From a candidate division FCPU426 bacterium (lineage in GTDB: Bacteria; Oederibacteriota; JAAXVQ01; JAUVAV01), in contig JBFLYH010000001.1 of the NCBI GenBank assembly GCA_040756875.1, positions 992,001 through 1,056,000 of the forward strand: a stretch of DNA of 64,000 nucleotides, given 5' to 3'. Shown here piece by piece: positions 1 through 64,000 of the stretch (position 1 is its first letter; each line of letters starts with the position of its first letter). The notes below the pieces were generated by a model, which had not been told where the DNA came from, did not search any database, and saw only the letters and a list, made by a program, of their open reading frames with translations. The position numbers were made by a program, and so were the translations under genes.

Positions 1-486
1 TAGGGCCGGGCCCAGCCATTTCCCATCCGGCGTCCGTTCGAAGCGGATCAGCGGCTTGATGAGTTGGATCTGGTGCAGGCTCTCGGCCAGGGGGCGTTTA
101 CGGACCAGAATGTCCCAAAGCGAATACTGAACCACGACCCGCTGGATGGTGATATCGATGGAATCCGGCGCGGTAGTATGCGCCGAGATGCGCATATTGC
201 GCAGGACCACGCGGTCGAACAGGCCGCCTTCGATGCGGCCGATGGTCACCTCGCGGTTCAAGGCCGTGGAAAGCTCCCGCTCGAGCTGGGGCTTAAAGCG
301 GTTGGCCACCACACCGCTCGAAGACACGAGCCACAACCCGCCCACCACCAGCAGCGCCACCCCCAGCAGGATTCCCAGGGAGAGCAATGGATGTCGGGCT
401 TGCTGAATCCGGGCGGAAGGCAGGTGGGGCTTGCGACGGGCAGGCCGGGGCCGACGGGATGATTTAACGCGACGGGGCTGGGGCAC
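1..486 (-). CDS. 5' part of an AsmA/TamB-like envelope protein (runs off the window edge)
   Basis: Open minus-strand frame from GTG at 486 to the window edge, starting just after the clpC stop. It has an N-terminal hydrophobic anchor (LLGVALLVVGGLWLV) followed by 'LERELSTALNREVTIGRIEGGLFDRVVLRNMRI...IQLIKPLIRFER', which resembles AsmA/TamB N-termini. Not in the supplied ORF track. Confidence 0.55.
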   Translation of the reverse strand, partial: MPQPRRVKSSRRPRPARRKPHLPSARIQQARHPLLSLGILLGVALLVVGGLWLVSSSGVVANRFKPQLERELSTALNREVTIGRIEGGLFDRVVLRNMRISAHTTAPDSIDITIQRVVVQYSLWDILVRKRPLAESLHQIQLIKPLIRFERTPDGKWLGPAL

Positions 487-491
487 CCTGA

Positions 492-2924
492 TTACGCCTC
501 GACTTTCACCTCAAACTTGATGGTGTCGTTGCCGGGCACGGCGGAGATGACCTTGCCCGGCTTGATTTCGCCTTTGAGCAGCAGTTCAGCCAGCGGGTCC
601 TCGACCAGGCGCTGAATGGCGCGTTTGAGCGGCCGGGCGCCCATTTGGGGGTTGAAGCCTTTGTCGATCAGGAAGTTCTTCGCTTCGGCCGTGACCAGCA
701 GCGTCACTTCCTTTTCCTTGAGGCGCTCGTTGACGCGGTTCATTTGCAGGTCGACGATGGCCTCCAGGTCCTTTCGCTCCAGGTTGTGGAACACGATCAC
801 TTCATCCACCCGGTTGAGGAACTCAGGATTGAAAACCTTTTTAACCTCGCCGAGCACCCGGTCCTTCATGGAGCGATGGTTCACTTCCGCATCCGAGGGT
901 TGGAATCCCATGGCCGCGGCGCCCTTGTCGATGAGCCGGGCGCCGATGTTGCTGGTCATGATCACCACGGTATTTTTAAAATCCACCACGCGGCCGTTGT
1001 TGTCGGTGAGGCGGCCGTCCTCGAGCACCTGCAGCAGGATGTTGAAGACATCCGGGTGGGCTTTCTCCACTTCGTCGAAAAGAATGACCGAATAAGGGTT
1101 GCGGCGCACTTTCTCGGTCAATTGGCCGCCTTCGTCGTGCCCGATGTATCCCGGAGGCGCGCCGACCAGGCGGGAGACCGCGAATTTCTCCATGTACTCT
1201 GACATGTCGATACGGATCAGCGTGTTTTCGTCTTCAAAGAGGAATTCAGCCAGGGCCCTGGCCATCTCGGTTTTGCCCACGCCGGTCGGCCCCAGGAAAA
1301 TGAAGGAGCCGATCGGCCGCTTGGGATCGGCCACGCCGGCCCGGGAACGGCGGATGGAGCGGGAAACCGCGTTGATGGCTTCCTCCTGCCCCACGATGCG
1401 CTTGTGCAGCTCCTCTTCCATGCGCAGCAGTTTGGCTGATTCGGTCTCCTCGAGTTTGAACACCGGCACGCCCGTCCACTTGCTGATGATGATCGCGATG
1501 TCCTCCTCGGTGACGCTGACCACGTTCTGGGTGCGGGATTGCTCCCACTGCCGCTTCTTTTCTTCCTTCTTCTGGCGCAGGTCTTTGATCTTATCGCGCA
1601 GGTTGGCGGCGCGTTCGAATTCCTGCATCTTGATGGCCGCTTCCTTCTCCTTGGCGATTTTGTCGATTTCGTCCTCAACCTTCTTCAGGTCCGGCGGCAG
1701 CACCGCGGCGGACAGCCGCGCCCGCGCGCCGGCCTCGTCCATGACGTCAATGGCCTTGTCCGGCAGCAGGCGGCCGGAAATGTAACGGTCCGACAGTTTG
1801 GCCGCGGCGACCATGGCGTCGTCGGTGAAGTGGACGCGGTGGTGCGCTTCATAGCGGTCGCGCAGCCCCTTGAGGATCAGGATCGTTTCGTCGACGTTGG
1901 GCGCCTCCACTTTGATGGATTGGAACCGACGCTCCAGGGCGCCGTCCTTCTCGATGTATTTGCGGTACTCGTCCATGGTGGTGGCGCCGATGCACTGCAC
2001 CTCGCCCCGGGCCAGCGCCGGTTTCAGCATGTTGGAGGCGTCGATCGCGCCTTCGGCCGCCCCGGCTCCGACCAGGGTGTGCAGTTCGTCGATGAAAAGG
2101 ATGATGGTCGAGGCGGCGGTCTTGATTTCCTGCATGACGGTTTTAAGGCGTTCCTCGAATTCGCCGCGGTACTTGGTGCCCGCCACCACGGCGGCCAGGT
2201 CCAGAGTGACGATGCGCTTGTTCGCGAGCAGCTCGGGGACATTGCCGGCCACGATTTTTTGCGCCAAGCCCTCGGCAATGGCCGTCTTGCCCACGCCCGG
2301 TTCGCCGATCAGCACCGGGTTGTTCTTGGTGCGGCGGCAGAGGATTTGGATGACGCGTTCGATCTCGTTTTCCCGGCCGATGACCGGGTCTAGCTTGCCT
2401 TCCCGGCTGAGCTGAGTGAGGTCCCGGCCGTAAGCGTCCAGCGTGGGCGTGGCGCTCTTCACCTGCCCCTGCATGTACTTGGGCAGGTTGCCGCCCAGGA
2501 GGTAAATCGTCATTTCGCGCGCTTTTTCGATGCGCACGTTGAACCGCTCCAGCACCCGCGAGGCCACGCCCTCCCCTTCGCGGATCAGGCCCAGGAGGAT
2601 GTGTTCGGTGCCGATGTAATTGTGCCCCAGGGCCTGGGCTTCCTCTAGCGCCAGCTCCAGCACTTTTTTGGCCCGCGGCGTGAACGGAACTTCGCCCAGG
2701 GTCATGGTGCCGCCGCCCATGTTCACCGACTTCTCGACTTCCAGTTTCAGGCGATCCAGTTCCAGCCCCAGGTTTTCCAGCACCGCGCTGGCCACGCCGC
2801 CGCCCTCCTTGATCAGGCCCAGCAGCAGGTGTTCGGTGCCGATGTAATCATGCCCCAGGCGCGCGGCTTCTTCGCGCGCTAAATTGATGATTTTCTTCGC
2901 TCTTTCCGTGAATTTATCGAACAT
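492..2924 (-). CDS. clpC: ATP-dependent Clp protease ATP-binding subunit ClpC
   Basis: Clp N-domain repeats, Walker A motifs GEPGVGKT and [11 protein letters not shown] coiled coil, [10 protein letters not shown] and GARPLKR motifs; downstream of mcsAB. Confidence 0.97.
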
Positions 2925-3013
2925 AACCGTTCATCCTCCCGCGGTTTGCGGCTTGGTGTCGTGGCGGCCAACCGCACTATTGTACATACTTTATCGGCTT
3001 AAGGACAGTTATT

Positions 3014-4060
3014 TTAACCCCGGCCGGCATCCAATTTGAGGCGTTTCCTGATCAAGGACGCCCGCCGGGACTGTTGTTCCTCGGCGGAAAGCGTCTTTTC
3101 GCCCCCTTGCTGCAAATGCGCAGGCTGGACCTGCAGCAGCAATTCGTTCAGGGCCGCGGGCGAGAGCGACCGCAGGAGGCGGGTTTCCACGCCCAACCGG
3201 AGGGACGACAGCAAATCCAGGGCCTCTTCCAACCCCAGCAAGCGGCAGTGGCGCAGAATGCCCACGGCTCGTCCCACTTTATCCTCCAGGAGGCGGCGTT
3301 CTGATTTCAAGAGTTTCTGCCGGGCTTCGGTTTCCCTTTCCACGACCTGACGGATCACGCCCGAAAGCTGGGTGATGATTTCCTCCTCCGTGCGCCCCAA
3401 CGTAATCTGGTTGCTGATCTGGAAGAACACGGTTTTCAGCTCGGTGCCCTCGCCGTAAAACCCGCGCACCGCCAAACCCATGTGCACCACGGCCTGCAGC
3501 ACCTGGACGATGCCGCGTGTCAAGGCCAGGGCCGGCAAATGCAGCATGGCCGAGGCCCTCAAACCAGTGCCTACGTTCGTGGGGCACGCGGTCAGATAAC
3601 CGAACTGGGCATGGCGGGCAAAGGGGAAAGCCTTCCCCAGTTTCTCGTCCAGCACCCGCGCCAGACGCAATCCCCCCTCCAAATCCAGGCCGGGTTTCAT
3701 GACCTGGATGCGGACGTGGTCCTCCTCGTTCAATAGGTAAGAAAGGCTCTGGCCCTGGGCCAGTCCCAGTCCGATATCGTCCGGTTTGGAGGCGGAGTCC
3801 ATGTGGATCAAGCCGCGTTCGGCGAGCACCCCGCGCCGCAAGGCGTCCTCCCGCTGCAGGCGCAGAAAGGTCATGCCCGGTTGTTTTTCCAAAAAACCGC
3901 CCACTGCACCGACCAGTTTCTCCTTCTCTACGCTGTCGGCTGTAAGCGGAAACTTGTACCCTTTCAGGTTGCGGGCCAGGCGTATGCGGGTGGATAAAAC
4001 CGCGGGATTTCCCGCATGCGGTTTGACCCATAAAGGCAGGGGCCACGATTTGACGCTCAT
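3014..4060 (-). CDS. mcsB: Protein-arginine kinase McsB
   Basis: Motifs STRIRLARN, NEEDH and YLTACPTNVGTGLRAS. Start moved to the ATG at 4060, which overlaps the mcsA stop (ATGA). Confidence 0.93.
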   Translation of the reverse strand: MSVKSWPLPLWVKPHAGNPAVLSTRIRLARNLKGYKFPLTADSVEKEKLVGAVGGFLEKQPGMTFLRLQREDALRRGVLAERGLIHMDSASKPDDIGLGLAQGQSLSYLLNEEDHVRIQVMKPGLDLEGGLRLARVLDEKLGKAFPFARHAQFGYLTACPTNVGTGLRASAMLHLPALALTRGIVQVLQAVVHMGLAVRGFYGEGTELKTVFFQISNQITLGRTEEEIITQLSGVIRQVVERETEARQKLLKSERRLLEDKVGRAVGILRHCRLLGLEEALDLLSSLRLGVETRLLRSLSPAALNELLLQVQPAHLQQGGEKTLSAEEQQSRRASLIRKRLKLDAGRG

Positions 4061-4557
4061 GCGGTCTGCCTGCCTTCCAGGGAATGTATTTTGTCCCGCA
4101 ACTGGGCCGCTTCCTCGAATTTTTCGCTTTCGATCAGGTGCCGCAACTGCTCCTTCAGTTCCTCGAGCTTGGGTTTGGTCGCTGCGACGGGAGCCGGAGG
4201 CCGCACCCGGTCCTTGTGCTCTTCGGCCTGGTGAAACTGCCTGAACAACGGCAACAGCAGGGGGCGGAAAGCGTCGTAGCAATGCTCGCAACCAAAGCGC
4301 CCCACTTCGCGGAACTGGGAAAAATGCAGGCCGCAATGCCCGCATTTGACATCCGCTTGCGCGGCCTGCGAGGCCGCGCCCAGCTCAAGCAGCGAGGCCA
4401 GCAAATTGTGTATGATCAAAGCGGGTTTGACCAGCATTTCGCCCAAATGGCGTTTTTGGGCGCAATTTTCGCAAATGTGCAAGGAAGACTGCTGGTTGCC
4501 TATATTGTCAATCAAATGAACCGTGGCTTCTTCCTGCTGGCAAATTTGGCAAAGCAT
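4057..4557 (-). CDS. mcsA: McsA (CxxC zinc motifs plus UVR domain)
   Basis: MLCQIC...CENC...CGHC...CEHC and a C-terminal UVR domain (EKFEEAAQLRDKI); start at ATG 4557. Confidence 0.92.
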   Translation of the reverse strand: MLCQICQQEEATVHLIDNIGNQQSSLHICENCAQKRHLGEMLVKPALIIHNLLASLLELGAASQAAQADVKCGHCGLHFSQFREVGRFGCEHCYDAFRPLLLPLFRQFHQAEEHKDRVRPPAPVAATKPKLEELKEQLRHLIESEKFEEAAQLRDKIHSLEGRQTA

Positions 4558-4695
4558 GGTTTTCACCTTTCCTTGAAAACCCCTGGGCCCTCGGCTGGTT
4601 TTCTGAAGTATATCCACCGGAATAACGCGAGGGACTTTTAATGCACAGGGCATAGAGTAAGGGAATTATCGCTTGATCCCAATCATTTCCCGGAT

Positions 4696-5415
4696 TCAGG
4701 CGCTACTACCCGATGGTTTAGACACCGTTCCGCCGTTTTCGGCGACCACCCGGCCGTCCTGCAGGGTGATGGTCCGGTTCGCCAGGTTCGCCAAGGCCGG
4801 GTTGTGCGTGACCACTATCACGGTCTGGCCGGCCTCCCGGTTGAGGTTCATGAACAAATCATGGATGCCCTGGGCCGTGGCCAGGTCCAAATCCCCGGTC
4901 GGTTCGTCGGCCAAGAGCAGGGCCGGCCGGTTGACCAGGGCGCGGGCAATGGCCACGCGCTGCTGTTCCCCGCCGGACAATTCGCCGGGCCGGTGCGTCC
5001 TGCGGTGGGTCAGGCCCACGCGCTCCAGCCATTCGGCCGCCTGTTTGCGCGCCTCGGCGTGCGACAACCCGGCGATCAGGGCCGGCAGCATGACGTTTTC
5101 TTCGGCGTTGAATTCAGGCAGCAAATAATGCAGTTGGAACACGAAGCCCACGGACTTGTTGCGAAGCGCGGCCAAGCCCTCGTCGCCCAGGCTGTACAAG
5201 TCCTGCCCCAGGATCCGTACCGAACCGCCGGTTGGGTGCATAAGGCCGCCGGCCACGCTGAGCAGCGTGGTTTTGCCCGCGCCCGAAGGGCCGACAATGG
5301 CAACCATCTCCCCCGGCGCCACGCCCAGCTCCACGCCGCGCAAGACCGGAACCAGGCCGCTGCCCTGGCCGAAGGTTTTCTCCACCTGTTCCAACCTCAG
5401 TACCGGTTCACTCAT
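4696..5415 (-). CDS. lolD: Lipoprotein-releasing ABC transporter ATP-binding protein
   Basis: GPSGAGKTT, LSGGEQQR and LLADEPTG motifs; overlaps the lolC/E-like gene. Confidence 0.88.
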   Translation of the reverse strand: MSEPVLRLEQVEKTFGQGSGLVPVLRGVELGVAPGEMVAIVGPSGAGKTTLLSVAGGLMHPTGGSVRILGQDLYSLGDEGLAALRNKSVGFVFQLHYLLPEFNAEENVMLPALIAGLSHAEARKQAAEWLERVGLTHRRTHRPGELSGGEQQRVAIARALVNRPALLLADEPTGDLDLATAQGIHDLFMNLNREAGQTVIVVTHNPALANLANRTITLQDGRVVAENGGTVSKPSGSSA

Positions 5416-6661
5416 AGCGGATGGCCTCCACCGGATCCAGGCGCGAGGCTTGCCAGGCCGGATAGATCGTGGATACCAGGCACACCAGCAGGGTCAGACC
5501 GGCCACGAGCAAGATATCGCCGGCTTCCATCAGCACCGGAAGTTTTTCGATGTAGTACACCGATCCTCCGCCGGGAATGCGCAGGGGATATAATTTCAGG
5601 AATGTGCAGGTCAGCACGCCGCCCACCAGCCCCAGCAGCGTGCCCGTGCCCCCGATAAAAGCGCCTTCCCACATGAACAGCCGCTGGATGAATTTCTGGC
5701 TGGCGCCCATGGCTTTCAGGATGCCGATATCTTTCTTCTTCTGCATGACCACCATGATCAGGGTGGAGGCGATGTTGAAGGCCGCGACCATCACGATCAT
5801 GATCAAAATGACGAACATGACGATTTTTTCCGTGGCCAGGGCAGTGGCCAGATTGCGGTTCAGGGCCATGAAATCCCTGGCCCAGAAGTCCTGCCCCTCC
5901 TGTTGCAAGTCCTGAGCCACTCCTCGGGCCCGTTCCAAATCGTCCACTTTAACGGCCATGCCGTTGACAGTATCCGGCTGTTCAAACAACAACTGCGCCG
6001 TTTCCAGGGATACATAGGCGAACGTGGCGTCGTATTCATACATGCCCGCCTCGAAAATGCCCACGACCTGGAAGGTGGCCACTTTGGGCATGGTGCCCGC
6101 GGCCGTGACTTTAAACACCGGTGCCACGACCGTGACCAGGTCTCCCGGCAACAAACCCAGCTTGCGCGCCACTTCGATGCCGAGTATGACGCCCCGGCCG
6201 CGCAGGGGGTTGGCCGGATTTTTGCCGGCCTGGTTGAGTTTCTCGATCGATCCGCTCTTCAAATTGGCGGCCAGCTGGGTGACCTTGGCTTCACGCGCAG
6301 GGTCCACGCCCCATAGTATCGCGCCTTCGACATGGTGCTCGTTCTTGAACATTACTTGGTTGGATAGGAACGGCGACACGGCCACGACGTGCGGAAGCGC
6401 TTCCGCCTTTTTAAGGAGTTGCCGCCAATTGGCGATGCCGCCCTGGTCGAAACTGGCCACCATCACATGGGACTGCGAACCGATTATGCGGCGCCGGATA
6501 TCCGATTGAAACCCGTTCATGACCGACAAAACCACGATGAGGGCCATCACGCCCAAGGCCACGCCGGCCACGGAAATGACCGAAATCAGGGAGATGAAGG
6601 TCTCTTTTTGCTTGGCCTGCAGATAACGCAGGCCGATCAGCACTTCCGCGCCTCGCGGCAT
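5408..6661 (-). CDS. lolE: Lipoprotein-releasing ABC transporter permease LolC/E
   Basis: ISVAGVALGVMALIVVLSVMNGF, KKKDIGILKAMGA and C-terminal DPVEAIRYE; GGAG RBS before ATG 6661. Confidence 0.88.
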   Translation of the reverse strand: MPRGAEVLIGLRYLQAKQKETFISLISVISVAGVALGVMALIVVLSVMNGFQSDIRRRIIGSQSHVMVASFDQGGIANWRQLLKKAEALPHVVAVSPFLSNQVMFKNEHHVEGAILWGVDPAREAKVTQLAANLKSGSIEKLNQAGKNPANPLRGRGVILGIEVARKLGLLPGDLVTVVAPVFKVTAAGTMPKVATFQVVGIFEAGMYEYDATFAYVSLETAQLLFEQPDTVNGMAVKVDDLERARGVAQDLQQEGQDFWARDFMALNRNLATALATEKIVMFVILIMIVMVAAFNIASTLIMVVMQKKKDIGILKAMGASQKFIQRLFMWEGAFIGGTGTLLGLVGGVLTCTFLKLYPLRIPGGGSVYYIEKLPVLMEAGDILLVAGLTLLVCLVSTIYPAWQASRLDPVEAIRYE

Positions 6662-6687
6662 CCGGACTCCTCGTTGATAAATCAATA

Positions 6688-6766
6688 CCCTCCCCCTCGA
6701 GGGAGGAGGGCGAGGGAGAGGGTGGGATTCGAGATCGAATTCCTCGCTCTCCCCTCAAGGGATGGG
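6688..6766. repeat. Intergenic REP-like palindromic doublet (CCCTCCCCCTYGAGGG family)
   Basis: CCCTCCCCCTCGAGGGAGGAGGGCGAGGGAGAGGGTG plus a degenerate inverted partner; related copies at 14170, 55139, 57773 and, in frame, at 16777. Confidence 0.8.
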
Positions 6767-6815
6767 AAAATATTCAATTTTGACACCCAACCTTGTCCCG
6801 AGTTCACCTTTGGAC

Positions 6816-8333
6816 TTACGCTTGGACTTCGGTCGATTCCTGGTGTCCGATCGTTTCTTCGGGTATCTGGATTTGCCGCAGTTGGGGGAAAAGAATGACA
6901 TCCCGGATGGAGGGCGAATCAGTCAGCAACATGACCAGCCGGTCAATGCCGATGCCCAACCCGCCGGCCGGAGGCATGCCGTATTCCAGCGCCCGCAGAA
7001 AATCCTCGTCCAGCGTCTGGCCGGCTTCATCGGCCTTGGCCCGGCGGGCCAGTTGCCGTTCGAACCGCTGCCGCTGTTCCACCGGATCATTGAGCTCGGA
7101 GAATCCGTTGGCATACTCATGGCCGGCGATGTACGGTTCGAAGCGGTCGGCCACATCCGGCTGGCCGGCTTTGGCTTTGGCCAGAGGTGAAATTTCCACC
7201 GGGAAATCGACGATGAACGTGGGTTGCACCAGGGTCGGCGTAACCAAATGGTCGAACAGCACTTCCACCAGTTCGCCTTTGTCTTCGGCGCCCGCGGTAT
7301 CCAAGCCCCGCTCCCGGCAAATCTGCTTCAACTGTTCCGGCGTCTGGCTCCAGACTTCCAAACCCACGGCTTGGCTGACGGCCTCCAGGTAACCCAACCG
7401 CTTCCAGGGTGGCGTTAAATCCAGCGTCTGCCCCTGATATGGAATTTTCAATCCGCCGCACACGGTCTGGGCCAGATGGGCGAAGAGCGCCTCGGCCAAT
7501 TCCATCATCGCCTGGCCGTTCACGAAGGCTTGGTAAACCTCCAGCATCGTGAATTCCGGGTTGTGCATGGTACTCAGTCCTTCGTTGCGGAAATTGCGGT
7601 TCAACTCGAAAACTTTTTCGAATCCCGCCACCAGCATGCGTTTGAGGTACAGTTCCGGCGCCACCCGCAGATAAAGGTCCCGGTCCAGGGCATTGTGATG
7701 GGTCTTAAACGGCCGGGCGGCCGCTCCGCCGGGGATGGGCTGCATCATCGGCGTTTCGACCTCGACGAATCCCCGCTGGTCCAGGAATTGACGGATCGCC
7801 TTGACGATGCGGAAGCGGGCCTGGAACACCTGCTTGACCTGGGGATTGGCGATCAGATCCAGGTAACGCTGCCGGTAGCGGGCTTCCACGTCCTTGAGTC
7901 CGTGCCATTTTTCAGGCAAAGGCCGCAGGGCTTTGGCCAGAAGCGTGAATTCATCCACCCGGACCGTCAATTCGCCTGTGCGCGTGCGGAACACCGGGCC
8001 TTTCACACCCAGAAAATCGCCGATATCCAGGTGCTTCACGATCTCGAAGCGCTCGGGCCCCAGGGCATCCGCCCTGAAATACAACTGGAGCTGCCCGCTG
8101 TCGTCCTGCAAGTGGGCAAACACGGTCTTGCCGTGCCCGCGGTAGGATTTGAGACGGCCGGCGCACGACACGGCCTGTTCGGAAAATGCCTCTCCCTGCA
8201 ACTCCGCATGGTCCGTCAGCACTTGCGCAGCAGCATGGGTGCGGTCATAGGCGTATGCGTAAGGCTCCACGCCCGTGGAGCGCAAAGACCGGATTTTTTC
8301 CAGGCGTTGTTGGATGATTTCCTTCTCGGACAC
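6816..8333 (-). CDS. lysS: Lysine--tRNA ligase (class II)
   Basis: OB-fold anticodon-binding domain; RYRQRYLDLI, YLRVAPELYLKR, FRNEG and GLGIGIDRL motifs. Confidence 0.97.
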   Translation of the reverse strand: MSEKEIIQQRLEKIRSLRSTGVEPYAYAYDRTHAAAQVLTDHAELQGEAFSEQAVSCAGRLKSYRGHGKTVFAHLQDDSGQLQLYFRADALGPERFEIVKHLDIGDFLGVKGPVFRTRTGELTVRVDEFTLLAKALRPLPEKWHGLKDVEARYRQRYLDLIANPQVKQVFQARFRIVKAIRQFLDQRGFVEVETPMMQPIPGGAAARPFKTHHNALDRDLYLRVAPELYLKRMLVAGFEKVFELNRNFRNEGLSTMHNPEFTMLEVYQAFVNGQAMMELAEALFAHLAQTVCGGLKIPYQGQTLDLTPPWKRLGYLEAVSQAVGLEVWSQTPEQLKQICRERGLDTAGAEDKGELVEVLFDHLVTPTLVQPTFIVDFPVEISPLAKAKAGQPDVADRFEPYIAGHEYANGFSELNDPVEQRQRFERQLARRAKADEAGQTLDEDFLRALEYGMPPAGGLGIGIDRLVMLLTDSPSIRDVILFPQLRQIQIPEETIGHQESTEVQA

Positions 8334-8435
8334 TGGCTTCTCTCCTCGGAAGATGCTGAAATAGAGCCGGGTTTCAAGTAGGGCGTTAGTCTAACAGCGT
8401 GACGCAGAGGTTGTCAATTTGATAAAAGCGGGCGT

Positions 8436-9977
8436 TTAGGAAGGCGTTTCTTCCAATTTGCTTTCCGTGCCCACGGTCCGGGACAACGCCGCCCTGGCCT
8501 GCAAGTTATGGCGGCTGTAAAACTTCCGATGGTGATGCCCAAATCCGGCTAAAAACATACCCGTGCGCAGGTTGCGGAAGGAATGCTTCAAAATCCACCC
8601 GAACAACTCCCAAAAATACCGCCGTTCGCCCGAGAGCACGCCCAAATGCCATATCATGCGGAAGAGCAGTTCCGGCCTGAACCGCAGCGGCTTTTCCGGC
8701 AGCGCGTGCTTGTATTGCAGCAGGAACCTCTTCAAGCGCGGATAGTAATTCTCCGGAGCATAAATGGTGTCGGTGATTTTTTCGAAGCCCGCCTGCAGCG
8801 CCTCTGCCGGCATGCGGGGCGTAAAGTTCAGCTCATGGTCCGAAGTGTCGCCGGTGAAGCCTGACAACAACCGGCCCTCGGCGCGCAGCCTTTTTTCCAT
8901 GCGCGTGCCGGGAATGGCCTTGAGCGTCGAAATCTGGGCCGTGACCACCGGCGCTTCCTGGATAAACGCGATCTGGCGGTCGAAAATGTCGGGCGGATCC
9001 TGGTCAAACCCCACCATGAAACCGCCCTGCACCTGCAATCCGGCGGCATGGCACTTGCGCACGCATTCCACCAGGTCGCGGTTGGCGTTGTTGTGTTTGT
9101 TGCATTCCTTCAGGCTGTCTTCGTGAATGGTTTCAATGCCCAAAAAGGCGTGGTTAAAACCCGCTTGGGTCATGAGACGCAGCAAGACGTCGTCGTCCGC
9201 GATATTGACCGAAGCCTGGGTGTAGAAATTGAAGGGATAACCGTGCCGTTCCTGCCAGGCAACGATCGCCGGCAGCACCTCGGCCTTTAAAGCGGCTTTG
9301 TTGCCGATGAAGTTATCATCCACGAAAAGGATCGGTTCCCGCCAGCCCAGGGAGTACAGCAGGTCCAGTTCGGCGATGATCTGCCCCACCTGCTTGGTCC
9401 GCGACCGCTGGCCGTAAAGCTTGATGACATCGCAGAACTCGCACGAAAACGGGCAGCCGCGCGAATACTGGATGCTCATCATAAAATAATGCTGGCGGTC
9501 CACCAGGTCCCAGCGCGGCACAGGCGTTTGGGCGAGATCCGCCCAGTCCGTGGTAGTGTACAGGGGCTTGGCCTGGCCGCGCTGAAAGTCGTCCAAAAAG
9601 GGCTGGAGCGTGATTTCCGCCTCGTTCAGCACGTAGTGGTCCACGCCCGGATATTTTTCATGTTCGCTGGTGAACAGCGCGCCGCCGGCCACCAGGGTCT
9701 TGCCCAGACGCTTGACGCGCATGATCACTTCCCGCGCGGAAATCTGCTGCGCGTGCGTGGCGCTGAGAAAGACTGCGTCCGCCCATTGAATGTCCCGGTC
9801 GGACAGCGGCGCCAGATTGAGGTCGCGCAGCCGGAGCGTCCAGTCCTTGGGCAGCATGGCCGCCACGGTGATGAGGCCCAATGGCGTGGTGGGGGCCTTT
9901 TTCGAGAGGATCCACAGCACGTCCGTGTAGCTCCAAAACGATTCGCGGTAACGGGGATGCACCAGCAAAACTTTCAT
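8436..9977 (-). CDS. B12-binding radical SAM protein (DUF4070-type C-terminus)
   Basis: N-terminal cobalamin-binding domain ([12 protein letters not shown]), CxxxCxxC motif (GCPFSCEFC) and VDDNFIGN. Confidence 0.9.
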
Positions 9978-10059
9978 TCTTCCCGGCCTTTCTGAGCAAT
10001 CATTCGAATTAATTTCATTTTTATATATTTCTTTTGAAAATGCAAGACAGGACTAGTGT

Positions 10060-13000
10060 TTAGAACTGCACACTGCAATTCAGGTTGATCTCTGTGGCCG
10101 AACTATTCGGTGAAACGGTCCGGCTGTTCTGCGCTTGCAGGGAGAGTGCAAGCATTTCCAAGGGCGTATAACTCAAAACCGCCGTGTACGCTTCCTGCCA
10201 GGTTTCCAATGCCCCCCAGGATTTGGCCCATTTGGCATTGGCCTCGAGGCGAAACCGGTCCTGTCTCCAAACCGCGCCGGCGCCCGGTGCAGCAGTATGG
10301 ATGATGCCAGCTTGTCCGGAAAGATCCTCATTGCGGTTGTAGGTACCTTCCGTTGAGATGGAAAACGCCTCGGTCAATTGAAATGTTATTTTGGCCATTC
10401 CCGTGTCCTGCCTGGTTCTGATAAAACCATAACTATTCAATAAATTGTACTGATCGGTCGTCTGGCCGGTGGAAGTAATGGGGTAGGCCGTGCGGGTCAC
10501 GGACTGGGGGCTGCTGCCATGCTGGTCGCGCAGGTCCAAGGCATAGTTCCCTTCCAGTCGCAAAGTTTGGTCCAGGGAAGATCGCAGACCCATTCCAAAT
10601 GTCCGGTGACGCCCTGACAACCGGTCATCCGCATTGGCTGCGAGATTGAAGTTTAGTTTATAATATTGTTCGTAAGCAGCTGTGGCTTCTCCTGCCAGCA
10701 AATTGGACCAAGCCATCCGGCAGGCGTAGGAAGCGGCGCGCGTTTCCTGCTCGGTTTGCCGGCGCAAATCAGGGTCCGTGGAATCAGCCAGCCAATATAA
10801 ATCACGTTTCAACTCCAATTCATGCGTCAGGGGGATGACCATTGCCCATTTGGTGGCCACAAGGTCCAGACGGTTGAGATTCAACGTCCGGCCGCTGTCA
10901 GCCACCGTGGTCCAACGCAGGCTGGGCGTGGTTCGCAGGGACCAGAAAGCCCAGGGCAGAAGCTCCAGTTGACCGGCTGCGGTTTGAGTGTAAACCGCGC
11001 GGTATTCAGAACCGAGCAAACTTTGCAGCGTTTCCCAGGCGTACTTGGCGTCCAGGCGGATCGCATCCACTGGCACAGCCCGGAGTTTGGAGTCTAAGGT
11101 TTGAGTAGACCCGTACTGTTCATCCCATACCCAGCGGTTGTCTACCGTAAGACTGTAGCGCTCCCAGGGCGTCAGTGAACCCGTAGTTTGAGCTTTGGTC
11201 ACCCGGTACACTGCGGCCGTTGTCAGGCTGGACCCTTCGCTGGAAACCACCTGATGTTCCAGTGAGGCGGACAGGTTCGCCCAACGGATATTCTGGGTTC
11301 CCGCCGACAAGACCAGGCTGCGGGTAAGGGCTGACCCGCGGTCCGCGAGCTCACCCAGGCGTTGCTCCTGTTCGCCACGCACGCCCGCGTTCCAATACTC
11401 CTGGCTGACTTCCAGCACGCCGGTATGGCGGCGCGTGACGTAATTCCGCCTGAGCGGTGATAAAGCCTGGCCGCGCTCCAGCAACTGAAAATACTGATAT
11501 CCCACACCCGACCAGGGTAAAGGTCTTATGCCGGCTTTGACCAGCGCCTGCTCCGTAGTTTGACGGAAGCCCTCCAGAACTTGTTCCTTGAAATCATAGT
11601 TACCGCCGCCTGAATATGGGCCCCCGGTTTTCACATCCACCTCACCGCCGAAATTCAACAAGTCAACCCCTTCATCCAATCCCCCGATCATATGAAACCC
11701 GGGCAAGGTGCGGCGATAATACCCGTTCAAGCCGATTGGTCCCACGCTGCCTGAGAGCCTGGTCTGGCCTGCCTGACCCTGTTCCGCATCCGGCAGACGA
11801 CGGTCGCTTTGAAAACGACTTCCTGCCCACTCCGCGGACCATGTTCCGAACTCCGGCCATTCCGCCTGCAAGTCGCATCCAACCACCCAATGATTGACGG
11901 GAGTCAGCGTATTGCCGCCGGCTAGCGCAACGGTTTCCACGTTGGCCGGATCCTCCTCATGAGCCGCACTGGCGCCAAGCCTAATCCTTTCCGTCGGTTT
12001 GGCCCAGACACGGCCAGCGTATAAACTACGGCTGTATACGGTTTGCCTGGATTCATAGGTCACTTCAACTAAACTGATGTCATCCACACTACTCTTCAGA
12101 AACTTCACCTGCCCCGTATAATAATCCAACGTGTAATCCTCACCCCGCGTCAGCGGCCGTTTGTTCAAACGCACGGTCTCCGACCCAAAAACCACGGGCG
12201 CAGACCCGAGCGCATACGGCCCCTGGGTCCGGTTACCGTAAAAACGTTCATACCTGGCCACGCCCTTGGCGGCCGCAGCCATGGCCACGCCGCCCACGTT
12301 TCCGAAGTCAGCGGAAAACCGCCCGCCGGAAAGCGACCGGTCACGGAGCAAAAATTGGGTATCAGGCAGCAGGGCTGTGAAATCACCCAAGAATAACTCC
12401 ATATGATCCGTGGCCAATTTGAGCGAATAAGTGCTTTCCAGCTCCTGGTCAGACTGGTAAAAATCGCCCTCCACCTTGACCGTGTTCTCCAGCTGACCGG
12501 CCAGCTTCAAATGCAAAGACTCCTGCCGCGTGTATCCGGACGAAAAATAATACGGAGCCACTCCGCCCCGGTACTCCCGATAATTAAAATTGATATTTTT
12601 GCGTCCCGTTATCTTCAGTTCTGATCCGGCCAGGCTCGCACCCTGGGCCTCGACCCAAGGAACCCGCACTTCGCTTTCGGCTGCCGGGGTCACCGGCCAG
12701 GCGGCACCCGGAGCAGACGCAGGTCCTGCGGCTTTACCGGTTTCCGTCGGCGGCTCCAAGGCCACGACCTGCGCGCCCGCTTCCGTTTCTTCCCGCAAAG
12801 CCTGGAGTTCGGAAATGTCGCGGACTGATTTAACCTTTTCAAGCACTTCCAGACCGGGAATGATGATGGTGTCACCGGGAAAGATCAAATTAGGATCGCC
12901 GAAGTAATTGTATTTAAGCAGTTCAGGCCAGAGAAAAGGATTTTTCAAAACCCATTTGGAAATGTCCCACAGGGTATCGCCAGGCCTGACCGTGTATGAG

Positions 13001-13167
13001 AAGAGGATTTTTTCCCGGGTTTGCGCCACGGGCGTGGTGCCAACGGGTTCCAGCAGCATGGGATCACCGGGCAGCGCTTTAGCAAAAGCCGGCGCGAAAA
13101 GAAAAAGGCAAACCATCAAAGACGCATAGAACGTTAAAATTGTCTTAATAAATATTTTTTTGACCAT
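10060..13167 (-). CDS. Secreted LysM-domain protein with a SprA-like outer-membrane beta-barrel
   Basis: Signal peptide from ATG 13167; LysM domain (YTVRPGDTLWDIS...NPFLWPEL...PNLIFPGD); 'GSETVRLNKRPLTRGEDYTLDYYTGQVKF' resembles a conserved SprA/Sov motif; many amphipathic beta-strands; C-terminal Phe. Confidence 0.65.
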   Translation of the reverse strand: MVKKIFIKTILTFYASLMVCLFLFAPAFAKALPGDPMLLEPVGTTPVAQTREKILFSYTVRPGDTLWDISKWVLKNPFLWPELLKYNYFGDPNLIFPGDTIIIPGLEVLEKVKSVRDISELQALREETEAGAQVVALEPPTETGKAAGPASAPGAAWPVTPAAESEVRVPWVEAQGASLAGSELKITGRKNINFNYREYRGGVAPYYFSSGYTRQESLHLKLAGQLENTVKVEGDFYQSDQELESTYSLKLATDHMELFLGDFTALLPDTQFLLRDRSLSGGRFSADFGNVGGVAMAAAAKGVARYERFYGNRTQGPYALGSAPVVFGSETVRLNKRPLTRGEDYTLDYYTGQVKFLKSSVDDISLVEVTYESRQTVYSRSLYAGRVWAKPTERIRLGASAAHEEDPANVETVALAGGNTLTPVNHWVVGCDLQAEWPEFGTWSAEWAGSRFQSDRRLPDAEQGQAGQTRLSGSVGPIGLNGYYRRTLPGFHMIGGLDEGVDLLNFGGEVDVKTGGPYSGGGNYDFKEQVLEGFRQTTEQALVKAGIRPLPWSGVGYQYFQLLERGQALSPLRRNYVTRRHTGVLEVSQEYWNAGVRGEQEQRLGELADRGSALTRSLVLSAGTQNIRWANLSASLEHQVVSSEGSSLTTAAVYRVTKAQTTGSLTPWERYSLTVDNRWVWDEQYGSTQTLDSKLRAVPVDAIRLDAKYAWETLQSLLGSEYRAVYTQTAAGQLELLPWAFWSLRTTPSLRWTTVADSGRTLNLNRLDLVATKWAMVIPLTHELELKRDLYWLADSTDPDLRRQTEQETRAASYACRMAWSNLLAGEATAAYEQYYKLNFNLAANADDRLSGRHRTFGMGLRSSLDQTLRLEGNYALDLRDQHGSSPQSVTRTAYPITSTGQTTDQYNLLNSYGFIRTRQDTGMAKITFQLTEAFSISTEGTYNRNEDLSGQAGIIHTAAPGAGAVWRQDRFRLEANAKWAKSWGALETWQEAYTAVLSYTPLEMLALSLQAQNSRTVSPNSSATEINLNCSVQF

Positions 13168-13208
13168 CGCTCGCTCTTGATATTCTATGGTTGATCTCAA
13201 TGCATCCT

Positions 13209-14147
13209 TTATAGTCTTATCTTGTACTTCAGCAGGCGGCTGTTTCCTGTGTCTGCGACCCATAGATTCCCGTCCGCATCCGCAGCCACGCCCATCGGCC
13301 CTCTCATTTCCGGTTCCCGCACTTCCCTCACCCAGCGGCCGTCCGCCGCAAATACCGCCACCCGGTCATGGCCAGTATCCGCCACGAAAACGAGCCCGCT
13401 GGCCATAGTCATGGCTTGCGGTTCCTGCAACTCACACTTCGGATCGTCGGTTTGGCCGAAACTGCCGAGATAATCTCCCTGATCATTGTAATGCTGGATG
13501 CGGTGGTTGCCCGCTTCCAGCACGAACAGATGTGTGGGCGTGTCCATGCAAACAGCCGCAGGCCGGCGCATAAAGCCAAAGGAAGTTCCAAAAGCGCTGT
13601 AATTCATTTGCCAAAATCCATACCGGTCTAATCTCTGCACCCGGTCGTTTTCCGAGTCAGCCACATACAGATAACCCCAGGAATCCCACGCCAACCCGGC
13701 AGGCCGGTTGAATTGTCCAATGCCGCTGCCTTGAGTTCCAAAACAGCGCAGAAAAGCACCTTGAGTATTGAACACCTGAATACGGTGGTTTAATTGATCG
13801 GACACGGCCAGTACCTGACCGTCACAGGCCAGGGCTACGGGTTCATTAAACTCGCCCGCGCCCATTCCAAACCGCCCGAATTGGAAAAGGTAATCACCGG
13901 CAGTGTTGAAAACCTGGATGCGCTGGTTTCCCGTGTCAGCCACATACAGACGGCCTCCAGTCTCCGGCGACAAGGCCAAGCCGGTAGGCTGCAAAAAGTG
14001 CCCTGGCCCGCTTCCCGCCCGGCCGATGCTCGTAATAAATTCGACGCCGATTTCCGCCAGTGGTAGTGTGCTTTTCCCCGGTTTGCCCTCCAGTTGGGCG
14101 CAACCGCAGATACAAAGAAGCGCTATGAGAACGAACTGTGATTTCAT
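13209..14147 (-). CDS. NHL-repeat beta-propeller lipoprotein
   Basis: Lipobox-like ICGC; six NHL repeats (P.GLA...YVADTGN.RIQ.F). Confidence 0.85.
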   Translation of the reverse strand: MKSQFVLIALLCICGCAQLEGKPGKSTLPLAEIGVEFITSIGRAGSGPGHFLQPTGLALSPETGGRLYVADTGNQRIQVFNTAGDYLFQFGRFGMGAGEFNEPVALACDGQVLAVSDQLNHRIQVFNTQGAFLRCFGTQGSGIGQFNRPAGLAWDSWGYLYVADSENDRVQRLDRYGFWQMNYSAFGTSFGFMRRPAAVCMDTPTHLFVLEAGNHRIQHYNDQGDYLGSFGQTDDPKCELQEPQAMTMASGLVFVADTGHDRVAVFAADGRWVREVREPEMRGPMGVAADADGNLWVADTGNSRLLKYKIRL

Positions 14148-14169
14148 CGTTCCATCCAGCCTTAAGGAT

Positions 14170-14263
14170 TCCCCTCCCCCTTGAGGGGGAGGAGTGGGGA
14201 GAGGGTGAAATAAAGAAGCAGGTTACACCCTCCCCTTCATCCCCTCCCCTCAAGGGAGGGGGA
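14170..14263. repeat. Intergenic REP-like inverted doublet (REPIN-like)
   Basis: TCCCCTCCCCCTTGAGGGGGAGGAGTGGGGAGAGGGTG ... CACCCTCCCCTTCATCCCCTCCCCTCAAGGGAGGGGGA: two hairpin units in inverted orientation. Confidence 0.85.
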
Positions 14264-14272
14264 TATTGTTTT

Positions 14273-15241
14273 TTAAAACTCTACTTTCACGGTGATCCTG
14301 TTCGCGTCGTACAGCACGCCGCCTAAAATAGCTGCATAGTCCACGGTCACTGCCTCCCATGTGAAGCTCGCTCCAAGATTCGCATGATCCGCGTCCCAGC
14401 CGGCGCGCAAGGTCAAAGGGCCATAGATGGTATATTCAGCGCCCAAGCGTCCGCGCAAACGGTCGCTTTGATCCAGCCGTCGGGAAACCCCTCCGCCAAT
14501 TCGCAGCGGCAGCTCAGGAGGCTGCCAAGCGCAGCCGAGAGACACAAGCGGCCTGCCTGTTTCCTCAGCATAGGGCTTCCGCCAAGCATGCCATCCTCCG
14601 CTTACCTGCCGGGCCGAAGCGGCGACCGCCAGCTCGGGCAAAACCTGCCACCTCAGGCCAACAACTCCATCCCAACCCCAGGCAAAATCCTCGCCCAGGT
14701 GCAGATAAATCACCTGTGCCTCCGCGCCAACGCTCATTCCGCCTTCTAAAGGCGCGCCCCATGCTAATCCCCAGGCCGAGTCCACCCGGGTATCGTACTT
14801 AAGCTCCCAGGCCTGCTGGTTGGTTAAAGGATCAATGACCGGGGTGCCGTCAGGATTGAATAAAAGACGCTGATAGGTCTGGTTTTGGGTGATCAGCTGG
14901 TCGAACCGCACACCCAGCCCACCCCCGAAAAGAGGAGACGTGAAAAGGATTTGATAGGCATAGGCATCGTAACGAAGCCTGGCCTGGCTGAGCAGGAGGG
15001 AGCATTCGCGCGCTTGGGCTGAGGAAGTATTGCCCTCAATTTGAACTGGAGAGGAAGTCCGGAGCAACCCTAAGGCCGCGGGATTTCGGGAAGAAGGATA
15101 CTCCTCCCATGCTTCAGTAGCTGCACCGGCGCCCAGTGATTGGGCGTGAATGTTCAAGGAAGTCACTTCCAGATCAGCGGCAAAACCAGAACCTGCAAAG
15201 GAAAGAATCGCAATCAGCGGAAAGAGCAAGCGCTTGGGCAT
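14273..15241 (-). CDS. PorV/PorQ-family outer-membrane beta-barrel
   Basis: Signal peptide; N-terminal 'LNIHAQSLGAGAA...RNPAALG' matches the PorV/FadL-type (ARALGMG...NPAGL) motif; C-terminal 'LTLRAG...GASF...VDYA' strands ending in F; starts 12 nt after the giant gene's stop. Confidence 0.7.
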   Translation of the reverse strand: MPKRLLFPLIAILSFAGSGFAADLEVTSLNIHAQSLGAGAATEAWEEYPSSRNPAALGLLRTSSPVQIEGNTSSAQARECSLLLSQARLRYDAYAYQILFTSPLFGGGLGVRFDQLITQNQTYQRLLFNPDGTPVIDPLTNQQAWELKYDTRVDSAWGLAWGAPLEGGMSVGAEAQVIYLHLGEDFAWGWDGVVGLRWQVLPELAVAASARQVSGGWHAWRKPYAEETGRPLVSLGCAWQPPELPLRIGGGVSRRLDQSDRLRGRLGAEYTIYGPLTLRAGWDADHANLGASFTWEAVTVDYAAILGGVLYDANRITVKVEF

Positions 15242-15253
15242 GGAGTTATTCTA

Positions 15254-18200
15254 CTATTTATATATCTCTTTGATAATCTCTATATTCCTCTCCTCCGTTT
15301 GGCCCAATACCTCGGCACTGATGGCACAATTATATTTGTATGACCGCCAATGGCAGGCGCCGGTTACGTCGTCGCCCAGATCTTCATGCCCGTCCCACTC
15401 CACCTGGTTATGGCCTGCCTGGCCGTTGGGCGCGCCAGGCGCGAATGGCCCGAACACCATCACTACCTTGCCCGTGGTTTTCGAACGGATTGTGATCACC
15501 ACCTTGGCATCCAGGTTTATGGTGTAATGGATCCAAGTGGTTTGTCCTTCCTCAGGCCGGAACGGGTTGGGTGCGGCATAGCAATCGTGCAATTCCAGGT
15601 CCGGCGTAACGGTCGGCGAGACAGTCGGCGTAAACGTCTTGGTCGGCACCGGCGTCTTAGTCGGCTCGGGCGTGGGCGTCCACACCGGCGTAATCACGCC
15701 CGTGGGCGATGGGATGGGTGTGGGCAGTTCCGCGCCTTTGGGCAATATGGTCACCAGAGCGGTGCTGGCCGCATGCTCCTGGCCAGCAGAGGCTTCTGCC
15801 CGGATGGTATACATACCCGGCTCAACGATGTGTCCGAAGTTATTCCTTCCATCCCAAAGAACGAATTGCAACTCGCCTGCTCTGCTGATCTCTTGTTCAC
15901 TATAACCTTTAACCATGCCGCCGAACCGGTCCAGAATGGCCAAGCTTACCATAGCGGGTTTGGTGACGAAGTAGCTGATGCTGGTTTTCTGTCCCTCTTT
16001 CGGAATAAAGACCGCTGGTTGGGAGTTGAGCGCCAGCACTTCCAGCCTGGCAGCCGGCGTGGCCGTGGGACCCGGCGTGGGCGCAGCTTCAGCCAGATCC
16101 AGGCGGAACTTCTGCACGCGATGGTTGCCCGTGTCAACGACATAGGCGTAATGTTCCGCCGGGGCATTCAATTGAACATCCCGACCTTCTTTAAACGTCA
16201 CTCCATGCGGCCGGTCGAACTTGCCATGCACGCTCCCGAAGCCGCCGAATGCGCCGATCAGGTTGCCATAGGGACCGAATTCCTGAATCCGGTGGTTTTC
16301 CAAATCAGATATCCAAACATTGCCCAACGGCCCGATCTTGACATTTTGCGGTTCGTACTTGTTCTGCGTACCTTTATAGGAATACAACGGATTACCCTGG
16401 GCGTCCAATTTTTCCACTTTATTCGCCACTTGGTGCACGCGATCCAGCACGCGCGCATCATTCAAGCCCAGGTAATAGGCTTCCTCGGTCAGGGCCCGGC
16501 CCGCGGCCAGGTCGGTGTAATGGGCCAGCGGATCGTAGCAAGCCGCGCTGACGCCGTCGGGCCAGTCCTTGATTGGGCGCAGGGCATCCGCGTCATCCAC
16601 ATAGAACACTTTACCGTTGCCGTCGAGGATATATCCGACATTGTCGTTGCTTAAGCAAACAGATACGGGCCATTGTAAGACATCCCCCGCAGCCGCATAT
16701 TCCCGGATATAATTCCCTTGCAGATCCAGCACTTGCACGCGTTTATTCTGATAATCCGTGACATACAATTCGTTTTCCCCCTCACCCTCCCCTCTCCCTC
16801 CTGGGGAGAGGGATAAGGTATGGAAGGGTTTCGATACATCGATATTGGTGGGCAATTTGAATTCGCCCGGCCGCGTGCCTTTGGCACCGATGGTTTGCAG
16901 ATACTGATCCCCGGCATCGAACTTTTGCACGCGGTTATTCTTGCTGTCGCTCACGTACAGGCAGCTGGTTCCATCCACTTCCGCATCCCACGGCTCGTTG
17001 AACTGCTGGTTGGAACAACCTTTCACGCCTGTGCCGATCTGTCCCAGGAAAGTCCAGTCGCCCACGCGCACGCGGACACTGTGCGTCATGATTGTAGGGG
17101 CGTTCAATTGAACGCCCCTACAGGTCACGGTCAGCACTAATTCATACAACCCCTGTTCCAACCCACAGGTATTCCACGCGCCCAGCAGTCCGATGACCAC
17201 CGGGTGGTCGCCCTGTGCAATGGTCACCAATGCCCCGCCCGCAGCCGGCCGGTATGCCAGTACATAACCCTGGAAATCCTTCTTCTTGGCGGCGGTGGCG
17301 ATCCCTACCACGTGCACATAACCGTTGACCAAACTGCCTTCGCACGGTGAGAGGATCAGGCAGCCATTGCCGCCGATGGGCGTGGCTGTGGCCGAAGCCG
17401 TAGAAGTGGCGGTCACCGTAACCGTGGCTGTGGGGGTAGCGGTCGCAGTCATGGTCACCGTGGATGTAGCAGTGGAAGTGGCCGTACTCGAAGCAGTCGC
17501 CGTGCCAGTGGCTGTGGGCGAGAAGGTGGCTGTCCCGGTATGAGTGGATGTGGCGGTTGACGTATCTGTCGTCGTGCCTGTGGCCGTGGCGCTCGGCGTG
17601 GCGGTGAAAGTCGGCGTGGGAGTATCCGTTTCCGTAGGCGACGCGGTCGGCGTATCGCTGTCCGTGGCAGTCGGTGAAGCTGTGGCCGTCGCAGTGTCCG
17701 AGGCTGTAGGCGAAGCGGTCGGAGTGGCGGTATCGGTGGGTGATGCAGTCGGCGTGGCGGTATCGGTCGGCGTGGCTGTAGCCGTAGGCGTTTGTGTGCT
17801 GGTGGCAGTCCAAGTGGCGGTCGGGGTCGGCGTGGCCGTGGGTTCCAGAACCCGCACATTCAAGGACGCCACGTTGCTGCTGTTGCCCACGTTGTCCACG
17901 GCATAATACTCCAGCGAGTGTTCGCCCACTACCAGGGAGAAGGGCTGAGGATTAAAGGTCCAAACGCCTTGATCAATGGACAGGGCCGTGGCTGACAGGC
18001 CAGAGTAATTGTCAGAAGCAGCGAGCGCCAGGACCCGGTCAGGCGAGGTTTCATGTCCTTGGACTATTGGCATGCCGTCCTGCTCCATCCAGGCCGCAGG
18101 TGCCGTGTTGTCCGACCTGAACAGACGCGTGCGCAGGGGCATGGTATTGCCCCCTGCGTCCACGCTCATGAAGTCCGCGGCGTATTCGCCGTCCTGCCAG

Positions 18201-21200
18201 TAGGCGAAATGCGTGGTGCCTTCGGCATCCACCCAAACGTCGAGGAGGTAGAACGGCCCGCCGTTGTACTCCCGGAGCCCGTTCAACGGAGTCACCGGGT
18301 CAGCCGCCCTGCGGACCTGATAAACTGTGCGGGCCACGCCCGAAGACATGTTGTTCACCACCGGATCATAGCGGTCCAGCCAGGGATGAGTGCCGAAACG
18401 CGAATAGTGATTGCCTGCAGTGTCAGTGTAAGGCGACTGGCTGTAATTGATCTCCACCTCGGGCGGAGTCAGGTCCACGCTGATTTCCACGGGATTCACG
18501 GCCGCCGCATTGCCAGCCTGGTCTTGCATGCCCAGGTAGAGGTGGTAAATGCCGTCATTCACCCGGTTCGAGTCGTCTTTCAGGCCATTCCATATATATT
18601 GCGTGTCATACGGCAGCACTGCATGATTTTCACCCAAAGTCCGCATGATATGGTCCGCAGCATCGCGCACCTGGACCGAATAAGTCACATAGACCGGGAA
18701 ATTATCCGACAGATTCAAGGTGATTTGTGTGCTGTCCAGCATGCCGTCCGAATTGGGCGAAATCAGGTCCGGAATTGCGGTTCCAACAGCCTGCGGAGCC
18801 GCGGTATCCACATAAACAGGTTTCTCAACCACAGCCGGATTGTTGGCAGCATCCCAAGCAGTCAGTTTGATCCGGTATTCTCCGTCAAGCGCAAGAGTTC
18901 CCTGGCTATCTTTACCATCCCAGGCTGCGGAATGGATTTGTCCGGCATCCTCTATCCCATTAACCAGGACAACCGCTGCATCCGGGCCAATGATTTCCAA
19001 GCGAGTCCGCACCTGGGTTGCGGCTCCATCCTCGACCTGGTAGGTCAACTGCGTTTCATCCTGCACACCGTCGTTATTGGGTGAGATCCAGGCAGGTTCA
19101 ACTTGCAGACTGGTGATGATCGGGGGTGTAATATCATCGGAAACCGTCACTTGCCCGACTGCCGGCGCGCCCAAGTTGCCGGCCAAGTCAATGGCAGATA
19201 GGAAATACGCATAAATACCTGCCGGCATAATATCGCCTGATGTATTTTTCCCGTCCCATGTAAAGAAGTTGTCATTCCCGGGCGATGTCATCGGGAATCC
19301 AGAGGTTTGGCTTTGCAGGGTATTGCCTAATGCGTCCAGCACACACAAGGATACCTGGCAGGCCTCGTTCAATCCGAACCTAATCCGCGTAATCTGGTTA
19401 TTCGAAGAAGCCGGGCTGAATGGATTAGGATCAGCCCCCAAGTCCGTCAATATGGGCGGAGTGTGGTCAAACACGATTTGCATGGAAGTCGTGTTGGCAT
19501 TCCCGGCCAAATCCTCGACATACAGGCTGGCTACTGCGCTGCCAATCATCAGGGAAGCATCCCACATGCCCAACACCCCATTGACTATACGCCCATTACC
19601 TTCCTGCGTATACTTCGTACCTTCGTGGTCAAGTTCCAGTTTATAGATCTTGAAATTGGCGTCATCTGCCGTGCCCATGATCGACAGGGATTGTCCAACC
19701 GGCGTATCCGGGCCAGGCGATACGATAATCGCCTGCGGCACCGTGTTATCCAATGTCATCCCAATGGTTTGGCTAGCTTCGTGTCCCAATAAATCCTCAT
19801 GCCGCAAGGCGAGCTGATAAGCACCGTCCATGTGTGAAGTAGTATCCAGACGGCAGACGTGGGAATGGTCAAGCGGCCTGGCGGTAATACTCAGTTCCAC
19901 GGGCGAACCCGAAGGCGGCAGGAGGGTCAGGGTGCTCAAGCCCGGATGCGCTTCAGTCACAGTGCCGAACACATCCGCCTGGCCATGCAGGTAGGACTGG
20001 TCCAGGGGCGAGTCAATCGCAACCAATGGCGCCTCGTTATCGATCTCCACGGTGACTTCATCGCTGGTTTCATTGCCTGCCTGGTCATAGGCGTTTAGTT
20101 TTAATATATATAGGTAGGCGCCGCCTGCGCCGCTTCCCCCTTCAGAAGCCAGGAGTATTTGGGTGGTATCCCAGGCATGGATCACGGCATTGCTCACAGG
20201 AGCGCTCAGCGCATTGGCAGTCAGGGTCTTCCAATCCGCCTGGGCGGCATTCAAATCCAGATATTTCAACAAATAGTGGTCCAGATCATCGCCTGTGATT
20301 GTAGCCCGCACATCCACGGTCCCGTGCAGCAGCGGATTGGCGCCCAGGTCATCGTCCGGAGCGCGCGGCGATTCGATCCTGACCAGCCCGGGCCCCTGCC
20401 GGTCGATCAGAATATTCCAGGCATGCGCATAGCTGGAATTCCCTGCCGAATCAAACACAACCAATTCAATATTGTAAATCCCGTCCTCTTCCTTGCTTGT
20501 ATCCCATTCGCATAGTGTGCCGGCTATTATTGCTTTGGTCCCAATCTTCTTCGTGTTCTTTGTGCCTTCGTGGTAAAGGTTGATCTTATACTCTTTAAAA
20601 TACGGGTCATCCGCTATGCCGACAATTTCCACCAAGCCGTTTACAGCTGCATTATCGGTTGGCGAGTCTATTACAGCCAAGGGAGCGGCATTATCCAGCA
20701 CTACTTTGCGTTTGATCACAGTCTGATTGCCGGCCTGATCACGGGCAATAATACGCAGGGTATATTCGCCCTGGAGGGGTTTGGTGTCCCAAACATGAAT
20801 GACTGCCTGGGGCACGTTGGCCGTGCCAGAAGCCAGTTCCGACCAGTTCATGGGCGCGTAGCTTTCGCCGTATTGCAGGGACCATGTGGCCAAGTGCGGA
20901 TCGTCTATCAACGCCTCCACCTGAATGTTTCCGCCCACAATGACCTCATCCGGCGCAGGCGACATGATCGCCACATTGGGCGCCTGGTTGTCCACCGAGA
21001 CGCTCTTAAAATCCAAGCCCACATTGCCGGCAGCATCCATTACCCATAAAGCCAGGATATAATCGCCCTGCAGGCCCTGGCTGTTGAACCAACCCAAATG
21101 CTCCTGGGTTTTGGAGGTGTTGCTGCTCAGCAACAGGATGGGATTGGACATATCGTCAGCCGGGAAGTAGAACAATCTGTATTGGAGGAAGTTTTTGTCC

Positions 21201-24200
21201 CAGGCCGTGCCGCGCAATTCCACTGTGCCTTCCACCTGGCTGCCCCAGGCCGGAGCGTCCAGGCGCGCGGTCGGGGTGGTGGTATCCACCTCGACCTTGC
21301 CGCTGCGATAGGCCTTCAGCGTGTTAGTGCCGATTGTGGCCGTGGCAGTCAGATTGAAATAATAATCCCCGTCCGGGGCAGTGGTTATTGCGTCCGCCAG
21401 TTTGCCGTCCCAGACCAGGGTGGCAGTATCAGGACCGGCTGTTTCCTGGTACGCCAAGGTGCGGATCTTGGTGGTTTGTCCGGCTGGATAGATATCGCAA
21501 TCCCAGACAGCCGCTTGCGGCAGGTAAGCGGTCAGGGTATAGGTGTCCAGCACGCCGTCGCCATTGGGCGAGATCAGGGGGTATCCGGGATAGAGCTGGA
21601 GCACAAAATCGGAATCATTAATCAGGGTGTAGGTCCGGGTCGTCTCGCTGCGGTTTCCGGCCTCGTCCTCAGCTGCCAGCCGCAACTCCCAATCACCGTT
21701 CAGACCCGAGCTGTCGACAACACCCAGCAAATCCTGCGGCCCGGCCATGGGTCGGCCGCTGGCTGTCAGGGTATTCCAGAGGCTAGCCCCCACGGGTTTG
21801 GCGAACAGCCAGTATTGCGAGAAATGCTCGTCCGTCGCTTTGCCGAGGATACTGATCGAACCCGTCACCTGGCTGAAATCGCCAGGAGAAGAAATACTCA
21901 CGTCCGGCGGCGTGTTGTCCACCGAGACCGGGCGGTTGGTCAGGGTCCAATTCCAGGCCTGATCATATGCCCAAAGCTTGGAGGTATAAGTGCCATCCGG
22001 CGCCACGACGCCCAGGTTGGTTTTTCCATCCCATGTCTGCTCGACCGAAGTGCTTGCTGCCAGGGTATTGCCGTCTGCCAGAGTGCGGATCACCAGGCTG
22101 TCCGACAGGCGTACAGTAAAGTCGCCGTTATAATGGTCCAAATCAGGATCTTCGTTTTTGTGGGTGATGATATTTTCAATAAGCACATCCGTCCGGATCG
22201 ATCCATCCGTGGAGGTGGGAGTGATTGACCAATAATTGATTTTGACTCGATTGGCGATTTCCGGCGGCAGGTATGCACCCGTGCTGTCGAACACGTTGCG
22301 CGGCTCGCCGGCGCCCGCAAAATTCAGGCGCACTTCGTCGTTTTCCTTGCGGAAGGTTTGGACAGGCCTGGTGCTAAAAGGTTCGGACGACGAGCAGGTA
22401 AAGGTAACTCCGTTGGGCAGGTATTGGCTGCCAGGCCAATCCAAGTTGTATTCGAAATAGGCGGAAATGGTATTTGTAACCTCTTCATGGGTTGCAGGAT
22501 CATAGAATTTTATCGTTACTTTTTTCACTTCATCCAGCGCATCGGCATTGTTGGAGTTGGGTATGCTGCCCGGCAGGTAGGCGAAAGCCACGAACGAGTT
22601 ATGCAGGTAATCCGCCGTAACCACGCGGCGTGGCGAGGTTATCGCCCAGGGTAAAACTGACGTACCCGCGCCATCTATAGGTTCCGCAATAATATGGAAG
22701 TCATTGGCATAGGGGTCTGTATAAGATATCGTGGACCCGTAGTCAATACTGCCATCCGCACTATAAAACGCGGCATAGACAGTGTTGGTGTTGGTGGTCA
22801 CAGTTATAGGCGCCTCGTGGAGAGTCTCTTTTTGATAAATAGTTTTTGGCGCAACCAGCAAGTCATTTAACCGCCTTGAATAATATCCTTTTTTATGATG
22901 TGTACGCACATTAGGTTCTTCCCGCCAAGATTTCACAGCAAGATATTCCGGCGGTATAGGATGATCTCCCTGATAATTCCCAAACTGGTCGCTCCAACCC
23001 CATAAAAGCTCCCGCTCATCCCCTTCCTGCATATAGGGATCATATTCTTGGTATTCTCCGTAATTTATCAGTTCAAACCTTATGGGATACCATTGCCCTG
23101 CGGCCAATAAAGTATCTCCACATGGTTCCTGCATACCCGATTGATGGGCATCGATTATTTTTTGATTGCCAATCCACAAAGCCACTTTTTCGCCATAGGT
23201 TTTGACTTTGAAAGTATAGGTCTTGTTATAAGGTGTATAAAGTAAGCCGGTCCAGCGCACGCTGAAAGCCGCATCCGCGTTTACTTGCGGCAATGGCGTG
23301 CCTTGGCTGTTGTCATCCGGATTAGGCACATAGATCGGGCCTTCGTGGTCAAAAACATGCGGAAAGGGAGTGGTGTTGGGTTGATCGTCAATCCAATCGT
23401 AAAACACAGTAGGCGTGATCGTGGTAGCTGCCAGGTCCACAAATCCCGTATCCTGATAATATTCGGTGTATAGGCCTCGACAATAAGTATCGCGCCAAGG
23501 AGCCGGCTGATCAGTATTCGGATCCAAAACGTATCCACTACTATCATGCGCGTAGGTTAAGGCCGTGATGCTGTTGCCTTGAACCAGGGCGGTTATGCTG
23601 TCGCCGTTAGTTTCAACCATATACTTTGCCGTGTAATAGGTGGGAGGAAGCGTTGGCGGCCAATTCTCGCGGTAATGCAAATTATAAGCGGAAGGACTCA
23701 CAGGCACGAATGTGCCTGCATATTTCCCGGTATAATTATCCAGTGCGTTCCATACGGCATTACCAGTCGTGCTGTCATCAGTCACATGGATTATGCTCGG
23801 CGTCCGGCTGTACCAATACTGCCTGGGTATTGGTTCCCAAGCGCCTTCCGGCCCCTGGTTCCACTCAAGTTTGGCAACAGCATAGTTAGGCAGGCCCGTA
23901 TTATTTTTTTCGAACATATCATATTGCAGTCCATCGAGCTGGTCTCTATTAATCGCCGAATGGCTCTCATATATCTGACTTACCGGCAGGTCGTCATAAC
24001 GTTCATGCCAATCTTCAATCATAGCATTGATATTATTTGGGAAGCTTAAATCAAAAGAGGACAAGTATTGCCCATCATCCGATGTGGCGCGATAAATCAG
24101 TGTTTGTTCATGAGGTGGAATGTACAATACTCCACGCCATCTGGCTTGGAATCCATCTATCATCGGGCCATAATCCGGTGGTCCGTTTTGAACTCCCTCC

Positions 24201-27200
24201 GGCCCTCCCAATCCCCAATCATAATAGGGTGTATCTTCAATTCTCGTTTCAACAGGACCGTAAGGATCAACTTCAAATGGCCCAATTGAAGAATACCGAT
24301 CAAAATATTTCGCCTCTACGCCATCCCCCAAGCTGGGAATGCCGTCCAACCCCCAGCACTCAAAATCTTTAGTCAAAACCCAATTGAATTCAACGGGATC
24401 ATACGCGACTCCTCTTTCAAGTGGAAAAACAATAGTAGGTGGTATTGTATTATTATCTATCCCTTTAACCTCCACCCGACACGTAAACGTCACATACTCA
24501 TAATTTGTCCTCTGGCCTTCAACTATCACCTCATACTCAAAGGTCTTAGGCGGGTAGTATAGGCCCTGCCCCTCAGCCTCCCAATTAAACCGGTCTGCTT
24601 CGCCTACGATCTTGTGAGTGATAACCGTTTCCTCGGCAGGCGTAACATAGGTTATGGCGGTCTCATCTTTTATCCCATCACTATTAGGCGAGAAGATTTC
24701 AGGGTTGATGGTTATACTCCCGAATTCAGCGGGAGAAGTAATATCCAAGGTTACCGGCCCGCTGTACGCATAGGCCGAGTTCCCTGCTTCGTCTACTGCC
24801 AGCACCTCGTAGATATAACTGCCTTCAGGCGCGGTAATTCCGCCGGAATCCTTGCCATTCCAGACCGCGGCATGAGTATTTCCACCTGCAACCGAAGTAT
24901 TATCGAGTAATTTTAATATTGGATTATTAAGATTGCCAGATGGGCAGACTTTCACTGTCATTTGCGGCGTTTTGTCCGTATTATCCGCGCAGAAATATTT
25001 CAATTCATTGGTGTCTTTAAGCCCGTCGCCCAAAGGCGGGTTGGGCGAGAAAGGAGTGTCTATGTCCACTGACACCACGTTGACTTCAGGCGGCGTCTTA
25101 TCCACCACCACGCCGGCATACCCGGATTCTCGCGCCGGATTGCCGGCCGGATCCTGCGTAGTTATTCTGAAGAAATAAATGCTTTCGGCCATTCCGCTCA
25201 GGTCCCAATCAACCTGGTTCCATTCGGCACCATCAACCGCAGAATCAACGGTTTTCAGAGCATTGGCCGGGTCATTGTAGTTAAAAATGCTGATAGAGGT
25301 ATGGAAATTGAAGCCAGGAGTATTCTGCAGATTATCCCTTAGGAAATACCGGATAACCACATGGTCATTGCCGCTGCTCCCGGACAAAACCCGCGGCGAG
25401 CTGGAAACATCGAATACTTCCGGGGCCTGGTTGTCCACATAAACAACCCCGCGGCTTTCCGGCCTGTAGGACGTGGAAGGATTGCCACTGTTGTCCTTGC
25501 AGGTCACCAGCACGGTATAAGATCCGTCCGCCACATATTGCCCTGCATTGTCTTTTCCATCCCACGATGTTATATGCGCGTCTCCCTGCGGCAGACTGGC
25601 ATACTGCGCCAAATCGCGGACCAATTGCCCGTATTTGTAAATCCGCAGCCGGATGTCCTTAAGGGGGCCGCTTATGCCGTCACCGGAAGTCACCTCATCA
25701 TAGAGGCTGAATTTTATCCGGGCCACGTCGTTCTGCCCCACGCTGGTCGGGCAATTGGGGGTAATAGTGTTGGGCAAAATATCCACAATCGAGGCCAGGG
25801 GCAAGGCTGTGTCATTGGCTACAGAAACCGCAATATTTTGCGGTTCAGCTGGGTTGCCAGAAGTATCAGTGGCAACAACCCGGAAGGTATAGGTTCCCTC
25901 TGTCACAGATTGGTGGGCGTCATTCAGCCCATCCCATGAAACCGAGTGGTAACCCGGCGATTGGCGCAGATTAGACTGGATTACGCGCACCATGCCATCT
26001 GGGTAATCTGTGTTTCCCATCTGCGTAATCTTTATAGTTACATCAGCATCGTCGTTAATGTGATAAGTTAACTTCGAGGAACCACCGTGTGACGAGAAAA
26101 CCCCGGGCATGACCGACAGCCTCGAGATGGTAAGTGTGGTTAAATCCACGGCCACTTGGCAATATTTGGTTATGGATGAATTGCCGGCCTCGTCTACTGC
26201 TTTAAGATGGACAGTATAAACTTTCTCCGATAGCCATGAATCATTGAGTACCGAACCGTCCCATATCAAGGAATGCTGCGCGGGGGCGGTCAGGGCCAAA
26301 GGATCGCCAAGGCGCCACACAATATTGTTATCAGCATCCCTGACGGTTGCCGTTACATAGGCATACTCAGAAAGAGCAAAGGGAACGCCAATCGTATCAT
26401 TGATGCCATCATTGCCTGGCGAAAAAGCGCCCAAATCAGCAATGGTATCCGTGATTTCCGGCGGAGTCAGGTCCAGCCATATGGATTTAACCTGCGAAGA
26501 TTCAGGCGAAATATTGCCCATGCTGTCTGCCACGAACAATCGGACCGTGTAAATACCTTCGGGGTACGTTGTTCCATCTGCCTTCAACCCATCCCACGTG
26601 ATTTCCTCAACTCCCCCATCCCCCCTCTTTGCCAAAGAGGGGGCTAGGGGGAGTTCCTGCGTCTCCATCTCATTCCCACTTGTATCATATAGCTTGTAAA
26701 TAACCGTGGCCGGTTCATCCAGGCTGAACCTTATCTTGGTTTGGTCCTTCACCCCATCCCCATTGGGTGAAAACTTGGGGTTCAGCACTTCGAACAGCGT
26801 GAACTGGGCGGGCCGCAGGTCCCGGTTCACCACGCGCATGGCCATGGGGCTGTTCTCGAGATTTTGATATTTTACATATAGGTAATTATCCCCCTCAAAA
26901 GGCAAGTTAATAGCCAAGCTATAGGCGCCAATAGTATTGAGCCCGCTGATTGGAGTGGTGATGGCAAAGGTCTGCGTTTGCAACACAGGCGGCGTGGAAT
27001 CTCCGCCCCCCTGGTCTGCATATTCCGCGTCATCATCCACCCAGCATTCCACTTCCTGCCCCACAGCGCCAGTGCCGTCAATGGCAATGCCGGCTACATT
27101 CACCGGCGAAACCGGCTGATCCAAGGTAATGTTGGCCGGCAATGGGCCACCCTTCAGCACCAAGTAATAGGAGAAGTGCTGTACGCTGGCATAAGCCACG

Positions 27201-30200
27201 ATCACATAACCAGGATCGCCATTCTCAAACTCATCCTGATAGGAACCATTTGTCGGCGGCTCGTAAGAGCCGTCCACCAGTTTATAATAGGAAATATCCG
27301 TGCTTAATGGCTCCAATTCGCCTTCGGCGTCCATATGGTATATGGTCATGATATTCGTGGAACCGATCAAACCATATTCAACCGCTTCTGCATAAGTAAA
27401 CCGGAAGGTCAAGGTAGGCTGATCTTCGGGATCGTTAAATTCGATTTTCTTATCCGCCTTAATTTCAATCACCGGGCCAAGCGGAATGATGGCGGGTTTA
27501 ACCGCCACTTTAGCCTTGGTCAAAGGCACGGAATTTACGGAAACTACCGTGTTTTCCTCAAATGAACCGGGTTTGAACTGCAGGGTGGAGCGTTTATACG
27601 GATCGTGCGCAATGCTATGCTCGGGCAGCGTGGATCCGGCCTCGATATATTTCCCAATCACCACCTCGTCCGTGGCGGTTGCGGCTCCGCCCTGGCCGTT
27701 GACAGCGCGCAACAATACCGTGTATCTGCCCACCAAGTTGGTCACATCCCAGTAGCCAAGCACGCCAGCCGGGTAGTGTGCAATCCGATCCGCGTAATCC
27801 GGATCAGCGGAATTCATGATTAAATGCCAGCCGTCATCATCATAATAGTAAATCTCATAATGATCCAATCCCGCCCCGCCGGCTGTTCCCCTGATTTCCA
27901 CCAGCCACTTCCCGCCCGGGCTTTCAACCAGTTTAAACTCAAACGCGTCGGTAAATTCCTGGCCTTCGTGCGTGTGGAAGGTGTTCTCATGAAACGCCCG
28001 ATTGTAGATTTGAAAATCCTCGCATAAAGAACCGTCCATATAGCGCGTTTGTATTTTCCAATCCGCGATCGAGATTTCAGGATTGTCTTGCGGCGTGGCG
28101 CTTACCCCGCCATAGCCGGTCGCCCAATAGGTGTTAAGGCCGTAAATACTATGGTTGGTTTCAGCCGGATTCTGATTGCTAAAGGGGTATAATTCCTTGA
28201 GCAAATACATTTTAGGCGCCGAATCGAAAGTCATGGAATCCGGGGCGCTGACAATCAATCCGTTGGTATTATTCAGGGCGGGATCGTCGGCTGTGGACCA
28301 GTACGTATCAAAGTCCTTCCCATTAAAATATACTTTTTCAGTGCCATTCGCGCCCAGATAGATATCAGCTTGCTTCCCGGGCAGATCGGAGAGATTGACG
28401 ATGTCGCCGGTGTTAAAACCTTCCAAGGTAATATTCTGTATTTTCTTTTCCTTGCCCGCGACGCCGGGTTGGCCGGTTTCAAAGGTTATAGGTGTATCGC
28501 TGCCATTGCCTTGTTCCACAATCTCAGGCCCGTAGGTATACAGCACTCCCTGGTTGAAGTCCTCCAAGGGGTCAATCTCGTATGCATAACCGTCCACAGC
28601 CGGATCATACCTGAGCCATTGGTTGGTTTTCCGCACCCAAGAGGCGTTGCCCGGCTCGTCGCCGTAATTAATAAAAGATTTGTCCGGATTGAGCTCCATA
28701 TAATTGGAATTGGGCGAATAATATCCCACTTCCCCAACCTTGGGGAAATAAGTTTTATTCCAATGTTTGTCCGGGTTTCCATTAAGTTCATTCAATATGA
28801 AATCTACAATGGTCCGGTCTTTCTGTTCCGAGGGGCTAAAGGGGAAAGGCGCTTCAAATACCGGGAGCCATAACTGGCTGTGAGCGCGGAATTTATGGGG
28901 CCCGATTTTATCGAATAGTATCCTGTTCCTGTCATTCAGGGTTGATTTCCCGGGCGTATAGCTCAAGGGCGCTTCATCCGCTGGCTTCCAGGTCTCCCCG
29001 CTGGATACCGGATACAAATCGTAGCGATAATGCGGCCCATCGGAAAGGTAACTGGCGTATTCGGGCGCGAACATAAGATAAGTGTTAAAAGGGTCCTGCG
29101 TGTCGAAATCATTTTCCGCGGAATTCCAATAGTTTACATATTTATACTTGCACGGCGAGGCAATATCCTTGGTATCAGCAACTCCTTCAAGCGTATAGTT
29201 GATATAATAGTGTTTGGTCGAGCCATCCCGGTATGGAAATTCCGGCACATCACCCGGCCTTGTCAGATCGTCGATTTCCGAACCGCCATCCTTGATGGTG
29301 ACGATTTCTTCCCCATCGCCAGGCGCACCGTAATAGTAGCCGTTTTCCGAGGCCCATTGGGTAAAGCGGTTGGTCAGATTGTTGAAGCTGAATGCCGGGT
29401 CCCAGCCTTGGTATTTTATTTCGCTGTTCCAAAAGCGTATTTCGGCGTTATCCCAGCCGTCCTTCGCGCGGATCATAGGCGTTTCGTTATACGGCGAACT
29501 GAACGCGAAGTTTCCCATTTCCGAGGCTGATTGAGTGACTTCTCGCTGGTTTTGAACGATGTCAAAATGCAGGACATCAAAGAGTGCGTCTAGGCCAATG
29601 GGTTTAATGGCAACGGAATAATGTGCGCGCTGAATATCCTCTTTGTAATAAGCGGTGTTAAGCCAATTATTGTATTTTGCCGGACTCAAGTAGGAATGAT
29701 CGAATATTAGCTTCGGCTGACTACGGGTGAAGGTATGGACGCGGTTATTCAATTCCGAGGGATAGTAGCTATGTTGCTTTTCCCCGTCCAATAGATAATA
29801 ACCTATGAATTCCGCGGATACTTTATAGTCTCGTTCCCTGTAAGTGAGCAGGCCGTCATTCGGCGCCGGAACGGCCGCCATGGCCGTGACCGCATCATAA
29901 TATTTCCTGGCCTTGGTCACAAAAGGCACAAAGGGATACTGAACGATGGTTTGCGTGCCAAAGGCATGCAGGGTGTATTCAAAGGGAATGGGCGGATACC
30001 AATTGCCTTCGCCGAAGATTTCCAGATAATAGCTCGATTCCCCGCGAATGGAGGGTATGCCGGCAATGGGCGTTTCCGTATTGCCCACGGTTTCCAGCGA
30101 GGCGGAGACACCGGCGCCTTGCGCGTTGTTAATGGTCACATTGTACTTTCGATCAATCGTTTGCCCCGGATCATCCGTCGCCTGCGCATGCAGTCTGAAT

Positions 30201-33200
30201 TGATAGGCGGCGTTGCCCACCGCCAGCAGCAGCCTGCTGTCGGCTGTGGGCGAATTGCCCCGCCATTGCACGCTGTGTTCCCATTCGCCCCCGCCCTGGC
30301 ACAACACGCCTTGCGTCAGGGTGCACACCGGCGCATCGCCATTATTGGGATCAATAACATCCACACTCACCAGCGCGTCTTTAGACAGGATAAAGCGCAG
30401 GCTGCTGGACGCCAGCGCCGTATTGCCGCTTCCCAGCCCCGCGTAGGTTGAAAACACCGGAGGATCGACGTAAGCCTGGATCAAACTGAGCGGAGAAGTT
30501 AGCTGGATGTTTTGCGAGGCCTCGGCATACCCCCGGTTGCCATAGCCCACGGCGCTCAGGACGAACGTATAAGGGCCGTTGGGCACCATGGCGCCATAAG
30601 GGTCTTGGCCATCCCATGTGAACTGCTGCTTGGTTTTCACATAATATTTAGTCACCACATTGCCGCTGGTCTCGGTCTGGCCATAGATATTGATCCAATC
30701 CGGGTGTTCCTGGGTCAACGGCGCCCCATTGTTGTACAGGTCAAAGGAAACCCACTCGCCGGTTGTGGTGAAATCAAAGCCTTCAAGCGCGCCTTGGGTA
30801 TGTTCCTGGCTGTCAGCCAGACATTCAAATCCGATATTATTGCCGGTTTGATAAGTGATGCCCTCTTCATTTTCCCTGTCGAATATCACGTTGGTAACTT
30901 TAAAGAGACCGTCGGTTTTCAGTATCCCGGCAAACCTATATGCGTTCCGAGTATTTGCATCTCCGTCGCCGTTGATGCGCAGATGCCAGGCTTCATTATC
31001 CTGCCATACATAGATGCCGCAGGAATCCGTGTTTTGGTTGATGGGAATAATGGATTCAAAGGGAGGTTGGGCGTCTATTTCCCTGTCGTTTACGCCCAAT
31101 TGGACTTGATGGGATACTTGACGATTGCCGGCATCGAATATAGTCAGGCTGACATCCGCCTGATTCACGTCCTGCAAACCAAGAGTATAATCAATGGCCA
31201 ACTGCGGATCAGTGGTAAAATTATGGCTGGGAGGCGGGTTGGAGAATTGCACAGTTATAACCGGATTCGGAGCACTAGGATCATTGGCAGGAACCGTCTT
31301 ATCCACCAAAGCTACGGCTGTATCCATCATGCGAATGCCGGCGAGCGTTTGCCCCGAGCTATCCACAGTATCTTCTTCCAAATCCACCAACAGAAGCGTG
31401 TATTCGCCGTCCGCCAAGTTTTGTGCATGCCAATACCCTAAAACGCCGTTATTATCCACGGTTCTTAAGGATATGTTTTTTTCGCTCTCGCTTTTTCGGT
31501 TGATCACCGGCACTTCGATTTCCGAGGTTTCCCAGGCGGACAGGTCAGCCAAGGCGCTTGGTGCCTCATGCTGGCCAGAACGATAATACAAACGATATTC
31601 CTTGAATTTAGCCGGATTGGTTCTGACAGGGTCCAGAGCCAAGCCGCGAATGACCACCGTATTATATAGTTTTTCCGCCGGATCGTCCGGGTAGCTGATA
31701 TAAGGCGCCACGCCTTCTTTGATAAAATCCGCGTATTTGGTCACATGGCTGCCATGGCTGTCCGTGGCGGTAATGACAAAAGCATACCGGCCCATGGGAA
31801 CCGGCTGCGAAGTCTGCGAATCATTGCCATCATACTCCACTGAATGGGTTTCAATCTTAACCGCGGGATTAGCCAATACCATGGCCGGATCAAATACCCT
31901 GACCGTGCCGAGATCGTCTTTCTTGACCACTTTAATTTCCACGTTCACTGGATCTCCCTGAAATTCCGGAATGTCGTCCGCCTGGCTGATGGTGTAATAA
32001 AGATTTACGTTCGCGCCTTCTCCGGCCAGCACGTACGGTTGCACGGCGAAATCCGTCACCAGCGGCGGTTTACGGTCCACGATGATGCCGGCGATGGATT
32101 CCATAACGCCCACATTACCCGCGTCATCCTCGGGCACGAGCATCAGGGTGTAAACGCCGTCCGGGATATTCATGAAGGGATTGGTCAAGTCCCAGGCAAA
32201 ATAATTATTGGGATTGGTTTGGTAGATGGGCTCGTTATTTTCGTCCACATCCACCACGCGTCTATTTTGCGCATAAGCCCGTTGCGCGCCGTAGTAGGAT
32301 AGGTTTTTTGTCTCGTTATACATCACGAATTTTACCGAGCAATCCCCATCCACCGAATATTTGACGTAAAAGCCGTTAAAATCATTGTTAACCCGGTTGT
32401 CCGTGATCGGCGTTTGCGCCGTGTCCATTCTAAGCAGGGTCAGGCCGGGCAAAATCACCGGCGGCGTGAGGTCTATTTTAAAGGGTTTTGTCTGCCCGCC
32501 CTGGTTCCCGGCTAAGTCCTTGGTTTCGACGACCAGCTCATAGTCGCCCGCAGCCACGAACATGGGATGGTCTCCGGAAGTTTTATAATCCCAGCTGAAC
32601 AGGGCCGATCCAACGGAGCGGGTTTGCATGGTTTCGGAATAAACCGCGATATGATCCCCTGCGCGGCGTATCGTTATCCGCGTTTCGCTGAGCAAAGGCG
32701 ACAGATTGTCGCTGATTTCATACCGCACCCGCAACCGTTCCGGCGCTTCAGGCGCCGTATGGGTGAAAGCCAGATTATCCGCCATTTTAATATCCACCAA
32801 CGGAGCTTCGTCGTCAAAATAGAACCCCCAGGCGCTTTGGCTCTCCTTGCCCACCTCGTCTTTGGCTTTGATCAGGATGGTGTAGTAACCGTTGGATAGA
32901 TCCGCTTCCTGCGCAGCCAGGCGGAAGGTCAGCTTTTCAGGGGTAACCGCAAGTACTTCGGCATCCAGGCTTTCCGCTTCGGCGGTCGCGGTGTTCACTT
33001 TCTGCAATGCAATGCCGATATTGCCAGCGGGTATATTATTGTTGATGTCCGTATTGTAAATAATGGCGGACATCACCGGGCGTTTTTCCCTGATAAAAGC
33101 CTCATACGTGGGATAATTCGGCGCGATCTGGATGGGCATCATGTCCAGATTGATCTGAAACACCTGCCTGGCGATTCCGCCATATTTGTTTTCCGCGACC

Positions 33201-36200
33201 AAGACCACGGTATTGATGCCCTCGAGCAGATTGATGGGCTTGTCTGCGGTGCTATACAATTGAAAGACTCCGTCTTCGGTAACCGGCGCTTCCCAGAAAA
33301 CTTCGTAGTTAAAGGACACCTTCAATTTGCAAAAAGCTACATTGCTGTCTTGAATGATCCCGCGCAGGCCTCGATAGGGTTTATCTATGCTGATGCGGCC
33401 TATATCCTGGACCTGTTGGTCTTTGGTCAGCATGTATAGCCCCACTCCCGGGTGGGTGCGGGGCGTTACGGCGCATTCATGCAAAGGTTTGCCGTTGATT
33501 TCAAGCCCGTAGATTTTTGGCCTTTCCATGGAAATGAGTTTGGCGATCTCTTCGCTGGCATTGGGGCCCGAGAAATGCCAGCCTTTGACTTCCACCTGCT
33601 TTTCTACCGTTTGCGGGGTTGATTTATTCAGTCCCATAAGCCGGCTCAGCGCCAGAGGCGAGCCTTCGGTTACGCCGTCCGTGTTGATGACATAATCCGT
33701 GGCAAGATAGGCCAGCGCCCCCACGATCACCGCGCCCGGAAGCCCGCCGGGGATATTAATGGATATGGAAGGTATCCATGAAATAAGTTTGTTAAGATCA
33801 GGCAGGTTTTGCAGGATAAATTCTTTGACATGATTGCGCAAGGGGATCTGGATTTTTTCGCGAAGCAGCAGGTCCACTTCGCTGTTGACCCAGCGGATGG
33901 GCATTTTGCGCAGGTCTTCCAGAGGAATGAACAGCATTTCGATTTCCTTGTCCAGTGCGGCATATAGCTGGTCCGCATCGCGCGTTTCCGGCATGGCGGT
34001 GATAATGGCTGATGTCTGATTGCCAACCACTGTGTTTATGTTGTTCTGTATATTGCTCACGGACGCAATCAGGCTGTTTATCCGGTTTTCTATTTCCACG
34101 GTGGGTATCCAATTGCGGATTTCGGCTGATATGGCGTTGCTGACCTTGTCCTTGGTTTGCGAACCAAAAGCGTTCTGTATGATTTTACCCACGTCGTTTT
34201 GCAAGGGATGGTTGATGAAATTATTCAGGTCATTGACGCTTCCCTGCTGTAATTGGCTTTTCAAGTCCTCAAGCGGCCCTCTAAACCATTCGGCCGCGGT
34301 ATTGGTCGGGTTGGTTATATATTTACTTACAAATTCATCCACGGTTTGAGCAACAACCTGTTTATAGGTGAGGAAATCCGTGCCGGTTCTGGCCAGCAGT
34401 TCCTGCATTCTGTTTCGCACCTCTTGCTTGACCGCATCTTTCAACCAGGCATCGTACATGAGCTGTTTTTCCGCGTTTTCCAACACTTCGTTGATTTTAT
34501 TCTTGATGGGCTTGAATACCGAGCGTTCCAGCTCCTCCTCCAGCTTGCTGGTAAGTATTTCCGCCACTTCTTCATTTAAATTGTTATAGGTTTTGCTTTT
34601 TAAATCGAATAATTTCACGCCGGTATATTGCCCGCTGGCTCCCAATGCTGCAAATCCCGCGACAATGATCACCTGAATTCCGGGGTCCATATCCGGCCAC
34701 AATCGTGTGACCACACTGGAGGTAGGTATATTTATATCCTCGGTGTTGAACTGGTTTAAGTCTTTCATGAAGTCCGAGCCTGACTGAAAGTTCCCGGCAT
34801 AATCAAAACGTCCCAGAGCTAGTCCGATGAGATTCAGGGGATTAATCACTAAATCGTTACGGTTGCTGGTGCGTAAAAACGATAAAAAACTCAAGTCAGG
34901 CCCGTATGCTCCCCAACGGTTTTCCAATTGAGTTAACAGGTTGTTCAACCCTAGTTTTTCGAGCCAGGGAACCACGGGCGAAAACAGCAGGTTTACGGCG
35001 TAGGATTGGGTCGCCATGGGAAGGCTGTTGACGCCATTCAAAGGAGTGCCGATAGTGACGAGTTTTGCGATCTTGTCAATGGGTGTATTTTCCTGCAAAT
35101 ATTTTTTCGCCAATATCCCGGCCTCGCCCCAGGCCATAATGGTGACTTTCTCAGTCCTGGATCTAATATAATTTTCAATTTGGTTCTTAATGGAATCCAA
35201 TTGCAGGTCAATGCTTCCCCATTTCTGTTCTCCATAGATATTGCCCATGCGAAAATCGATGCCGCTGTTTATTTCGCCCAGCCCGGAAAATATCCCGCCG
35301 ATGGAGCTCAAACTGCCGAAAAGGTTGCGCAAGCCGCCGAATTCAATCCCTCCCAGGGAAAAAAGGCTTGAAAGCATAAAATTGAGATTACTAGTGCCGC
35401 TGTTCTCCCTTATGTTTTGCGTGGTCGTGGCGTTTGTGTTGCTTTCATGAGTGGTTGCCGGTTGGTTTACATTGAAAGAATGGGTATTGTCGCTAACACC
35501 GTTTCCATAAGCGTTCTCGGCGTATATTTCAATTTGCACATCGCCGTAAACGTGGTTGCCTTGTTCATCTTCGGCGTTCCATTTAAACTTCAGGCTTTGA
35601 TCGCCGGCAACTTCCACATCAGGAACCGGCTTGCCTTGGGCCAGCATGTTCACCAGAGAACCCGAAGGCTTAAGGTACTTGAAGTACCAGGTTCTAAGCT
35701 GTCTTCCGTTTTGCACCAGCCGCACGTGCAGGCGGTATAAATAGTTCATGGAATCCGTGACGCGCAGGCTCATGAATTGCTGGGCTGCCGAGCAGGTAAT
35801 GCTCTCCGCGGGGGTGGCCGAAGTTTGTATAGTTTCATCGCTGAATTTGACTGTTTTTGCATAATTCTTGGTTTCTTCGTTGCCTGCCGCGTCCATAAAA
35901 GTGATTTTTGGGGCCAGGAGACTCTGCGTGCCGGTCAACCCGCTAAAATCCAGTTCAGCCGACCATTTGGTTTTTTCGTCCGTTGTATCGTCGTCCGCCT
36001 CTTGCACGGCATTGGCTTTAATCGAGATGCTCCCGTCGCTGTTTTTAACCTCGACCGACGGGGGCATTTCGGGGTTGATGTTCTTTTCTTCGATTTCGAA
36101 TTTGAATTTGTATTTGCGTTTGCCGAGAAGGTACTGGGTGTCCGCGGTGTCCACTTCCGTGTTGTTGCTGACGCCGTTGGTGTCGGTGGTGTTGTTGACG

Positions 36201-38245
36201 CGGGTTATTTGGAGAGGGGTGAGAATGGGTTTTATCAGGTCCACCGTCAGTTCATATCGCCCATAAGTATTGGCATCATTTGGAAGTATTTCGCCGCTGG
36301 CCGTGCTCCCGTTATTGTCGTCCCTCCGTGCCGTTAATATAATTTCCACTTTTACGCCATCCGCAAATCCCAAGGAAGCTATATTAATGGTTTTGCCCCA
36401 GGTAAAATAAGGTATTTCATCTTTAACCCTGGTTAAGTTTCTAATGGGAGATGGAGGGCCCAGGGGTTCCGGGGTCGGAGCCGGAGTGGGTGTGGGGGTT
36501 ATTCCAAATACTTGGGTTTTATAAAGGTTGTAGATTTGCTCATTCGCTTGGCTCATGTACTTCAACGGCAACAAACTATCCAAGGCCAAGGTGACTTCCT
36601 TGCCGTTATGATTGGTTATTTTAACCGTCGGTTTTTGCGGTTCCTTGTCGATTTTTCTGTTGAACTGCACGGCTAGTTTGAGGTCGTCGGAATTAATGCA
36701 GGCCTGGGAATCTGAAGTTTTAGTAAAATGGGGGGCGTTATTTACTTTATTCCAGGTGCCGTCTATAACATTTCGATATTTGTCATTTCTCGTCTGTTTG
36801 GCAATGAGCCGCTCGACTGTTACGTCTTTAGAGTTGTCTATATGGATATCATAAGTCTTTTTAAATATCTTTGAACCCCGAACGTTTTTAGCGACGATGA
36901 TGATTTTTCCGTCTTGAAGTTCGGCATTATTTGCAAGGTCTTGTATTTTAGGAACACTGTTACTTCGTCCAGTCCCTTGTGCATTCCAGAGATCATCTTT
37001 ATCCCATTCTGTATATAGGAAGATATCATTTCCACATGGTATTTTCTTAATACTTTCCTCACCCTTAGGAACATATTCATCTATCGGGTAAAATAATTGA
37101 TAATATCCCGTTTTATCCCAGCTTTTTGTATAGTATGTGCCGATACCGGTTATCGAATTATAACCTGATTCAATATTTGTATTTATTGGTGATCCGGGTG
37201 TATAGGGTGTTGTGGCAAGACTGGTAGGTTTTCCTCCAAAACTGAATTGCTGGATAAGATGCTCGTCATCTTCTTCATCATAATATATTTTGACTTCCTC
37301 TAGGTCCGATTGACCTTCCAGGACAGGGTCACCATACGAATTAATAAAAACTCTCAAATAATAACCTTGGAAATCTTCAGTAAAAATGGGAACAACTGGT
37401 CTTTGCCATTCATGATATTTACCATTTGCAAGTTTTTCACCTAATAATCTAACATCGTATTCGGTTTCTCGATGAGGAATATTAAACATAGGATTGATAT
37501 TTACTCCCAATCCAGAATCAATGTGCAAGTGGACTGGGTACTCCTTGCCTTCTAATACCCACGTTTCAATTCCATTAATTGTTTTTATCGTCCATCCACC
37601 TGAATTTCCAACCGCTCCGATCCAATTATGAGTCGGCAACATAAGCGTGTTTCTTGTAACCGCGGCAATTGTTGTTCCCTTTTGCATTACAAAAGAATCC
37701 AAATCGCTTGGATAACGCACCTTTATTTCCGCTACAGGCCCGATAATGTATTTTGCTTTTTTATTTTCTTTGTCATCCCATATAATAACAGTATTATTCT
37801 TATTAACGTCCTTTATAAAGGAAAATGCTGGGTCTGTATTATTGGTATTGTTAGTATCAATATAAAGGTAATTATTTGTTCCGTTATGTGTGATCCCGCC
37901 AATAATGTAAGGGGTATTCCCCTTGTATATATAATCATTATTAAATAAATGCAGGTAGCGATACTCTCTTTTCCTATCTTCAGAACGAACCCTTATGAAT
38001 ATCAAATTAGAATCCTCGTCTTGCTCAACTTGAAGCACCGTACAATTTTCCATAGTCTTTGCGCCGCGGCCTTCCGGAATAGGAAGATCAATTGCTTTGT
38101 GATAATCAGGTTTACTTCCCAATAACCGCGGACCAAAATCATCCGAGAATCTAGTGGCTATCGACTCAACCGAAATTGCTATACCAGAAAATATTAGTAA
38201 AACTAATATTGTTATGAGTAGTACTCCGATTGCCTTACGTACCAT
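15254..38245 (-). CDS. Giant (~7,663 aa) secreted multidomain surface protein / putative toxin-adhesin
   Basis: Single uninterrupted ORF. Likely start ATG 38245 (GGGGTG RBS, signal peptide MVRKAIGVLLITILVLLIFSGIAIS). Contains M23 motifs HKAID/YLH/HLH, a degenerate lipase fold, ~19 FlgD-type 'FSPNxDG...WDG...G.Y...D.AGN' repeats, an HFS motif, two PA14-like domains, a Thr/Pro linker, NHL repeats and a terminal FlgD/CTD-like domain. Confidence 0.9.
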   Translation of the reverse strand: MVRKAIGVLLITILVLLIFSGIAISVESIATRFSDDFGPRLLGSKPDYHKAIDLPIPEGRGAKTMENCTVLQVEQDEDSNLIFIRVRSEDRKREYRYLHLFNNDYIYKGNTPYIIGGITHNGTNNYLYIDTNNTNNTDPAFSFIKDVNKNNTVIIWDDKENKKAKYIIGPVAEIKVRYPSDLDSFVMQKGTTIAAVTRNTLMLPTHNWIGAVGNSGGWTIKTINGIETWVLEGKEYPVHLHIDSGLGVNINPMFNIPHRETEYDVRLLGEKLANGKYHEWQRPVVPIFTEDFQGYYLRVFINSYGDPVLEGQSDLEEVKIYYDEEDDEHLIQQFSFGGKPTSLATTPYTPGSPINTNIESGYNSITGIGTYYTKSWDKTGYYQLFYPIDEYVPKGEESIKKIPCGNDIFLYTEWDKDDLWNAQGTGRSNSVPKIQDLANNAELQDGKIIIVAKNVRGSKIFKKTYDIHIDNSKDVTVERLIAKQTRNDKYRNVIDGTWNKVNNAPHFTKTSDSQACINSDDLKLAVQFNRKIDKEPQKPTVKITNHNGKEVTLALDSLLPLKYMSQANEQIYNLYKTQVFGITPTPTPAPTPEPLGPPSPIRNLTRVKDEIPYFTWGKTINIASLGFADGVKVEIILTARRDDNNGSTASGEILPNDANTYGRYELTVDLIKPILTPLQITRVNNTTDTNGVSNNTEVDTADTQYLLGKRKYKFKFEIEEKNINPEMPPSVEVKNSDGSISIKANAVQEADDDTTDEKTKWSAELDFSGLTGTQSLLAPKITFMDAAGNEETKNYAKTVKFSDETIQTSATPAESITCSAAQQFMSLRVTDSMNYLYRLHVRLVQNGRQLRTWYFKYLKPSGSLVNMLAQGKPVPDVEVAGDQSLKFKWNAEDEQGNHVYGDVQIEIYAENAYGNGVSDNTHSFNVNQPATTHESNTNATTTQNIRENSGTSNLNFMLSSLFSLGGIEFGGLRNLFGSLSSIGGIFSGLGEINSGIDFRMGNIYGEQKWGSIDLQLDSIKNQIENYIRSRTEKVTIMAWGEAGILAKKYLQENTPIDKIAKLVTIGTPLNGVNSLPMATQSYAVNLLFSPVVPWLEKLGLNNLLTQLENRWGAYGPDLSFLSFLRTSNRNDLVINPLNLIGLALGRFDYAGNFQSGSDFMKDLNQFNTEDINIPTSSVVTRLWPDMDPGIQVIIVAGFAALGASGQYTGVKLFDLKSKTYNNLNEEVAEILTSKLEEELERSVFKPIKNKINEVLENAEKQLMYDAWLKDAVKQEVRNRMQELLARTGTDFLTYKQVVAQTVDEFVSKYITNPTNTAAEWFRGPLEDLKSQLQQGSVNDLNNFINHPLQNDVGKIIQNAFGSQTKDKVSNAISAEIRNWIPTVEIENRINSLIASVSNIQNNINTVVGNQTSAIITAMPETRDADQLYAALDKEIEMLFIPLEDLRKMPIRWVNSEVDLLLREKIQIPLRNHVKEFILQNLPDLNKLISWIPSISINIPGGLPGAVIVGALAYLATDYVINTDGVTEGSPLALSRLMGLNKSTPQTVEKQVEVKGWHFSGPNASEEIAKLISMERPKIYGLEINGKPLHECAVTPRTHPGVGLYMLTKDQQVQDIGRISIDKPYRGLRGIIQDSNVAFCKLKVSFNYEVFWEAPVTEDGVFQLYSTADKPINLLEGINTVVLVAENKYGGIARQVFQINLDMMPIQIAPNYPTYEAFIREKRPVMSAIIYNTDINNNIPAGNIGIALQKVNTATAEAESLDAEVLAVTPEKLTFRLAAQEADLSNGYYTILIKAKDEVGKESQSAWGFYFDDEAPLVDIKMADNLAFTHTAPEAPERLRVRYEISDNLSPLLSETRITIRRAGDHIAVYSETMQTRSVGSALFSWDYKTSGDHPMFVAAGDYELVVETKDLAGNQGGQTKPFKIDLTPPVILPGLTLLRMDTAQTPITDNRVNNDFNGFYVKYSVDGDCSVKFVMYNETKNLSYYGAQRAYAQNRRVVDVDENNEPIYQTNPNNYFAWDLTNPFMNIPDGVYTLMLVPEDDAGNVGVMESIAGIIVDRKPPLVTDFAVQPYVLAGEGANVNLYYTISQADDIPEFQGDPVNVEIKVVKKDDLGTVRVFDPAMVLANPAVKIETHSVEYDGNDSQTSQPVPMGRYAFVITATDSHGSHVTKYADFIKEGVAPYISYPDDPAEKLYNTVVIRGLALDPVRTNPAKFKEYRLYYRSGQHEAPSALADLSAWETSEIEVPVINRKSESEKNISLRTVDNNGVLGYWHAQNLADGEYTLLLVDLEEDTVDSSGQTLAGIRMMDTAVALVDKTVPANDPSAPNPVITVQFSNPPPSHNFTTDPQLAIDYTLGLQDVNQADVSLTIFDAGNRQVSHQVQLGVNDREIDAQPPFESIIPINQNTDSCGIYVWQDNEAWHLRINGDGDANTRNAYRFAGILKTDGLFKVTNVIFDRENEEGITYQTGNNIGFECLADSQEHTQGALEGFDFTTTGEWVSFDLYNNGAPLTQEHPDWINIYGQTETSGNVVTKYYVKTKQQFTWDGQDPYGAMVPNGPYTFVLSAVGYGNRGYAEASQNIQLTSPLSLIQAYVDPPVFSTYAGLGSGNTALASSSLRFILSKDALVSVDVIDPNNGDAPVCTLTQGVLCQGGGEWEHSVQWRGNSPTADSRLLLAVGNAAYQFRLHAQATDDPGQTIDRKYNVTINNAQGAGVSASLETVGNTETPIAGIPSIRGESSYYLEIFGEGNWYPPIPFEYTLHAFGTQTIVQYPFVPFVTKARKYYDAVTAMAAVPAPNDGLLTYRERDYKVSAEFIGYYLLDGEKQHSYYPSELNNRVHTFTRSQPKLIFDHSYLSPAKYNNWLNTAYYKEDIQRAHYSVAIKPIGLDALFDVLHFDIVQNQREVTQSASEMGNFAFSSPYNETPMIRAKDGWDNAEIRFWNSEIKYQGWDPAFSFNNLTNRFTQWASENGYYYGAPGDGEEIVTIKDGGSEIDDLTRPGDVPEFPYRDGSTKHYYINYTLEGVADTKDIASPCKYKYVNYWNSAENDFDTQDPFNTYLMFAPEYASYLSDGPHYRYDLYPVSSGETWKPADEAPLSYTPGKSTLNDRNRILFDKIGPHKFRAHSQLWLPVFEAPFPFSPSEQKDRTIVDFILNELNGNPDKHWNKTYFPKVGEVGYYSPNSNYMELNPDKSFINYGDEPGNASWVRKTNQWLRYDPAVDGYAYEIDPLEDFNQGVLYTYGPEIVEQGNGSDTPITFETGQPGVAGKEKKIQNITLEGFNTGDIVNLSDLPGKQADIYLGANGTEKVYFNGKDFDTYWSTADDPALNNTNGLIVSAPDSMTFDSAPKMYLLKELYPFSNQNPAETNHSIYGLNTYWATGYGGVSATPQDNPEISIADWKIQTRYMDGSLCEDFQIYNRAFHENTFHTHEGQEFTDAFEFKLVESPGGKWLVEIRGTAGGAGLDHYEIYYYDDDGWHLIMNSADPDYADRIAHYPAGVLGYWDVTNLVGRYTVLLRAVNGQGGAATATDEVVIGKYIEAGSTLPEHSIAHDPYKRSTLQFKPGSFEENTVVSVNSVPLTKAKVAVKPAIIPLGPVIEIKADKKIEFNDPEDQPTLTFRFTYAEAVEYGLIGSTNIMTIYHMDAEGELEPLSTDISYYKLVDGSYEPPTNGSYQDEFENGDPGYVIVAYASVQHFSYYLVLKGGPLPANITLDQPVSPVNVAGIAIDGTGAVGQEVECWVDDDAEYADQGGGDSTPPVLQTQTFAITTPISGLNTIGAYSLAINLPFEGDNYLYVKYQNLENSPMAMRVVNRDLRPAQFTLFEVLNPKFSPNGDGVKDQTKIRFSLDEPATVIYKLYDTSGNEMETQELPLAPSLAKRGDGGVEEITWDGLKADGTTYPEGIYTVRLFVADSMGNISPESSQVKSIWLDLTPPEITDTIADLGAFSPGNDGINDTIGVPFALSEYAYVTATVRDADNNIVWRLGDPLALTAPAQHSLIWDGSVLNDSWLSEKVYTVHLKAVDEAGNSSITKYCQVAVDLTTLTISRLSVMPGVFSSHGGSSKLTYHINDDADVTIKITQMGNTDYPDGMVRVIQSNLRQSPGYHSVSWDGLNDAHQSVTEGTYTFRVVATDTSGNPAEPQNIAVSVANDTALPLASIVDILPNTITPNCPTSVGQNDVARIKFSLYDEVTSGDGISGPLKDIRLRIYKYGQLVRDLAQYASLPQGDAHITSWDGKDNAGQYVADGSYTVLVTCKDNSGNPSTSYRPESRGVVYVDNQAPEVFDVSSSPRVLSGSSGNDHVVIRYFLRDNLQNTPGFNFHTSISIFNYNDPANALKTVDSAVDGAEWNQVDWDLSGMAESIYFFRITTQDPAGNPARESGYAGVVVDKTPPEVNVVSVDIDTPFSPNPPLGDGLKDTNELKYFCADNTDKTPQMTVKVCPSGNLNNPILKLLDNTSVAGGNTHAAVWNGKDSGGITAPEGSYIYEVLAVDEAGNSAYAYSGPVTLDITSPAEFGSITINPEIFSPNSDGIKDETAITYVTPAEETVITHKIVGEADRFNWEAEGQGLYYPPKTFEYEVIVEGQRTNYEYVTFTCRVEVKGIDNNTIPPTIVFPLERGVAYDPVEFNWVLTKDFECWGLDGIPSLGDGVEAKYFDRYSSIGPFEVDPYGPVETRIEDTPYYDWGLGGPEGVQNGPPDYGPMIDGFQARWRGVLYIPPHEQTLIYRATSDDGQYLSSFDLSFPNNINAMIEDWHERYDDLPVSQIYESHSAINRDQLDGLQYDMFEKNNTGLPNYAVAKLEWNQGPEGAWEPIPRQYWYSRTPSIIHVTDDSTTGNAVWNALDNYTGKYAGTFVPVSPSAYNLHYRENWPPTLPPTYYTAKYMVETNGDSITALVQGNSITALTYAHDSSGYVLDPNTDQPAPWRDTYCRGLYTEYYQDTGFVDLAATTITPTVFYDWIDDQPNTTPFPHVFDHEGPIYVPNPDDNSQGTPLPQVNADAAFSVRWTGLLYTPYNKTYTFKVKTYGEKVALWIGNQKIIDAHQSGMQEPCGDTLLAAGQWYPIRFELINYGEYQEYDPYMQEGDERELLWGWSDQFGNYQGDHPIPPEYLAVKSWREEPNVRTHHKKGYYSRRLNDLLVAPKTIYQKETLHEAPITVTTNTNTVYAAFYSADGSIDYGSTISYTDPYANDFHIIAEPIDGAGTSVLPWAITSPRRVVTADYLHNSFVAFAYLPGSIPNSNNADALDEVKKVTIKFYDPATHEEVTNTISAYFEYNLDWPGSQYLPNGVTFTCSSSEPFSTRPVQTFRKENDEVRLNFAGAGEPRNVFDSTGAYLPPEIANRVKINYWSITPTSTDGSIRTDVLIENIITHKNEDPDLDHYNGDFTVRLSDSLVIRTLADGNTLAASTSVEQTWDGKTNLGVVAPDGTYTSKLWAYDQAWNWTLTNRPVSVDNTPPDVSISSPGDFSQVTGSISILGKATDEHFSQYWLFAKPVGASLWNTLTASGRPMAGPQDLLGVVDSSGLNGDWELRLAAEDEAGNRSETTRTYTLINDSDFVLQLYPGYPLISPNGDGVLDTYTLTAYLPQAAVWDCDIYPAGQTTKIRTLAYQETAGPDTATLVWDGKLADAITTAPDGDYYFNLTATATIGTNTLKAYRSGKVEVDTTTPTARLDAPAWGSQVEGTVELRGTAWDKNFLQYRLFYFPADDMSNPILLLSSNTSKTQEHLGWFNSQGLQGDYILALWVMDAAGNVGLDFKSVSVDNQAPNVAIMSPAPDEVIVGGNIQVEALIDDPHLATWSLQYGESYAPMNWSELASGTANVPQAVIHVWDTKPLQGEYTLRIIARDQAGNQTVIKRKVVLDNAAPLAVIDSPTDNAAVNGLVEIVGIADDPYFKEYKINLYHEGTKNTKKIGTKAIIAGTLCEWDTSKEEDGIYNIELVVFDSAGNSSYAHAWNILIDRQGPGLVRIESPRAPDDDLGANPLLHGTVDVRATITGDDLDHYLLKYLDLNAAQADWKTLTANALSAPVSNAVIHAWDTTQILLASEGGSGAGGAYLYILKLNAYDQAGNETSDEVTVEIDNEAPLVAIDSPLDQSYLHGQADVFGTVTEAHPGLSTLTLLPPSGSPVELSITARPLDHSHVCRLDTTSHMDGAYQLALRHEDLLGHEASQTIGMTLDNTVPQAIIVSPGPDTPVGQSLSIMGTADDANFKIYKLELDHEGTKYTQEGNGRIVNGVLGMWDASLMIGSAVASLYVEDLAGNANTTSMQIVFDHTPPILTDLGADPNPFSPASSNNQITRIRFGLNEACQVSLCVLDALGNTLQSQTSGFPMTSPGNDNFFTWDGKNTSGDIMPAGIYAYFLSAIDLAGNLGAPAVGQVTVSDDITPPIITSLQVEPAWISPNNDGVQDETQLTYQVEDGAATQVRTRLEIIGPDAAVVLVNGIEDAGQIHSAAWDGKDSQGTLALDGEYRIKLTAWDAANNPAVVEKPVYVDTAAPQAVGTAIPDLISPNSDGMLDSTQITLNLSDNFPVYVTYSVQVRDAADHIMRTLGENHAVLPYDTQYIWNGLKDDSNRVNDGIYHLYLGMQDQAGNAAAVNPVEISVDLTPPEVEINYSQSPYTDTAGNHYSRFGTHPWLDRYDPVVNNMSSGVARTVYQVRRAADPVTPLNGLREYNGGPFYLLDVWVDAEGTTHFAYWQDGEYAADFMSVDAGGNTMPLRTRLFRSDNTAPAAWMEQDGMPIVQGHETSPDRVLALAASDNYSGLSATALSIDQGVWTFNPQPFSLVVGEHSLEYYAVDNVGNSSNVASLNVRVLEPTATPTPTATWTATSTQTPTATATPTDTATPTASPTDTATPTASPTASDTATATASPTATDSDTPTASPTETDTPTPTFTATPSATATGTTTDTSTATSTHTGTATFSPTATGTATASSTATSTATSTVTMTATATPTATVTVTATSTASATATPIGGNGCLILSPCEGSLVNGYVHVVGIATAAKKKDFQGYVLAYRPAAGGALVTIAQGDHPVVIGLLGAWNTCGLEQGLYELVLTVTCRGVQLNAPTIMTHSVRVRVGDWTFLGQIGTGVKGCSNQQFNEPWDAEVDGTSCLYVSDSKNNRVQKFDAGDQYLQTIGAKGTRPGEFKLPTNIDVSKPFHTLSLSPGGRGEGEGENELYVTDYQNKRVQVLDLQGNYIREYAAAGDVLQWPVSVCLSNDNVGYILDGNGKVFYVDDADALRPIKDWPDGVSAACYDPLAHYTDLAAGRALTEEAYYLGLNDARVLDRVHQVANKVEKLDAQGNPLYSYKGTQNKYEPQNVKIGPLGNVWISDLENHRIQEFGPYGNLIGAFGGFGSVHGKFDRPHGVTFKEGRDVQLNAPAEHYAYVVDTGNHRVQKFRLDLAEAAPTPGPTATPAARLEVLALNSQPAVFIPKEGQKTSISYFVTKPAMVSLAILDRFGGMVKGYSEQEISRAGELQFVLWDGRNNFGHIVEPGMYTIRAEASAGQEHAASTALVTILPKGAELPTPIPSPTGVITPVWTPTPEPTKTPVPTKTFTPTVSPTVTPDLELHDCYAAPNPFRPEEGQTTWIHYTINLDAKVVITIRSKTTGKVVMVFGPFAPGAPNGQAGHNQVEWDGHEDLGDDVTGACHWRSYKYNCAISAEVLGQTEERNIEIIKEIYK
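16158..16186 (-). repeat. Degenerate GTAG-type REP inserted in frame in the giant gene (GRDVQLNAPA)
   Basis: GGTCGGGATGTTCAATTGAATGCCCCGGC shares the TTCAATTGAA core with the perfect palindrome at 17093; lies in an NHL loop. Confidence 0.7.
16777..16818. repeat. CCCTCTCCC...GGGAGAGGG REP-like element in frame in the giant gene (TLSLSPGGRGEGEG)
   Basis: CCCCCTCACCCTCCCCTCTCCCTCCTGGGGAGAGGGATAAGG resembles the intergenic repeats at 6688, 14170 and 55139; lies in an NHL loop. Confidence 0.75.
17093..17122. repeat. Perfect 30-bp GTAG-type REP palindrome in frame in the giant gene (CRGVQLNAPT)
   Basis: TGTAGGGGCGTTCAATTGAACGCCCCTACA is its own reverse complement and spans exactly 10 codons. Confidence 0.9.
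17378..17842 (-). repeat. Low-complexity Thr/Ala/Pro/Ser linker (~155 aa) in the giant protein
   Basis: PTATPTPTATWTATST...TATPTASPTDT... repeats separating the Ig stalk from the C-terminal NHL/FlgD module. Confidence 0.9.
19601..19632 (-). repeat. CACGAAG-type repeat in frame in the giant gene (DHEGTKYTQE)
   Basis: Minus-strand GACCACGAAGGTACGAAGTATACGCAGGAA resembles the tandem units at 48914-49105. Confidence 0.65.
20545..20577 (-). repeat. CACGAAG-type repeat in frame in the giant gene (YHEGTKNTKK)
   Basis: Minus-strand TTTACCACGAAGGCACAAAGAACACGAAGAAGA versus intergenic TCACCACGAAGACACGAAGGGCACGAAGGAGG. Confidence 0.75.
26609..26655. repeat. Nested palindromic REP-like element in frame in the giant gene (ELPLAPSLAKRGDGGV)
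   Basis: Outer arms AACTCCCCC/GGGGGAGTT and inner arms CCCCCTCTTT/AAAGAGGGGG; lies just before the WDG motif of a FlgD repeat. Confidence 0.8.
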
Positions 38246-38261
38246 AATACACCCCATAAAA

Positions 38262-39125
38262 CTATTTTCCCAAAGGTCGGAAAACCTCATAATATTCATC
38301 TTTTTCCTGGTTGTATCTTTCAATTACAATAGTCCCATTATCTAATATCCGCGAAACATGATAATCAATTTGTCCAACATCATATTTATTGTGGTTTTTT
38401 AAGTTTTGAATTTTATAAGAATCTAGGTTTGCACCAGACCTAAATAATAACCATTCACCGTTGTCAGATATTCTGCTGAAATTTCTCGCTATTAGATTTT
38501 CTTCAATTTCTTTAATCACGTTTCCATCTTGATCCAGTACTGTTATTTTAGATAGTGGTGGTTTTTGTTTGACTTCCCAACTTACACCTTCAAGTATTGC
38601 GGGGCTTCCTTTGAAGCAAATTATATATTTCCCGTTTTCGGAAATATAAGTAGGTATGCCTTCAACCGTTTTAATGAAGTAGACCTTGCCAGTGGCATCT
38701 AAAAGGTTGACTTTATAGGTTTGCCGGGAATAATATCCGGTTTTGTAATGATAATCTGGAGGGACCATCCTGACATCCGCGACATAGAGAGCCATGAAGG
38801 TTTTGGGGTGGTTTAGAATGTATTCTGTAGTTACCCGTCTTTGCGTTTTCTCAGTCAAACCAATTTCCGCAGGCACTACAAAGGAATTGATGGTATTGCC
38901 TGCGTTATCATGAATATAAATGACATTTTCTCCAGTTTGTGCTTGGGAGCCGTTCGTAGATGCTGCGCTAACGCCGGCTTTTTTCTCCATCGTTACTTTT
39001 TCAAATGTTTTTATTTTTTCTTTATTATCCGTTTGTTCTTGAGCCTGAGTGCCCTGCGCCCAAACATATAACGGCGTCATCGCAAGGGTCATGGCGCAAA
39101 ATATTGTCATTGCCTTTTTCATCAT
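38262..39125 (-). CDS. Low-GC secreted protein with beta-propeller-like strands; putative partner/immunity protein of the giant protein
   Basis: AGGAGG RBS before ATG 39125; signal peptide; ISENGKYII and ISDNGEWLL blade-like motifs; ends 16 nt before the giant gene's start. Confidence 0.7.
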   Translation of the reverse strand: MMKKAMTIFCAMTLAMTPLYVWAQGTQAQEQTDNKEKIKTFEKVTMEKKAGVSAASTNGSQAQTGENVIYIHDNAGNTINSFVVPAEIGLTEKTQRRVTTEYILNHPKTFMALYVADVRMVPPDYHYKTGYYSRQTYKVNLLDATGKVYFIKTVEGIPTYISENGKYIICFKGSPAILEGVSWEVKQKPPLSKITVLDQDGNVIKEIEENLIARNFSRISDNGEWLLFRSGANLDSYKIQNLKNHNKYDVGQIDYHVSRILDNGTIVIERYNQEKDEYYEVFRPLGK

Positions 39126-39176
39126 CCCTGCCTCCTGTTGGTGTTGTTTCAATATCATAGTGATATTTCTAATCAA

Positions 39177-39884
39177 TTAATTCCTCTCCACTTTCCTATT
39201 CTCCATCACTATCCCGCTCGCAATATCCCCGCCTGGGGTGATGATGCGGGCGAAGATCTTTTTAGGAACCCACAAACCGCTTTTATTCTCATAGGTCATT
39301 TTAAATTGCATGGGTGGGATGGTCTCGAAGCCGATAAAATCTATCTGCGTTACCAGGCCCCGTTCTTTCTCAAATAGCACCTCTAAAGCTTTTACATTGC
39401 GCACGGTTTTTTCGTCCGCAATATTGCCTTCGGCGTCTTTCCTGTATCCAATTATTTTCACCAACCCGGACTGGGCTGGCTGGTTTTTCTCATCAATAAC
39501 CAAGTAAAATTGCTTGATAAAATGATAGTAATAAATATCGCTGTTCATGCCGGCAGTAGTTTCGCCTTGCTGTACCGGGCTGAAGGGTCCGCCGTTGATG
39601 CTTACCAGCACTTCGCCGCCGTTGATTTTGACTGTATTGTGACTGGGCTCGGTGAACTCCATTACAACCTGATTGGGGGCATTGTAAGTGTATTGCCCCT
39701 TTTGCTTGATTGTCAGGTCACCGACTCCAAATATTGACAGGCTGAAATCCGCTTCGATGGTTTTAACTTTATCTTGGTGGGCTTTTAGACTATCCAGCAG
39801 GCTTTGGCTGGTGGGTACATCGGCCCTGGCTGGCGCGCTGACCAACAGAGGGATTAGTATTACGAGTCCAAGATGCTTGTTCAC
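39177..39884 (-). CDS. LolA-like periplasmic carrier/chaperone protein (paralog 2)
   Basis: Signal peptide (APARA); 'KVKTIEADFS...QKGQYTYNAPNQVVMEFTEP' LolA-like pattern; same 708-nt length as, and clear similarity to, 51944..52651. Confidence 0.7.
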   Translation of the reverse strand: MNKHLGLVILIPLLVSAPARADVPTSQSLLDSLKAHQDKVKTIEADFSLSIFGVGDLTIKQKGQYTYNAPNQVVMEFTEPSHNTVKINGGEVLVSINGGPFSPVQQGETTAGMNSDIYYYHFIKQFYLVIDEKNQPAQSGLVKIIGYRKDAEGNIADEKTVRNVKALEVLFEKERGLVTQIDFIGFETIPPMQFKMTYENKSGLWVPKKIFARIITPGGDIASGIVMENRKVERN

Positions 39885-39980
39885 TTAAGCATCCCCCTTT
39901 TGTTCTAATTATTTAGACTGTTAAAACATTTTTTCCTTTTATCTTTTTTCATATTTTTTATACCCGCGAATAGTTTGTTT

Positions 39981-41579
39981 TCACGGGCGAACCAGTGCGA
40001 TTTTCCTTATTTTCAGAGCTCTTTCTCCACCGTCTCCTTTGATCTTGGTTCGCACCAGGTAGATGCCCGGTGCAATTCCTTCACAATCCCAGGCTACTGT
40101 CGCGGTTCCCGAGGCGTTCACTTGCTCCCTGATTTCAGCGACCTTAGTACCGGTTATGTTATAGATTGTGATTTCGACCTCCGCATCTTCAGCCACATTT
40201 ATGAGGAAACTCATGCGCTCTGTGGCGGGGTTCGGATAGGCGAGCACTTCGTCATTACCTACGAGTGCTGGCGGCGTATTTGTCGGCGTGATCGTCCGCG
40301 TGGGCGAGATAGTATAGGTGGGGGTAATCGTTGGGGTCGGGGTATGGGTGGGGGTTATGGTAGAAGTTGGAGAAATAGTCGAGGTGGGGCTGATGGTCGA
40401 GGTGGGAGAAATGGTAAAAGTGGGGGTAGGCGTAGGGAAAATGTAATGTTTGACGTAATCTCGTACAATAGCCCCGTCATCTTCTGGCCAAACGGCATAT
40501 GGTCTGCCAAATCCATCAATACAAAATGCACCGGCATACGCTTTTTCATTTAAATTAAAGTTTAACTCTCCTCCATCTCGAATCCAATTTACCCCATCGA
40601 AATGTTTTACATAATTGAATTGATCAGGCGTATGCGTTTCGGTCCAAAATACAAAAGGTGTATTGTTATAAACCTCAATATTGGGTCGACCAGCATTTTT
40701 ACTTGAGTCTACATTCAAACTCCCACCCAATTGCTCCCACGACGCGCCATTGTAGCGTTCGCAATAGATGTGCCAGATATATGGCGGACCTACTACCCCC
40801 TGATAGGTAACATAGGGAGTTCCATTATCTATATCAATCGTTGGATATTCTGCGCTTCCGGCATTGTTCAATGCACCTCCCAATGCAATCCAATCCGCGC
40901 CGTTATAGTACCTTACCCTGGTCCTCCCCAGGCCTTCTTGGTAGGCAACATAGGGTGTATTATTATCCATAGCAACATCCGCGTTATACACTCCCTCGCC
41001 CACGCCATTAACATAGCTCGAACCCACCTGTTCCCAATCCGTTCCATTATATTTTTTCATGTACGCTTTGCCGAGCTCAACCCAGACCACATAGGGTGTG
41101 TCATTGTAGCCCGCGATGTTGGGCACGGTTCCATCCGTGCTAGGTGTAAGGTTGAGATAGCTGCCTCCCACTTGCTCCCAATCCGTGCCGGTGTACTTCT
41201 TGACGTAAACCAGATTGGTGTTCCCACCTGCCTCGGCCCAGGCCACATACGGCGTGCCGTTCAAAATGGCAATATCCGGCGTATCCGCATCCATGGCCGG
41301 GTTCATGTTCAAGCTGCCTCCCAATTGCGTCCATTGAATGCCGTTGTAGCGTTTGACGTAAACCTGGTACGCCGAGCCGTTGCTCTCTTTCCAGGTGACG
41401 TACGGCGTTTCGCCGTCCGCGGCTATGCGCGGATAATAGGCGTTTTGGCTGGGATTGATGTTCAGGCTGCCATTGGGTCCGATATCTCCGTCCAATACCC
41501 AATCAGCATGTGCGGTTGCAGAGGCAAATAACAATAACGGCAGAACCAGGCGCCATGATCTTGGCATGGTCATTCGCAT
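39981..41579 (-). CDS. Secreted repeat beta-propeller protein with Thr/Pro linker and T9SS type-A-like C-terminal domain (paralog B)
   Basis: Signal peptide; ~7 'GGSLN...P.IA...TPYV.W.E...VYVK.YNG..W' repeats; PT linker; 'AYPNPA...IYNITG..V...GIYLV...KIALV' CTD. Confidence 0.85.
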   Translation of the reverse strand: MRMTMPRSWRLVLPLLLFASATAHADWVLDGDIGPNGSLNINPSQNAYYPRIAADGETPYVTWKESNGSAYQVYVKRYNGIQWTQLGGSLNMNPAMDADTPDIAILNGTPYVAWAEAGGNTNLVYVKKYTGTDWEQVGGSYLNLTPSTDGTVPNIAGYNDTPYVVWVELGKAYMKKYNGTDWEQVGSSYVNGVGEGVYNADVAMDNNTPYVAYQEGLGRTRVRYYNGADWIALGGALNNAGSAEYPTIDIDNGTPYVTYQGVVGPPYIWHIYCERYNGASWEQLGGSLNVDSSKNAGRPNIEVYNNTPFVFWTETHTPDQFNYVKHFDGVNWIRDGGELNFNLNEKAYAGAFCIDGFGRPYAVWPEDDGAIVRDYVKHYIFPTPTPTFTISPTSTISPTSTISPTSTITPTHTPTPTITPTYTISPTRTITPTNTPPALVGNDEVLAYPNPATERMSFLINVAEDAEVEITIYNITGTKVAEIREQVNASGTATVAWDCEGIAPGIYLVRTKIKGDGGERALKIRKIALVRP

Positions 41580-41660
41580 CTCGACCCCTCGGCTGATGTA
41601 GTAGATGGCGAGGTTTTAAGTATAGCACATCTTCCCTTGCCCATCAAATTAGGCACCCCC
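41576..41660 (-). promoter_or_regulatory. 85-bp promoter/RBS module, copy 1
   Basis: 84/85 identical to 47672..47756. Minus strand reads GGGGGTGCCTAAT-TTGATG-N17-TATACT (extended TG)...GAGGGG...ATG. Confidence 0.8.
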
Positions 41661-42659
41661 GTTTGGGGGACGTTGTTTAAATGTCAAAATGTCAGGTTGG
41701 CACCGGCAATACGCTTCGCCCCGCCTAATTAAATAAGCTGCCCCAGCTCGGGTCATCCCCAACTGTTTGCCGATCTCCTGGCCATTGATGCAGCATTCCA
41801 TTTTTAATAAATAAGCCAGAACCGCCTTGGCATCGCCAGCCCGATGGCTTTTCCACTTCTCCTTTAGCTGATGCTGATCGATCCGAAAATAATCGCAAAC
41901 CATTTGTATCATCTTCTCCACAAGCCGTTCGGATCGAATGCCCACACCGCTTTGGCTTCCTCTTGGCTCTTCCAGAACCTCTGCCACAAACCAGCTCTCA
42001 CCCAAAATCCGTTCGTCCCCCATTTGATCGCCGTCTGTCCCTGTTTGCCACCCCTTTTGGCTTCTCCGCAAGCCGCCGCCCTCGAGCTCCTCACGCGCCC
42101 CCTTCGTTTCTCCTTCTCGGATGAATTCCATGTACTTTCCTCTAGCTCGGCCCTCGGTTCGGCCGAAGTACCGCAAAACATCCACTACTGCCTGCCACTC
42201 CCTAGAACGATTGCCGATCAGCGCCGCATGGCCCGTCCAGGGATAGCGGCCCAGTTCCTTAATGTCCGCCACGAGGCCGGCACGTACGGGATTGAGGTGG
42301 ATATATCGGACCAATTCCAAAAAGTATCTTTCTTTCTGACACAAGATGGAACGATATCGATTTTGAAACAGATGCCCCGCCCTTTTATGACGTCGGTTGA
42401 AATAGATGGCATAACCAGTCAACAGCGAATGCAGAAATGGCGTCAGCGGCGTGCCGGCAGGAGAGAGGAGGAGGTGAACATGGTTGGGCATAAGAACCCA
42501 AGCATAACACTTGATCTGATGGGCTATTAAACCTTCGGCCAAGCGGTGGACAAAAGCCATCCTGTCTTTATTATCTGCGAAGACACGGCGGCGTTCAATG
42601 CCGCGGACCATGATATGATAGAGCCCGCCAGAAATGTGGATACGACCTTGTCGAGGCAT
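41649..42659 (-). CDS. HUH Y1 transposase (RAYT/TnpA-REP type) with a DnaA-C-like HTH C-terminus (element B)
   Basis: YHIMVRG, AWVLMPNHVHLL (HUH), GHLFQNRYRS and YIHLNPVRAG (catalytic Tyr); C-terminal 'VCDYFRI...AKAVLAYLL...EIGKQLG'. Confidence 0.9.
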   Translation of the reverse strand: MPRQGRIHISGGLYHIMVRGIERRRVFADNKDRMAFVHRLAEGLIAHQIKCYAWVLMPNHVHLLLSPAGTPLTPFLHSLLTGYAIYFNRRHKRAGHLFQNRYRSILCQKERYFLELVRYIHLNPVRAGLVADIKELGRYPWTGHAALIGNRSREWQAVVDVLRYFGRTEGRARGKYMEFIREGETKGAREELEGGGLRRSQKGWQTGTDGDQMGDERILGESWFVAEVLEEPRGSQSGVGIRSERLVEKMIQMVCDYFRIDQHQLKEKWKSHRAGDAKAVLAYLLKMECCINGQEIGKQLGMTRAGAAYLIRRGEAYCRCQPDILTFKQRPPNGGA

Positions 42660-42732
42660 ATATCTTTCGACCCGGCCGCCAGTTTTTCCATGCGTTTTAT
42701 TTTACTCATTTTGACATCTATACAACGTCCCC
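41666..42732 (-). mobile_element. RAYT-type element B bounded by 26-bp terminal inverted repeats
   Basis: 41666-41691 GGGGACGTTGTTTAAATGTCAAAATG versus the reverse complement of 42707-42732, GGGGACGTTGTATAGATGTCAAAATG (24/26); no target-site duplication seen. Confidence 0.8.
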
Positions 42733-44506
42733 ATTCACTTTTCAGCCCTTCTTCGGTTTCTCCATTCCATAGAAATGTAAGAAGCTTCCCTTGGTTGCCA
42801 TCCGAAACAGTCACGGTTCCTGTGTTAGTGCCGGCTTCAGGGAAAGCCACTGTAGCCTGATTGGAGTCATAATTGATTTTCCAGTCAAATAAGGAAGGCC
42901 AGTCTGTATTGGTGGCCGTCCCCACCTTGAAAGCGGCTTCGATGTTAAGAATGCCCTGCGGAGAGCCGGGAAATTCGACGGTGAAGATGGGTTTGTGGGG
43001 GGAAAAAGAGTACGAACCAAATAATACTTTTACGAACATGGTTAAAAGAGATTTATAGCTTACCTTCGTATTTAAATTGTGATTATTTACTAGCGGATTA
43101 CCAGCTGTGTCATTTGCATCGCCGACAACTATATAATATTCATCATCACCAAGCAAATTATCTTCGGCATTGAAGCTGGCTATCCATGTATCCCTGGAGT
43201 ATTTTGTTTTCTTAACAGAAGAATAAATAAGGTCAACCGGATTTTGCCCAAGGATGGCAGATAATGCACTACCTCTTACGGCAACGCGTATCTGCGGGTC
43301 AGGATTTTCATCCATTTCTTCTGAAAATACCACTTCCACTTCTGCCGCACCCTTGGAAATAGGGTTATTGGCCAATAATTCGATGTTTTCACCTTGTATA
43401 CCCGTAAATCGAGCGTGATATTTTAGTTTTTGGGATTGCTTAATCTTAATCCATTTAATGTATGGGCGGAAATTATCTACGATCACTTCCGCTTCGGCGG
43501 TTCTAGTGCGGGCAGCTATATCAGCAGTAATAACTCGAACTAGATATTTTCCATCCGGATATTGGGCATCGTCATTAATTTGCGCTTCTAGCATTAATCC
43601 CGCCTGATGTTCTTCAGGTGTTAATTCTTTGCGATTTGTCGGCCAATATTTATTTGGTTGGTTTAGACTAAAAGGATCCTTTGATACCCAATAAACTTGA
43701 TCAGAAGCATAAACATAGTTAAAGTTTCTTTCCCCAGCATTACTACCTGTCGCCCCGCCCGGGAGATCATCAAATCTAATTTCGGGAAATTCAATGATTT
43801 TAGTATTCCCTTTAAGTACTTCGCATTTTAAGTAATATAGACCTACTCTATTCGAATTATGTCCCCCCAGAGAGTCATAAGCAGGTATTTTTATATCAAC
43901 ATTACCGTTAAGATGAGGAAAATGAACCTCACTGTAATCATCATGCGGCAAGAATCCTATTTGGTTGCCGTAGGAATAGGATTGTATGCTGATATTTCCT
44001 GTATCCAGAAAGCCATCAAGGCCATCTGGGCGAAGAGGATTATAATAGCATTGCGAGTCTTTTTCGGTTAAGTGGAGGTGGGAAGTCCATCCAATTGTAT
44101 TTAGCTTTTTTAAGTATCCTATAACTTCTCCAGCAGTTATTTTTTCATTCTCGATTAAATCAATATTATTTTGAATATGGACATAAAATAAATCTCTTCC
44201 TCCAATACTGATTAAACGTACCGTCTCATTATCGGAACCCACTAAATATTTTGTAAATCTACCATCCTCAACAGCGCAAACCGTGGTTCCAATGTCACCA
44301 TCACTAGCCGCCGCATTAATATCGATACCAGTATGTAAATGCCCAGGGCGATATTCACCCAAAGTTGCAGAAATATATTGAATTGTATTGTTTTCGTCAT
44401 CAATGGTTCCAGAGCCATTTGAATCGAGCGGCCAATAATAAGCATTAGCTATTCTACCCAGAATAGCAGTAGTAAACAGGATAATTAAATGACTACATTT
44501 TTTCAC
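42733..44506 (-). pseudogene. Truncated M23-peptidase/Ig-domain protein resembling the giant protein's N-terminus
   Basis: Signal peptide, M23 motifs HTGID/YVH/HLH, Ig-like domains (VDNFRP; VEVVFSEEMD...DTAGN), then a FlgD-type 'FLWNGETEEG' that is cut at the element-B inverted repeat. The last ~68 codons of the 659-aa ORF are read-through into the element. Confidence 0.75.
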
Positions 44507-45783
44507 TGTGAATACCTAATTTTATGTATGAGATATTGATCACTATTCGATGCATTTCCATATAAATAAATGGTTTTATGAATAGGTTGTACTATGAGCT
44601 GAATATAATCATAATTCATTTTTAGTTTACTTCTTATTTCGCCAAATTCAATTATTTGTGTTTTTCCATCTTTTACAATTATTCTCGATCTTTTCCGCTC
44701 CAAATATACTAAACCACTAAGTAAATCGTTCTCTGAAAACATAAAATAATAATTTCCTGGTCTTTCTAAATCAACTTGATCCATTAATTCCCCATTTGAA
44801 TTAAGAAACAATACTTTTTGATCTGGCCGTCCATCACTTTCATACTTAGGCAACTTATTTAATTTGAGAATGTGCATTTTGTCATATCGTGATTCCCCAA
44901 TGACGGTTCCGCAATAGTATCCAGATATCGGCAATGTCTTGCGTAGTATTTCTTTGCCATTCTCATCCCATTTCACTAACTCTGGTTTTTTACTTCCTAT
45001 AACACCAACAATAATATTGGTTTTTTCAGAAATAGCATAGATTGGTTCTGGTATTGTATAATCGCTTGTTTGCAATCTTATAGTTGATGTGTCGCCGCTT
45101 CTGCTTACAATGGAAAAAGAGCTGCCTCCACCTGCAAATTGTTCGAAATCAATAAGTTTATTTTCTGATAAAGGTTGCACTCTCCCAAACATTCTCGGTT
45201 CTGGCTTCCATAGCTCATTCCCTTGATCGTCATACACTGTCGCCTGCCAGGGTACAGACATGTTTTTTTCCGATTCATATTCAGTCAATTCCCTCACCGG
45301 CATGCCGACGATGATATATTTATTGTCTTCTGATTTGCCCATAAAGATTAATCCTGGTATCTCTTTAGTAACCTGCCCCGAATAGTTCATGATCCGAATT
45401 AGACGGTTAAGTATAACCACTTTAGGATAAATAATTCTTTTCGTGTTTTGTTGGCCATTGGTTTCTAGCACATAAGCTGTTTGGGGAACGTCGTCATTTA
45501 TACCAATTTCGCTTTCACCCCATATCACCCTCTCCGCTCCTGGAAACTCCTTCTCCCACACCTTCTCCACCTTCACCTTCTCATCCTCATATATCACCAC
45601 CGGTGGTTTGAGGGTGCCGGCGTCCGCGAGGGTGGGCAGGGTTGAAACTACTGCTGCGGCGGTGACAACTGCTGTGGCTGTGGCGACTGCGGTGGCGGTG
45701 GCCACTGCGGTGCTAGTGCCCATGCCAAAAGCGGGGTTGATGATTAGAATGCTTGCGATGAAAGACAGAATGGACTTTTTCAT
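44503..45783 (-). CDS. Low-GC secreted protein with Ala/Thr-rich N-terminal linker; putative partner/immunity protein
   Basis: AGGAG RBS; signal peptide MKKSILSFIASILIINPAFG; propeller-like strands (KSEDNKYII, VYDDQGNELW, WDENGKE); stop overlaps the next start (GTGA). Confidence 0.7.
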   Translation of the reverse strand: MKKSILSFIASILIINPAFGMGTSTAVATATAVATATAVVTAAAVVSTLPTLADAGTLKPPVVIYEDEKVKVEKVWEKEFPGAERVIWGESEIGINDDVPQTAYVLETNGQQNTKRIIYPKVVILNRLIRIMNYSGQVTKEIPGLIFMGKSEDNKYIIVGMPVRELTEYESEKNMSVPWQATVYDDQGNELWKPEPRMFGRVQPLSENKLIDFEQFAGGGSSFSIVSRSGDTSTIRLQTSDYTIPEPIYAISEKTNIIVGVIGSKKPELVKWDENGKEILRKTLPISGYYCGTVIGESRYDKMHILKLNKLPKYESDGRPDQKVLFLNSNGELMDQVDLERPGNYYFMFSENDLLSGLVYLERKRSRIIVKDGKTQIIEFGEIRSKLKMNYDYIQLIVQPIHKTIYLYGNASNSDQYLIHKIRYSQ

Positions 45784-45918
45784 TGGTGTTTTAAGCTCCT
45801 TTTTCACTGGATTTGACTGCGGTTTCGTGGGTAATGGCGTTGATGTAGCAGCAATGGTTGTCCATATCCAGCCATTAAATTAGACAGGCATTAACATATT
45901 TCCATGCTATTTTTTAAA

Positions 45919-45995
45919 CGTCATTTCGGCATATTAAGCCGGAATCCAGTAACTTGATTTTCCTGGACCCTAGTTACAAATACACCGGGATTACG
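45919..45995. repeat. Degenerate GTCATTCCGG...GGAATCCAG / CTGGA...-type palindromic intergenic element
   Basis: CGTCATTTCGGCATATTAAGCCGGAATCCAG-N13-CTGGACCC...CCGGGATTACG, just downstream of propeller gene A. Confidence 0.6.
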
Positions 45996-46001
45996 TCAAA
46001 T

Positions 46002-47675
46002 TCACTTCACAATCGCCAGCTTCTGCCTGCCTGCTGACTTCCCATTCAATCTAATATCCGCCAAATAAATTCCCGGGCTGATACTGTCTGTTTTCCATAT
46101 CATTGTCTGCCCACGGCCGGCGGGAAGATTCTCGTTAACCTTAGCCACCAAGTCTCCGGTTATGCTGTATATCACGATCTCGACTTGGGCTGGTTCAGTA
46201 AGGTGTATCAGGAAATTCACCTGATCCCTGGCTGGGTTGGGGTACACCAATGCCGCTTTGCCGCCCAATTCCACACTGGCCAATGATCGCGTTTGCGTGG
46301 CAGTTGGCGAGACCGTAGCAGTTGGAGTAATGGTGCTGGTTGGGGTTATGGTGGGCGTTATGGTAAAGGTGGGCGAATGGGTATAGGTTGGCGAATGTGT
46401 AGGTGTAGGTGAATATGTCGGCGTTATCGTAGGAGTAGGAGAAATAGTGGGTGTGGGAGTGATAGTCAGAGTTGCGGTGTGAGTGGGAGTGTATGTCGGC
46501 GTTGGAAGAACATAGAATTTGCAATAGATTTTATTAATTGTGGCGGACTCTTCGGACCAAACAACATATGCAGTGTTATCAACAAATTCGAGTGCCGAGT
46601 TAAACACACGCGTATCATAATTAGGATCAATATTGAGACTCGAGCCATCCTGAATCCATTCCGAACCATCGAAGTGCTTCATAAATAAGTGTCGGATATT
46701 AAATATTTGCCCAACAACATACTTCATTTCATAAAATAATACATACTGAATATTATTAATGACTTTGATGTCTGTTGGATAGGCATCCTTATCCGATTCA
46801 ATATTTAAGATACTTCCATCTTGTAACCATTCACTCCCATTATAATGTTTAACATAAATTTGGTAATCACCAAAATAAGCTTCAGTCCAAGTCACATAAG
46901 GCGTGCTGCTATATACCGCAATATGCGGACCATTAGCAGACTGATTTAAATTATAATTCAGCGCCCCCCCTACTTGTTCCCAAGTTGTACCATTTATTTT
47001 TTTGACATATATTTTGAAATCTTCCATCCACGTAACATATGGTGCCGAAGCAATTGAAATGATATCTGGATAATAAGCAGAAACGTTCCCGTCTAAATTC
47101 AACATCCCCCCATCCTGCTCCCAAGCGTTCCCATTCCAATGCTTCACAAGAATGTGATACGCAGTCACGGCATCTTCATGCCAGGTCACATAGGGCGTGG
47201 CACCATCCATGGCAATCGCCGGATAATCCGCAAACTTGGCCGGATTGACATTCAGGCTTCCGCCTAGTTGCTCCCAACTTGTGCCATTGAGGTATTTCAA
47301 ATAGACTTGCCGGGTGTTCCCTTGGTCTTCAGCCCACACTACATACGGAGTGCCGTTGTAGGCTGCAATCGCCGGATTATATGCGCTTTCCGCCGTATTG
47401 ACGTTGAGGCTTACTACCGAACCGCTGGCATGCACCCAAGATACGCCATCGTTCTTCTTGACGTAGATCTGATTTTTGCCCGAAGCATTCTCCTCGCTCC
47501 AGACTACAAACGGCGTGTTATTGGATACAGCAATATCTGGATTAGTGGCATTATGAGTGGGGTCCACATTGAACACGCCGCCGTCTTGCACCCAATCGGC
47601 GCGTGCAGTTGAGGAAATGATTACAAGAGCCAGAAAGAACAACAAACGCGTCGTGCTTAGCTTAGCCCGATGCAT
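46002..47675 (-). CDS. Secreted repeat beta-propeller protein with Thr/Pro linker and T9SS type-A-like C-terminal domain (paralog A)
   Basis: Same architecture as 39981..41579; CTD 'VYPNPARD...IYSITG..V...PGIYL...KLAIVK'. Confidence 0.85.
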
Positions 47676-47756
47676 CTCGACCCCTCGGCTGATGTAGTAG
47701 ATGGCGAGGTTTTAAGTATAGCATATCTTCCCTTGCCCATCAAATTAGGCACCCCC
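47672..47756 (-). promoter_or_regulatory. 85-bp promoter/RBS module, copy 2
   Basis: 84/85 identical to 41576..41660; TTGATG-N17-TATACT promoter and GAGGGG RBS. Confidence 0.8.
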
Positions 47757-47772
47757 ATTTTCCTTTCCCTCC

Positions 47773-48873
47773 GGGGCTGGAGTCAACTTATCAACTTAAG
47801 CTTTTGTTCCTCCGCAACCTTCTCTCCGACTTTGATCAACTTTGCCAGCGCTGTGCTCGATATTTTCAGATACCGGGCGACTTCCGCACTGCTATAGCCA
47901 AGCTCTTTGCATCCCCAATAACCTATCAGCCCTTTGGCAAACGATATGGTGTTTCTTCTTCCTTTTTTCCCCAACTCCGATTTATCCACCCCCGTAAGCT
48001 CACATGCCCTTTCAACCAGTCGTTCCATCGTCCAACCTCCACGACGATTCTTTTCTTTCCTATTCATCTCTTCTTCCGCTCGTTTTAATACTTCCACAAC
48101 AAACTGGTCATCGCCCAAAATCAACTCCTGCCCGCGCCAAGTATTTCGGACATTATTTTCTTCTGTTTGACTCCTCCAGTCGTTCTCTTTCCGTTTTAAA
48201 TTGCCCCGAGTGAGTTCTGCACGTTTGCCTTGATCCCAACCCTCGCGAATATATTGGCGATAGGCTCGGATTGCGTCTGCTCTTTTAGCACTGAATGGTG
48301 ACAATACTTCCCCAGTGGTTTGCCATGAATTTCTCATTGTTCCGATAAGCGTTGCATGCCCGGTCCAGGCGTATCTATCCAATTCTTTCAAGTGTTTGAT
48401 TATTCCGGCACGCACGGGATTTAAATGAATATACCGGACCAGTTCCATCAAATACCCGCTCTCCTGACAGAGGATGGACTTAAATCTATTTTGGTACAAA
48501 TAGCCGCGCCGTTTATGCCGCCGGTTGAAATGAGCCGCATAGCCTGCCAGAAGCCTTTGCATGAATTCGCTCAATGATTTTTCGGATATTCGCAGGAGGA
48601 GGTGGATATGATTGCTCATCAATACCCAGGCATAACAACGGCACTTATAAAGGCACAGGTTTTCAGATAGTCTTTTTACAAATTCACTTCGATCGGCAGT
48701 ATCCATAAATAGCGCAGTGCCATTGATCCCGCGGGTGATGACATGGTAAATTGCCCCAGGCAGGTTGATTCTCTTTTGTCTGGCCATATTCATTTAGACT
48801 GCCATTTTAATATTTCCATTCACCTCCTGAGAATGATTCGGCTTTCTTAAGTTGATAAGTTGACTCCGGCCCC
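47773..48873 (-). mobile_element. RAYT-type element A bounded by 28-bp terminal inverted repeats
   Basis: 47773-47800 GGGGCTGGAGTCAACTTATCAACTTAAG versus the reverse complement of 48846-48873, GGGGCCGGAGTCAACTTATCAACTTAAG (27/28); no target-site duplication seen. Confidence 0.85.
47783..48787 (-). CDS. HUH Y1 transposase (RAYT/TnpA-REP type) with a DnaA-C-like HTH C-terminus (element A)
   Basis: YHVITRG, AWVLMSNHIHLL, YLYQNRFKS and YIHLNPVRAG; HTH tail; stop codon lies inside the terminal inverted repeat. Confidence 0.9.
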   Translation of the reverse strand: MARQKRINLPGAIYHVITRGINGTALFMDTADRSEFVKRLSENLCLYKCRCYAWVLMSNHIHLLLRISEKSLSEFMQRLLAGYAAHFNRRHKRRGYLYQNRFKSILCQESGYLMELVRYIHLNPVRAGIIKHLKELDRYAWTGHATLIGTMRNSWQTTGEVLSPFSAKRADAIRAYRQYIREGWDQGKRAELTRGNLKRKENDWRSQTEENNVRNTWRGQELILGDDQFVVEVLKRAEEEMNRKEKNRRGGWTMERLVERACELTGVDKSELGKKGRRNTISFAKGLIGYWGCKELGYSSAEVARYLKISSTALAKLIKVGEKVAEEQKLKLIS

Positions 48874-48885
48874 TTTCATTAACCT

Positions 48886-49105
48886 TTCACCACGAAGAGA
48901 ACCTCAAAACCCCTCACCACGAAGACACGAAGGGCACGAAGGAGGACTTGGGTTAAACATTTTCAACCTTTAAGCCTCAATACCCTTCATCACGAAGCCA
49001 CGAAGGGTACGAAGGAGGACTGAGGTTAAACATTCACACCCATTCAAACCATAATACTCCTCACCACAAAGACACGAAGCACACGAAGGAGGGCTAGGGT
49101 TAATA
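48886..49105 (+). repeat. Tandem array of CACGAAG-rich repeats (three full units at a 73-74-bp period plus one partial)
   Basis: Units start at 48914, 48987 and 49061: TCACCACGAAGACACGAAGGGCACGAAGGAGGACTTGGGTTAA-like sequence followed by ~30 variable A/C-rich bases. Confidence 0.85.
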
Positions 49106-49312
49106 AATAACCCCAATAACCCTTTAAGTTCTAATCATAAAGATTCAGAAAACAGTATATCTATCCAATCTTGCCATCATTTGCTTTCTTCGTGTTCGGG
49201 GTCGGCAATACCTTTCCTATCATTAATACTTATTACCCACTTATCATTTCATTTATTCATGCCGTTACTACCAATAACCCAGATCGGGCTTAATCAACAA
49301 GGCGGTGCAACG

Positions 49313-49879
49313 ATGCAACCCCAGCGCAGACGGCAGTATTTGATCAACAAGCCATTCCAATTGAAAATCATGCTCTATCTTTCCTTGTTGGTTGCGGGGG
49401 TTGTAGGGTTCGCACATATTCTGGCCACGACCTATGCCAAATTGGTGACGAAGGCCGTTTCAGCGGCTTCGGTCTCTAAACCGGTCGCCGCCAGTCTTCC
49501 GACCGGATTTATGGAAGGATTATGGCTCCCGGTCCTGGCAGCCATACTGGTAGGAATTGTATTCGTCATGATCGCGGGCCTGTTATATTCGCATAAAATT
49601 GCCGGCCCGCTTTTCAATCTCAAACGCGTCATGCAACGCGTGCAAAACGGAGATTTAAGCACCCTGATGCGTATCCGTTCGGGAGACGAGTTGCACGACG
49701 TGGAAGCCGCGTTCAATTTCATGGTGGTTGGTTTGAATCAAAGGCTGATCAACCTGCGCCAGGCCATACTCGATTTGCCGGAAAAAGATTCCCGGCATCT
49801 GCTCCGCCTGTTCCACGAGCATTTCCACACCGGCGAGGAGATCGACACGTTTTTGTCTCAGAAAATCCAGGTTCCCTAG
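49313..49879 (+). CDS. Two-TM HAMP-domain membrane protein (no signalling output domain)
   Basis: MQPQRRRQYLINKPFQLK N-terminus, two TM helices, 'SHKIAGPL...GDLS...IRSGDEL..V..AFN' HAMP domain; only convincing plus-strand gene in the window. Confidence 0.8.
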   Translation: MQPQRRRQYLINKPFQLKIMLYLSLLVAGVVGFAHILATTYAKLVTKAVSAASVSKPVAASLPTGFMEGLWLPVLAAILVGIVFVMIAGLLYSHKIAGPLFNLKRVMQRVQNGDLSTLMRIRSGDELHDVEAAFNFMVVGLNQRLINLRQAILDLPEKDSRHLLRLFHEHFHTGEEIDTFLSQKIQVP

Positions 49880-51730
49880 TCAGAATATTATCACCAATCC
49901 ACCCCGGGTTACCAACCCTGATATATTGATCTCCATATTCTTTCCTGTCCCGCTGTATTTGATATCATCATCCTCTGCATCTTTCAATTCATACATGCAT
50001 GACATGCGGTAGTTTATTTCCACCCCCAGCGCGATATTCCTGCCCAAATATATATCCATACCCGTCATCAGCTTCGTTCCCAAGGATTGACCCGAAAATG
50101 TTATGTCCATATACCCTATTCTCTCGCCTTGATAAAGCGCTTCCTGGCTGTAGATACTGTAAACACTCATATATTCCAAACCCGCACCAATTTTCATGAG
50201 TACATAGTCGCCCACCCGGCCCGCCAATGCCAATCCCACTCCAAATTCATGAAATGGCATTTGCAGGCCGATGTTGTAAGTAATCCGATCCCCCAAGGCA
50301 TTTTCTATTGTCGCCATGCCTTTTCTTTCAACCGGTATATAACTGTAATCAGCCATCAACACAAGACTGTCTGTCAGGCCATAGTCGCATTGAACACTCG
50401 CGCCAAAGTTGCCTTTGATTTCCGCTATATGTTCAACCGATCCGCCAGGTTGCGAACCAATCATATCCAGCAGGTTATTGGTGTTATGGATCAGGGTTTT
50501 GTTGATATCCTCTAAAAGAAACTGATGTTCCCCGGGCATTAATCTGACGGAAAAACGCCCGGCCATTTGATTGGGGGCTATATAGGCACGCGCAGGCACC
50601 GGGTGTGCAGATGGCCGACTAATGGTATTGGAGAATCCCGCCGTTTCTGCCCTAACCGCCGATGCCGCCGGTTTTGCAGGGACTGGCACGGACGCGCTTG
50701 CTTTCTTAGACCTTGTTTCGGGTTTGTGTTTTTCAACAGAGGCGGGAGGAGTCGATACTGCCGGTACTATCACTCCAAGCTTACCCGCCTCCTCAATTCT
50801 CGCCTGAGTCCGCGCGATATCCGCACTATATTTTTCTTCTCCACTTATTGTTTTCGCTTCCATGAAATAATTCAAAGCATCCCGCAGACGCCCTTCCTTC
50901 TCCTCATAAATGCCCAAGTTGTATATTGCCGCAACACGATCTTTAGGGAGCCCGGTAGTCTGCCCCTGTTTCCACAATTCCACTGCCCGGCGCCAGTCAT
51001 CTTTTTGAGCAGCTTGGTTCCCCTCCTTGATCAGCTGCGACTCTCCGTTTTCAAAAGTCCTGCTTTCCGTTACAAAATAGGGCGAGATTTTTCGTATAAA
51101 GGGCTCGTGAATATTCGCCAGGGATTCAATTACCACTTTATCCCAAGGCATTGAATTCTGTTGCGCACGTGCCCGGTCCTCCCCTTTGCTTATGCTATAT
51201 CCTGACCCGTTCACTTCTGAAGCTCCCAGGACACGCCCGGATTTATCGGAAACAGTGAATTCTATCCGCGTTTTAACTGAACGCTCGATTTCATACACTT
51301 TGTAAATCATCTCCTTGTCCTTATAGGTCTTTTCACCACCTGTATCTTCAATCGAATAGCGGACCAGCCCGGTTATAACCGCATCATATTCCGATCCATT
51401 CGTAAGTTGGTAATACCCATCTTTGAGGACCGCGAATTGAAGATTGCTCCAGACTGCTTGTTGAATTCCCGGGTGCTTTTCTTCCGCCTTTTTCTTCGCT
51501 CCGGCATCCAACGCCAGCCCAACCAATGCCCCTAAAAAGGTACTACCACCCTCATTCTTATTTTCATCCAGACTTAAATCTCCCGAGACGGTAAAAAGAT
51601 CGATCTTGATGGTTTTTGCCCCTGCCAGGTTCAACTCGGGCGCTCTTTTAATCTGTAAAAATACGGTGGTCGAACAACCTGAAGCAAAACAAATGATGCT
51701 CGCAATTAAAATGCATTTTGCTTTGTACAT
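49880..51730 (-). CDS. Lipoprotein with TPR helices fused through a Pro/Ala linker to a C-terminal OM beta-barrel-like domain
   Basis: Lipobox FASGC; TPR-like 'WRRAVELWKQ...AAIYNLGIYEEKEG...AL.YF'; low-complexity linker; alternating beta-strands ending in IIF. Confidence 0.65.
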   Translation of the reverse strand: MYKAKCILIASIICFASGCSTTVFLQIKRAPELNLAGAKTIKIDLFTVSGDLSLDENKNEGGSTFLGALVGLALDAGAKKKAEEKHPGIQQAVWSNLQFAVLKDGYYQLTNGSEYDAVITGLVRYSIEDTGGEKTYKDKEMIYKVYEIERSVKTRIEFTVSDKSGRVLGASEVNGSGYSISKGEDRARAQQNSMPWDKVVIESLANIHEPFIRKISPYFVTESRTFENGESQLIKEGNQAAQKDDWRRAVELWKQGQTTGLPKDRVAAIYNLGIYEEKEGRLRDALNYFMEAKTISGEEKYSADIARTQARIEEAGKLGVIVPAVSTPPASVEKHKPETRSKKASASVPVPAKPAASAVRAETAGFSNTISRPSAHPVPARAYIAPNQMAGRFSVRLMPGEHQFLLEDINKTLIHNTNNLLDMIGSQPGGSVEHIAEIKGNFGASVQCDYGLTDSLVLMADYSYIPVERKGMATIENALGDRITYNIGLQMPFHEFGVGLALAGRVGDYVLMKIGAGLEYMSVYSIYSQEALYQGERIGYMDITFSGQSLGTKLMTGMDIYLGRNIALGVEINYRMSCMYELKDAEDDDIKYSGTGKNMEINISGLVTRGGLVIIF

Positions 51731-51943
51731 ACTGCCCCTCCTGGCGTTTAGTCCGCCCGGATTGTTTCAGGCAACTCCAGGCAGAGCTCAAATAATCTCC
51801 TGGCTGTTTAGACCAGGAGGGGCATATTTCCATTCGTTTTTTTATTATCGATTTAAAGCGGGGATACACATCAGGTAGGCAACACATGCAGATTCAGAAA
51901 GGGTTGATCGTGCCGACCTCTATTTCGAGGAAACAAGTTCCAT

Positions 51944-52651
51944 TTATTTTCCTATAATCTTGTTATTCATCTTCACCACGCTGCTGATCGCGCCGCCCGG
52001 CGTGATCACTTTGGTAAAAACGCTTTTCGGGACCCAGCAGCCGTTCTTTTCCTCATATACCTGCTTGACCTCGATGGGCGGCATGGGGCCTGAGCCTGTA
52101 AAGTTCATCTGCGTGACCAGGCCGCGGTTGCGGTCGTAAATGAATTCCAAAGCTTTTTGATTGAGCATTGACTCGCTGGAGGCCATGGTGCCGTCTTCGT
52201 TACGAAAGTAACCCAGCACCCGGTAGAGATTCGAATCAGCGGGTTTGTTGGTCAGGTCAATATCCAGGTAAAACTGTTTGAGAAAAGCATACTGAAATAA
52301 ATCACTGCTCATGCCCGCCTGCTGTCCGCCGGTCGGAATTTCTTTGAATGCGCCGTGGCTGACCGAAATAAACGACTTCCCTCCTTCGGTTTTCACGGTT
52401 TGCGCTCTGGGTGCAACAAATTCCATGACGACTTTATCCGGCGCAATAAAAACATATGTTCCGCTTTGCTCAAGTTTGAAGCCTTCAACGCCGAATACAG
52501 TCATGGCGAATTCCGCTTCAATGGTTTTAATTTGATCTTGATGGGCTTTAAGATGATCGAATATTTCCGTAACCGAAAGCTCGGAAGCAACAGCTGGAAC
52601 CGCAGCCAAAACAGCGGTTATTAAGAGCAGGATTCGACCAACATTTTGCAT
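51944..52651 (-). CDS. LolA-like periplasmic carrier/chaperone protein (paralog 1)
   Basis: AGGAGGGG RBS before ATG 52651; signal peptide; 'LKAHQDQIKTIEAEF...QSGTYVFIAPDKVVMEF'; paralog of 39177..39884. Confidence 0.7.
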   Translation of the reverse strand: MQNVGRILLLITAVLAAVPAVASELSVTEIFDHLKAHQDQIKTIEAEFAMTVFGVEGFKLEQSGTYVFIAPDKVVMEFVAPRAQTVKTEGGKSFISVSHGAFKEIPTGGQQAGMSSDLFQYAFLKQFYLDIDLTNKPADSNLYRVLGYFRNEDGTMASSESMLNQKALEFIYDRNRGLVTQMNFTGSGPMPPIEVKQVYEEKNGCWVPKSVFTKVITPGGAISSVVKMNNKIIGK

Positions 52652-52800
52652 GGGATCCCCTCCTGTCCGAGAAGAACGCAGGTGCATTGAGCATATCACA
52701 TAAATATGTGCAATCCAAATAACGAAGCTCAAACAGCCCATACTCACTTAGACTTTCTTTATTAAATTCCCATTCATTTTATTAATTGTTTTAATGCGAT

Positions 52801-54240
52801 TTATTTCTTTTCTACAGGTTTGAGGCGGAAGATGAGGATGCCGGCGCCTTCCTTCCAGAGCGCGTAGCGGGGATCCAGGCGGATTTGATCCAGCACCTGC
52901 AAATATTTTTCACGGTTGAACGGCCAGATATTGCCCTGCACATGGAAAACGATGAAATGCGGCAGCTTGTCGAAAGCGTTCATGCCCAACACGGTGATGC
53001 GTTCGGGGTGGGAAATCTGCGGCCCCAAATTGGACTGGGCCAGCACCCGGCCTTTGGCCGGCAGGCTGTGCAACAGCTTGCGGGCAGCCTGGCTTTCCGC
53101 ATTGGCTTTCGCCGGCGTGACCCAGTTAAAATTGAAAATCAACAGGTACAATGCGATTCCCAGGGCCACGGCCTGCCGGGACGGGCTGTTTTGAAGGCGC
53201 CGATCCATGGCAGCCCAGCCCGCAGCCAGGGCCGCGAACAAAAACGGAATGATCGGGGCTGCATAATACCACTGCAGGGTGGCCTGGCTCAGACGGCTGG
53301 AAGCCAACTGAACCCAGACCGGCGGCAGCAACGCCAGGCCCCAGAAAGTCGCCAGCGGCAGGAACGCCGTGGCTAGAAGCATTTTTAAAAATTCAGGCGT
53401 GAACCACACTCCCAGCGTGGCAAACGGCTGGCTCAAAGCCCCAGCCAGGATGCCGAACAAGCCCTTGCCCCAGTGGGACCAGTGGCTGAAATAGGGATAA
53501 ACCCCGTGGTTAGCCAGCAGCATGGCGACCAGGGCCAACAGCCCCACAGCCAGGCAGACGCCGGCTGCGATCCAGGCCTGCAACCGGCGTTCACGGTAAA
53601 AGGCTCCGGCCATCAACAGCCAGGGCAGAAGATAAAAACCCGCATCCTCTTTAATGCCCAGCGCCAGGCCCAGCCAGACCCAGAATTTCCACGAAACGCC
53701 GGCTGCATACGCATCGAAAACCAGCAGGAACGCCAGCGGCAGTAAATGCTCCACCCGAAAATCCGAATTGGCCAAGCGGCCCGTGTAAACAAAGTTGTAG
53801 TAAACGAAAACCAGCACCAGGGCAGGAACCGCCTCCAGGCCAAGCCTGCGCGCCAAAGAATACAGAGGGACGCCGGCCAGGGCCAATGCCGCAGCCTGCA
53901 ACAATAAAAGGGTCAGGGGGGAATTGAACAATTTCATGACCGGCAGCAGCAGATAAAGGACCGGCGAAAAATGATCAGCCATCAGGCTTTTGCCGATGAT
54001 CGGCGAAAAGAGCTGCCAGTTGACGAACGCCTGCTGGTAAACGGTCAGATCGAGGGCATAGGTATTGAGCCCAACGTGGCGGGCAACGCCGAGGTAGAAA
54101 AACACGAAGACATAGAGGCCGACCAAAGTCCACAGCCAGACAGCGGGTTTGATTTTCGGCCAAGAGATGGGTTTGGGCAGCCAGCGCAATCCAGAATACA
54201 GCAAGGCGGCAAAGAGGCATAGTTTGAGGAATAGGCTCAA
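52801..54240 (-). CDS. DUF2079-family multi-pass membrane protein (GT-C-like)
   Basis: 'ALDLTVYQQ...DHFSP...LLLQA...KED' motifs; many TM segments. Confidence 0.75.
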   Translation of the reverse strand: MSLFLKLCLFAALLYSGLRWLPKPISWPKIKPAVWLWTLVGLYVFVFFYLGVARHVGLNTYALDLTVYQQAFVNWQLFSPIIGKSLMADHFSPVLYLLLPVMKLFNSPLTLLLLQAAALALAGVPLYSLARRLGLEAVPALVLVFVYYNFVYTGRLANSDFRVEHLLPLAFLLVFDAYAAGVSWKFWVWLGLALGIKEDAGFYLLPWLLMAGAFYRERRLQAWIAAGVCLAVGLLALVAMLLANHGVYPYFSHWSHWGKGLFGILAGALSQPFATLGVWFTPEFLKMLLATAFLPLATFWGLALLPPVWVQLASSRLSQATLQWYYAAPIIPFLFAALAAGWAAMDRRLQNSPSRQAVALGIALYLLIFNFNWVTPAKANAESQAARKLLHSLPAKGRVLAQSNLGPQISHPERITVLGMNAFDKLPHFIVFHVQGNIWPFNREKYLQVLDQIRLDPRYALWKEGAGILIFRLKPVEKK

Positions 54241-54350
54241 CGCGCTGCTCCTGGCTGACCGAATTCCCGGCGGACCGTGCGCACTCCGCCCGCCTCAGAA
54301 CAACATTGGTTACAGTTTATCGCAATGATTGGGGAAATTCCAGAAAAACC

Positions 54351-55073
54351 TCAAGGCATGGGTTCGTGCTCCCAATAGGCCATGTCCCACTCCCACCCCT
54401 CGGCGCGGGGATTGTGGCGCAAGGAGAAATACCAGGTTTTTTTGCCGTTCTCCCAGCCCGAGGTTTTGAGCACAACCTGGTTGTCTTCGTCCTTGGAATA
54501 GATTTCCACCACCGGCTGGTGGAGGTTTTTCATCTCCTCGGCCAGCAGATGCACGCCTTCCTGGTATTTCACGGCAAAGCGTTCCTCGTAACTGCGGCCG
54601 AAGCCGAAGTCACGTGAAATCAGGGCCTGCAGCGCCTGTTCATCCTGCTTGAGCAGGGCGTATTCCAACTTAAGAATCAGCTCGTCCACCGAGGGCATGA
54701 CCCAGCGCTTGTCCCCCAGCAGCCAATACAGGCGGTTTTCAGTCATGACGCCCAACTGGCTGTTGTCATGCAACACCGGATACTGGATGAGCAGGTGGAT
54801 GTACAATTTTTCGGCATCCTGATCCCGGCCGAACTGCTCGAAGGCCTGGGCGAGCAGATAAAGATAGAAAGACAAGGAGATAATGCGGGTGAAATGATGG
54901 GTCTTAACCACGATGGTCTCGACCCCTTTTCTTTCCAACCGGTTGTAATCGCGCAGGGATTTGGCCACTTGGGAAGGATTTTCGAAATCCACATTGCGCT
55001 GGGGCATGGTTTGCTGCCCACAGCCGGCAAGTAAGATCCAAAACGCCAGAATGACCGTTCCTAACCGTTTCAC
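54351..55073 (-). CDS. Hypothetical lipoprotein
   Basis: Lipobox LLAGC; one TPR-like helix pair; GC-rich codon usage. Confidence 0.7.
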   Translation of the reverse strand: MKRLGTVILAFWILLAGCGQQTMPQRNVDFENPSQVAKSLRDYNRLERKGVETIVVKTHHFTRIISLSFYLYLLAQAFEQFGRDQDAEKLYIHLLIQYPVLHDNSQLGVMTENRLYWLLGDKRWVMPSVDELILKLEYALLKQDEQALQALISRDFGFGRSYEERFAVKYQEGVHLLAEEMKNLHQPVVEIYSKDEDNQVVLKTSGWENGKKTWYFSLRHNPRAEGWEWDMAYWEHEPMP

Positions 55074-55138
55074 TTTCCTTCACCTTCCCTGAATGCAGGC
55101 TCTTTTAAGTATAACGCGTCCGGATGATATTTTCCATA

Positions 55139-55235
55139 TCCCCTCCCCCTCGAGGGGGGAGGGTCAGGGAGAGGGTGATCATGTTGCCTAAAGTCCACCC
55201 TCCCCTATATCCCCCACTCTCAAGGGAGGGGGGGA
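55139..55235. repeat. Intergenic REP-like inverted doublet
   Basis: TCCCCTCCCCCTCGAGGGGGGAGGGTCAGGGAGAGGGTG ... CACCCTCCCCTATATCCCCCACTCTCAAGGGAGGGGGGA; same family as 14170. Confidence 0.85.
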
Positions 55236-55255
55236 CGACAGAATGTATCAATAAT

Positions 55256-55293
55256 AAAAAAAGGCCGCCCCCTTGCGCGGGGACGGCCTTTTT
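55256..55293 (-). terminator. Rho-independent terminator after secF (possibly bidirectional)
   Basis: Minus strand AAAAAGGCCGTCCCC-GCGCAA-GGGGGCGGCC-TTTTTTT. Confidence 0.85.
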
Positions 55294-55307
55294 AATAACG
55301 GCGGTTA

Positions 55308-56225
55308 TCAGCGCGGCACCGGGCTGCGCGCGTTCCACTCCGAGATGAAATTGCTGGCCACAAAAATCGTGGAATAGGTTCCGATCACCAAGCCGATGGT
55401 CATGGCCAGGGAGAAGGTATAGATGACTTCCCCGCCCAAAAACAGCAGGGCGATGACGACCAGCATGGTGGCCAAGGACGTTACAATGGTGCGGGACAAG
55501 GTTTCATTGATGCTCCGGTTGACCAGGCCGTCGTACTCGGCCTTGCGGTCGTGCCTGAGGTTCTCGCGGATGCGGTCAAAGACCACCACCGTATCGTTGA
55601 GCGAGTAACCGGCAATGGTCAAAAGCGCGGTAAGCAGCAGCAAATTCATTTCAAAGCCAAGCAGATACATGATTCCGAGGACAGCCAGAATGTCGTGGAT
55701 GGTGGCCAGGGTGGCGGCCACGGAAAACCGGAAGTCAAAACGCCACCAGATATAAATGACGATTCCGACCATGGCCCAAAACAGGGCGAAGAGCGCCTGC
55801 TGCCGCAAATGGGCGGAAACCGACGGCCCTACGTCCTCGGAAGCCAGGATCACGGCTGGATTGTCAGGCAGGTTTTTTTGCAGAACCTGCAGCACCCGGG
55901 TGCTGACCTCCGAGGTTTTCAGGGAGGTGGCCTGAATGCGCAGCATGAACTTGTAACGCCCGGGGTCCGCGATGGTTTGAATGCTTGAATCCTGGAATTC
56001 GTCCGCTTTCAGGGCGTTGCGGACCTCTTCGGTCTTGATGGCTTTTGGAAATTCGACTTCCACCGTGGTGCCGCCGGAGAACTCAACCCCCATTTTGGCC
56101 CGTCCCAAGCTGAGTTGAAGGGTGGCATAAAGCCCCAAGGTCATCAGCACGGCCGAGAAGGCGAAACCGATCCAGCGGATTTTGGTGAACGGGATGTTCA
56201 TGTCATTGCGGATGAGCTGCATCAT
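55308..56225 (-). CDS. secF: Protein translocase subunit SecF
   Basis: GVEFSGGT, VGPSV, HDIL, GYSLNDTVVVFDRIREN and TLSRTIVTS motifs. Confidence 0.95.
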   Translation of the reverse strand: MMQLIRNDMNIPFTKIRWIGFAFSAVLMTLGLYATLQLSLGRAKMGVEFSGGTTVEVEFPKAIKTEEVRNALKADEFQDSSIQTIADPGRYKFMLRIQATSLKTSEVSTRVLQVLQKNLPDNPAVILASEDVGPSVSAHLRQQALFALFWAMVGIVIYIWWRFDFRFSVAATLATIHDILAVLGIMYLLGFEMNLLLLTALLTIAGYSLNDTVVVFDRIRENLRHDRKAEYDGLVNRSINETLSRTIVTSLATMLVVIALLFLGGEVIYTFSLAMTIGLVIGTYSTIFVASNFISEWNARSPVPR

Positions 56226-56289
56226 GCCTGGTGCCACTCCTTTTCGGGGTCTCCCCCGTTAGTCACCTTCATGGGCCCTGCGTTCGTTC

Positions 56290-57627
56290 TTAAATCGACA
56301 ATTTGGTGTAGTGCTTGCGCACGTCGAAAATCAGTTTGCTGACCACGATGGCCGTGAACATGGAAATGACCAGGCCCACGGTGAGGGTCACAGCATAGCC
56401 CTTGATCGGCCCGGTGCCGAACTGAAACAACACCGCAGCCGTGATCAGGGTGGTCACGTTGGCGTCGATGATGCTGGAAAGCGCCTTGGCATAACCCGCG
56501 TCGATGGCCGCGCGCACGGTCTTGCCCAAGCGCAGCTCCTCGCGGATGCGCTCGAAAATCAGCACATTGGCGTCCACGGCCATGCCGATGGTCAGAATCA
56601 CGCCCGCGATGCCGGGCATGGTCAGCGTGGCGTGCAGGGCGACCAGGGCGGCCATGAGGAACAGGAAGTTCAGGGCCAGCGAAATATCGGCCACCACGCC
56701 CGAGGTGCGGTAATAAACGATCATGAAAAGGATGACCAGGCTGATGCCGATGATGAACGAGAGCTTGCCTTTTCGGATCGAATCCCGGCCCAGGGTCGGC
56801 CCGACCACGTATTTGTTGATGATATTCACCGGCGCGGGCAGGGCGCCGGCGCGCAGCACCAGGGCCAGGTCCTTGGCTTCCTGGAGGGTGAACTGGCCTT
56901 CGATGATGCCGCTGCCGCCGCCAATGCGGGATTTGATGACCGGCGCGGAATACACGCGGCTGTCGAGAATGATGGCCAAGCGGCGATTGATGTTGGCGCC
57001 CGTGATGGCGGCAAAACGCTTGCCGCCCTCGGGATTAAGCTTGAAGGCCACGATCGGCCGGCCGTAGCCGTCCATTTCCACCTTGGCGTCCACCAGGCTG
57101 GCTCCGGTGAGCAGCTGCTTGGACTGCAGCAGCATGGGGTCCCCTTCCTTGCCCGGCAGGATCTCGAGTTCCGGCGGAACCTTGGCTGCCACGGTATTGC
57201 CGTCCGCGTCCATAAAATCCGTCAGGGCGCGGTTTTCTTCCATCATTTTGAACTCCAGCAGCGCGGTCTGGCCGATGATGGACACCGCGCGCTCCGGGTC
57301 CTTGACGCCGGGCAGCTGGATCACGATCCACTTCTCGCCTTCTTTTTGGATGATGGGTTCGGCCACGCCCAGGGCGTCGATGCGGTTGCGCAGGATTTCC
57401 AGGGCGCGTTCGCGGGCCTCGGCAGGCGTGACATTCGCAGGCAGGCCTGACGAATCCACTTCCAATTTCAGGTGCATGCCGCCCTGCAAATCCAGACCCA
57501 AATTGACTTTGCCGCGCGTCACCAGGCCTCCGGCGCTGTCGCGCACGTCAAAGGGCGGATAAACAACCCAGATGCTGGCCAGGACCAGAACCACGGTCAA
57601 GGCGGTCAACCATTGGCGTAAACGCAT
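56290..57627 (-). CDS. secD: Protein translocase subunit SecD
   Basis: LGLDLQGG, RIDALGVAEP, LRAGALPAP and GMAVDANVLIFERIREE motifs. Confidence 0.96.
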   Translation of the reverse strand: MRLRQWLTALTVVLVLASIWVVYPPFDVRDSAGGLVTRGKVNLGLDLQGGMHLKLEVDSSGLPANVTPAEARERALEILRNRIDALGVAEPIIQKEGEKWIVIQLPGVKDPERAVSIIGQTALLEFKMMEENRALTDFMDADGNTVAAKVPPELEILPGKEGDPMLLQSKQLLTGASLVDAKVEMDGYGRPIVAFKLNPEGGKRFAAITGANINRRLAIILDSRVYSAPVIKSRIGGGSGIIEGQFTLQEAKDLALVLRAGALPAPVNIINKYVVGPTLGRDSIRKGKLSFIIGISLVILFMIVYYRTSGVVADISLALNFLFLMAALVALHATLTMPGIAGVILTIGMAVDANVLIFERIREELRLGKTVRAAIDAGYAKALSSIIDANVTTLITAAVLFQFGTGPIKGYAVTLTVGLVISMFTAIVVSKLIFDVRKHYTKLSI

Positions 57628-57772
57628 GAAGGGGCATCCTCCTTGGACAAATCACGGAATGACAAAAACGCTTGAAAACAAAACAGATTCCGAAAATATA
57701 CACTACCAGGTGAATGTATGTCAACCGTTTTAAATTAACTGGGATATAAGCATTTATAACCAATAAAATGGA

Positions 57773-57828
57773 TCCCCCTCCCTTGAGGGGAGGGTGATGA
57801 ATATGGCGCTGTTCTCGAGGGGGGGGAT
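57773..57828. repeat. Degenerate copy of the CCCTCCCTTGAGGG REP-like family
   Basis: TCCCCCTCCCTTGAGGGGAGGGTG...CTCGAGGGGGGGGA. Confidence 0.6.
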
Positions 57829-57851
57829 GGTTATCGAGTGAACCTGATGAT

Positions 57852-59570
57852 TTATTGTTGCTGGTTTTTCCACTCGCGCAGAACGCGCTGAATGGTCTGG
57901 CGCACGGGGATGGAAGGCTCGCGCTTGAGGTACCAGCGCAGGTCATTGATGGTCCGGCTGTCTGCGCTCTGGCCCAGGGCGATGATCGCCTCGGAGCGGG
58001 TATCCTCGTCCTTGGTTTCCAAGGCATTCCAGATCAAAACGCGGAAATCCGGATATCCGGCTTTCACCAGGCTGGCGCTGCAAAGAATGCGTACTACGGC
58101 GTCCGGATCGTCGTTGGCCGCGTCGGCCAGAGCTTTGAGGCTGGCATCATCGGCAATCCGTTCCAGGCCCAGAATGGCGTAGCGGCGGATGGCTGGATAG
58201 CCGTGTTCCAAGGCTTGGAAAAGGACCGTGCGGCCGCGGTCATCGCCTTTGACCGCCAGCACCAGGGCCGCGGTCAGGGCTTCGGAATAGACGGAACTGT
58301 GAAGCTTGGGCGCCTGCGCTTCGCGGATCTTTTCGTCCCCCAGGGCGCCGAGCGCCATGGCGTAGGAAAGCCGCACGTTCAAATCCAGACGGCGGTCCTC
58401 GAGCGCATGCAGCAAAACCGGCACTCCGGCCGGGTTGCCCAGCCTGACCAGGGCCTGGCCGGCGGCGATCCGCACTTCCTGCGCCTCCTGGTCATCCGCC
58501 ACCAGGGCGGCCAGCTTCTCCTCGGCCGGCTTGTAGCCAAGTTCCCCCAAGGCGGTTGCGGCCGAAGCCCGCACCAAGGGTTTGGGATGGCTGAGTTTGG
58601 TCATAACCGCCGGACCGGCGGTCTTGGCTTCCAGCTGGCTCAGGGCGTAGGTGGCCCAGTGCAACACCGTGGGGTCCTGGTCGTCAAGCATGGCCAGAAT
58701 CGCCGGGACATTTTCCGGGTCCGGGATTTCAGTCAGCGCGTACAGGCACGCCATGCGGGTGCGCGGATCGCGGCTGTCCGCGAGCAGGCGGCGGATTTCC
58801 GGCAGCGCGCTGTACGACTGGATCTGGGCCAGGGCGTACAGCAGGTGCAGCTGCAGGTTGCGGTCAGCGCGCGGCAGCGCGGCCAGCAGCTTGGGCACCG
58901 GATCCACGTGGCCGATATTGGCGAAGGCGTCGGAAAGGTTGAGGCGCAGCTGGGCATCGGCCCGGTCCCACAATTCGAGCAGCGGCGGCAGACTCGCCGG
59001 CCGGCTGAGGATGGCCAGCACGATGACCGCAGTCAGGCGGAGCTTGCGGTTCTTGTTCTCCAGCCAGGGAACCAGGCGGGCTTCGAATCCCTTCTCCGGT
59101 TCCAGCCGGTACACCAGCTCCCGCAGCGCGTTCAAGGCCTGAAGCACCAAGTCCTTGTCCCGGGGGTGCGCCTGGGCCGCATCCAGCAAATACCCGGCCA
59201 TGGCCGGATCGCGCACCAGGCCGGCCACATCGATGGCCGCCAGCCGGACATCTCGGTCCGGGTCGGCCAGGCCGGCCACCACGGCGGTTTCCACGCGGGG
59301 ATCGGCCACGTCCTGCAGCAGGCGCTGGGCGGTCCGGCGCACGGGCTGGGAACGGTCGTGCAGCATGGTTTCAATGATCAGGCCCACGGCCTCGGGTGTA
59401 TGCCTGTACCCCAGGGCCTCCAGCGCCAGGATGCGGCGGTAAACCTGGCCGTGCGCCAGTTCATCCTGCAATTGCTTATGGCTGAAAGCGCGCAGATCCT
59501 CGGCCGCAGCTAAAGCGGGCCACGCAAAAAAAGCCAGGGTCAGAACGGCCAGAAAGGAAATTTTCATCAT
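57852..59570 (-). CDS. Exported HEAT/PBS-lyase-repeat protein
   Basis: Signal peptide (AWPALA); repeated 'L.D.D..VR..A..ALG' helical repeats. Confidence 0.85.
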   Translation of the reverse strand: MMKISFLAVLTLAFFAWPALAAAEDLRAFSHKQLQDELAHGQVYRRILALEALGYRHTPEAVGLIIETMLHDRSQPVRRTAQRLLQDVADPRVETAVVAGLADPDRDVRLAAIDVAGLVRDPAMAGYLLDAAQAHPRDKDLVLQALNALRELVYRLEPEKGFEARLVPWLENKNRKLRLTAVIVLAILSRPASLPPLLELWDRADAQLRLNLSDAFANIGHVDPVPKLLAALPRADRNLQLHLLYALAQIQSYSALPEIRRLLADSRDPRTRMACLYALTEIPDPENVPAILAMLDDQDPTVLHWATYALSQLEAKTAGPAVMTKLSHPKPLVRASAATALGELGYKPAEEKLAALVADDQEAQEVRIAAGQALVRLGNPAGVPVLLHALEDRRLDLNVRLSYAMALGALGDEKIREAQAPKLHSSVYSEALTAALVLAVKGDDRGRTVLFQALEHGYPAIRRYAILGLERIADDASLKALADAANDDPDAVVRILCSASLVKAGYPDFRVLIWNALETKDEDTRSEAIIALGQSADSRTINDLRWYLKREPSIPVRQTIQRVLREWKNQQQ

Positions 59571-59641
59571 AGCTCCCATGGGTGAACGATGCTCAGGCAA
59601 TCCCACCGTGGATTAGACACCGTTTTCCCGTTTTGTCCTCG

Positions 59642-60229
59642 TCAGGATTGCTCCCCGCCCGCCCGTGGTCCGGTCGGGTCGGCCTGGAAGAAACTCAGGG
59701 TCGTGGAACCATAGTCCCGGCTGCGGTATTTGCGGCACCCGGCCCAGGCTTCGGGCGCGGCCCATTTGCGGTCGTGCTGCAGCACCGCGATGCCGTTGGG
59801 CGCCAGCAATCCGGCCAGGCTCTTTTCCATGGTCCAGCGTTCGGTTTCGGACCGGTGATAGGGCGGATCCAGAAAAATGATATGAAACCGCTCGCTCCGC
59901 TGCCCCAGCCTGCGGGCCACGGCCACGGCGTCGCCCTGGATCACCTCCGCGCGCTCGCCCTTGGGATCCAGGCGTTCCACGTTGTCGCGCAGCACGCGGC
60001 AGATATGGGCGTCCCCTTCCACGAACACGGCGCGGCTGCAGCCGCGGCTCAGGGCTTCAAGCCCGATGGTCCCGGCGCCGGCGTACAGGTCGAGAAAACG
60101 CGCGGAAAGCAGATGGGGCGCCAGGATGTTGAACAGAGCTTCGCGCACGCGGCTCAACGTCGGCCGCGTGCGATTGCCGGCCGGGCTTTTCAGGCGCCGG
60201 CCGTGAAAATCGCCTGCGATGATGCGCAT
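59642..60229 (-). CDS. rsmD: 16S rRNA (guanine966-N2)-methyltransferase
   Basis: MRIIAG...TRPT..RVREALFN, LDLYAGAG, DPPY and YGST motifs. Confidence 0.95.
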   Translation of the reverse strand: MRIIAGDFHGRRLKSPAGNRTRPTLSRVREALFNILAPHLLSARFLDLYAGAGTIGLEALSRGCSRAVFVEGDAHICRVLRDNVERLDPKGERAEVIQGDAVAVARRLGQRSERFHIIFLDPPYHRSETERWTMEKSLAGLLAPNGIAVLQHDRKWAAPEAWAGCRKYRSRDYGSTTLSFFQADPTGPRAGGEQS

Positions 60230-60251
60230 GGATGCTGGATACCGGGGCCGG

Positions 60252-60641
60252 CTAGGCGGGCAGGAACTTTTTAACGCTCTGGCGGAGTTTGTTCAGATCG
60301 AAGGGCTTGACGATGTAATCGTCGGCTTTGACTTTGAACCCTTCCTCGATTTCGCGTTTCTGGCCGAAGGCGGTGAGCATGACGACCGGAATTTTCATGG
60401 TGGAGGCTTCGCTTTTCAGGCGGCGGCAGATTTCATAACCGTTCAGCTTGGGCAGCATGATGTCCAGAAGGATCAGGTCGGGATTGGCGGTCAGGGCCAT
60501 GTGCAGCCCCTCCTCCCCTTCCATGGCTTTGAGAATGTCGTAGCTGTCTTCGGTGGACTTGAGGGTCTCGGTGACCAATTCCATGATATCCGGTTCGTCT
60601 TCGATGATCAGGATTTTATACGCTTTGCCCGAACGGCTCAT
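60252..60641 (-). CDS. Single-domain response regulator (receiver)
   Basis: ILIIEDE, LILLDIMLP, VMLTA and DYIVKPF; GGAGG RBS before ATG 60641. Confidence 0.9.
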   Translation of the reverse strand: MSRSGKAYKILIIEDEPDIMELVTETLKSTEDSYDILKAMEGEEGLHMALTANPDLILLDIMLPKLNGYEICRRLKSEASTMKIPVVMLTAFGQKREIEEGFKVKADDYIVKPFDLNKLRQSVKKFLPA

Positions 60642-60720
60642 GCCCCTCGTCCTCCTTGTTTCCAAGGTTTATATTATATGAAGCGGAAGAACGGCTGGCA
60701 AGTTTATTTTCTTGCGCCGG

Positions 60721-61053
60721 TTATTCAACGGATTCCTCCCCCACCGGGGGCAAGGGATAGGCCGTGCGGCGCGACGCTCTGGACATATAGAGAAAGGCGC
60801 CGTGAGGGCGGTCCACCTTGGCTGCCTGGCCGATCAAGTCGAAAATTTCGTCGGCGCGGCGCGCTTCGATCAGCACGGTCAGCACTTCCTTCTCGAAGGC
60901 CAGCGGCGTCTGATCCGCCACGGAAGATCCCCGGGCATGGCAGGCCACGGCCGTATTGACGCCCGCGCGCCGCAACGCCTTGAGCACCGGCGCGCTGGCG
61001 CCGCGGTAAAGCACGGCCGTGATCACCCGCGCGGCTTCCTTGACCGGGCTCAC
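60721..61053 (-). CDS. P-II-like protein
   Basis: ARGS...EKEVLTVLI...AAKVDRPHGAF; paralog of the upstream P-II gene. Confidence 0.7.
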   Translation of the reverse strand: MSPVKEAARVITAVLYRGASAPVLKALRRAGVNTAVACHARGSSVADQTPLAFEKEVLTVLIEARRADEIFDLIGQAAKVDRPHGAFLYMSRASRRTAYPLPPVGEESVE

Positions 61054-61427
61054 GGCCGGCCCGCCTTGTCCCCGGCCATGGCTTTGAGCACCTCATGGGG
61101 GATGTAGGTGGCGGCCTTCTCGAGGGGGGTAAGGTAGATGAACCCCATGCCCGGCGTGTCCAGCTTGCCGGCGGCGAACATGCACTCGAAAATCCGGTCC
61201 GCCTGATCGGTGGAAACCACCACCTGGATGACTTCCTTCTCCACCTCGACCGCGATGCCCAGCACGCCCAAGCGTTCCCGCACGCCTGTCCCGCGTCCGT
61301 AGAAAATAGTGGCGCCCTGAGCCCCGGCTTCGCGCGCGGCTTTCACGATGGTGTCGGCCGCCCCCCGCTGCACGATGCAGGTGATCAGGGCCACGTCGGT
61401 CAAAACGGTCATTTTACGCTGCGGCAT
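61050..61427 (-). CDS. P-II family nitrogen-regulatory-like protein
   Basis: ITCIVQRG...AGAQGATI.YGRGTG...EKEVI...LDTPGMG. Confidence 0.85.
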   Translation of the reverse strand: MPQRKMTVLTDVALITCIVQRGAADTIVKAAREAGAQGATIFYGRGTGVRERLGVLGIAVEVEKEVIQVVVSTDQADRIFECMFAAGKLDTPGMGFIYLTPLEKAATYIPHEVLKAMAGDKAGRP

Positions 61428-61433
61428 GGACAG

Positions 61434-63170
61434 TCACTCCTCGACGAGGATTTTGGGCGCACTGCGGCGGGCGCGCCATTGCACGTACAATCCGACGGAC
61501 AGGACGGACAGGATGGGAAACACCGAGGCGGCGGCCAAAACGCCGAATCCCTCGATCACGCCCAGCGCCCGCCCAAACCCCAGGCCCATGGCGAGCACGA
61601 GCGGAACCGTCACCGGGCCGGTGGTGACGCCGGCGCTGTCCCAGGCCACGTTGACATAGGCTTCGGAGGAAAAAAAGGTCAGGAGCAGGGCTAGGGAGTA
61701 CGCCAGGAACAGGATCAGCGTCAGGTTGAGCCCGAAAACCAGTTTAAGCACGCCCACGGTGATCCCGCAGGCCACACCCAGGGAAACCGCGTACATGAGC
61801 AGGGTCTTCTTGAAAGCGCCGCTGGTGAGGTTCTCCACGGTCAGCCCCAGGGCGTTGAGCGCGGGTTCGGCCAGCGTGGCGCCGAATCCCAACACCCAGC
61901 TGAACAGGCAGGCCAGCAGCACGCCGGTGACCAGGCTGAAAAGCGGAGACCCGGCGATGGCCGGGATGTTCGTGAAGGCGCCGGGGATCAGGCTGCCGGA
62001 TTGCCCGCCCAGTTTCGAAAGGCCGTAGGTCAGGCCGAGGTTGAACAGGATCATGCCCGCGACGGCCAAGGCCAGGCCGTAAACGATGAAGCGCCCCTGC
62101 GCCAGCCTTTCCCGCAGGATGAACCGCAGCACCAGGAACAGAAAAAGGATGAGCGGCACGATGGCCCGCAACCCCGTAACGATCTCGACGCCGGGCGTGG
62201 TCTCGTACCAGGCCGCGCCGCCGGCGGCGACGGCGGACCCGGACGCCAGCAGGGCTGGCAGCTGGGCCGGCGGAAACGCATTCACCGCCGCTATCCCGAG
62301 CAGCAGGACGCCCATGATCGGGTACAATGAGGCCAGCGTGACGATGCCGAAGCCCGAGAGGGATTCATTCCCCCGGGTGACCGCCGCGGCCACGCCGATG
62401 CCCAGCGCCAGCACCAGGGGCACGGTCACCGGCCCCGTAGTCACGGCTCCGCAATCCCAGGCCAATCCGATCAGAGTGCGCAAATGGGGATGCCATTGGC
62501 AGGCAACCGTAAGCGCGAGCAGGGGGATCAGACTGAAATAAACGATCGGTTTGAGGCTCCAGCCGCGCACGAACCGCAGGGTGCCGACCACCGCAGCCAG
62601 GCCCACGCCCGCGCCCACCACCAGCACCAGCCAGACGGACCAACGGTTCAGCAGCAGATGAAGATACGGCGCTTTGGCGGGATCTACGATCGATCCCGCC
62701 ACTTGCAACGCGCCGATAGCCGGTTCGGCGAAGGTGACCCCCACGCCCAGTAAAAACGTGATGCCCAAAACCACAAACAGGCCGGTGCGGCGCGGCAGGT
62801 TGTTGCCGATGGTCTCGCCGAACGGCATCAGCCCGAGCTTGAGGCCTTCCATAAACAGCATGAGGCCGGCCATGACCGCCAGCAGGCCGGCGGCAATCAC
62901 CGCGGCATCAGCCACGGATTGGCGGAGCACCAGCCATTGGAAAAGCGCCAGATACAGCGCCAGGGGAAACACGGCCTTGAATTGTTCGCTGAAACGGGTG
63001 CCGAGGTACGGCGCCAGCAGGCGGTAGATATCCATGGAGCGCAGCTTCAGCTTGCGTTCCCTGGCAGCGGTTTCAGCCTCGGATTTTGGCGTCAAGCGGT
63101 TGTAGCTGACTTGAGTGCTCTGGACGCTGACTTGGCGGAGATAATCACCGAAGCGGACGGGTTTGGGCAT
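61434..63170 (-). CDS. DUF1538 membrane protein (two fused DUF1538 domains)
   Basis: Duplicated AEPA and AWD.(G)AVTTGPVTVP motifs; followed by P-II genes, the usual context for this family. Confidence 0.85.
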   Translation of the reverse strand: MPKPVRFGDYLRQVSVQSTQVSYNRLTPKSEAETAARERKLKLRSMDIYRLLAPYLGTRFSEQFKAVFPLALYLALFQWLVLRQSVADAAVIAAGLLAVMAGLMLFMEGLKLGLMPFGETIGNNLPRRTGLFVVLGITFLLGVGVTFAEPAIGALQVAGSIVDPAKAPYLHLLLNRWSVWLVLVVGAGVGLAAVVGTLRFVRGWSLKPIVYFSLIPLLALTVACQWHPHLRTLIGLAWDCGAVTTGPVTVPLVLALGIGVAAAVTRGNESLSGFGIVTLASLYPIMGVLLLGIAAVNAFPPAQLPALLASGSAVAAGGAAWYETTPGVEIVTGLRAIVPLILFLFLVLRFILRERLAQGRFIVYGLALAVAGMILFNLGLTYGLSKLGGQSGSLIPGAFTNIPAIAGSPLFSLVTGVLLACLFSWVLGFGATLAEPALNALGLTVENLTSGAFKKTLLMYAVSLGVACGITVGVLKLVFGLNLTLILFLAYSLALLLTFFSSEAYVNVAWDSAGVTTGPVTVPLVLAMGLGFGRALGVIEGFGVLAAASVFPILSVLSVGLYVQWRARRSAPKILVEE

Positions 63171-63286
63171 GACCGGTAAAAAATAACCTAAAAAAAGCTG
63201 TCTGGCAAGAATTTTCCCTGAGGGCCGTTTGCGCCTCCCTGTTCAACCGCCACGGGTTCAGGGAAAACGCGAAGCGACCGCAACCG

Positions 63287-64000
63287 TCAGGCGGCTTGTC
63301 CGGGCGAATAGCGCAGGCGCGGACGGCGCAACGGCTTTTCGAGATCCAGGGGCGCGAGGAAGGGCCACGGTTCGAGCAGCTTGCGCACGCGGCCGGTCCA
63401 GCTGGCGCGCCGGAGCAGAACGCCGGGCAGCAGCAGGCGTTGGTCGCGTCCGGTCCCGAGCGCGGCCACGGGGGCGCTGCGCAGGGCCGCGAGCCGGGAC
63501 AGCAGGGCCGAAGCGTAAGTCCATTCGGCCAGGCGCTGGCCGGGGTCAGGCACGGCTTGCAGCCACTCCAGCAGGGCCAGGGCCAGGGCCGCTTCCTGCC
63601 CGGCGCCTGGTTCGCGGGCAAAGGCCAGGTACGCCGCGCCAAGCGGATCGTCCGCGCTGGCCCAGGCCGCGGCCAGTTCCGCTGCGGCGGCGGCTTCGGG
63701 CTGCCGACGTTTGGCGTCAGCCTGCACCAGCCGCAGATACAATTCCGGCGCGCGCGTCATGAGCAGCCGCTGGCTGAAACGCGCCAGCCAGGACGGTTGC
63801 ACGCTGCTCAGGCGGTAGAACGCGTTCGCAACGGTTTCGGTCCAGGCAGCCGCCGCGTGCTGGCGGTAGAATTCGGCGCTGCGGTAGCGAAGGATCTGGC
63901 GCGCGGTTTCCGCGGCCAGTGCGGACCGCAGCCGCGCCCAGCGCCCGGCTGCAGCCGGCGCGCCCAGATCGGCCAGGAGCGATCCGCTGAGGTCGAGGCG
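63287..64000 (-). CDS. 3' part of a hypothetical Ala/Arg/Leu-rich protein (starts beyond the window)
   Basis: The frame of ORF 63287..63802 stays open to position 64000; GC-rich codon usage. Confidence 0.55.
   Translation of the reverse strand, partial: RLDLSGSLLADLGAPAAAGRWARLRSALAAETARQILRYRSAEFYRQHAAAAWTETVANAFYRLSSVQPSWLARFSQRLLMTRAPELYLRLVQADAKRRQPEAAAAAELAAAWASADDPLGAAYLAFAREPGAGQEAALALALLEWLQAVPDPGQRLAEWTYASALLSRLAALRSAPVAALGTGRDQRLLLPGVLLRRASWTGRVRKLLEPWPFLAPLDLEKPLRRPRLRYSPGQAA

Follow-up and report, generated by a model that had tools for sequence, protein, structure and literature searches.

A predicted giant surface fibre headed by a divergent M23-type metallopeptidase in an uncultured groundwater bacterium

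To our knowledge, the giant Ig-repeat fibres exported by the T9SS, such as SprB and GhpA, have so far been known as Bacteroidota adhesins, and we know of no enzymatic head on SprB. GhpA, the 'grappling hook' protein of Aureispira, is described as a 5,898-aa protein that bears a Sec signal, has its distal module at the N-terminus and its T9SS domain at the C-terminus, and counts 52 Ig repeats; it forms a 240-nm fibre, and barrel and peptidoglycan-binding genes lie downstream of its own gene (10.1101/2024.01.29.577165). The same account gives 6,497 aa for SprB of Flavobacterium johnsoniae (10.1101/2024.01.29.577165). SprB is described as exported via SprA and retained on the cell exterior through a carrier or anchoring barrel, and carrier barrels more generally as receiving CTD cargo from SprA and being able to anchor it (PMC10994853). 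Here we describe a gene of an uncultured groundwater bacterium whose product, compared by description, resembles GhpA: it has thousands of residues (more than 5,000), a Sec signal, an N-terminal functional module, a long Ig stem, Thr/Ser-rich and probably glycosylated parts and a likely C-terminal sorting domain, and directly downstream follow two genes, one for an outer-membrane barrel and one for a protein that binds peptidoglycan. Unlike GhpA, which ends in a hook-like adhesin, the giant protein has an M23-type metallopeptidase as its predicted tip. The two neighbouring genes, which are syntenic in a relative, also belong to families other than PorP and PorE: the barrel is of the PorV/PorQ family and not PorP-like, and the peptidoglycan partner carries LysM and not an OmpA-like domain. 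Moreover, the host stands outside the Bacteroidota and GldK/L/M were not found in its genome. The giant shares with SprB the layout of a giant Ig-repeat filament; SprB, however, has a type B CTD and moves on a gliding track, whereas gliding motor genes were not detected in the giant's genome.

The gene occupies 15254..38245 on the minus strand of the window (the whole stretch of 64,000 nucleotides that was analysed) and codes for 7,663 aa from an ATG at 38245 to a TAG stop at 15254-15256, in agreement with the original prediction of a ~23-kb ORF for a ~7,660-aa protein. The minus-strand frame is unbroken from a TTG at 38323 down to 15254, that is 7,689 codons with zero internal stops, and residue numbers count along this open frame. 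The ATG is accordingly Met27, the residue at which the database protein begins and which pairs, in the alignment, with Met1 of the orthologue in a related genome, G004. The window contains no N bases. An independent Logan contig (24,511 nt, depth 50.4) agreed with window positions 18500-38499 throughout (0 differences, 0 gaps). The source sample is its probable origin, and it thus represents an independent assembly of the same sample. When the giant protein was compared by blastp with all ORFs of the genome, no off-diagonal self HSP appeared at E<=1e-5, which rules out a collapsed recent repeat, just as 7,689 sense codons rule out a chance ORF. The giant ORF is a real gene. Completeness of the genome is 100% and its contamination 0.09%, the carrying contig measures 1.6 Mb, and ORFs of at least 4,000 codons take up ~9% of the genome's DNA.

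An abrupt shift of base composition had been noted near 36,240. The step is present, and GC3 places it near but not at that coordinate, at ~36,500-37,000: GC3 is 0.27-0.36 over aa 1-450, 0.48 over aa 451-600 and 0.54-0.78 beyond, with a dip to 0.40-0.53 within aa 4501-5250. Such a rise from ~0.3 to ~0.6 near 36.5-37 kb of the window could betray an assembly artefact, a chimeric join or a decaying pseudogene, with a low-GC head wrongly joined to a higher-GC stalk. This explanation is extremely improbable, since the Logan contig crosses the join at even depth and is identical over 20 kb, the frame is open throughout, G004 carries head, neck and stalk without a break in a single open frame (aa 27-994 being 69% identical), and the orthologue from another genus, G003, has an equal GC step; a mis-join at the step is thereby ruled out. 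The low-GC unit (36974..39176, minus strand; GC 0.36-0.38, GC3 0.27-0.36) comprises the giant's first ~450 codons and an upstream 304-codon ORF, and the same 5' pattern is seen in G003 and G004. Because low GC3 over the first 450 codons is common to G000, G003 and G004, whichever head type they carry, the low-GC head is not proof of recent transfer.

The protein opens with a signal peptide or hydrophobic segment at aa 27-56 (38156..38245, minus strand; Kyte-Doolittle peak 2.98 at aa 21-59), as had been proposed; hydropathy places the hydrophobic stretch at aa 31-52, and the head homologues open with similar signal peptides. The next module (aa ~53-283; 37475..38167, minus strand) was assigned by family-profile and fold searches to the M23 (LytM-fold) metallopeptidases, in a divergent, 'split' form. 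M23 enzymes are defined by H(x)nD, HxH and additional catalytic His motifs, the additional His normally lying ~30 residues before HxH (PMC9662197). The motifs of the giant's head are H75xxxD79, Y123xH125, G239xSG242 and H265xH267. H75-K-A-I-D79 aligns to the H..D of ShyA, that is the zinc-binding H(x)nD motif, while H265-L-H267 and Y123-L-H125 align to 'PHLH' and 'RYLHL' of ShyA, so that HxH and the extra His are both present at an enlarged spacing. Indeed, an insert of ~110 aa lies between YLHL and GNSG, and a further ~20 aa precede HxH in the giant's head. D62-R66, H75, D79, Y123, H125, G239, S241, G242, H265 and H267 are invariant in all 10 aligned family sequences.

Full HMMER, run over 1.84 billion representatives, recovered 11 relatives of the head at E<=1e-3, and word-indexed homologue searches with aa 27-1000 returned the giant itself alone at near lengths and nothing shorter. 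Pfam gave no family at E<=1 on aa 1-700, PF01551 was also absent in the genome scan, and NCBIfam was silent on the head; two relatives, P0011 (30.7 bits) and a member from G020 (33.2 bits), pass the PF01551 cut-off of 28.7 with the N-terminal half of the model only. The other M23 protein of the window (42527-44506) showed no significant BLASTP match to the head. Searched against the PDB, the head-family profile matched ShyA (E 1.3e-4) as well as lysostaphin, LytM and zoocin, and of the 25 PDB sequences listed at E<=1, 21 bear depositors' names of M23-type proteins. The structural model of the head is of moderate quality (mean pLDDT 58.7). With it, 9 of the best 10 Foldseek matches were M23 (best E 2.9e-3, none at or below 1e-3), and VIA-align against 48,161 chains placed the M23/LytM fold at all of ranks 1-26 among 50 listed rows, with Z of 8.8-6.2, rmsd of 2.5-5.1 (below 3.7 in all but one), 92-124 residues (roughly 100-110) aligned and both halves covered. 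The predicted M23 head is therefore supported by family profile, fold search and the conservation of all catalytic motifs, Pfam itself being silent. From sequence and model, it would be a very divergent, seemingly intact M23-fold metallopeptidase, with predicted activity. It shares its fold (26 solved chains) and its motifs with the M23/LytM endopeptidases lysostaphin, LytM, ShyA and StM23; unlike them, it is split by the ~110-aa insert, escapes Pfam and opens a fibre of 7,663 aa instead of forming a small secreted or periplasmic enzyme. An inner-membrane-anchored periplasmic protein was also considered, and was rejected on account of the size of the giant and of its homologues, which are ordinary secreted proteins.

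Behind the head, on the minus strand throughout, comes a neck (aa ~480-970; 35414..36886) common to G004 (64-78% identity per 100 aa) and without an HSP to G003. Ig domains had been placed here, and no HMM or Pfam family supported them. The following module (aa ~1010-1300; 34424..35296) is lipase- or alpha/beta-hydrolase-like by a weak call: Palm_thioest stayed under its cut-off of 26.8 bits with a score of 19 (E 1.2e-3), the nucleophile elbow lacks its Ser ('AWGEAG' in the giant vs 'AWGESG' in G003), and a PDB sequence search gave no match. The degenerate alpha/beta-hydrolase of the original prediction was thus not upheld; the stretch may retain the fold even though it lacks both a family match and the GxSxG motif. 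Next to it lies a helix-rich region conserved with G003 (33644..34423), with one moderately hydrophobic segment (aa 1520-1546) and weak DUF445 and Importin_rep matches. A first Ig-like array of FlgD-Ig, Big_13 and Big_3_3 domains spans aa 1848-2731 (30131..32782; Pfam and self-profiles). About 1,000 residues without a known family follow (aa ~2850-3850; 26774..29776; 0 Pfam and 0 NCBIfam families), parts of which recur in the phylum's giant ORFs, with matches in 7 of 41 genomes, our own included. They contain an FN3/Ig-like domain and the 'HFS' module. A model of aa 3300-3800 built on a 6-row alignment had a mean pLDDT of 46.6; in VIA-align, FN3-type rows reached Z ~9 over model residues 113-260 only (aa ~3412-3559), the VIA-align and model searches found no fold for the 'HFS' module and aa 2850-3410, and the ESM Atlas gave scores of at most 0.85 on aa 2851-3850, a low recognition without a lead. 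Of the predicted HFS domain, what stands is a module conserved in orthologues; it has no family and a low-confidence model.

Six FlgD-Ig-type domains then occupy aa 3848-4526 (24746..26782; Pfam and self-profiles), and a second long Ig-like array of FlgD-Ig and 'SP..G..v.G.A.D..f..Y' Big-type units occupies aa 5382-6616 (18476..22180). Self-profiles found 18 + 10 Ig-like domains, 26 of them distinct, which confirms the proposed FlgD-type and Big-type repeats, and adhesin-type families are present among them (Big_13, Ca_tandemer and LapB-type repeats). Two PA14-like domains had been predicted, and one was found. The second is a PA14 (GLEYA-related) domain of carbohydrate-binding type at aa 5001-5092 (23048..23323; PF07691 39.9 bits vs a cut-off of 24, GLEYA 28.7 bits). 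The first (aa ~4650-4800; 23924..24376) was unconfirmed, with no Pfam or PDB match, an hhalign probability of 6.6% and a short F..RW.G.LY motif alone (E 0.008). A Thr/Ala/Pro/Ser-rich linker of 166 aa (aa 6822-6987; 17363..17860), somewhat longer than the ~155 aa first estimated and 41% Thr, leads to an NHL-repeat beta-propeller at aa ~7090-7420 (16064..17056), as predicted, with PF01436 at 66.6 bits against a cut-off of 20 in 4 stretches and a ScyF-type NHL model at 85.6 bits.

The protein closes with the two FlgD-like domains that had been foreseen: a penultimate FlgD-Ig-like one at aa 7435-7526 (15746..16021; Pfam, self-profiles and hhalign) and a terminal FlgD-Ig/CTD-like one, opening with 'PNPF', at aa 7584-7689 (15257..15574; hhalign), its end lying at aa 7685 by self-profile. 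Against a profile of 44 C-termini of its own genome, the terminal domain scored an hhalign probability of 97.3% (E 1.9e-11, 85 columns), and two internal FlgD-Ig controls scored 94.4% and 20.7%; the Pfam Por_Secre_tail and CHU_C models and the NCBIfam CTD models, which describe the 7-stranded beta-sandwich sorting domain of T9SS cargo (PF18962/TIGR04183 or TIGR04131), had no match on the last 105 aa. From these comparisons, the terminal domain is likely a sorting or anchoring domain. Only 12 nt downstream of the giant's stop begins a PorV/PorQ-family outer-membrane beta-barrel gene (14273..15241, minus strand), matched by NCBIfam PorV_fam at E 0.006 and by a profile of 33 PorV paralogues of the genome at 72.4 bits (E 2e-23). 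On the same strand come a gene for a separate 312-aa NHL beta-propeller protein (13209..14147; NHL 119 bits) and a 1,067-codon LysM gene (10060..13263; LysM 30.5 bits). The LysM protein contains a SprA-like stretch (TIGR04189 positions 589-712, E 4e-8), its Atlas look-alikes are uncharacterised proteins of ~1,000 aa, and it is probably a large outer-membrane barrel. All three have counterparts in G003, at 44%, 49% and 54% identity respectively.

The genome was also surveyed for components of a T9SS. PorV_fam has 44 matches, most of them above the 90-bit cut-off (a Bacteroides control was detected), and there are 47 CTD-like matches, with 13 of 41 PorV matches sitting at most 600 nt downstream of one. 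A 2,149-codon ORF gives the best SprA match, distributed over its length and reaching 77.6 bits where the cut-off is 200, and PorU-like matches are weak, far below cut-off. The GldK/GldL/GldM models (TIGR03517, PF12081, TIGR03513, TIGR03525) had 0 matches in this 100%-complete genome, at an uncertain sensitivity as controls also fell under cut-off. Because GldK/L/M were not found and the SprA and PorU matches lie far below their cut-offs, we describe the apparatus as one that would work like the canonical T9SS and not as a member of it. According to the available description, cargo with a type A CTD can be set free once it has been transported (PMC10994853), which raises the question of whether the giant might be a shed exoenzyme or scaffold, exported, cleaved from its CTD and acting in the medium or biofilm matrix. 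The weak PorU-like matches and the fact that no A-LPS attachment machinery was identified in the genome fit such a release; the PorV-family barrel, NHL protein and LysM outer-membrane protein, syntenic in G003 and resembling the anchoring genes next to ghpA, argue for retention instead and make shedding quite improbable. Support for the long secreted surface filament originally proposed thus comes from the signal at the N-terminus, from no fewer than 26 Ig-like modules, from the CTD match and from the adjoining PorV-family gene.

A survey of homologues among giant genes showed differing heads on a collinear stalk. The G003 orthologue (7,178 aa) aligns in a single collinear HSP at ~40% identity over 6,238 columns (34-64% per 200 aa), and no HSP links aa 1-906 of the giant to aa 1-707 of G003. 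The G003 head is a borderline Amidase_6 (22.9 bits vs a cut-off of 23.2, profile positions 2-144 of 163); its single homologue reaches 23.2 bits, and PDB sequence searches with it gave no match. The closer G004 orthologue, 76% identical in the middle, has the M23-type head, which also opens a giant frame of 3,862 codons in G091. More distantly, a giant in G019 has in common with it no more than part of the middle and Ig modules, 22-31% identical, low-complexity matches of the Thr linker aside, and has a Peptidase_C11 near its N-terminus (E 3e-21). These comparisons suggest a group of giant fibres with enzyme tips and exchangeable heads, relatives bearing other enzymes at the same position. Within the genome itself, the N-termini of the 13 other giant ORFs did not show the hydrolase-head pattern (3 RHS, 1 GH42/35-like, 1 PPDK_N and 8 with nothing). 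Since the module was not found with these queries in G001, a 100%-complete genome of the same genus, it appears dispensable. Outside this set, a search with a single stalk piece gave a weak match in a chlamydial MAG (28% identity, E 5e-5), and contigs from three sludge or digester metagenomes (90-99% identity) cover parts of 24.5-36 kb and none of 36.5-38.5 kb, which is uninformative.

Directly upstream of the M23-type head, all four head-family loci that have upstream sequence carry a same-strand ORF of 281-304 codons; in our locus it encodes a secreted protein of ~290 aa (38262..39176, minus strand). The companions are weakly similar to each other in pairs (E from 1e-8 to 5e-4 against a very small database), one of the four matches DUF5711 and the family is otherwise nameless in the family search, and family searches of the four members indicated no toxin or immunity function. 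We propose that the M23-type head and its small upstream companion behave as an exchangeable unit. Polymorphic toxins such as CdiA of CDI and the Rhs/YD proteins likewise pair a conserved long filament for delivery with a functional end that varies and with a small neighbouring gene that varies along with it. The giant resembles them in these three respects; it differs in that its variable end is N-terminal, its small gene lies upstream, and its ends are predicted hydrolases of extracellular substrates and not cytoplasmic toxins, and no common domains were found.

What would such a fibre do? One alternative is a passive adhesin or matrix fibre, in which PA14, NHL and Ig modules do the main work of fastening cells to surfaces, to polymers or to one another, and the M23 enzyme serves nutrient scavenging (of free peptidoglycan fragments, necromass or peptides) or remodelling of the producer's own surface layer, sparing living neighbours. 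The PA14 domain and the many adhesin-type Ig families would suit it, as would a companion without a recognisable toxin or immunity function. Moreover, a related giant carries C11, a general protease, which points to general proteolysis more than to an attack on cell walls; the data accordingly fit nutrient scavenging as well as they fit antagonism. Ordinary giant adhesins are also described as common (10.1101/2023.11.21.568195). However, all 10 family members retain the M23 catalytic motifs, the head lies at the presumed distal tip, and heads vary on a collinear stalk, a pattern more typical of conflict or target-specific modules; we therefore consider the passive fibre rather unlikely.

The reading that we favour, and hold to be somewhat probable, is that of an outer-membrane-anchored giant fibre built like SprB and GhpA, with a hydrolase at its tip. 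A Sec signal would carry the giant to the periplasm, where the CTD-like Ig domain would be recognised by a SprA-like/PorV-type export and anchoring apparatus. The C-terminus, with its NHL propeller and two FlgD-Ig domains behind the Thr-rich and probably glycosylated linker, would then sit at the outer membrane on a base formed by the dedicated PorV-family barrel, the separate NHL propeller protein and the LysM outer-membrane protein. From there a stalk of ~300 nm, a length scaled from GhpA, would extend, made up of no fewer than 26 Ig-like modules together with PA14 and with unassigned modules totalling ~1,500 aa. The N-terminus would form the distal tip, carrying a zinc metallopeptidase of M23/LytM fold with intact catalytic motifs, held away from the producer and cutting peptide bonds in the material it touches, most likely the peptides of peptidoglycan that belongs to other cells or to cell debris. 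In this fibre the head and the small upstream secreted protein would be the exchangeable unit, a borderline Amidase_6-type head taking the same place on the collinear stalk of G003. Antagonism or predation by means of the fibre is plausible.

One could go further and imagine a previously undescribed class of 'enzyme-tipped harpoons' in an uncultured phylum, in which a conserved stalk of ~6,700 aa and ~300 nm carries interchangeable lytic heads (M23 or Amidase_6-type among orthologues, C11 on a distant giant), the head being encoded in a 5' cassette together with a protective or chaperoning periplasmic companion, and is exported and anchored by a SprA/PorV-type apparatus without the known GldKLMN motor, so as to breach neighbours' walls on contact. 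As part of the same joint reading, these harpoons would be an N-terminal, T9SS-like counterpart of the polymorphic toxin systems. We offer this extension as speculation and think it improbable as a whole. Our literature searches on M23 with T9SS, with giant proteins or with epibionts, and on T9SS outside the Bacteroidota, returned nothing alike, which is not proof of absence.

Altogether, this locus encodes a predicted giant fibre outside the Bacteroidota, and searches of its genome for the known motor genes came up empty. The presumed tip of the fibre carries a hydrolase, and orthologues differ in the type of enzyme. M23-family members serve as enzybiotics, and the split family, invisible to Pfam, widens the known sequence space of M23. 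With ~9% of its DNA in giant ORFs and 44 PorV-family matches, the genome is a good model for the export and anchoring of very large surface proteins. If the tip proves active on foreign walls, the fibre would represent a new route for delivering a lytic enzyme at a distance and would give access to the ways in which uncultured bacteria of groundwater compete or feed.

The giant gene lies in a 7,689-codon open frame on the minus strand, from 38323 down to 15254 of the window; the original prediction had placed it correctly and had omitted the strand. Residue numbers here follow this frame. The start at 38245 (Met27) is also that of a 7,663-aa protein in a public collection, from a contig of 1,597,075 nt, and Met27 is aligned with Met1 of the orthologue in another genome, G004. 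The ATG follows the end of the upstream ORF (38262) by 16 nt. The source assembly (3.22 Mb, 7 contigs) has a completeness of 100% and a contamination of 0.09%, and the window holds no N bases. Window positions 18500-38499 are reproduced, with neither differences nor gaps, by a 24,511-nt Logan contig (depth 50.4); since this contig derives from a groundwater metagenome, probably the source sample, it gives independence of assembly but not of sample. When the giant protein was compared by blastp with all ORFs of the genome (E≤1e-5), only the self-diagonal was obtained, without off-diagonal self matches. This makes the Ig repeats old and diverged, and rules out a collapsed recent array. The genome contains 13 stop-to-stop ORFs of at least 4,000 codons, the longest of 12,551, which sum to 95,706 codons or about 8.9% of its length; in three of the 13, RHS repeats lie close to the N-terminus. 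A further giant ORF, of 10,037 codons, has its C-terminal end at 63290-64000 (minus strand) and continues to G000:C1:1085400 in the source genome; no Pfam family was detected in its first 800 residues. At 492-4345 (minus strand), a ClpC-type AAA+ chaperone adjoins a McsB-type protein arginine kinase (ATP:guanido phosphotransferase), a pair best known from Firmicutes.

Domains were called with Pfam and NCBIfam on 21 overlapping 700-aa pieces and with self-built repeat profiles. The Ig repeats proposed from the sequence were recovered as 18 FlgD-Ig-type and 10 Big-type domains, 26 of them distinct, with arrays at aa 1848-2731, 3848-4526 and 5382-6616. The proposed Thr-rich linker (aa 6822-6987, 41% Thr), NHL propeller (aa ~7090-7420, 66.6 bits) and two terminal FlgD-Ig-like domains (aa 7435-7526 and 7584-7685) were also found. 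Two PA14-like domains had been expected; one is present at aa 5001-5092 (39.9 bits, cut-off 24), but the first stretch was not confirmed. The supposed α/β-hydrolase was likewise not confirmed, with 19 bits against a cut-off of 26.8, an elbow 'AWGEAG' devoid of serine and no PDB sequence match, and the Ig domains assigned to aa 480-970 matched no Ig family in the Pfam scan. Neither Pfam nor NCBIfam recognized a known family over the ~1,000 residues of aa ~2850-3850, for which a 6-row alignment gave a poor model with one recognisable FN3/Ig domain. Gly-rich hydrophobic stretches at window 33745-33825 (aa 1520-1546) and 35290-35400 (aa ~975-1010) sit within the lipase-like/helical region and are kept in G003, a genome of the same family and a different genus.

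The first 700 residues contain no Pfam family, and word-indexed searches gave no relatives of the head. When 1.84 billion representatives were scanned in full with HMMER, 11 proteins were retrieved (E 7e-17 to 9e-4), most of them secreted and 380-470 aa long. M23 enzymes are defined, in the available text of PMC9662197, by H(x)nD and HxH zinc/catalytic motifs and an extra histidine. These motifs correspond to the columns that were invariant in our 10-sequence alignment (DFGPR, H75, D79, Y123, H125, G239, S241-G242, H265, H267 and N277). Pfam M23 touched three of the 11 relatives, one above the cut-off, and gave 33.2 bits for the family member in genome G020. The head-family profile matched ShyA (1.3e-4), lysostaphin, LytM and zoocin A, and 21 of the 25 PDB sequences listed are M23-type according to their depositors' names. 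The AlphaFold model of the head was moderate (pLDDT 58.7, pTM 0.59); with it, Foldseek placed M23 enzymes in nine of the top ten rows, none at E≤1e-3, and in an exhaustive VIA-align search ranks 1-26 were all M23/LytM-fold chains (Z 8.8-6.2), with ~100-110 residues aligned across both halves of the head. The domain is split by ~110 residues inserted between YLHL and GNSG, and that of the giant has another ~20 residues ahead of HxH. On the strength of motif conservation, profile matches and fold searches, we accept the M23 domain of the original prediction as an M23 fold with a predicted intact active site.

The closest orthologue, in G004, is 69% identical over aa 27-994, head included, and 76% in the middle. 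In G003, a 7,178-codon ORF forms one HSP with aa 907-6849 (40% identity over 6,238 columns) and is collinear with the giant, with 34-64% identity per 200 aa and no module gained or lost. Its last ~400 residues, comprising the end of the NHL propeller and the two terminal Ig domains, lie in a separate frame (L034, G003:C2:165423-166646; 61% identity) that overlaps the giant ORF by 16 nt, reflecting a frameshift or else a genuine split. The middle, the head and the LysM protein encoded nearby had no match in G001, a genome of the same genus (100% complete, 8 contigs). The piece at aa 2801-3850 was matched in seven of 41 genomes, the source genome included, always within ORFs of 2,116 to 7,689 codons.

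Directly downstream of the giant, 12 nt past its stop, lies an ORF of 322 aa that NCBIfam relates to PorV_fam at E 0.006 only; with a profile of 33 PorV paralogues of the source genome, it reached 72.4 bits, compared with 79.3 bits for the counterpart in G003. The genes that follow encode an NHL propeller of 312 aa and a LysM protein of 1,067 codons that includes an SprA-like stretch; look-alikes of this LysM protein in the Atlas are uncharacterised ~1,000-aa proteins from several phyla. Upstream of the giant are a ~290-aa secreted protein and then a LolA-like protein (235 aa, 39177-39884, minus strand; LolA2_flexi E 5.9e-7). The flanks are syntenic in G003, with identities of 44% (PorV-like), 49% (NHL), 54% (LysM protein) and 47-49% (Por_Secre_tail genes). 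In the whole source genome we found an SprA-like ORF of 2,149 codons (below threshold), together with 44 matches to the PorV/PorQ family and 47 to the CTD portion of PorU; the CTD-like matches end 2-18 residues short of the stop (44 examined), and 13 of 41 PorV matches sit at most 600 nt downstream of one. Against a profile of 44 such C-termini, the last domain of the giant, aligned with that of G003, gave a probability of 97.3% (E 1.9e-11), the penultimate domain 96.8% and two internal Ig controls 94.4% and 20.7%, so that the case for a sorting domain rests on position as much as on score. Standard models gave no matches to GldK, GldL or GldM in this genome. The apparatus is therefore T9SS-like, not demonstrably a canonical T9SS, and the organism may export and anchor proteins by a T9SS-like system whose motor is different or absent.

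GhpA of Aureispira, in the available text of its description, is a 5,898-aa protein with a Sec signal and 52 Ig repeats that forms a 240-nm fibre with a distal N-terminal module and a C-terminal T9SS domain, followed by barrel and peptidoglycan-binding genes; the same text gives 6,497 aa for SprB (10.1101/2024.01.29.577165). The predicted architecture of the giant agrees with this almost point for point. The available part of PMC10994853 states that CTD cargo leaving SprA in Flavobacterium is taken over by carrier barrels, which can anchor it. By analogy with GhpA, SprB and the carrier barrels, we infer that the outer membrane would hold the C-terminus and that the M23 head would form the tip of a roughly 300-nm fibre, the length being a linear scaling. 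A hydrolase at the tip could not reach the producer's own wall, so that its substrate would be external, whether proteins, debris or the wall of another cell.

Between related giants, it is the head that varies. No HSP was obtained between aa 1-906 of the giant and aa 1-707 of G003, whose head contains 'TDCAHFVSQCLTAGG' and approaches Amidase_6 (22.9 bits, cut-off 23.2; profile 2-144 of 163); the one database homologue of that head reached 23.2 bits with Amidase_6 and weakly matched an endolysin-like domain. A distantly related giant in genome G019, with a resemblance limited to some of the middle and Ig modules (22-31% identity, Thr-linker low-complexity matches aside), carries Peptidase_C11 at aa 522-684 (E 3e-21). 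This last head leaves scavenging or adhesion a serious rival to a target-directed function. The M23-type head itself was found over most of its profile in six of 99 genomes of the phylum, opening frames of 471, 868, 898, 3,862 and 7,689 codons and a sixth, truncated at a contig end, of at least 2,632 codons. The window encodes a further secreted M23 protein (42527-44506, minus strand; 659 aa) with a near-complete canonical domain (Pfam M23 E 6.8e-6). Its aa 340-588 are 26% identical to the neck of the G003 giant (aa 461-724), a likeness that may point to swaps of head-adjacent modules between short proteins and giant ones. Neither a hydrolase-tipped giant fibre nor exchangeable heads are described in the giant-gene surveys and T9SS fibre papers found; M23, PA14, NHL and type IX go unmentioned in the available text of one such survey (10.1101/2023.11.21.568195).

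Whatever the head type, GC3 is low in the first ~450 codons and in the upstream ORF: the first ~450 codons gave 0.27-0.36 in the source genome, 0.35-0.43 in G003 and 0.29-0.35 in G004 (window 36974-38323, L033:3905-5254 and locus L038), and past this point the giant gene is mostly at 0.54-0.78. The low GC3 marks a distinct 5' unit and gives no date for a transfer; either the heads come from a common low-GC source pool or this end is under special constraint. Two paralogous Y1 (IS200-like) transposase genes (41649-42659 and 47783-48793, minus strand), one with a DnaA C-terminal HTH, lie within the low-GC stretch at 37-52 kb, amid Por_Secre_tail cargo genes.

The upstream ORF, or companion (38262-39176, minus strand; ~290 aa), has D.NG-type repeats. 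A same-strand signal-peptide ORF of 281-304 codons stands directly upstream in all four head-family loci with upstream sequence; these ORFs share weak mutual similarity, one matches DUF5711, and the upstream ORF of G003 is unrelated to them. The companion may serve as an inhibitor, an immunity protein or a chaperone. Three features point towards a target-directed function of the head: the conserved active site, the differing heads on orthologous or related stalks, and the companion gene that goes with the M23 head.

Follow-up and report, generated by a model that had tools for sequence, protein, structure and literature searches.

A candidate polymorphic-effector locus of reversed polarity, with a giant secreted protein and alternative N-terminal heads, in an uncultured groundwater bacterium

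Organization of the giant locus

The analyzed window, a stretch of 64,000 nt, belongs to the 3.22-Mb genome of an uncultured groundwater bacterium (G000). It contains an ORF of 7689 aa (15254..38323, minus strand), hereafter the giant, whose database record starts at Met27 and comprises 7663 aa. Two gene units of the same layout were found here, each consisting, in order, of a ~1.1-kb element flanked by terminal inverted repeats, a promoter-like module, a gene for a propeller-like protein with a T9SS tail, a gene for a low-GC secreted protein, and a head. This confirms the repeated layout noticed in the initial annotation, including the 84/85 module. Every gene of both units is located on the minus strand, and the elements and modules have the same orientation.

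Unit A begins with element A (47773..48873; 28-nt terminal inverted repeats at 47773-47800 and 48846-48873), whose gene (47783-48793) encodes a 336-aa Y1-HUH protein with an HTH domain (Y1_Tnp, 43.5 bits; REP_Tyr_transpos, 75.6 bits at a cut-off of 80). It is followed by copy A of the module (47672..47760, an 89-nt repeat) and by propA (46002..47675), encoding a repeat-rich secreted protein with a T9SS type-A C-terminal domain (Por_Secre_tail, 35.4 bits; cut-off 27). The next gene, lowA (44503..45807), encodes a signal-peptide protein, and its stop overlaps by 4 nt the start of M23A (42527..44506), which combines an M23 peptidase with Ig-like domains and a truncated junction domain of the giant type. 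The M23A reading frame continues past the junction domain into element B.

Unit B comprises element B (41666..42732; 26-nt terminal inverted repeats at 41666-41691 and 42707-42732) with a gene (41649-42659) for a 336-aa Y1-HUH protein carrying a DnaA_C-like HTH, copy B of the module (41576..41664), propB (39981..41579; T9SS type-A C-terminal domain, Por_Secre_tail 39.8 bits), a LolA-like gene (39177..39884; NCBIfam LolA2_flexi, E 5.9e-7, below the cut-off), and lowB (38262..39176), encoding a signal-peptide protein; the lowB stop precedes by a few nt the first in-frame ATG of the giant. The resident, type-1 head of the giant (~aa 27-906; 35606..38245, minus strand) includes a signal peptide, an M23-like domain with a large insert, a variable middle part, and the junction domain (aa 840-960; 35444-35806, minus strand). 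PropA and PropB are 39% identical, and propA is one of a multigene family in the G000 genome, other paralogues of which have similar identity.

Just upstream of element A are three tandem ~73-nt repeats (48902..49118) that are 73%-84% identical and have partial copies of 18-30 nt at other sites of the genome. Further upstream are minus-strand genes for a 616-aa DUF6340/outer-membrane beta-barrel-like protein (49880..51730; Pfam DUF6340, 40.3 bits at a gathering cut-off of 26.4; OMP_b-brl, 24.6 bits, below the cut-off) and for a second LolA-like protein of 267 aa (51944..52747; NCBIfam lolA, E 1.7e-4, far below the cut-off). The latter gene was absent from the listing of the initial annotation; its product shares 46% identity with the unit-B LolA-like protein and 60% with the one at the G003 giant locus.

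The promoter-like module carries TTGATG-17-TATACT with TG preceding the second hexamer, and BLAST placed it at exactly two sites in the whole genome, both in the locus. The 85-89-bp module could serve as an outward-facing promoter and 5' leader beside the right end of each element. Its copies are 98% identical over 89 nt (84/85 by BLAST), while the flanking proteins are 39%-42% identical or unrelated; most likely, the copies have been recently homogenized via gene conversion in the G000 genome.

The tandem order of the units rests on the assembly. In the run that probably yielded G000, contigs end at either copy of the repeat, which itself forms a separate 85-nt piece; with one such piece in the graph, tandem order is indistinguishable from a circle accompanied by a shorter chromosome. 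The 6.1-kb propA-lowA-M23A-element B segment might accordingly be misplaced, derive from a co-assembled strain, or be a circle. We consider such an artefact highly improbable, since the three pieces have similar depths (50.4, 48, and 56.5), the repeat copies differ at one base in the shared 85 nt, and element B beside a propB homologue was seen independently in another genome of the family, G004. Moreover, the M23A-element B junction lies within a single 6071-nt contig, so the truncation itself is not a repeat artefact. The contigs of the source run support this junction, but not the joints at the 85-nt repeat.

Terminal inverted repeat elements

The initial annotation linked the elements to RAYTs. 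Judging by their sequences, they are TIRYTs (TIRtrons), a known class of RAYT relatives with terminal inverted repeats, and are not REP-flanked. The repeats of element A (28 nt) are 96% complementary, and those of element B match at 24 of 26 positions. Both proteins contain the HUH motif and the motif RYIHLNP, the tyrosine of which we take to be catalytic, and are 42% identical to each other.

According to the consulted passages of Di Nocera et al. 2013 (PMC3733652) and Quentin et al. 2018 (PMC6006769, subclass 2.1), TIRYTs encode a ~330-aa Y1-HUH protein with a C-terminal HTH or Bac_DnaA_C-like domain, are flanked by terminal inverted repeats beginning with GGGG, and occur in low copy number, with dispersed and sometimes clustered solo repeats. 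Elements A and B are similar in the protein, the HTH, the GGGG-starting repeats, the low copy number, and the solo repeats, the fit of the repeats to GGGGWSAS being limited to GGGG and one or two more positions. The same passages contain no link of TIRYTs to breakpoints in surface proteins or to outward promoters. With RAYTs/REPINs, the elements share a related HUH tyrosine enzyme, few gene copies (two to thirteen matches in each genome of the family), an element orthologous between G000 and G004, and dispersed short repeats that match the gene flanks. Unlike them, they have simple inverted repeats with internal direct 7-8-mers, no GTAG-tagged palindromes, and 6-16 repeat copies versus hundreds.

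Heads and partner proteins

As proposed initially, the heads and their partners are divergent and AT-rich: M23A and the resident head have no BLAST similarity, LowA and LowB show none either, including in hhalign comparison, and the GC content over these four regions is 31%-41% versus 59%-62% for the contigs of the genome. Relative to the giant body, the GC content of heads and partners is much reduced, both here and in the related genome G003.

The claim that both heads are M23 peptidases proved solid for M23A and weaker for the giant. M23A scored 26.6 bits against Pfam M23, under the cut-off of 28.7, but its catalytic and zinc residues H58, D62, H110, H143, and H145 are invariant across 50 relatives, and its fold matches LytM and lysostaphin (Foldseek probability 1.00, target-normalized TM up to 0.68). 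Judging by these residues and the model, the enzyme looks intact. The type-1 head had no match in the Pfam search; hhalign aligned 70 columns in its first half with M23 at 85.6% probability (E 5.6e-6, two-sequence profile). Its HxxxD and HLH motifs are kept in G004. Its single-sequence fold was of too low confidence to support the assignment (pLDDT 40).

Two unrelated N-terminal heads were found on one giant body: the M23-like head in G000 and G004 (70%-74% identical, G004:C309) and an Amidase_6-like head (Pfam Amidase_6, 22.3 bits versus a cut-off of 23.2) in G003 and the proteins P0003 and P0039, the heads of which are 45%-55% identical to one another. In these type-2 giants, homology to the G000 giant begins at residue ~907 of the latter. 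Together with the well-supported M23 of M23A, three unrelated enzyme families of the same substrate class occupy one position, the M23-like and Amidase_6-like assignments being weaker.

The upstream position proposed for the partner was supported: a different, tightly coupled gene precedes each of the four head types for which upstream sequence is available, and in all five heads with such sequence a small ORF overlaps the head start or ends within ~70 nt of it, in four cases within a few nt. No similarity was detected in the three pairs of partner ORFs compared (lowA-lowB, lowB-G003, and the 320-aa ORF of G003 with the upstream ORF of G004:C27), and lowB is conserved together with its head in G004 (70% identical). 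LowA had no family match in domain searches, and a word-index search recovered only lowA itself (1 of 8000 candidates scored). As a lead, Atlas models of both proteins look beta-propeller-like (TM 0.51-0.59 for LowA and ~0.5 for LowB).

Modeling of M23A (residues 20-345) with LowA (60-434), suggested in the initial annotation, gave a score of 0.51 versus 0.00 for the best of three controls; the runs shared at least 43% of contacts, with a partner pLDDT of at least 67. Among 80 solved complexes, 58 attained the mark, compared with 2 among 110 mismatched pairs; however, passing scores of 0.60 or less were seen in just 7 of the 80 solved complexes and in both passing mismatches, and support for the predicted interaction is weak.

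Giant proteins in related genomes

Alignment across relatives revealed one giant body with different heads and upstream partners, and the homologous giants bear out the proposed combination of a variable N-terminus with a constant C-terminus. The sample is small, comprising three genomes, one full-length metagenomic protein, and one fragment. Pfam domains of the giant are FlgD_ig, Big_13, Big_3_x, PA14, and NHL, and its C-terminal third is the best-conserved part. The C-terminal domain for export assigned to the giant in the initial annotation was not recovered, its C-terminus matching neither Por_Secre_tail nor a profile built from 61 C-terminal domains of the G000 genome.

P0003 is, as judged from sequence identities, a mosaic: its first ~4000 aa are G003-like (residues 1-4000 are 55%-83% identical to G003 and 20%-50% to G000), and its last ~2350 aa resemble the G000 giant (residues 5251-7500 are 56%-86% identical to G000 and 38%-70% to G003). 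With SecD as a yardstick, the similarity of giants does not appear to follow phylogeny. SecD identity to G000 is 74% in G003 and 74%-78% in G004, while the giants are 40% and 74% identical, respectively. The locus is absent from 8 of the 11 family genomes searched, and the same-genus G001 (SecD 91% identical) has no giant.

The heads might serve the producer itself, the hydrolase opening its own peptidoglycan for export or anchoring of the giant, the partner being a periplasmic regulator or chaperone, and the diversity reflecting interchangeable wall-cutting modules rather than antagonism. The occurrence of three enzyme families with one substrate class at the same position agrees with such a role, as does the conservation of a LysM protein, LolA-like genes, and an outer-membrane-like protein around the giant. 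We regard it as improbable, since housekeeping rarely yields unrelated alleles in close lineages, low-GC modules, orphans, and mosaics, and the locus is missing from most of the family genomes searched.

Orphan heads and origin of the duplicated layout

Two orphan heads were identified. One is M23A in G000; the other, of a fourth head type, is on G004:C27, a contig of 2.8 kb that comes from an assembly of 350 contigs and could be chimeric. Both retain the giant-specific junction domain and adjoin TIRYT sequence. A junction-domain profile, partly circular because it includes the orphan rows, found five sites in the 11 family genomes, namely three giants and two orphans; independent support came from M23A as the query (G003 giant, E 5.7e-9; G004:C27, 7.8e-8; P0039, 4e-11). 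M23A is homologous to relatives as far as nt ~42745, a point 13 nt short of the outer end of the left repeat of element B. The orphan breaks differ by ~60 aa, and their different residues and contexts argue against one site-specific mechanism. The suggestion that HUH elements mark the junctions holds in that both orphans adjoin Y1-HUH sequence, but not for G003, where the head differs without an element. M23A breaks at the outer end of element B, and the break of G004:C27 is inside a 5'-truncated transposase gene.

The explanation we favor, with a probability of about one half, is a mirror-image polymorphic-effector locus in which past replacements of heads left remnants. The first ~900 residues of the giant secreted protein would be an exchangeable head, in which a catalytic domain of the peptidoglycan-hydrolase type is combined with Ig-like domains and a conserved junction domain; a long body makes up the remainder. 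Every head type would be accompanied by its own unrelated small gene, located immediately upstream and tightly coupled to the head start. The predicted partner has a signal peptide wherever its N-terminus is present in the sequence, and may bind or restrain the head in the periplasm as an immunity protein, inhibitor, or chaperone. Recombination between lineages would replace heads and large N-terminal stretches of the body, while the former 5' module, from the promoter through the propeller gene and the partner to the head, would stay upstream as an orphan broken in the junction domain. Unit A would then be the orphan and unit B the resident module, with breakpoints at TIRYT elements that either caused the rearrangement or merely sit where it occurred. 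Counting against this reading, no M23A-type head on this giant body was found among 139 matches, in which M23A-like heads belong to different proteins, the largest having 3254 aa; two body-profile scans of public contig collections gave no match; both TIRYTs of G001 lie among unrelated genes; and the G003 giant locus, though its head differs, has no TIRYT gene or repeat.

Alternatively, unit A could be a decayed paralogue, left by an old tandem duplication of the giant operon in which TIRYT insertion and subsequent deletion removed the upstream body. Head differences would then stem from the usual shuffling of domains in a surface protein that evolves fast, and the small upstream genes would be accessories for assembly or export. 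The 39%-42% identity between proteins of the two units, the propeller multigene family, and TIRYTs at other places among unrelated genes fit such a history. So does the lack of signs of the present-day supply or switching of N-termini envisaged in the initial annotation: no DNA homology was found between the orphan and resident junctions, making simple homologous switching now unlikely, and no excision or variant joints were found in the contigs of the source run. We nevertheless consider this origin rather unlikely, since it leaves unexplained the head-specific partners without detectable similarity, the P0003 mosaic, the conflict between giant and SecD similarity, a second, TIRYT-fused orphan of a fourth head type in another genus, and the long open frames of lowA and M23A at 31%-39% GC.

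Exchange could also be active and TIRYT-driven, the HUH enzymes cutting the repeats and moving the promoter-accessory-partner-head block into the junction domain of the giant, where its insertion would form an intact gene with a new head. The HUH and RYIHLNP motifs of both proteins, TIRYT sequence at both orphans, and the location of the only two TIRYT genes of G000 within the locus are in line with this mechanism. In G007, same-orientation TIRYT pairs that are 84%-99% identical bracket segments of 9-17 kb, indicating that the family is capable of recent mobility. Solo copies of the repeats of both elements lie closer to T9SS-tail genes than random positions do (median distance 5.1 kb versus 25 kb; 31 of 5000 permutations were equally close). 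Present activity is nonetheless quite improbable. No right-hand repeat copy was found inside the giant gene, the two breakpoints are apart, and the source-run contigs lack joint variants. The different head of G003 indicates that elements are not required for head diversity. The elements are old, given their protein divergence, and the right repeat of element B is nearly unchanged in G004:C60 (4 mismatches in 26), where it lies beside a homologue of propB (62% identical); G004:C60 also has homologues of the unit-B LolA-like gene (71%) and lowB (70%).

Comparison with known systems

Rhs modules are low in GC, as are the heads and partners of the giant locus. According to the consulted part of Zhang et al. 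2012 (PMC3482391), Rhs, CDI (CdiA), and MafB systems also share with it a long, conserved protein that serves for delivery or as a stalk and carries an exchangeable enzymatic tip, a cognate small gene beside the tip, displaced remnants of tip and partner beside the main gene, and mosaics made by recombination; the term "M23" is absent from the first 300,000 characters of this paper. In the giant locus, the tip is N-terminal, the partner and orphans are upstream, the tips are of predicted cell-wall-hydrolase types rather than nucleases or deaminases, the orphans lack DNA homology for easy re-insertion, and toxicity and immunity are putative. By analogy, the locus would be of the same kind as known polymorphic toxins but built the other way round, and, if the proposed reading is true, it represents a polymorphic effector of reversed polarity, with a variable N-terminal tip, an upstream partner, and upstream orphans.

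M23A shares its motifs and fold with the M23 peptidoglycan peptidases LytM, lysostaphin, and LasA, but in the giant-type head the enzyme forms the leading domain of a protein several thousand residues long, and its partner belongs to no known family. T6SS cell-wall effectors have periplasmic immunity proteins, and a signal-peptide partner beside a predicted wall-degrading head would fit the same logic.

TANFOR polymorphic toxins of Bacteroidetes, as described in the consulted part of PMC7073777, are likewise large secreted multi-domain proteins of T9SS-bearing hosts; they are found near T9SS cargo genes and are proposed to be antibacterial. Unlike the giant, they have the usual polarity, with a constant N-terminal domain, variable C-terminal toxins, and downstream immunity genes.

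Organization of the locus

All genes of the locus lie on the minus strand and form two units. Unit A comprises element A (47773-48873), a 336-aa Y1_Tnp gene between 28-nt inverted repeats, followed by an 89-nt module (47672-47760), the propeller gene propA (46002-47675), lowA (44503-45807), and M23A (42527-44506). Unit B comprises element B (41666-42732), flanked by 26-nt inverted repeats matching at 24/26 positions, the second copy of the module (41576-41664), propB (39981-41579), a LolA-like gene (39177-39884), lowB (38262-39176), and a giant ORF of 7689 aa (15254-38323). The twice-repeated layout described in the initial annotation is therefore present in the sequence, and the reported 84/85 identity of the promoter module was confirmed, amounting to 98% over 89 nt. 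The genes around the module are much more divergent: the transposase-like proteins are 42% identical and the propeller proteins 39%, lowA and lowB have no similarity, and M23A has no BLAST similarity to the head of the giant (its first ~900 residues). The GC content across lowA, M23A, lowB, and the head is 31-41%, compared with ~60% for the genome, in line with the AT-richness noted earlier.

A search of the 3.22-Mb genome (G000) located the module at these two sites only. Both copies contain TTGATG-17-TATACT with an upstream TG, and a purine-rich stretch precedes the ATG; such promoter-consensus matches are frequent in the region (36 found vs 23.5 expected). Since the orthologous spacer in G004, a relative from another genus, is ~340 nt long with only loose likeness around the -10 region, the close match of the two G000 copies is recent, and we ascribe it to gene conversion acting on their spacers. 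The near-identical tract stops exactly at the repeat of the element and at the start codon, and the only account we can give of these limits is that homology ends there. A structured RNA was considered and dropped, since no Rfam match was found within 36000-53000, the 89-nt module was not found in the 10 other family genomes, and its transcript folds no better than shuffled sequences (z 0.51).

In the probable source run, the Logan contigs are interrupted at the 85-nt repeat. The four resulting pieces (36000-41605; the 85-nt repeat by itself; 41631-47701; and 47727 onward) have depths of 50.4, 76.9, 48, and 56.5, respectively. Because of this break, the order of units A and B is not verifiable from these contigs; the junction of M23A and element B lies inside one of them.

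The interval separating element A from a DUF6340 gene contains three tandem repeats of ~73 nt (48902-49118). Several CTTCGTG-like words are found in each, and parts of the repeat recur as short copies at other sites in the genome. A 232-aa ORF on the plus strand (49181-49879), located between the DUF6340 gene and these repeats, encodes a HAMP domain (37 bits) and may be a fragment of a sensor gene.

Different heads on homologous giant proteins

A relative of the body of the giant was found in 3 of 99 genomes of the phylum, including G000. Scans of metagenome and genome contig collections with a body profile gave 596 and 135 pattern matches, respectively, none of which was confirmed. The sample of giants is small, and the assembly of one of the genomes, G004, is fragmented. 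Among named relatives, the closest carries the label Candidatus Firestonebacteria.

The G004 genome contains the 3' part of a transposase gene with a right repeat nearly identical to that of element B (4 mismatches in 26), followed by homologues of propB (62% identity), the LolA-like gene (71%), and lowB (70%). Its giant starts on a separate contig and is 70-78% identical to that of G000. We take unit B and its element to be common to both genera. The third genus, represented by G003, has the gene order LolA-like, two propeller genes, a 320-aa low-GC ORF, and a 7178-aa giant. Over its first ~700 residues, this giant is unrelated to the G000 protein (Amidase_6, 22.3 bits vs a cut-off of 23.2), and homology begins at G000 residue 907. 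No gene or repeat of the TIRYT class, to which elements A and B belong, was found in the 50 kb examined at this locus. Two frames of 7178 aa and 408 aa, overlapping by 16 nt, make up the G003 giant (L027-L029; G003:C2, about 165400), owing to a frameshift or sequencing error near the conserved C-terminal part.

The G003-type head was also identified on two proteins from public data, P0003 (7612 aa) and P0039 (a 1148-aa fragment). Residues 1-4000 of P0003 share 55-83% identity with the G003 giant and 20-50% with that of G000; over residues 5251-7500, the values are 56-86% for G000 and 38-70% for G003. Judged by these alignments, P0003 is a mosaic. The variable N-terminus proposed in the initial annotation is thus borne out: rather than an invariant N-terminus among the relatives, two head types occur on homologous bodies, in addition to two types found as orphans. 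Similarity of the giants does not follow that of the genomes, with SecD identity to G000 of 74% in G003 and 74-78% in G004, and giant identity of 40% and 74%, respectively. The same-genus relative G001 (SecD 91% identical) has no giant.

The first body segment past the junction domain, which links head and body (33224-35626; aa 900-1700), is the most conserved N-terminal part among the giants. Its identity is 80% with G004 and 39% with G003, and neither Pfam nor NCBIfam gave a match for it. A sequencing run of another study, X2, covers the LolA-like gene and propB at about 96% identity, with most of the head not covered. In one X2 contig, 37972 and 38732 are connected by 761 other letters; since the match was made at 85% likeness, we see in it just a weak hint that a relative exists whose lowB 3' half and head start have diverged. 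Another joint in X2 (42737>45801) was disregarded, having 23 letters only on one side.

Predicted enzymatic nature of the heads

The M23A family includes 139 database representatives, in which the domain is mostly an N-terminal module of proteins up to 3254 aa long. Residues H58, D62, H110, H143, and H145, which include the HxxxD and HxH zinc/catalytic motifs, are invariant across 50 aligned members. The Pfam M23 score (26.6) is below the gathering score of 28.7, and a PDB sequence search gave an E of 0.049 to a LytM only. The model obtained from the 50-member alignment has pLDDT 80-96 over residues 1-475 and matched LytM, lysostaphin, LasA, NMB0315, StM23, and other M23 structures with a Foldseek probability of 1.00 (target-normalised TM <=0.68). 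The motifs and the predicted LytM fold together assign M23A to the peptidases M23.

The resident head of the G000 giant has no Pfam match, and the best PDB sequence match had an E of 1.6. Comparison of a two-sequence resident-head profile with the M23A-family profile by hhalign yielded 85.6% probability (E 5.6e-6) over 70 columns, from HxxxD to YxHL. The head contains a conserved '...VHLHID...NINP' after a ~110-residue insert, and its HLH...NP segment aligns, not significantly on its own. We regard the resident head as a candidate M23-like domain. Its single-sequence AlphaFold model was unusable (pLDDT 40). No match was found in the PDB sequence search with the G003 head.

Partner genes

In all five heads with upstream sequence available, a small ORF overlaps or ends close before the head start. 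The overlap of lowA and M23A is 4 nt, the gap between lowB and the giant in G000 is a few nt, and the corresponding figure on contig C27 of G004 is 1 nt. The frame of the 320-aa ORF in G003 closes 26 nt before the open frame of the giant and ~40 nt before its first ATG. No gap is given for lowB and the giant in G004, since they start on different contigs. Signal peptides were recognized by eye on lowA and lowB. The four partner types have no mutual similarity in the pairs compared, and only the signal peptides of lowA and lowB align in hhalign. Homologue searches with lowA and the G003 partner, performed by shared words under length limits and not implying uniqueness, returned the queries themselves only. 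The ESM Atlas models of lowA and lowB resemble beta-propellers with TM of about 0.5-0.6, and are taken as leads only.

The complex prediction suggested in the initial annotation was run for M23A (residues 20-345) with its cognate lowA (60-434). The median score was 0.51, compared with 0.00 for the best of three controls, and the runs shared at least 43% of contacts, with partner pLDDT of at least 67. Of 80 solved complexes, 58 reach the mark for this score, as do 2 of 110 mismatched pairs; with a score of <=0.60, it is reached by just 7 of the 80 complexes and by the two mismatches that passed. We rate the prediction as weak support for a pairing of M23A with lowA.

Orphan heads

M23A ends in the junction domain, otherwise seen directly before the body of the giants. 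Used as a query, it matched the G003 giant (E 5.7e-9), G004:C27 (E 7.8e-8), and P0039 (E 4e-11); BLAST against the G003 head gave 25.5% identity over 274 aa (E 5e-13). In the alignment, M23A tracks the junction domain to '...FLWNGETEEG', where homology is lost. This break is located 13 nt before the outer end of the left repeat of element B, and the M23A frame continues through this repeat into the transposase gene.

The second orphan, G004:C27, is a head of a fourth type; its catalytic domain matched no family. It also contains the junction domain, extending ~60 residues beyond the break of M23A, and then enters a transposase gene in frame at about residue 81. This transposase differs from the copy upstream of propB in G004 (C60), with no DNA match. 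Assignment of the G004:C27 head to permuted papain-like amidases found no support in Pfam or NCBIfam, and a PDB sequence search returned no match. A 1263-aa gene upstream of a transposase 5' end in G004 (C343) is a complete T9SS cargo and not an orphan head.

A junction-domain profile found five places in 11 family genomes, namely three giants and two orphans, the matches of the orphans being partly circular because they were rows of the profile. TIRYT sequence adjoins both orphans, and this is unlikely to be chance, since the genomes hold only two to a few TIRYT copies. A single site-specific mechanism is at odds with the different breakpoints of the orphans, one of which lies inside a transposase gene, and with the variation of the G003 head without any TIRYT. 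We infer that unit A is a displaced former head and not the stump of a lost paralogue.

TIRYT elements

The class was described by Quentin et al. 2018 (PMC6006769) and Di Nocera et al. 2013 (PMC3733652). As outlined there, TIRYTs, or TIRtrons, encode Y1-HUH proteins that resemble those of RAYTs and have an HTH or Bac_DnaA_C-like domain at the C-terminus; in place of REP hairpins, terminal inverted repeats lie on either side, of which many fit GGGGWSAS (PMC6006769, PMC3733652). Both elements of the window encode an IS200-like Y1 HUH catalytic domain (Pfam Y1_Tnp, 43.5 and 42.5 bits; cut-off 23) with HxH and RYIHLNP, and the NCBIfam REP_Tyr_transpos scores (75.6 and 79.8 bits) are slightly under the cut-off of 80. 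The C-terminal parts of the two proteins align to one another; that of element B matched Bac_DnaA_C (26.9 bits, below the cut-off of 31.5), and that of element A matched only HTH_17 (17.3 bits). The terminal repeats of 28 nt and 26 nt start GGGGCCGG and GGGGACGT and fit GGGGWSAS only at GGGG and one or two further positions. The RAYT link made in the initial annotation stands for the Y1-HUH transposase-like genes but not for RAYT sensu stricto, which are flanked by GTAG-tagged REP hairpins abundant in the genome, whereas the flanks here are not self-complementary and are not REP palindromes.

Of 13 distinct TIRYT copies, here and in the relatives, 11 have copy-specific flanking inverted repeats of 21-28 nt; of the other two, the repeat is weak and 16 nt long in the first, and no output was obtained for the second. 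Elements A and B carry the only TIRYT genes in G000, and both copies are old. The family can be recently mobile, since same-orientation TIRYT pairs in the relative G007 are 99.4%, 96.7%, and 84% identical, flanking 9-17 kb. These G007 pairs (L121-L125; C3, C13, C2) resemble composite transposons, and their regions are also low in GC. One TIRYT pair, 9 kb apart, is present in G001. An M23-like ORF between two G007 TIRYTs was rejected as a head, having no BLAST similarity to M23A and appearing by eye to be a cell-division-type LytM. To our knowledge, no role of TIRYT elements has been known since their description.

Solo terminal repeats were also found in G000, 16 of the B type (<=5 mismatches) and 6 of the A type (<=6 mismatches), partly clustered, at C1:109109-110821, C1:826515-826764, C1:1273629-1274126, C2:197277-199671, C2:390329, C2:398516-398708, and C3:156622-167083. 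They are often 80-100 nt apart, and the two types share clusters. One C3 cluster adjoins another propeller paralogue and partial copies of a 70-nt repeat. Nine clusters are nearer to T9SS-tail genes than random (median 5.1 kb vs 25 kb; 31/5000 permutations as close), which is suggestive only because T9SS-tail genes are themselves clustered.

A proposed polymorphic locus of reversed polarity

Polymorphic toxin systems have variable C-terminal toxin tips and immunity genes downstream. In this locus, on the contrary, the variable domain is N-terminal and the partner gene is located upstream; the locus would work like such a system but falls outside the usual definition. A polymorphic-effector locus with reversed polarity is the best reading, to which we give a probability of about 0.5. 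The pattern consists of an enzymatic tip that varies and is low in GC, a cognate gene next to it, a long body that is conserved, recombination giving mosaics, and displaced remnants of tip plus partner; the diversity of heads and partners on a homologous body, the mosaic, and the two orphans adjoining TIRYT sequence are directly observed. The heads would attack the walls of other cells, and the partners would hold them in check.

A far-reaching version, which we consider improbable, makes TIRYTs the engine of this mirror-image system: with an outward promoter, they would move the block of accessory, partner, and head into the junction domain of the giants, swapping a wall-degrading tip together with its periplasmic immunity protein at the far end of a long surface fibre. 

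A locus of reversed polarity would itself give the TIRYT elements a first biological context. No N-terminally polymorphic system of this kind was described in the literature searched. Finding the evolutionary signature of polymorphic toxin systems in reverse would show their logic to follow export topology, the free end being the variable end, and searches for polymorphic systems restricted to the C-terminus would miss such a class. The locus may also point to a contact-dependent attack on cell walls, carried out by giant surface proteins, in this uncultured candidate phylum.

Secretion signals and downstream genes

The propA and propB products carry the T9SS type-A C-terminal domain, with Por_Secre_tail scores of 35.4 and 39.8 bits (cut-off 27) and TIGR04183 scores of 32.7 and 34.7 bits (cut-off 23), respectively. 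Such a domain, ascribed also to the giant in the initial annotation, was not recovered there: Por_Secre_tail had no match, and an HMM built from 61 CTD sequences of G000 gave a score of -0.1 (residues 7581-7621). The last 299 aa of the giant yielded only FlgD-like matches and a PorU-tail (E 7.8e-4). The C-terminus is the best-conserved part of the giant, consistent with the constancy initially proposed, but has no recognisable T9SS tail. A SprA-like ORF of 2149 aa, scoring below the cut-off, is located elsewhere in the genome.

Three genes follow directly downstream of the giant (10060-15241, minus strand): a 322-aa ORF without an assigned family, one for a 312-aa NHL-repeat protein, and one for a LysM protein of 1067 aa in which a stretch is weakly SprA-like (E 1e-8). 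None of the three was found with a giant locus in G001. They are kept beside the giant in G003 with 44-55% identity, the LysM protein is also encoded in G004 (56-62% identical), and the three genes may constitute a dedicated export or anchoring set.
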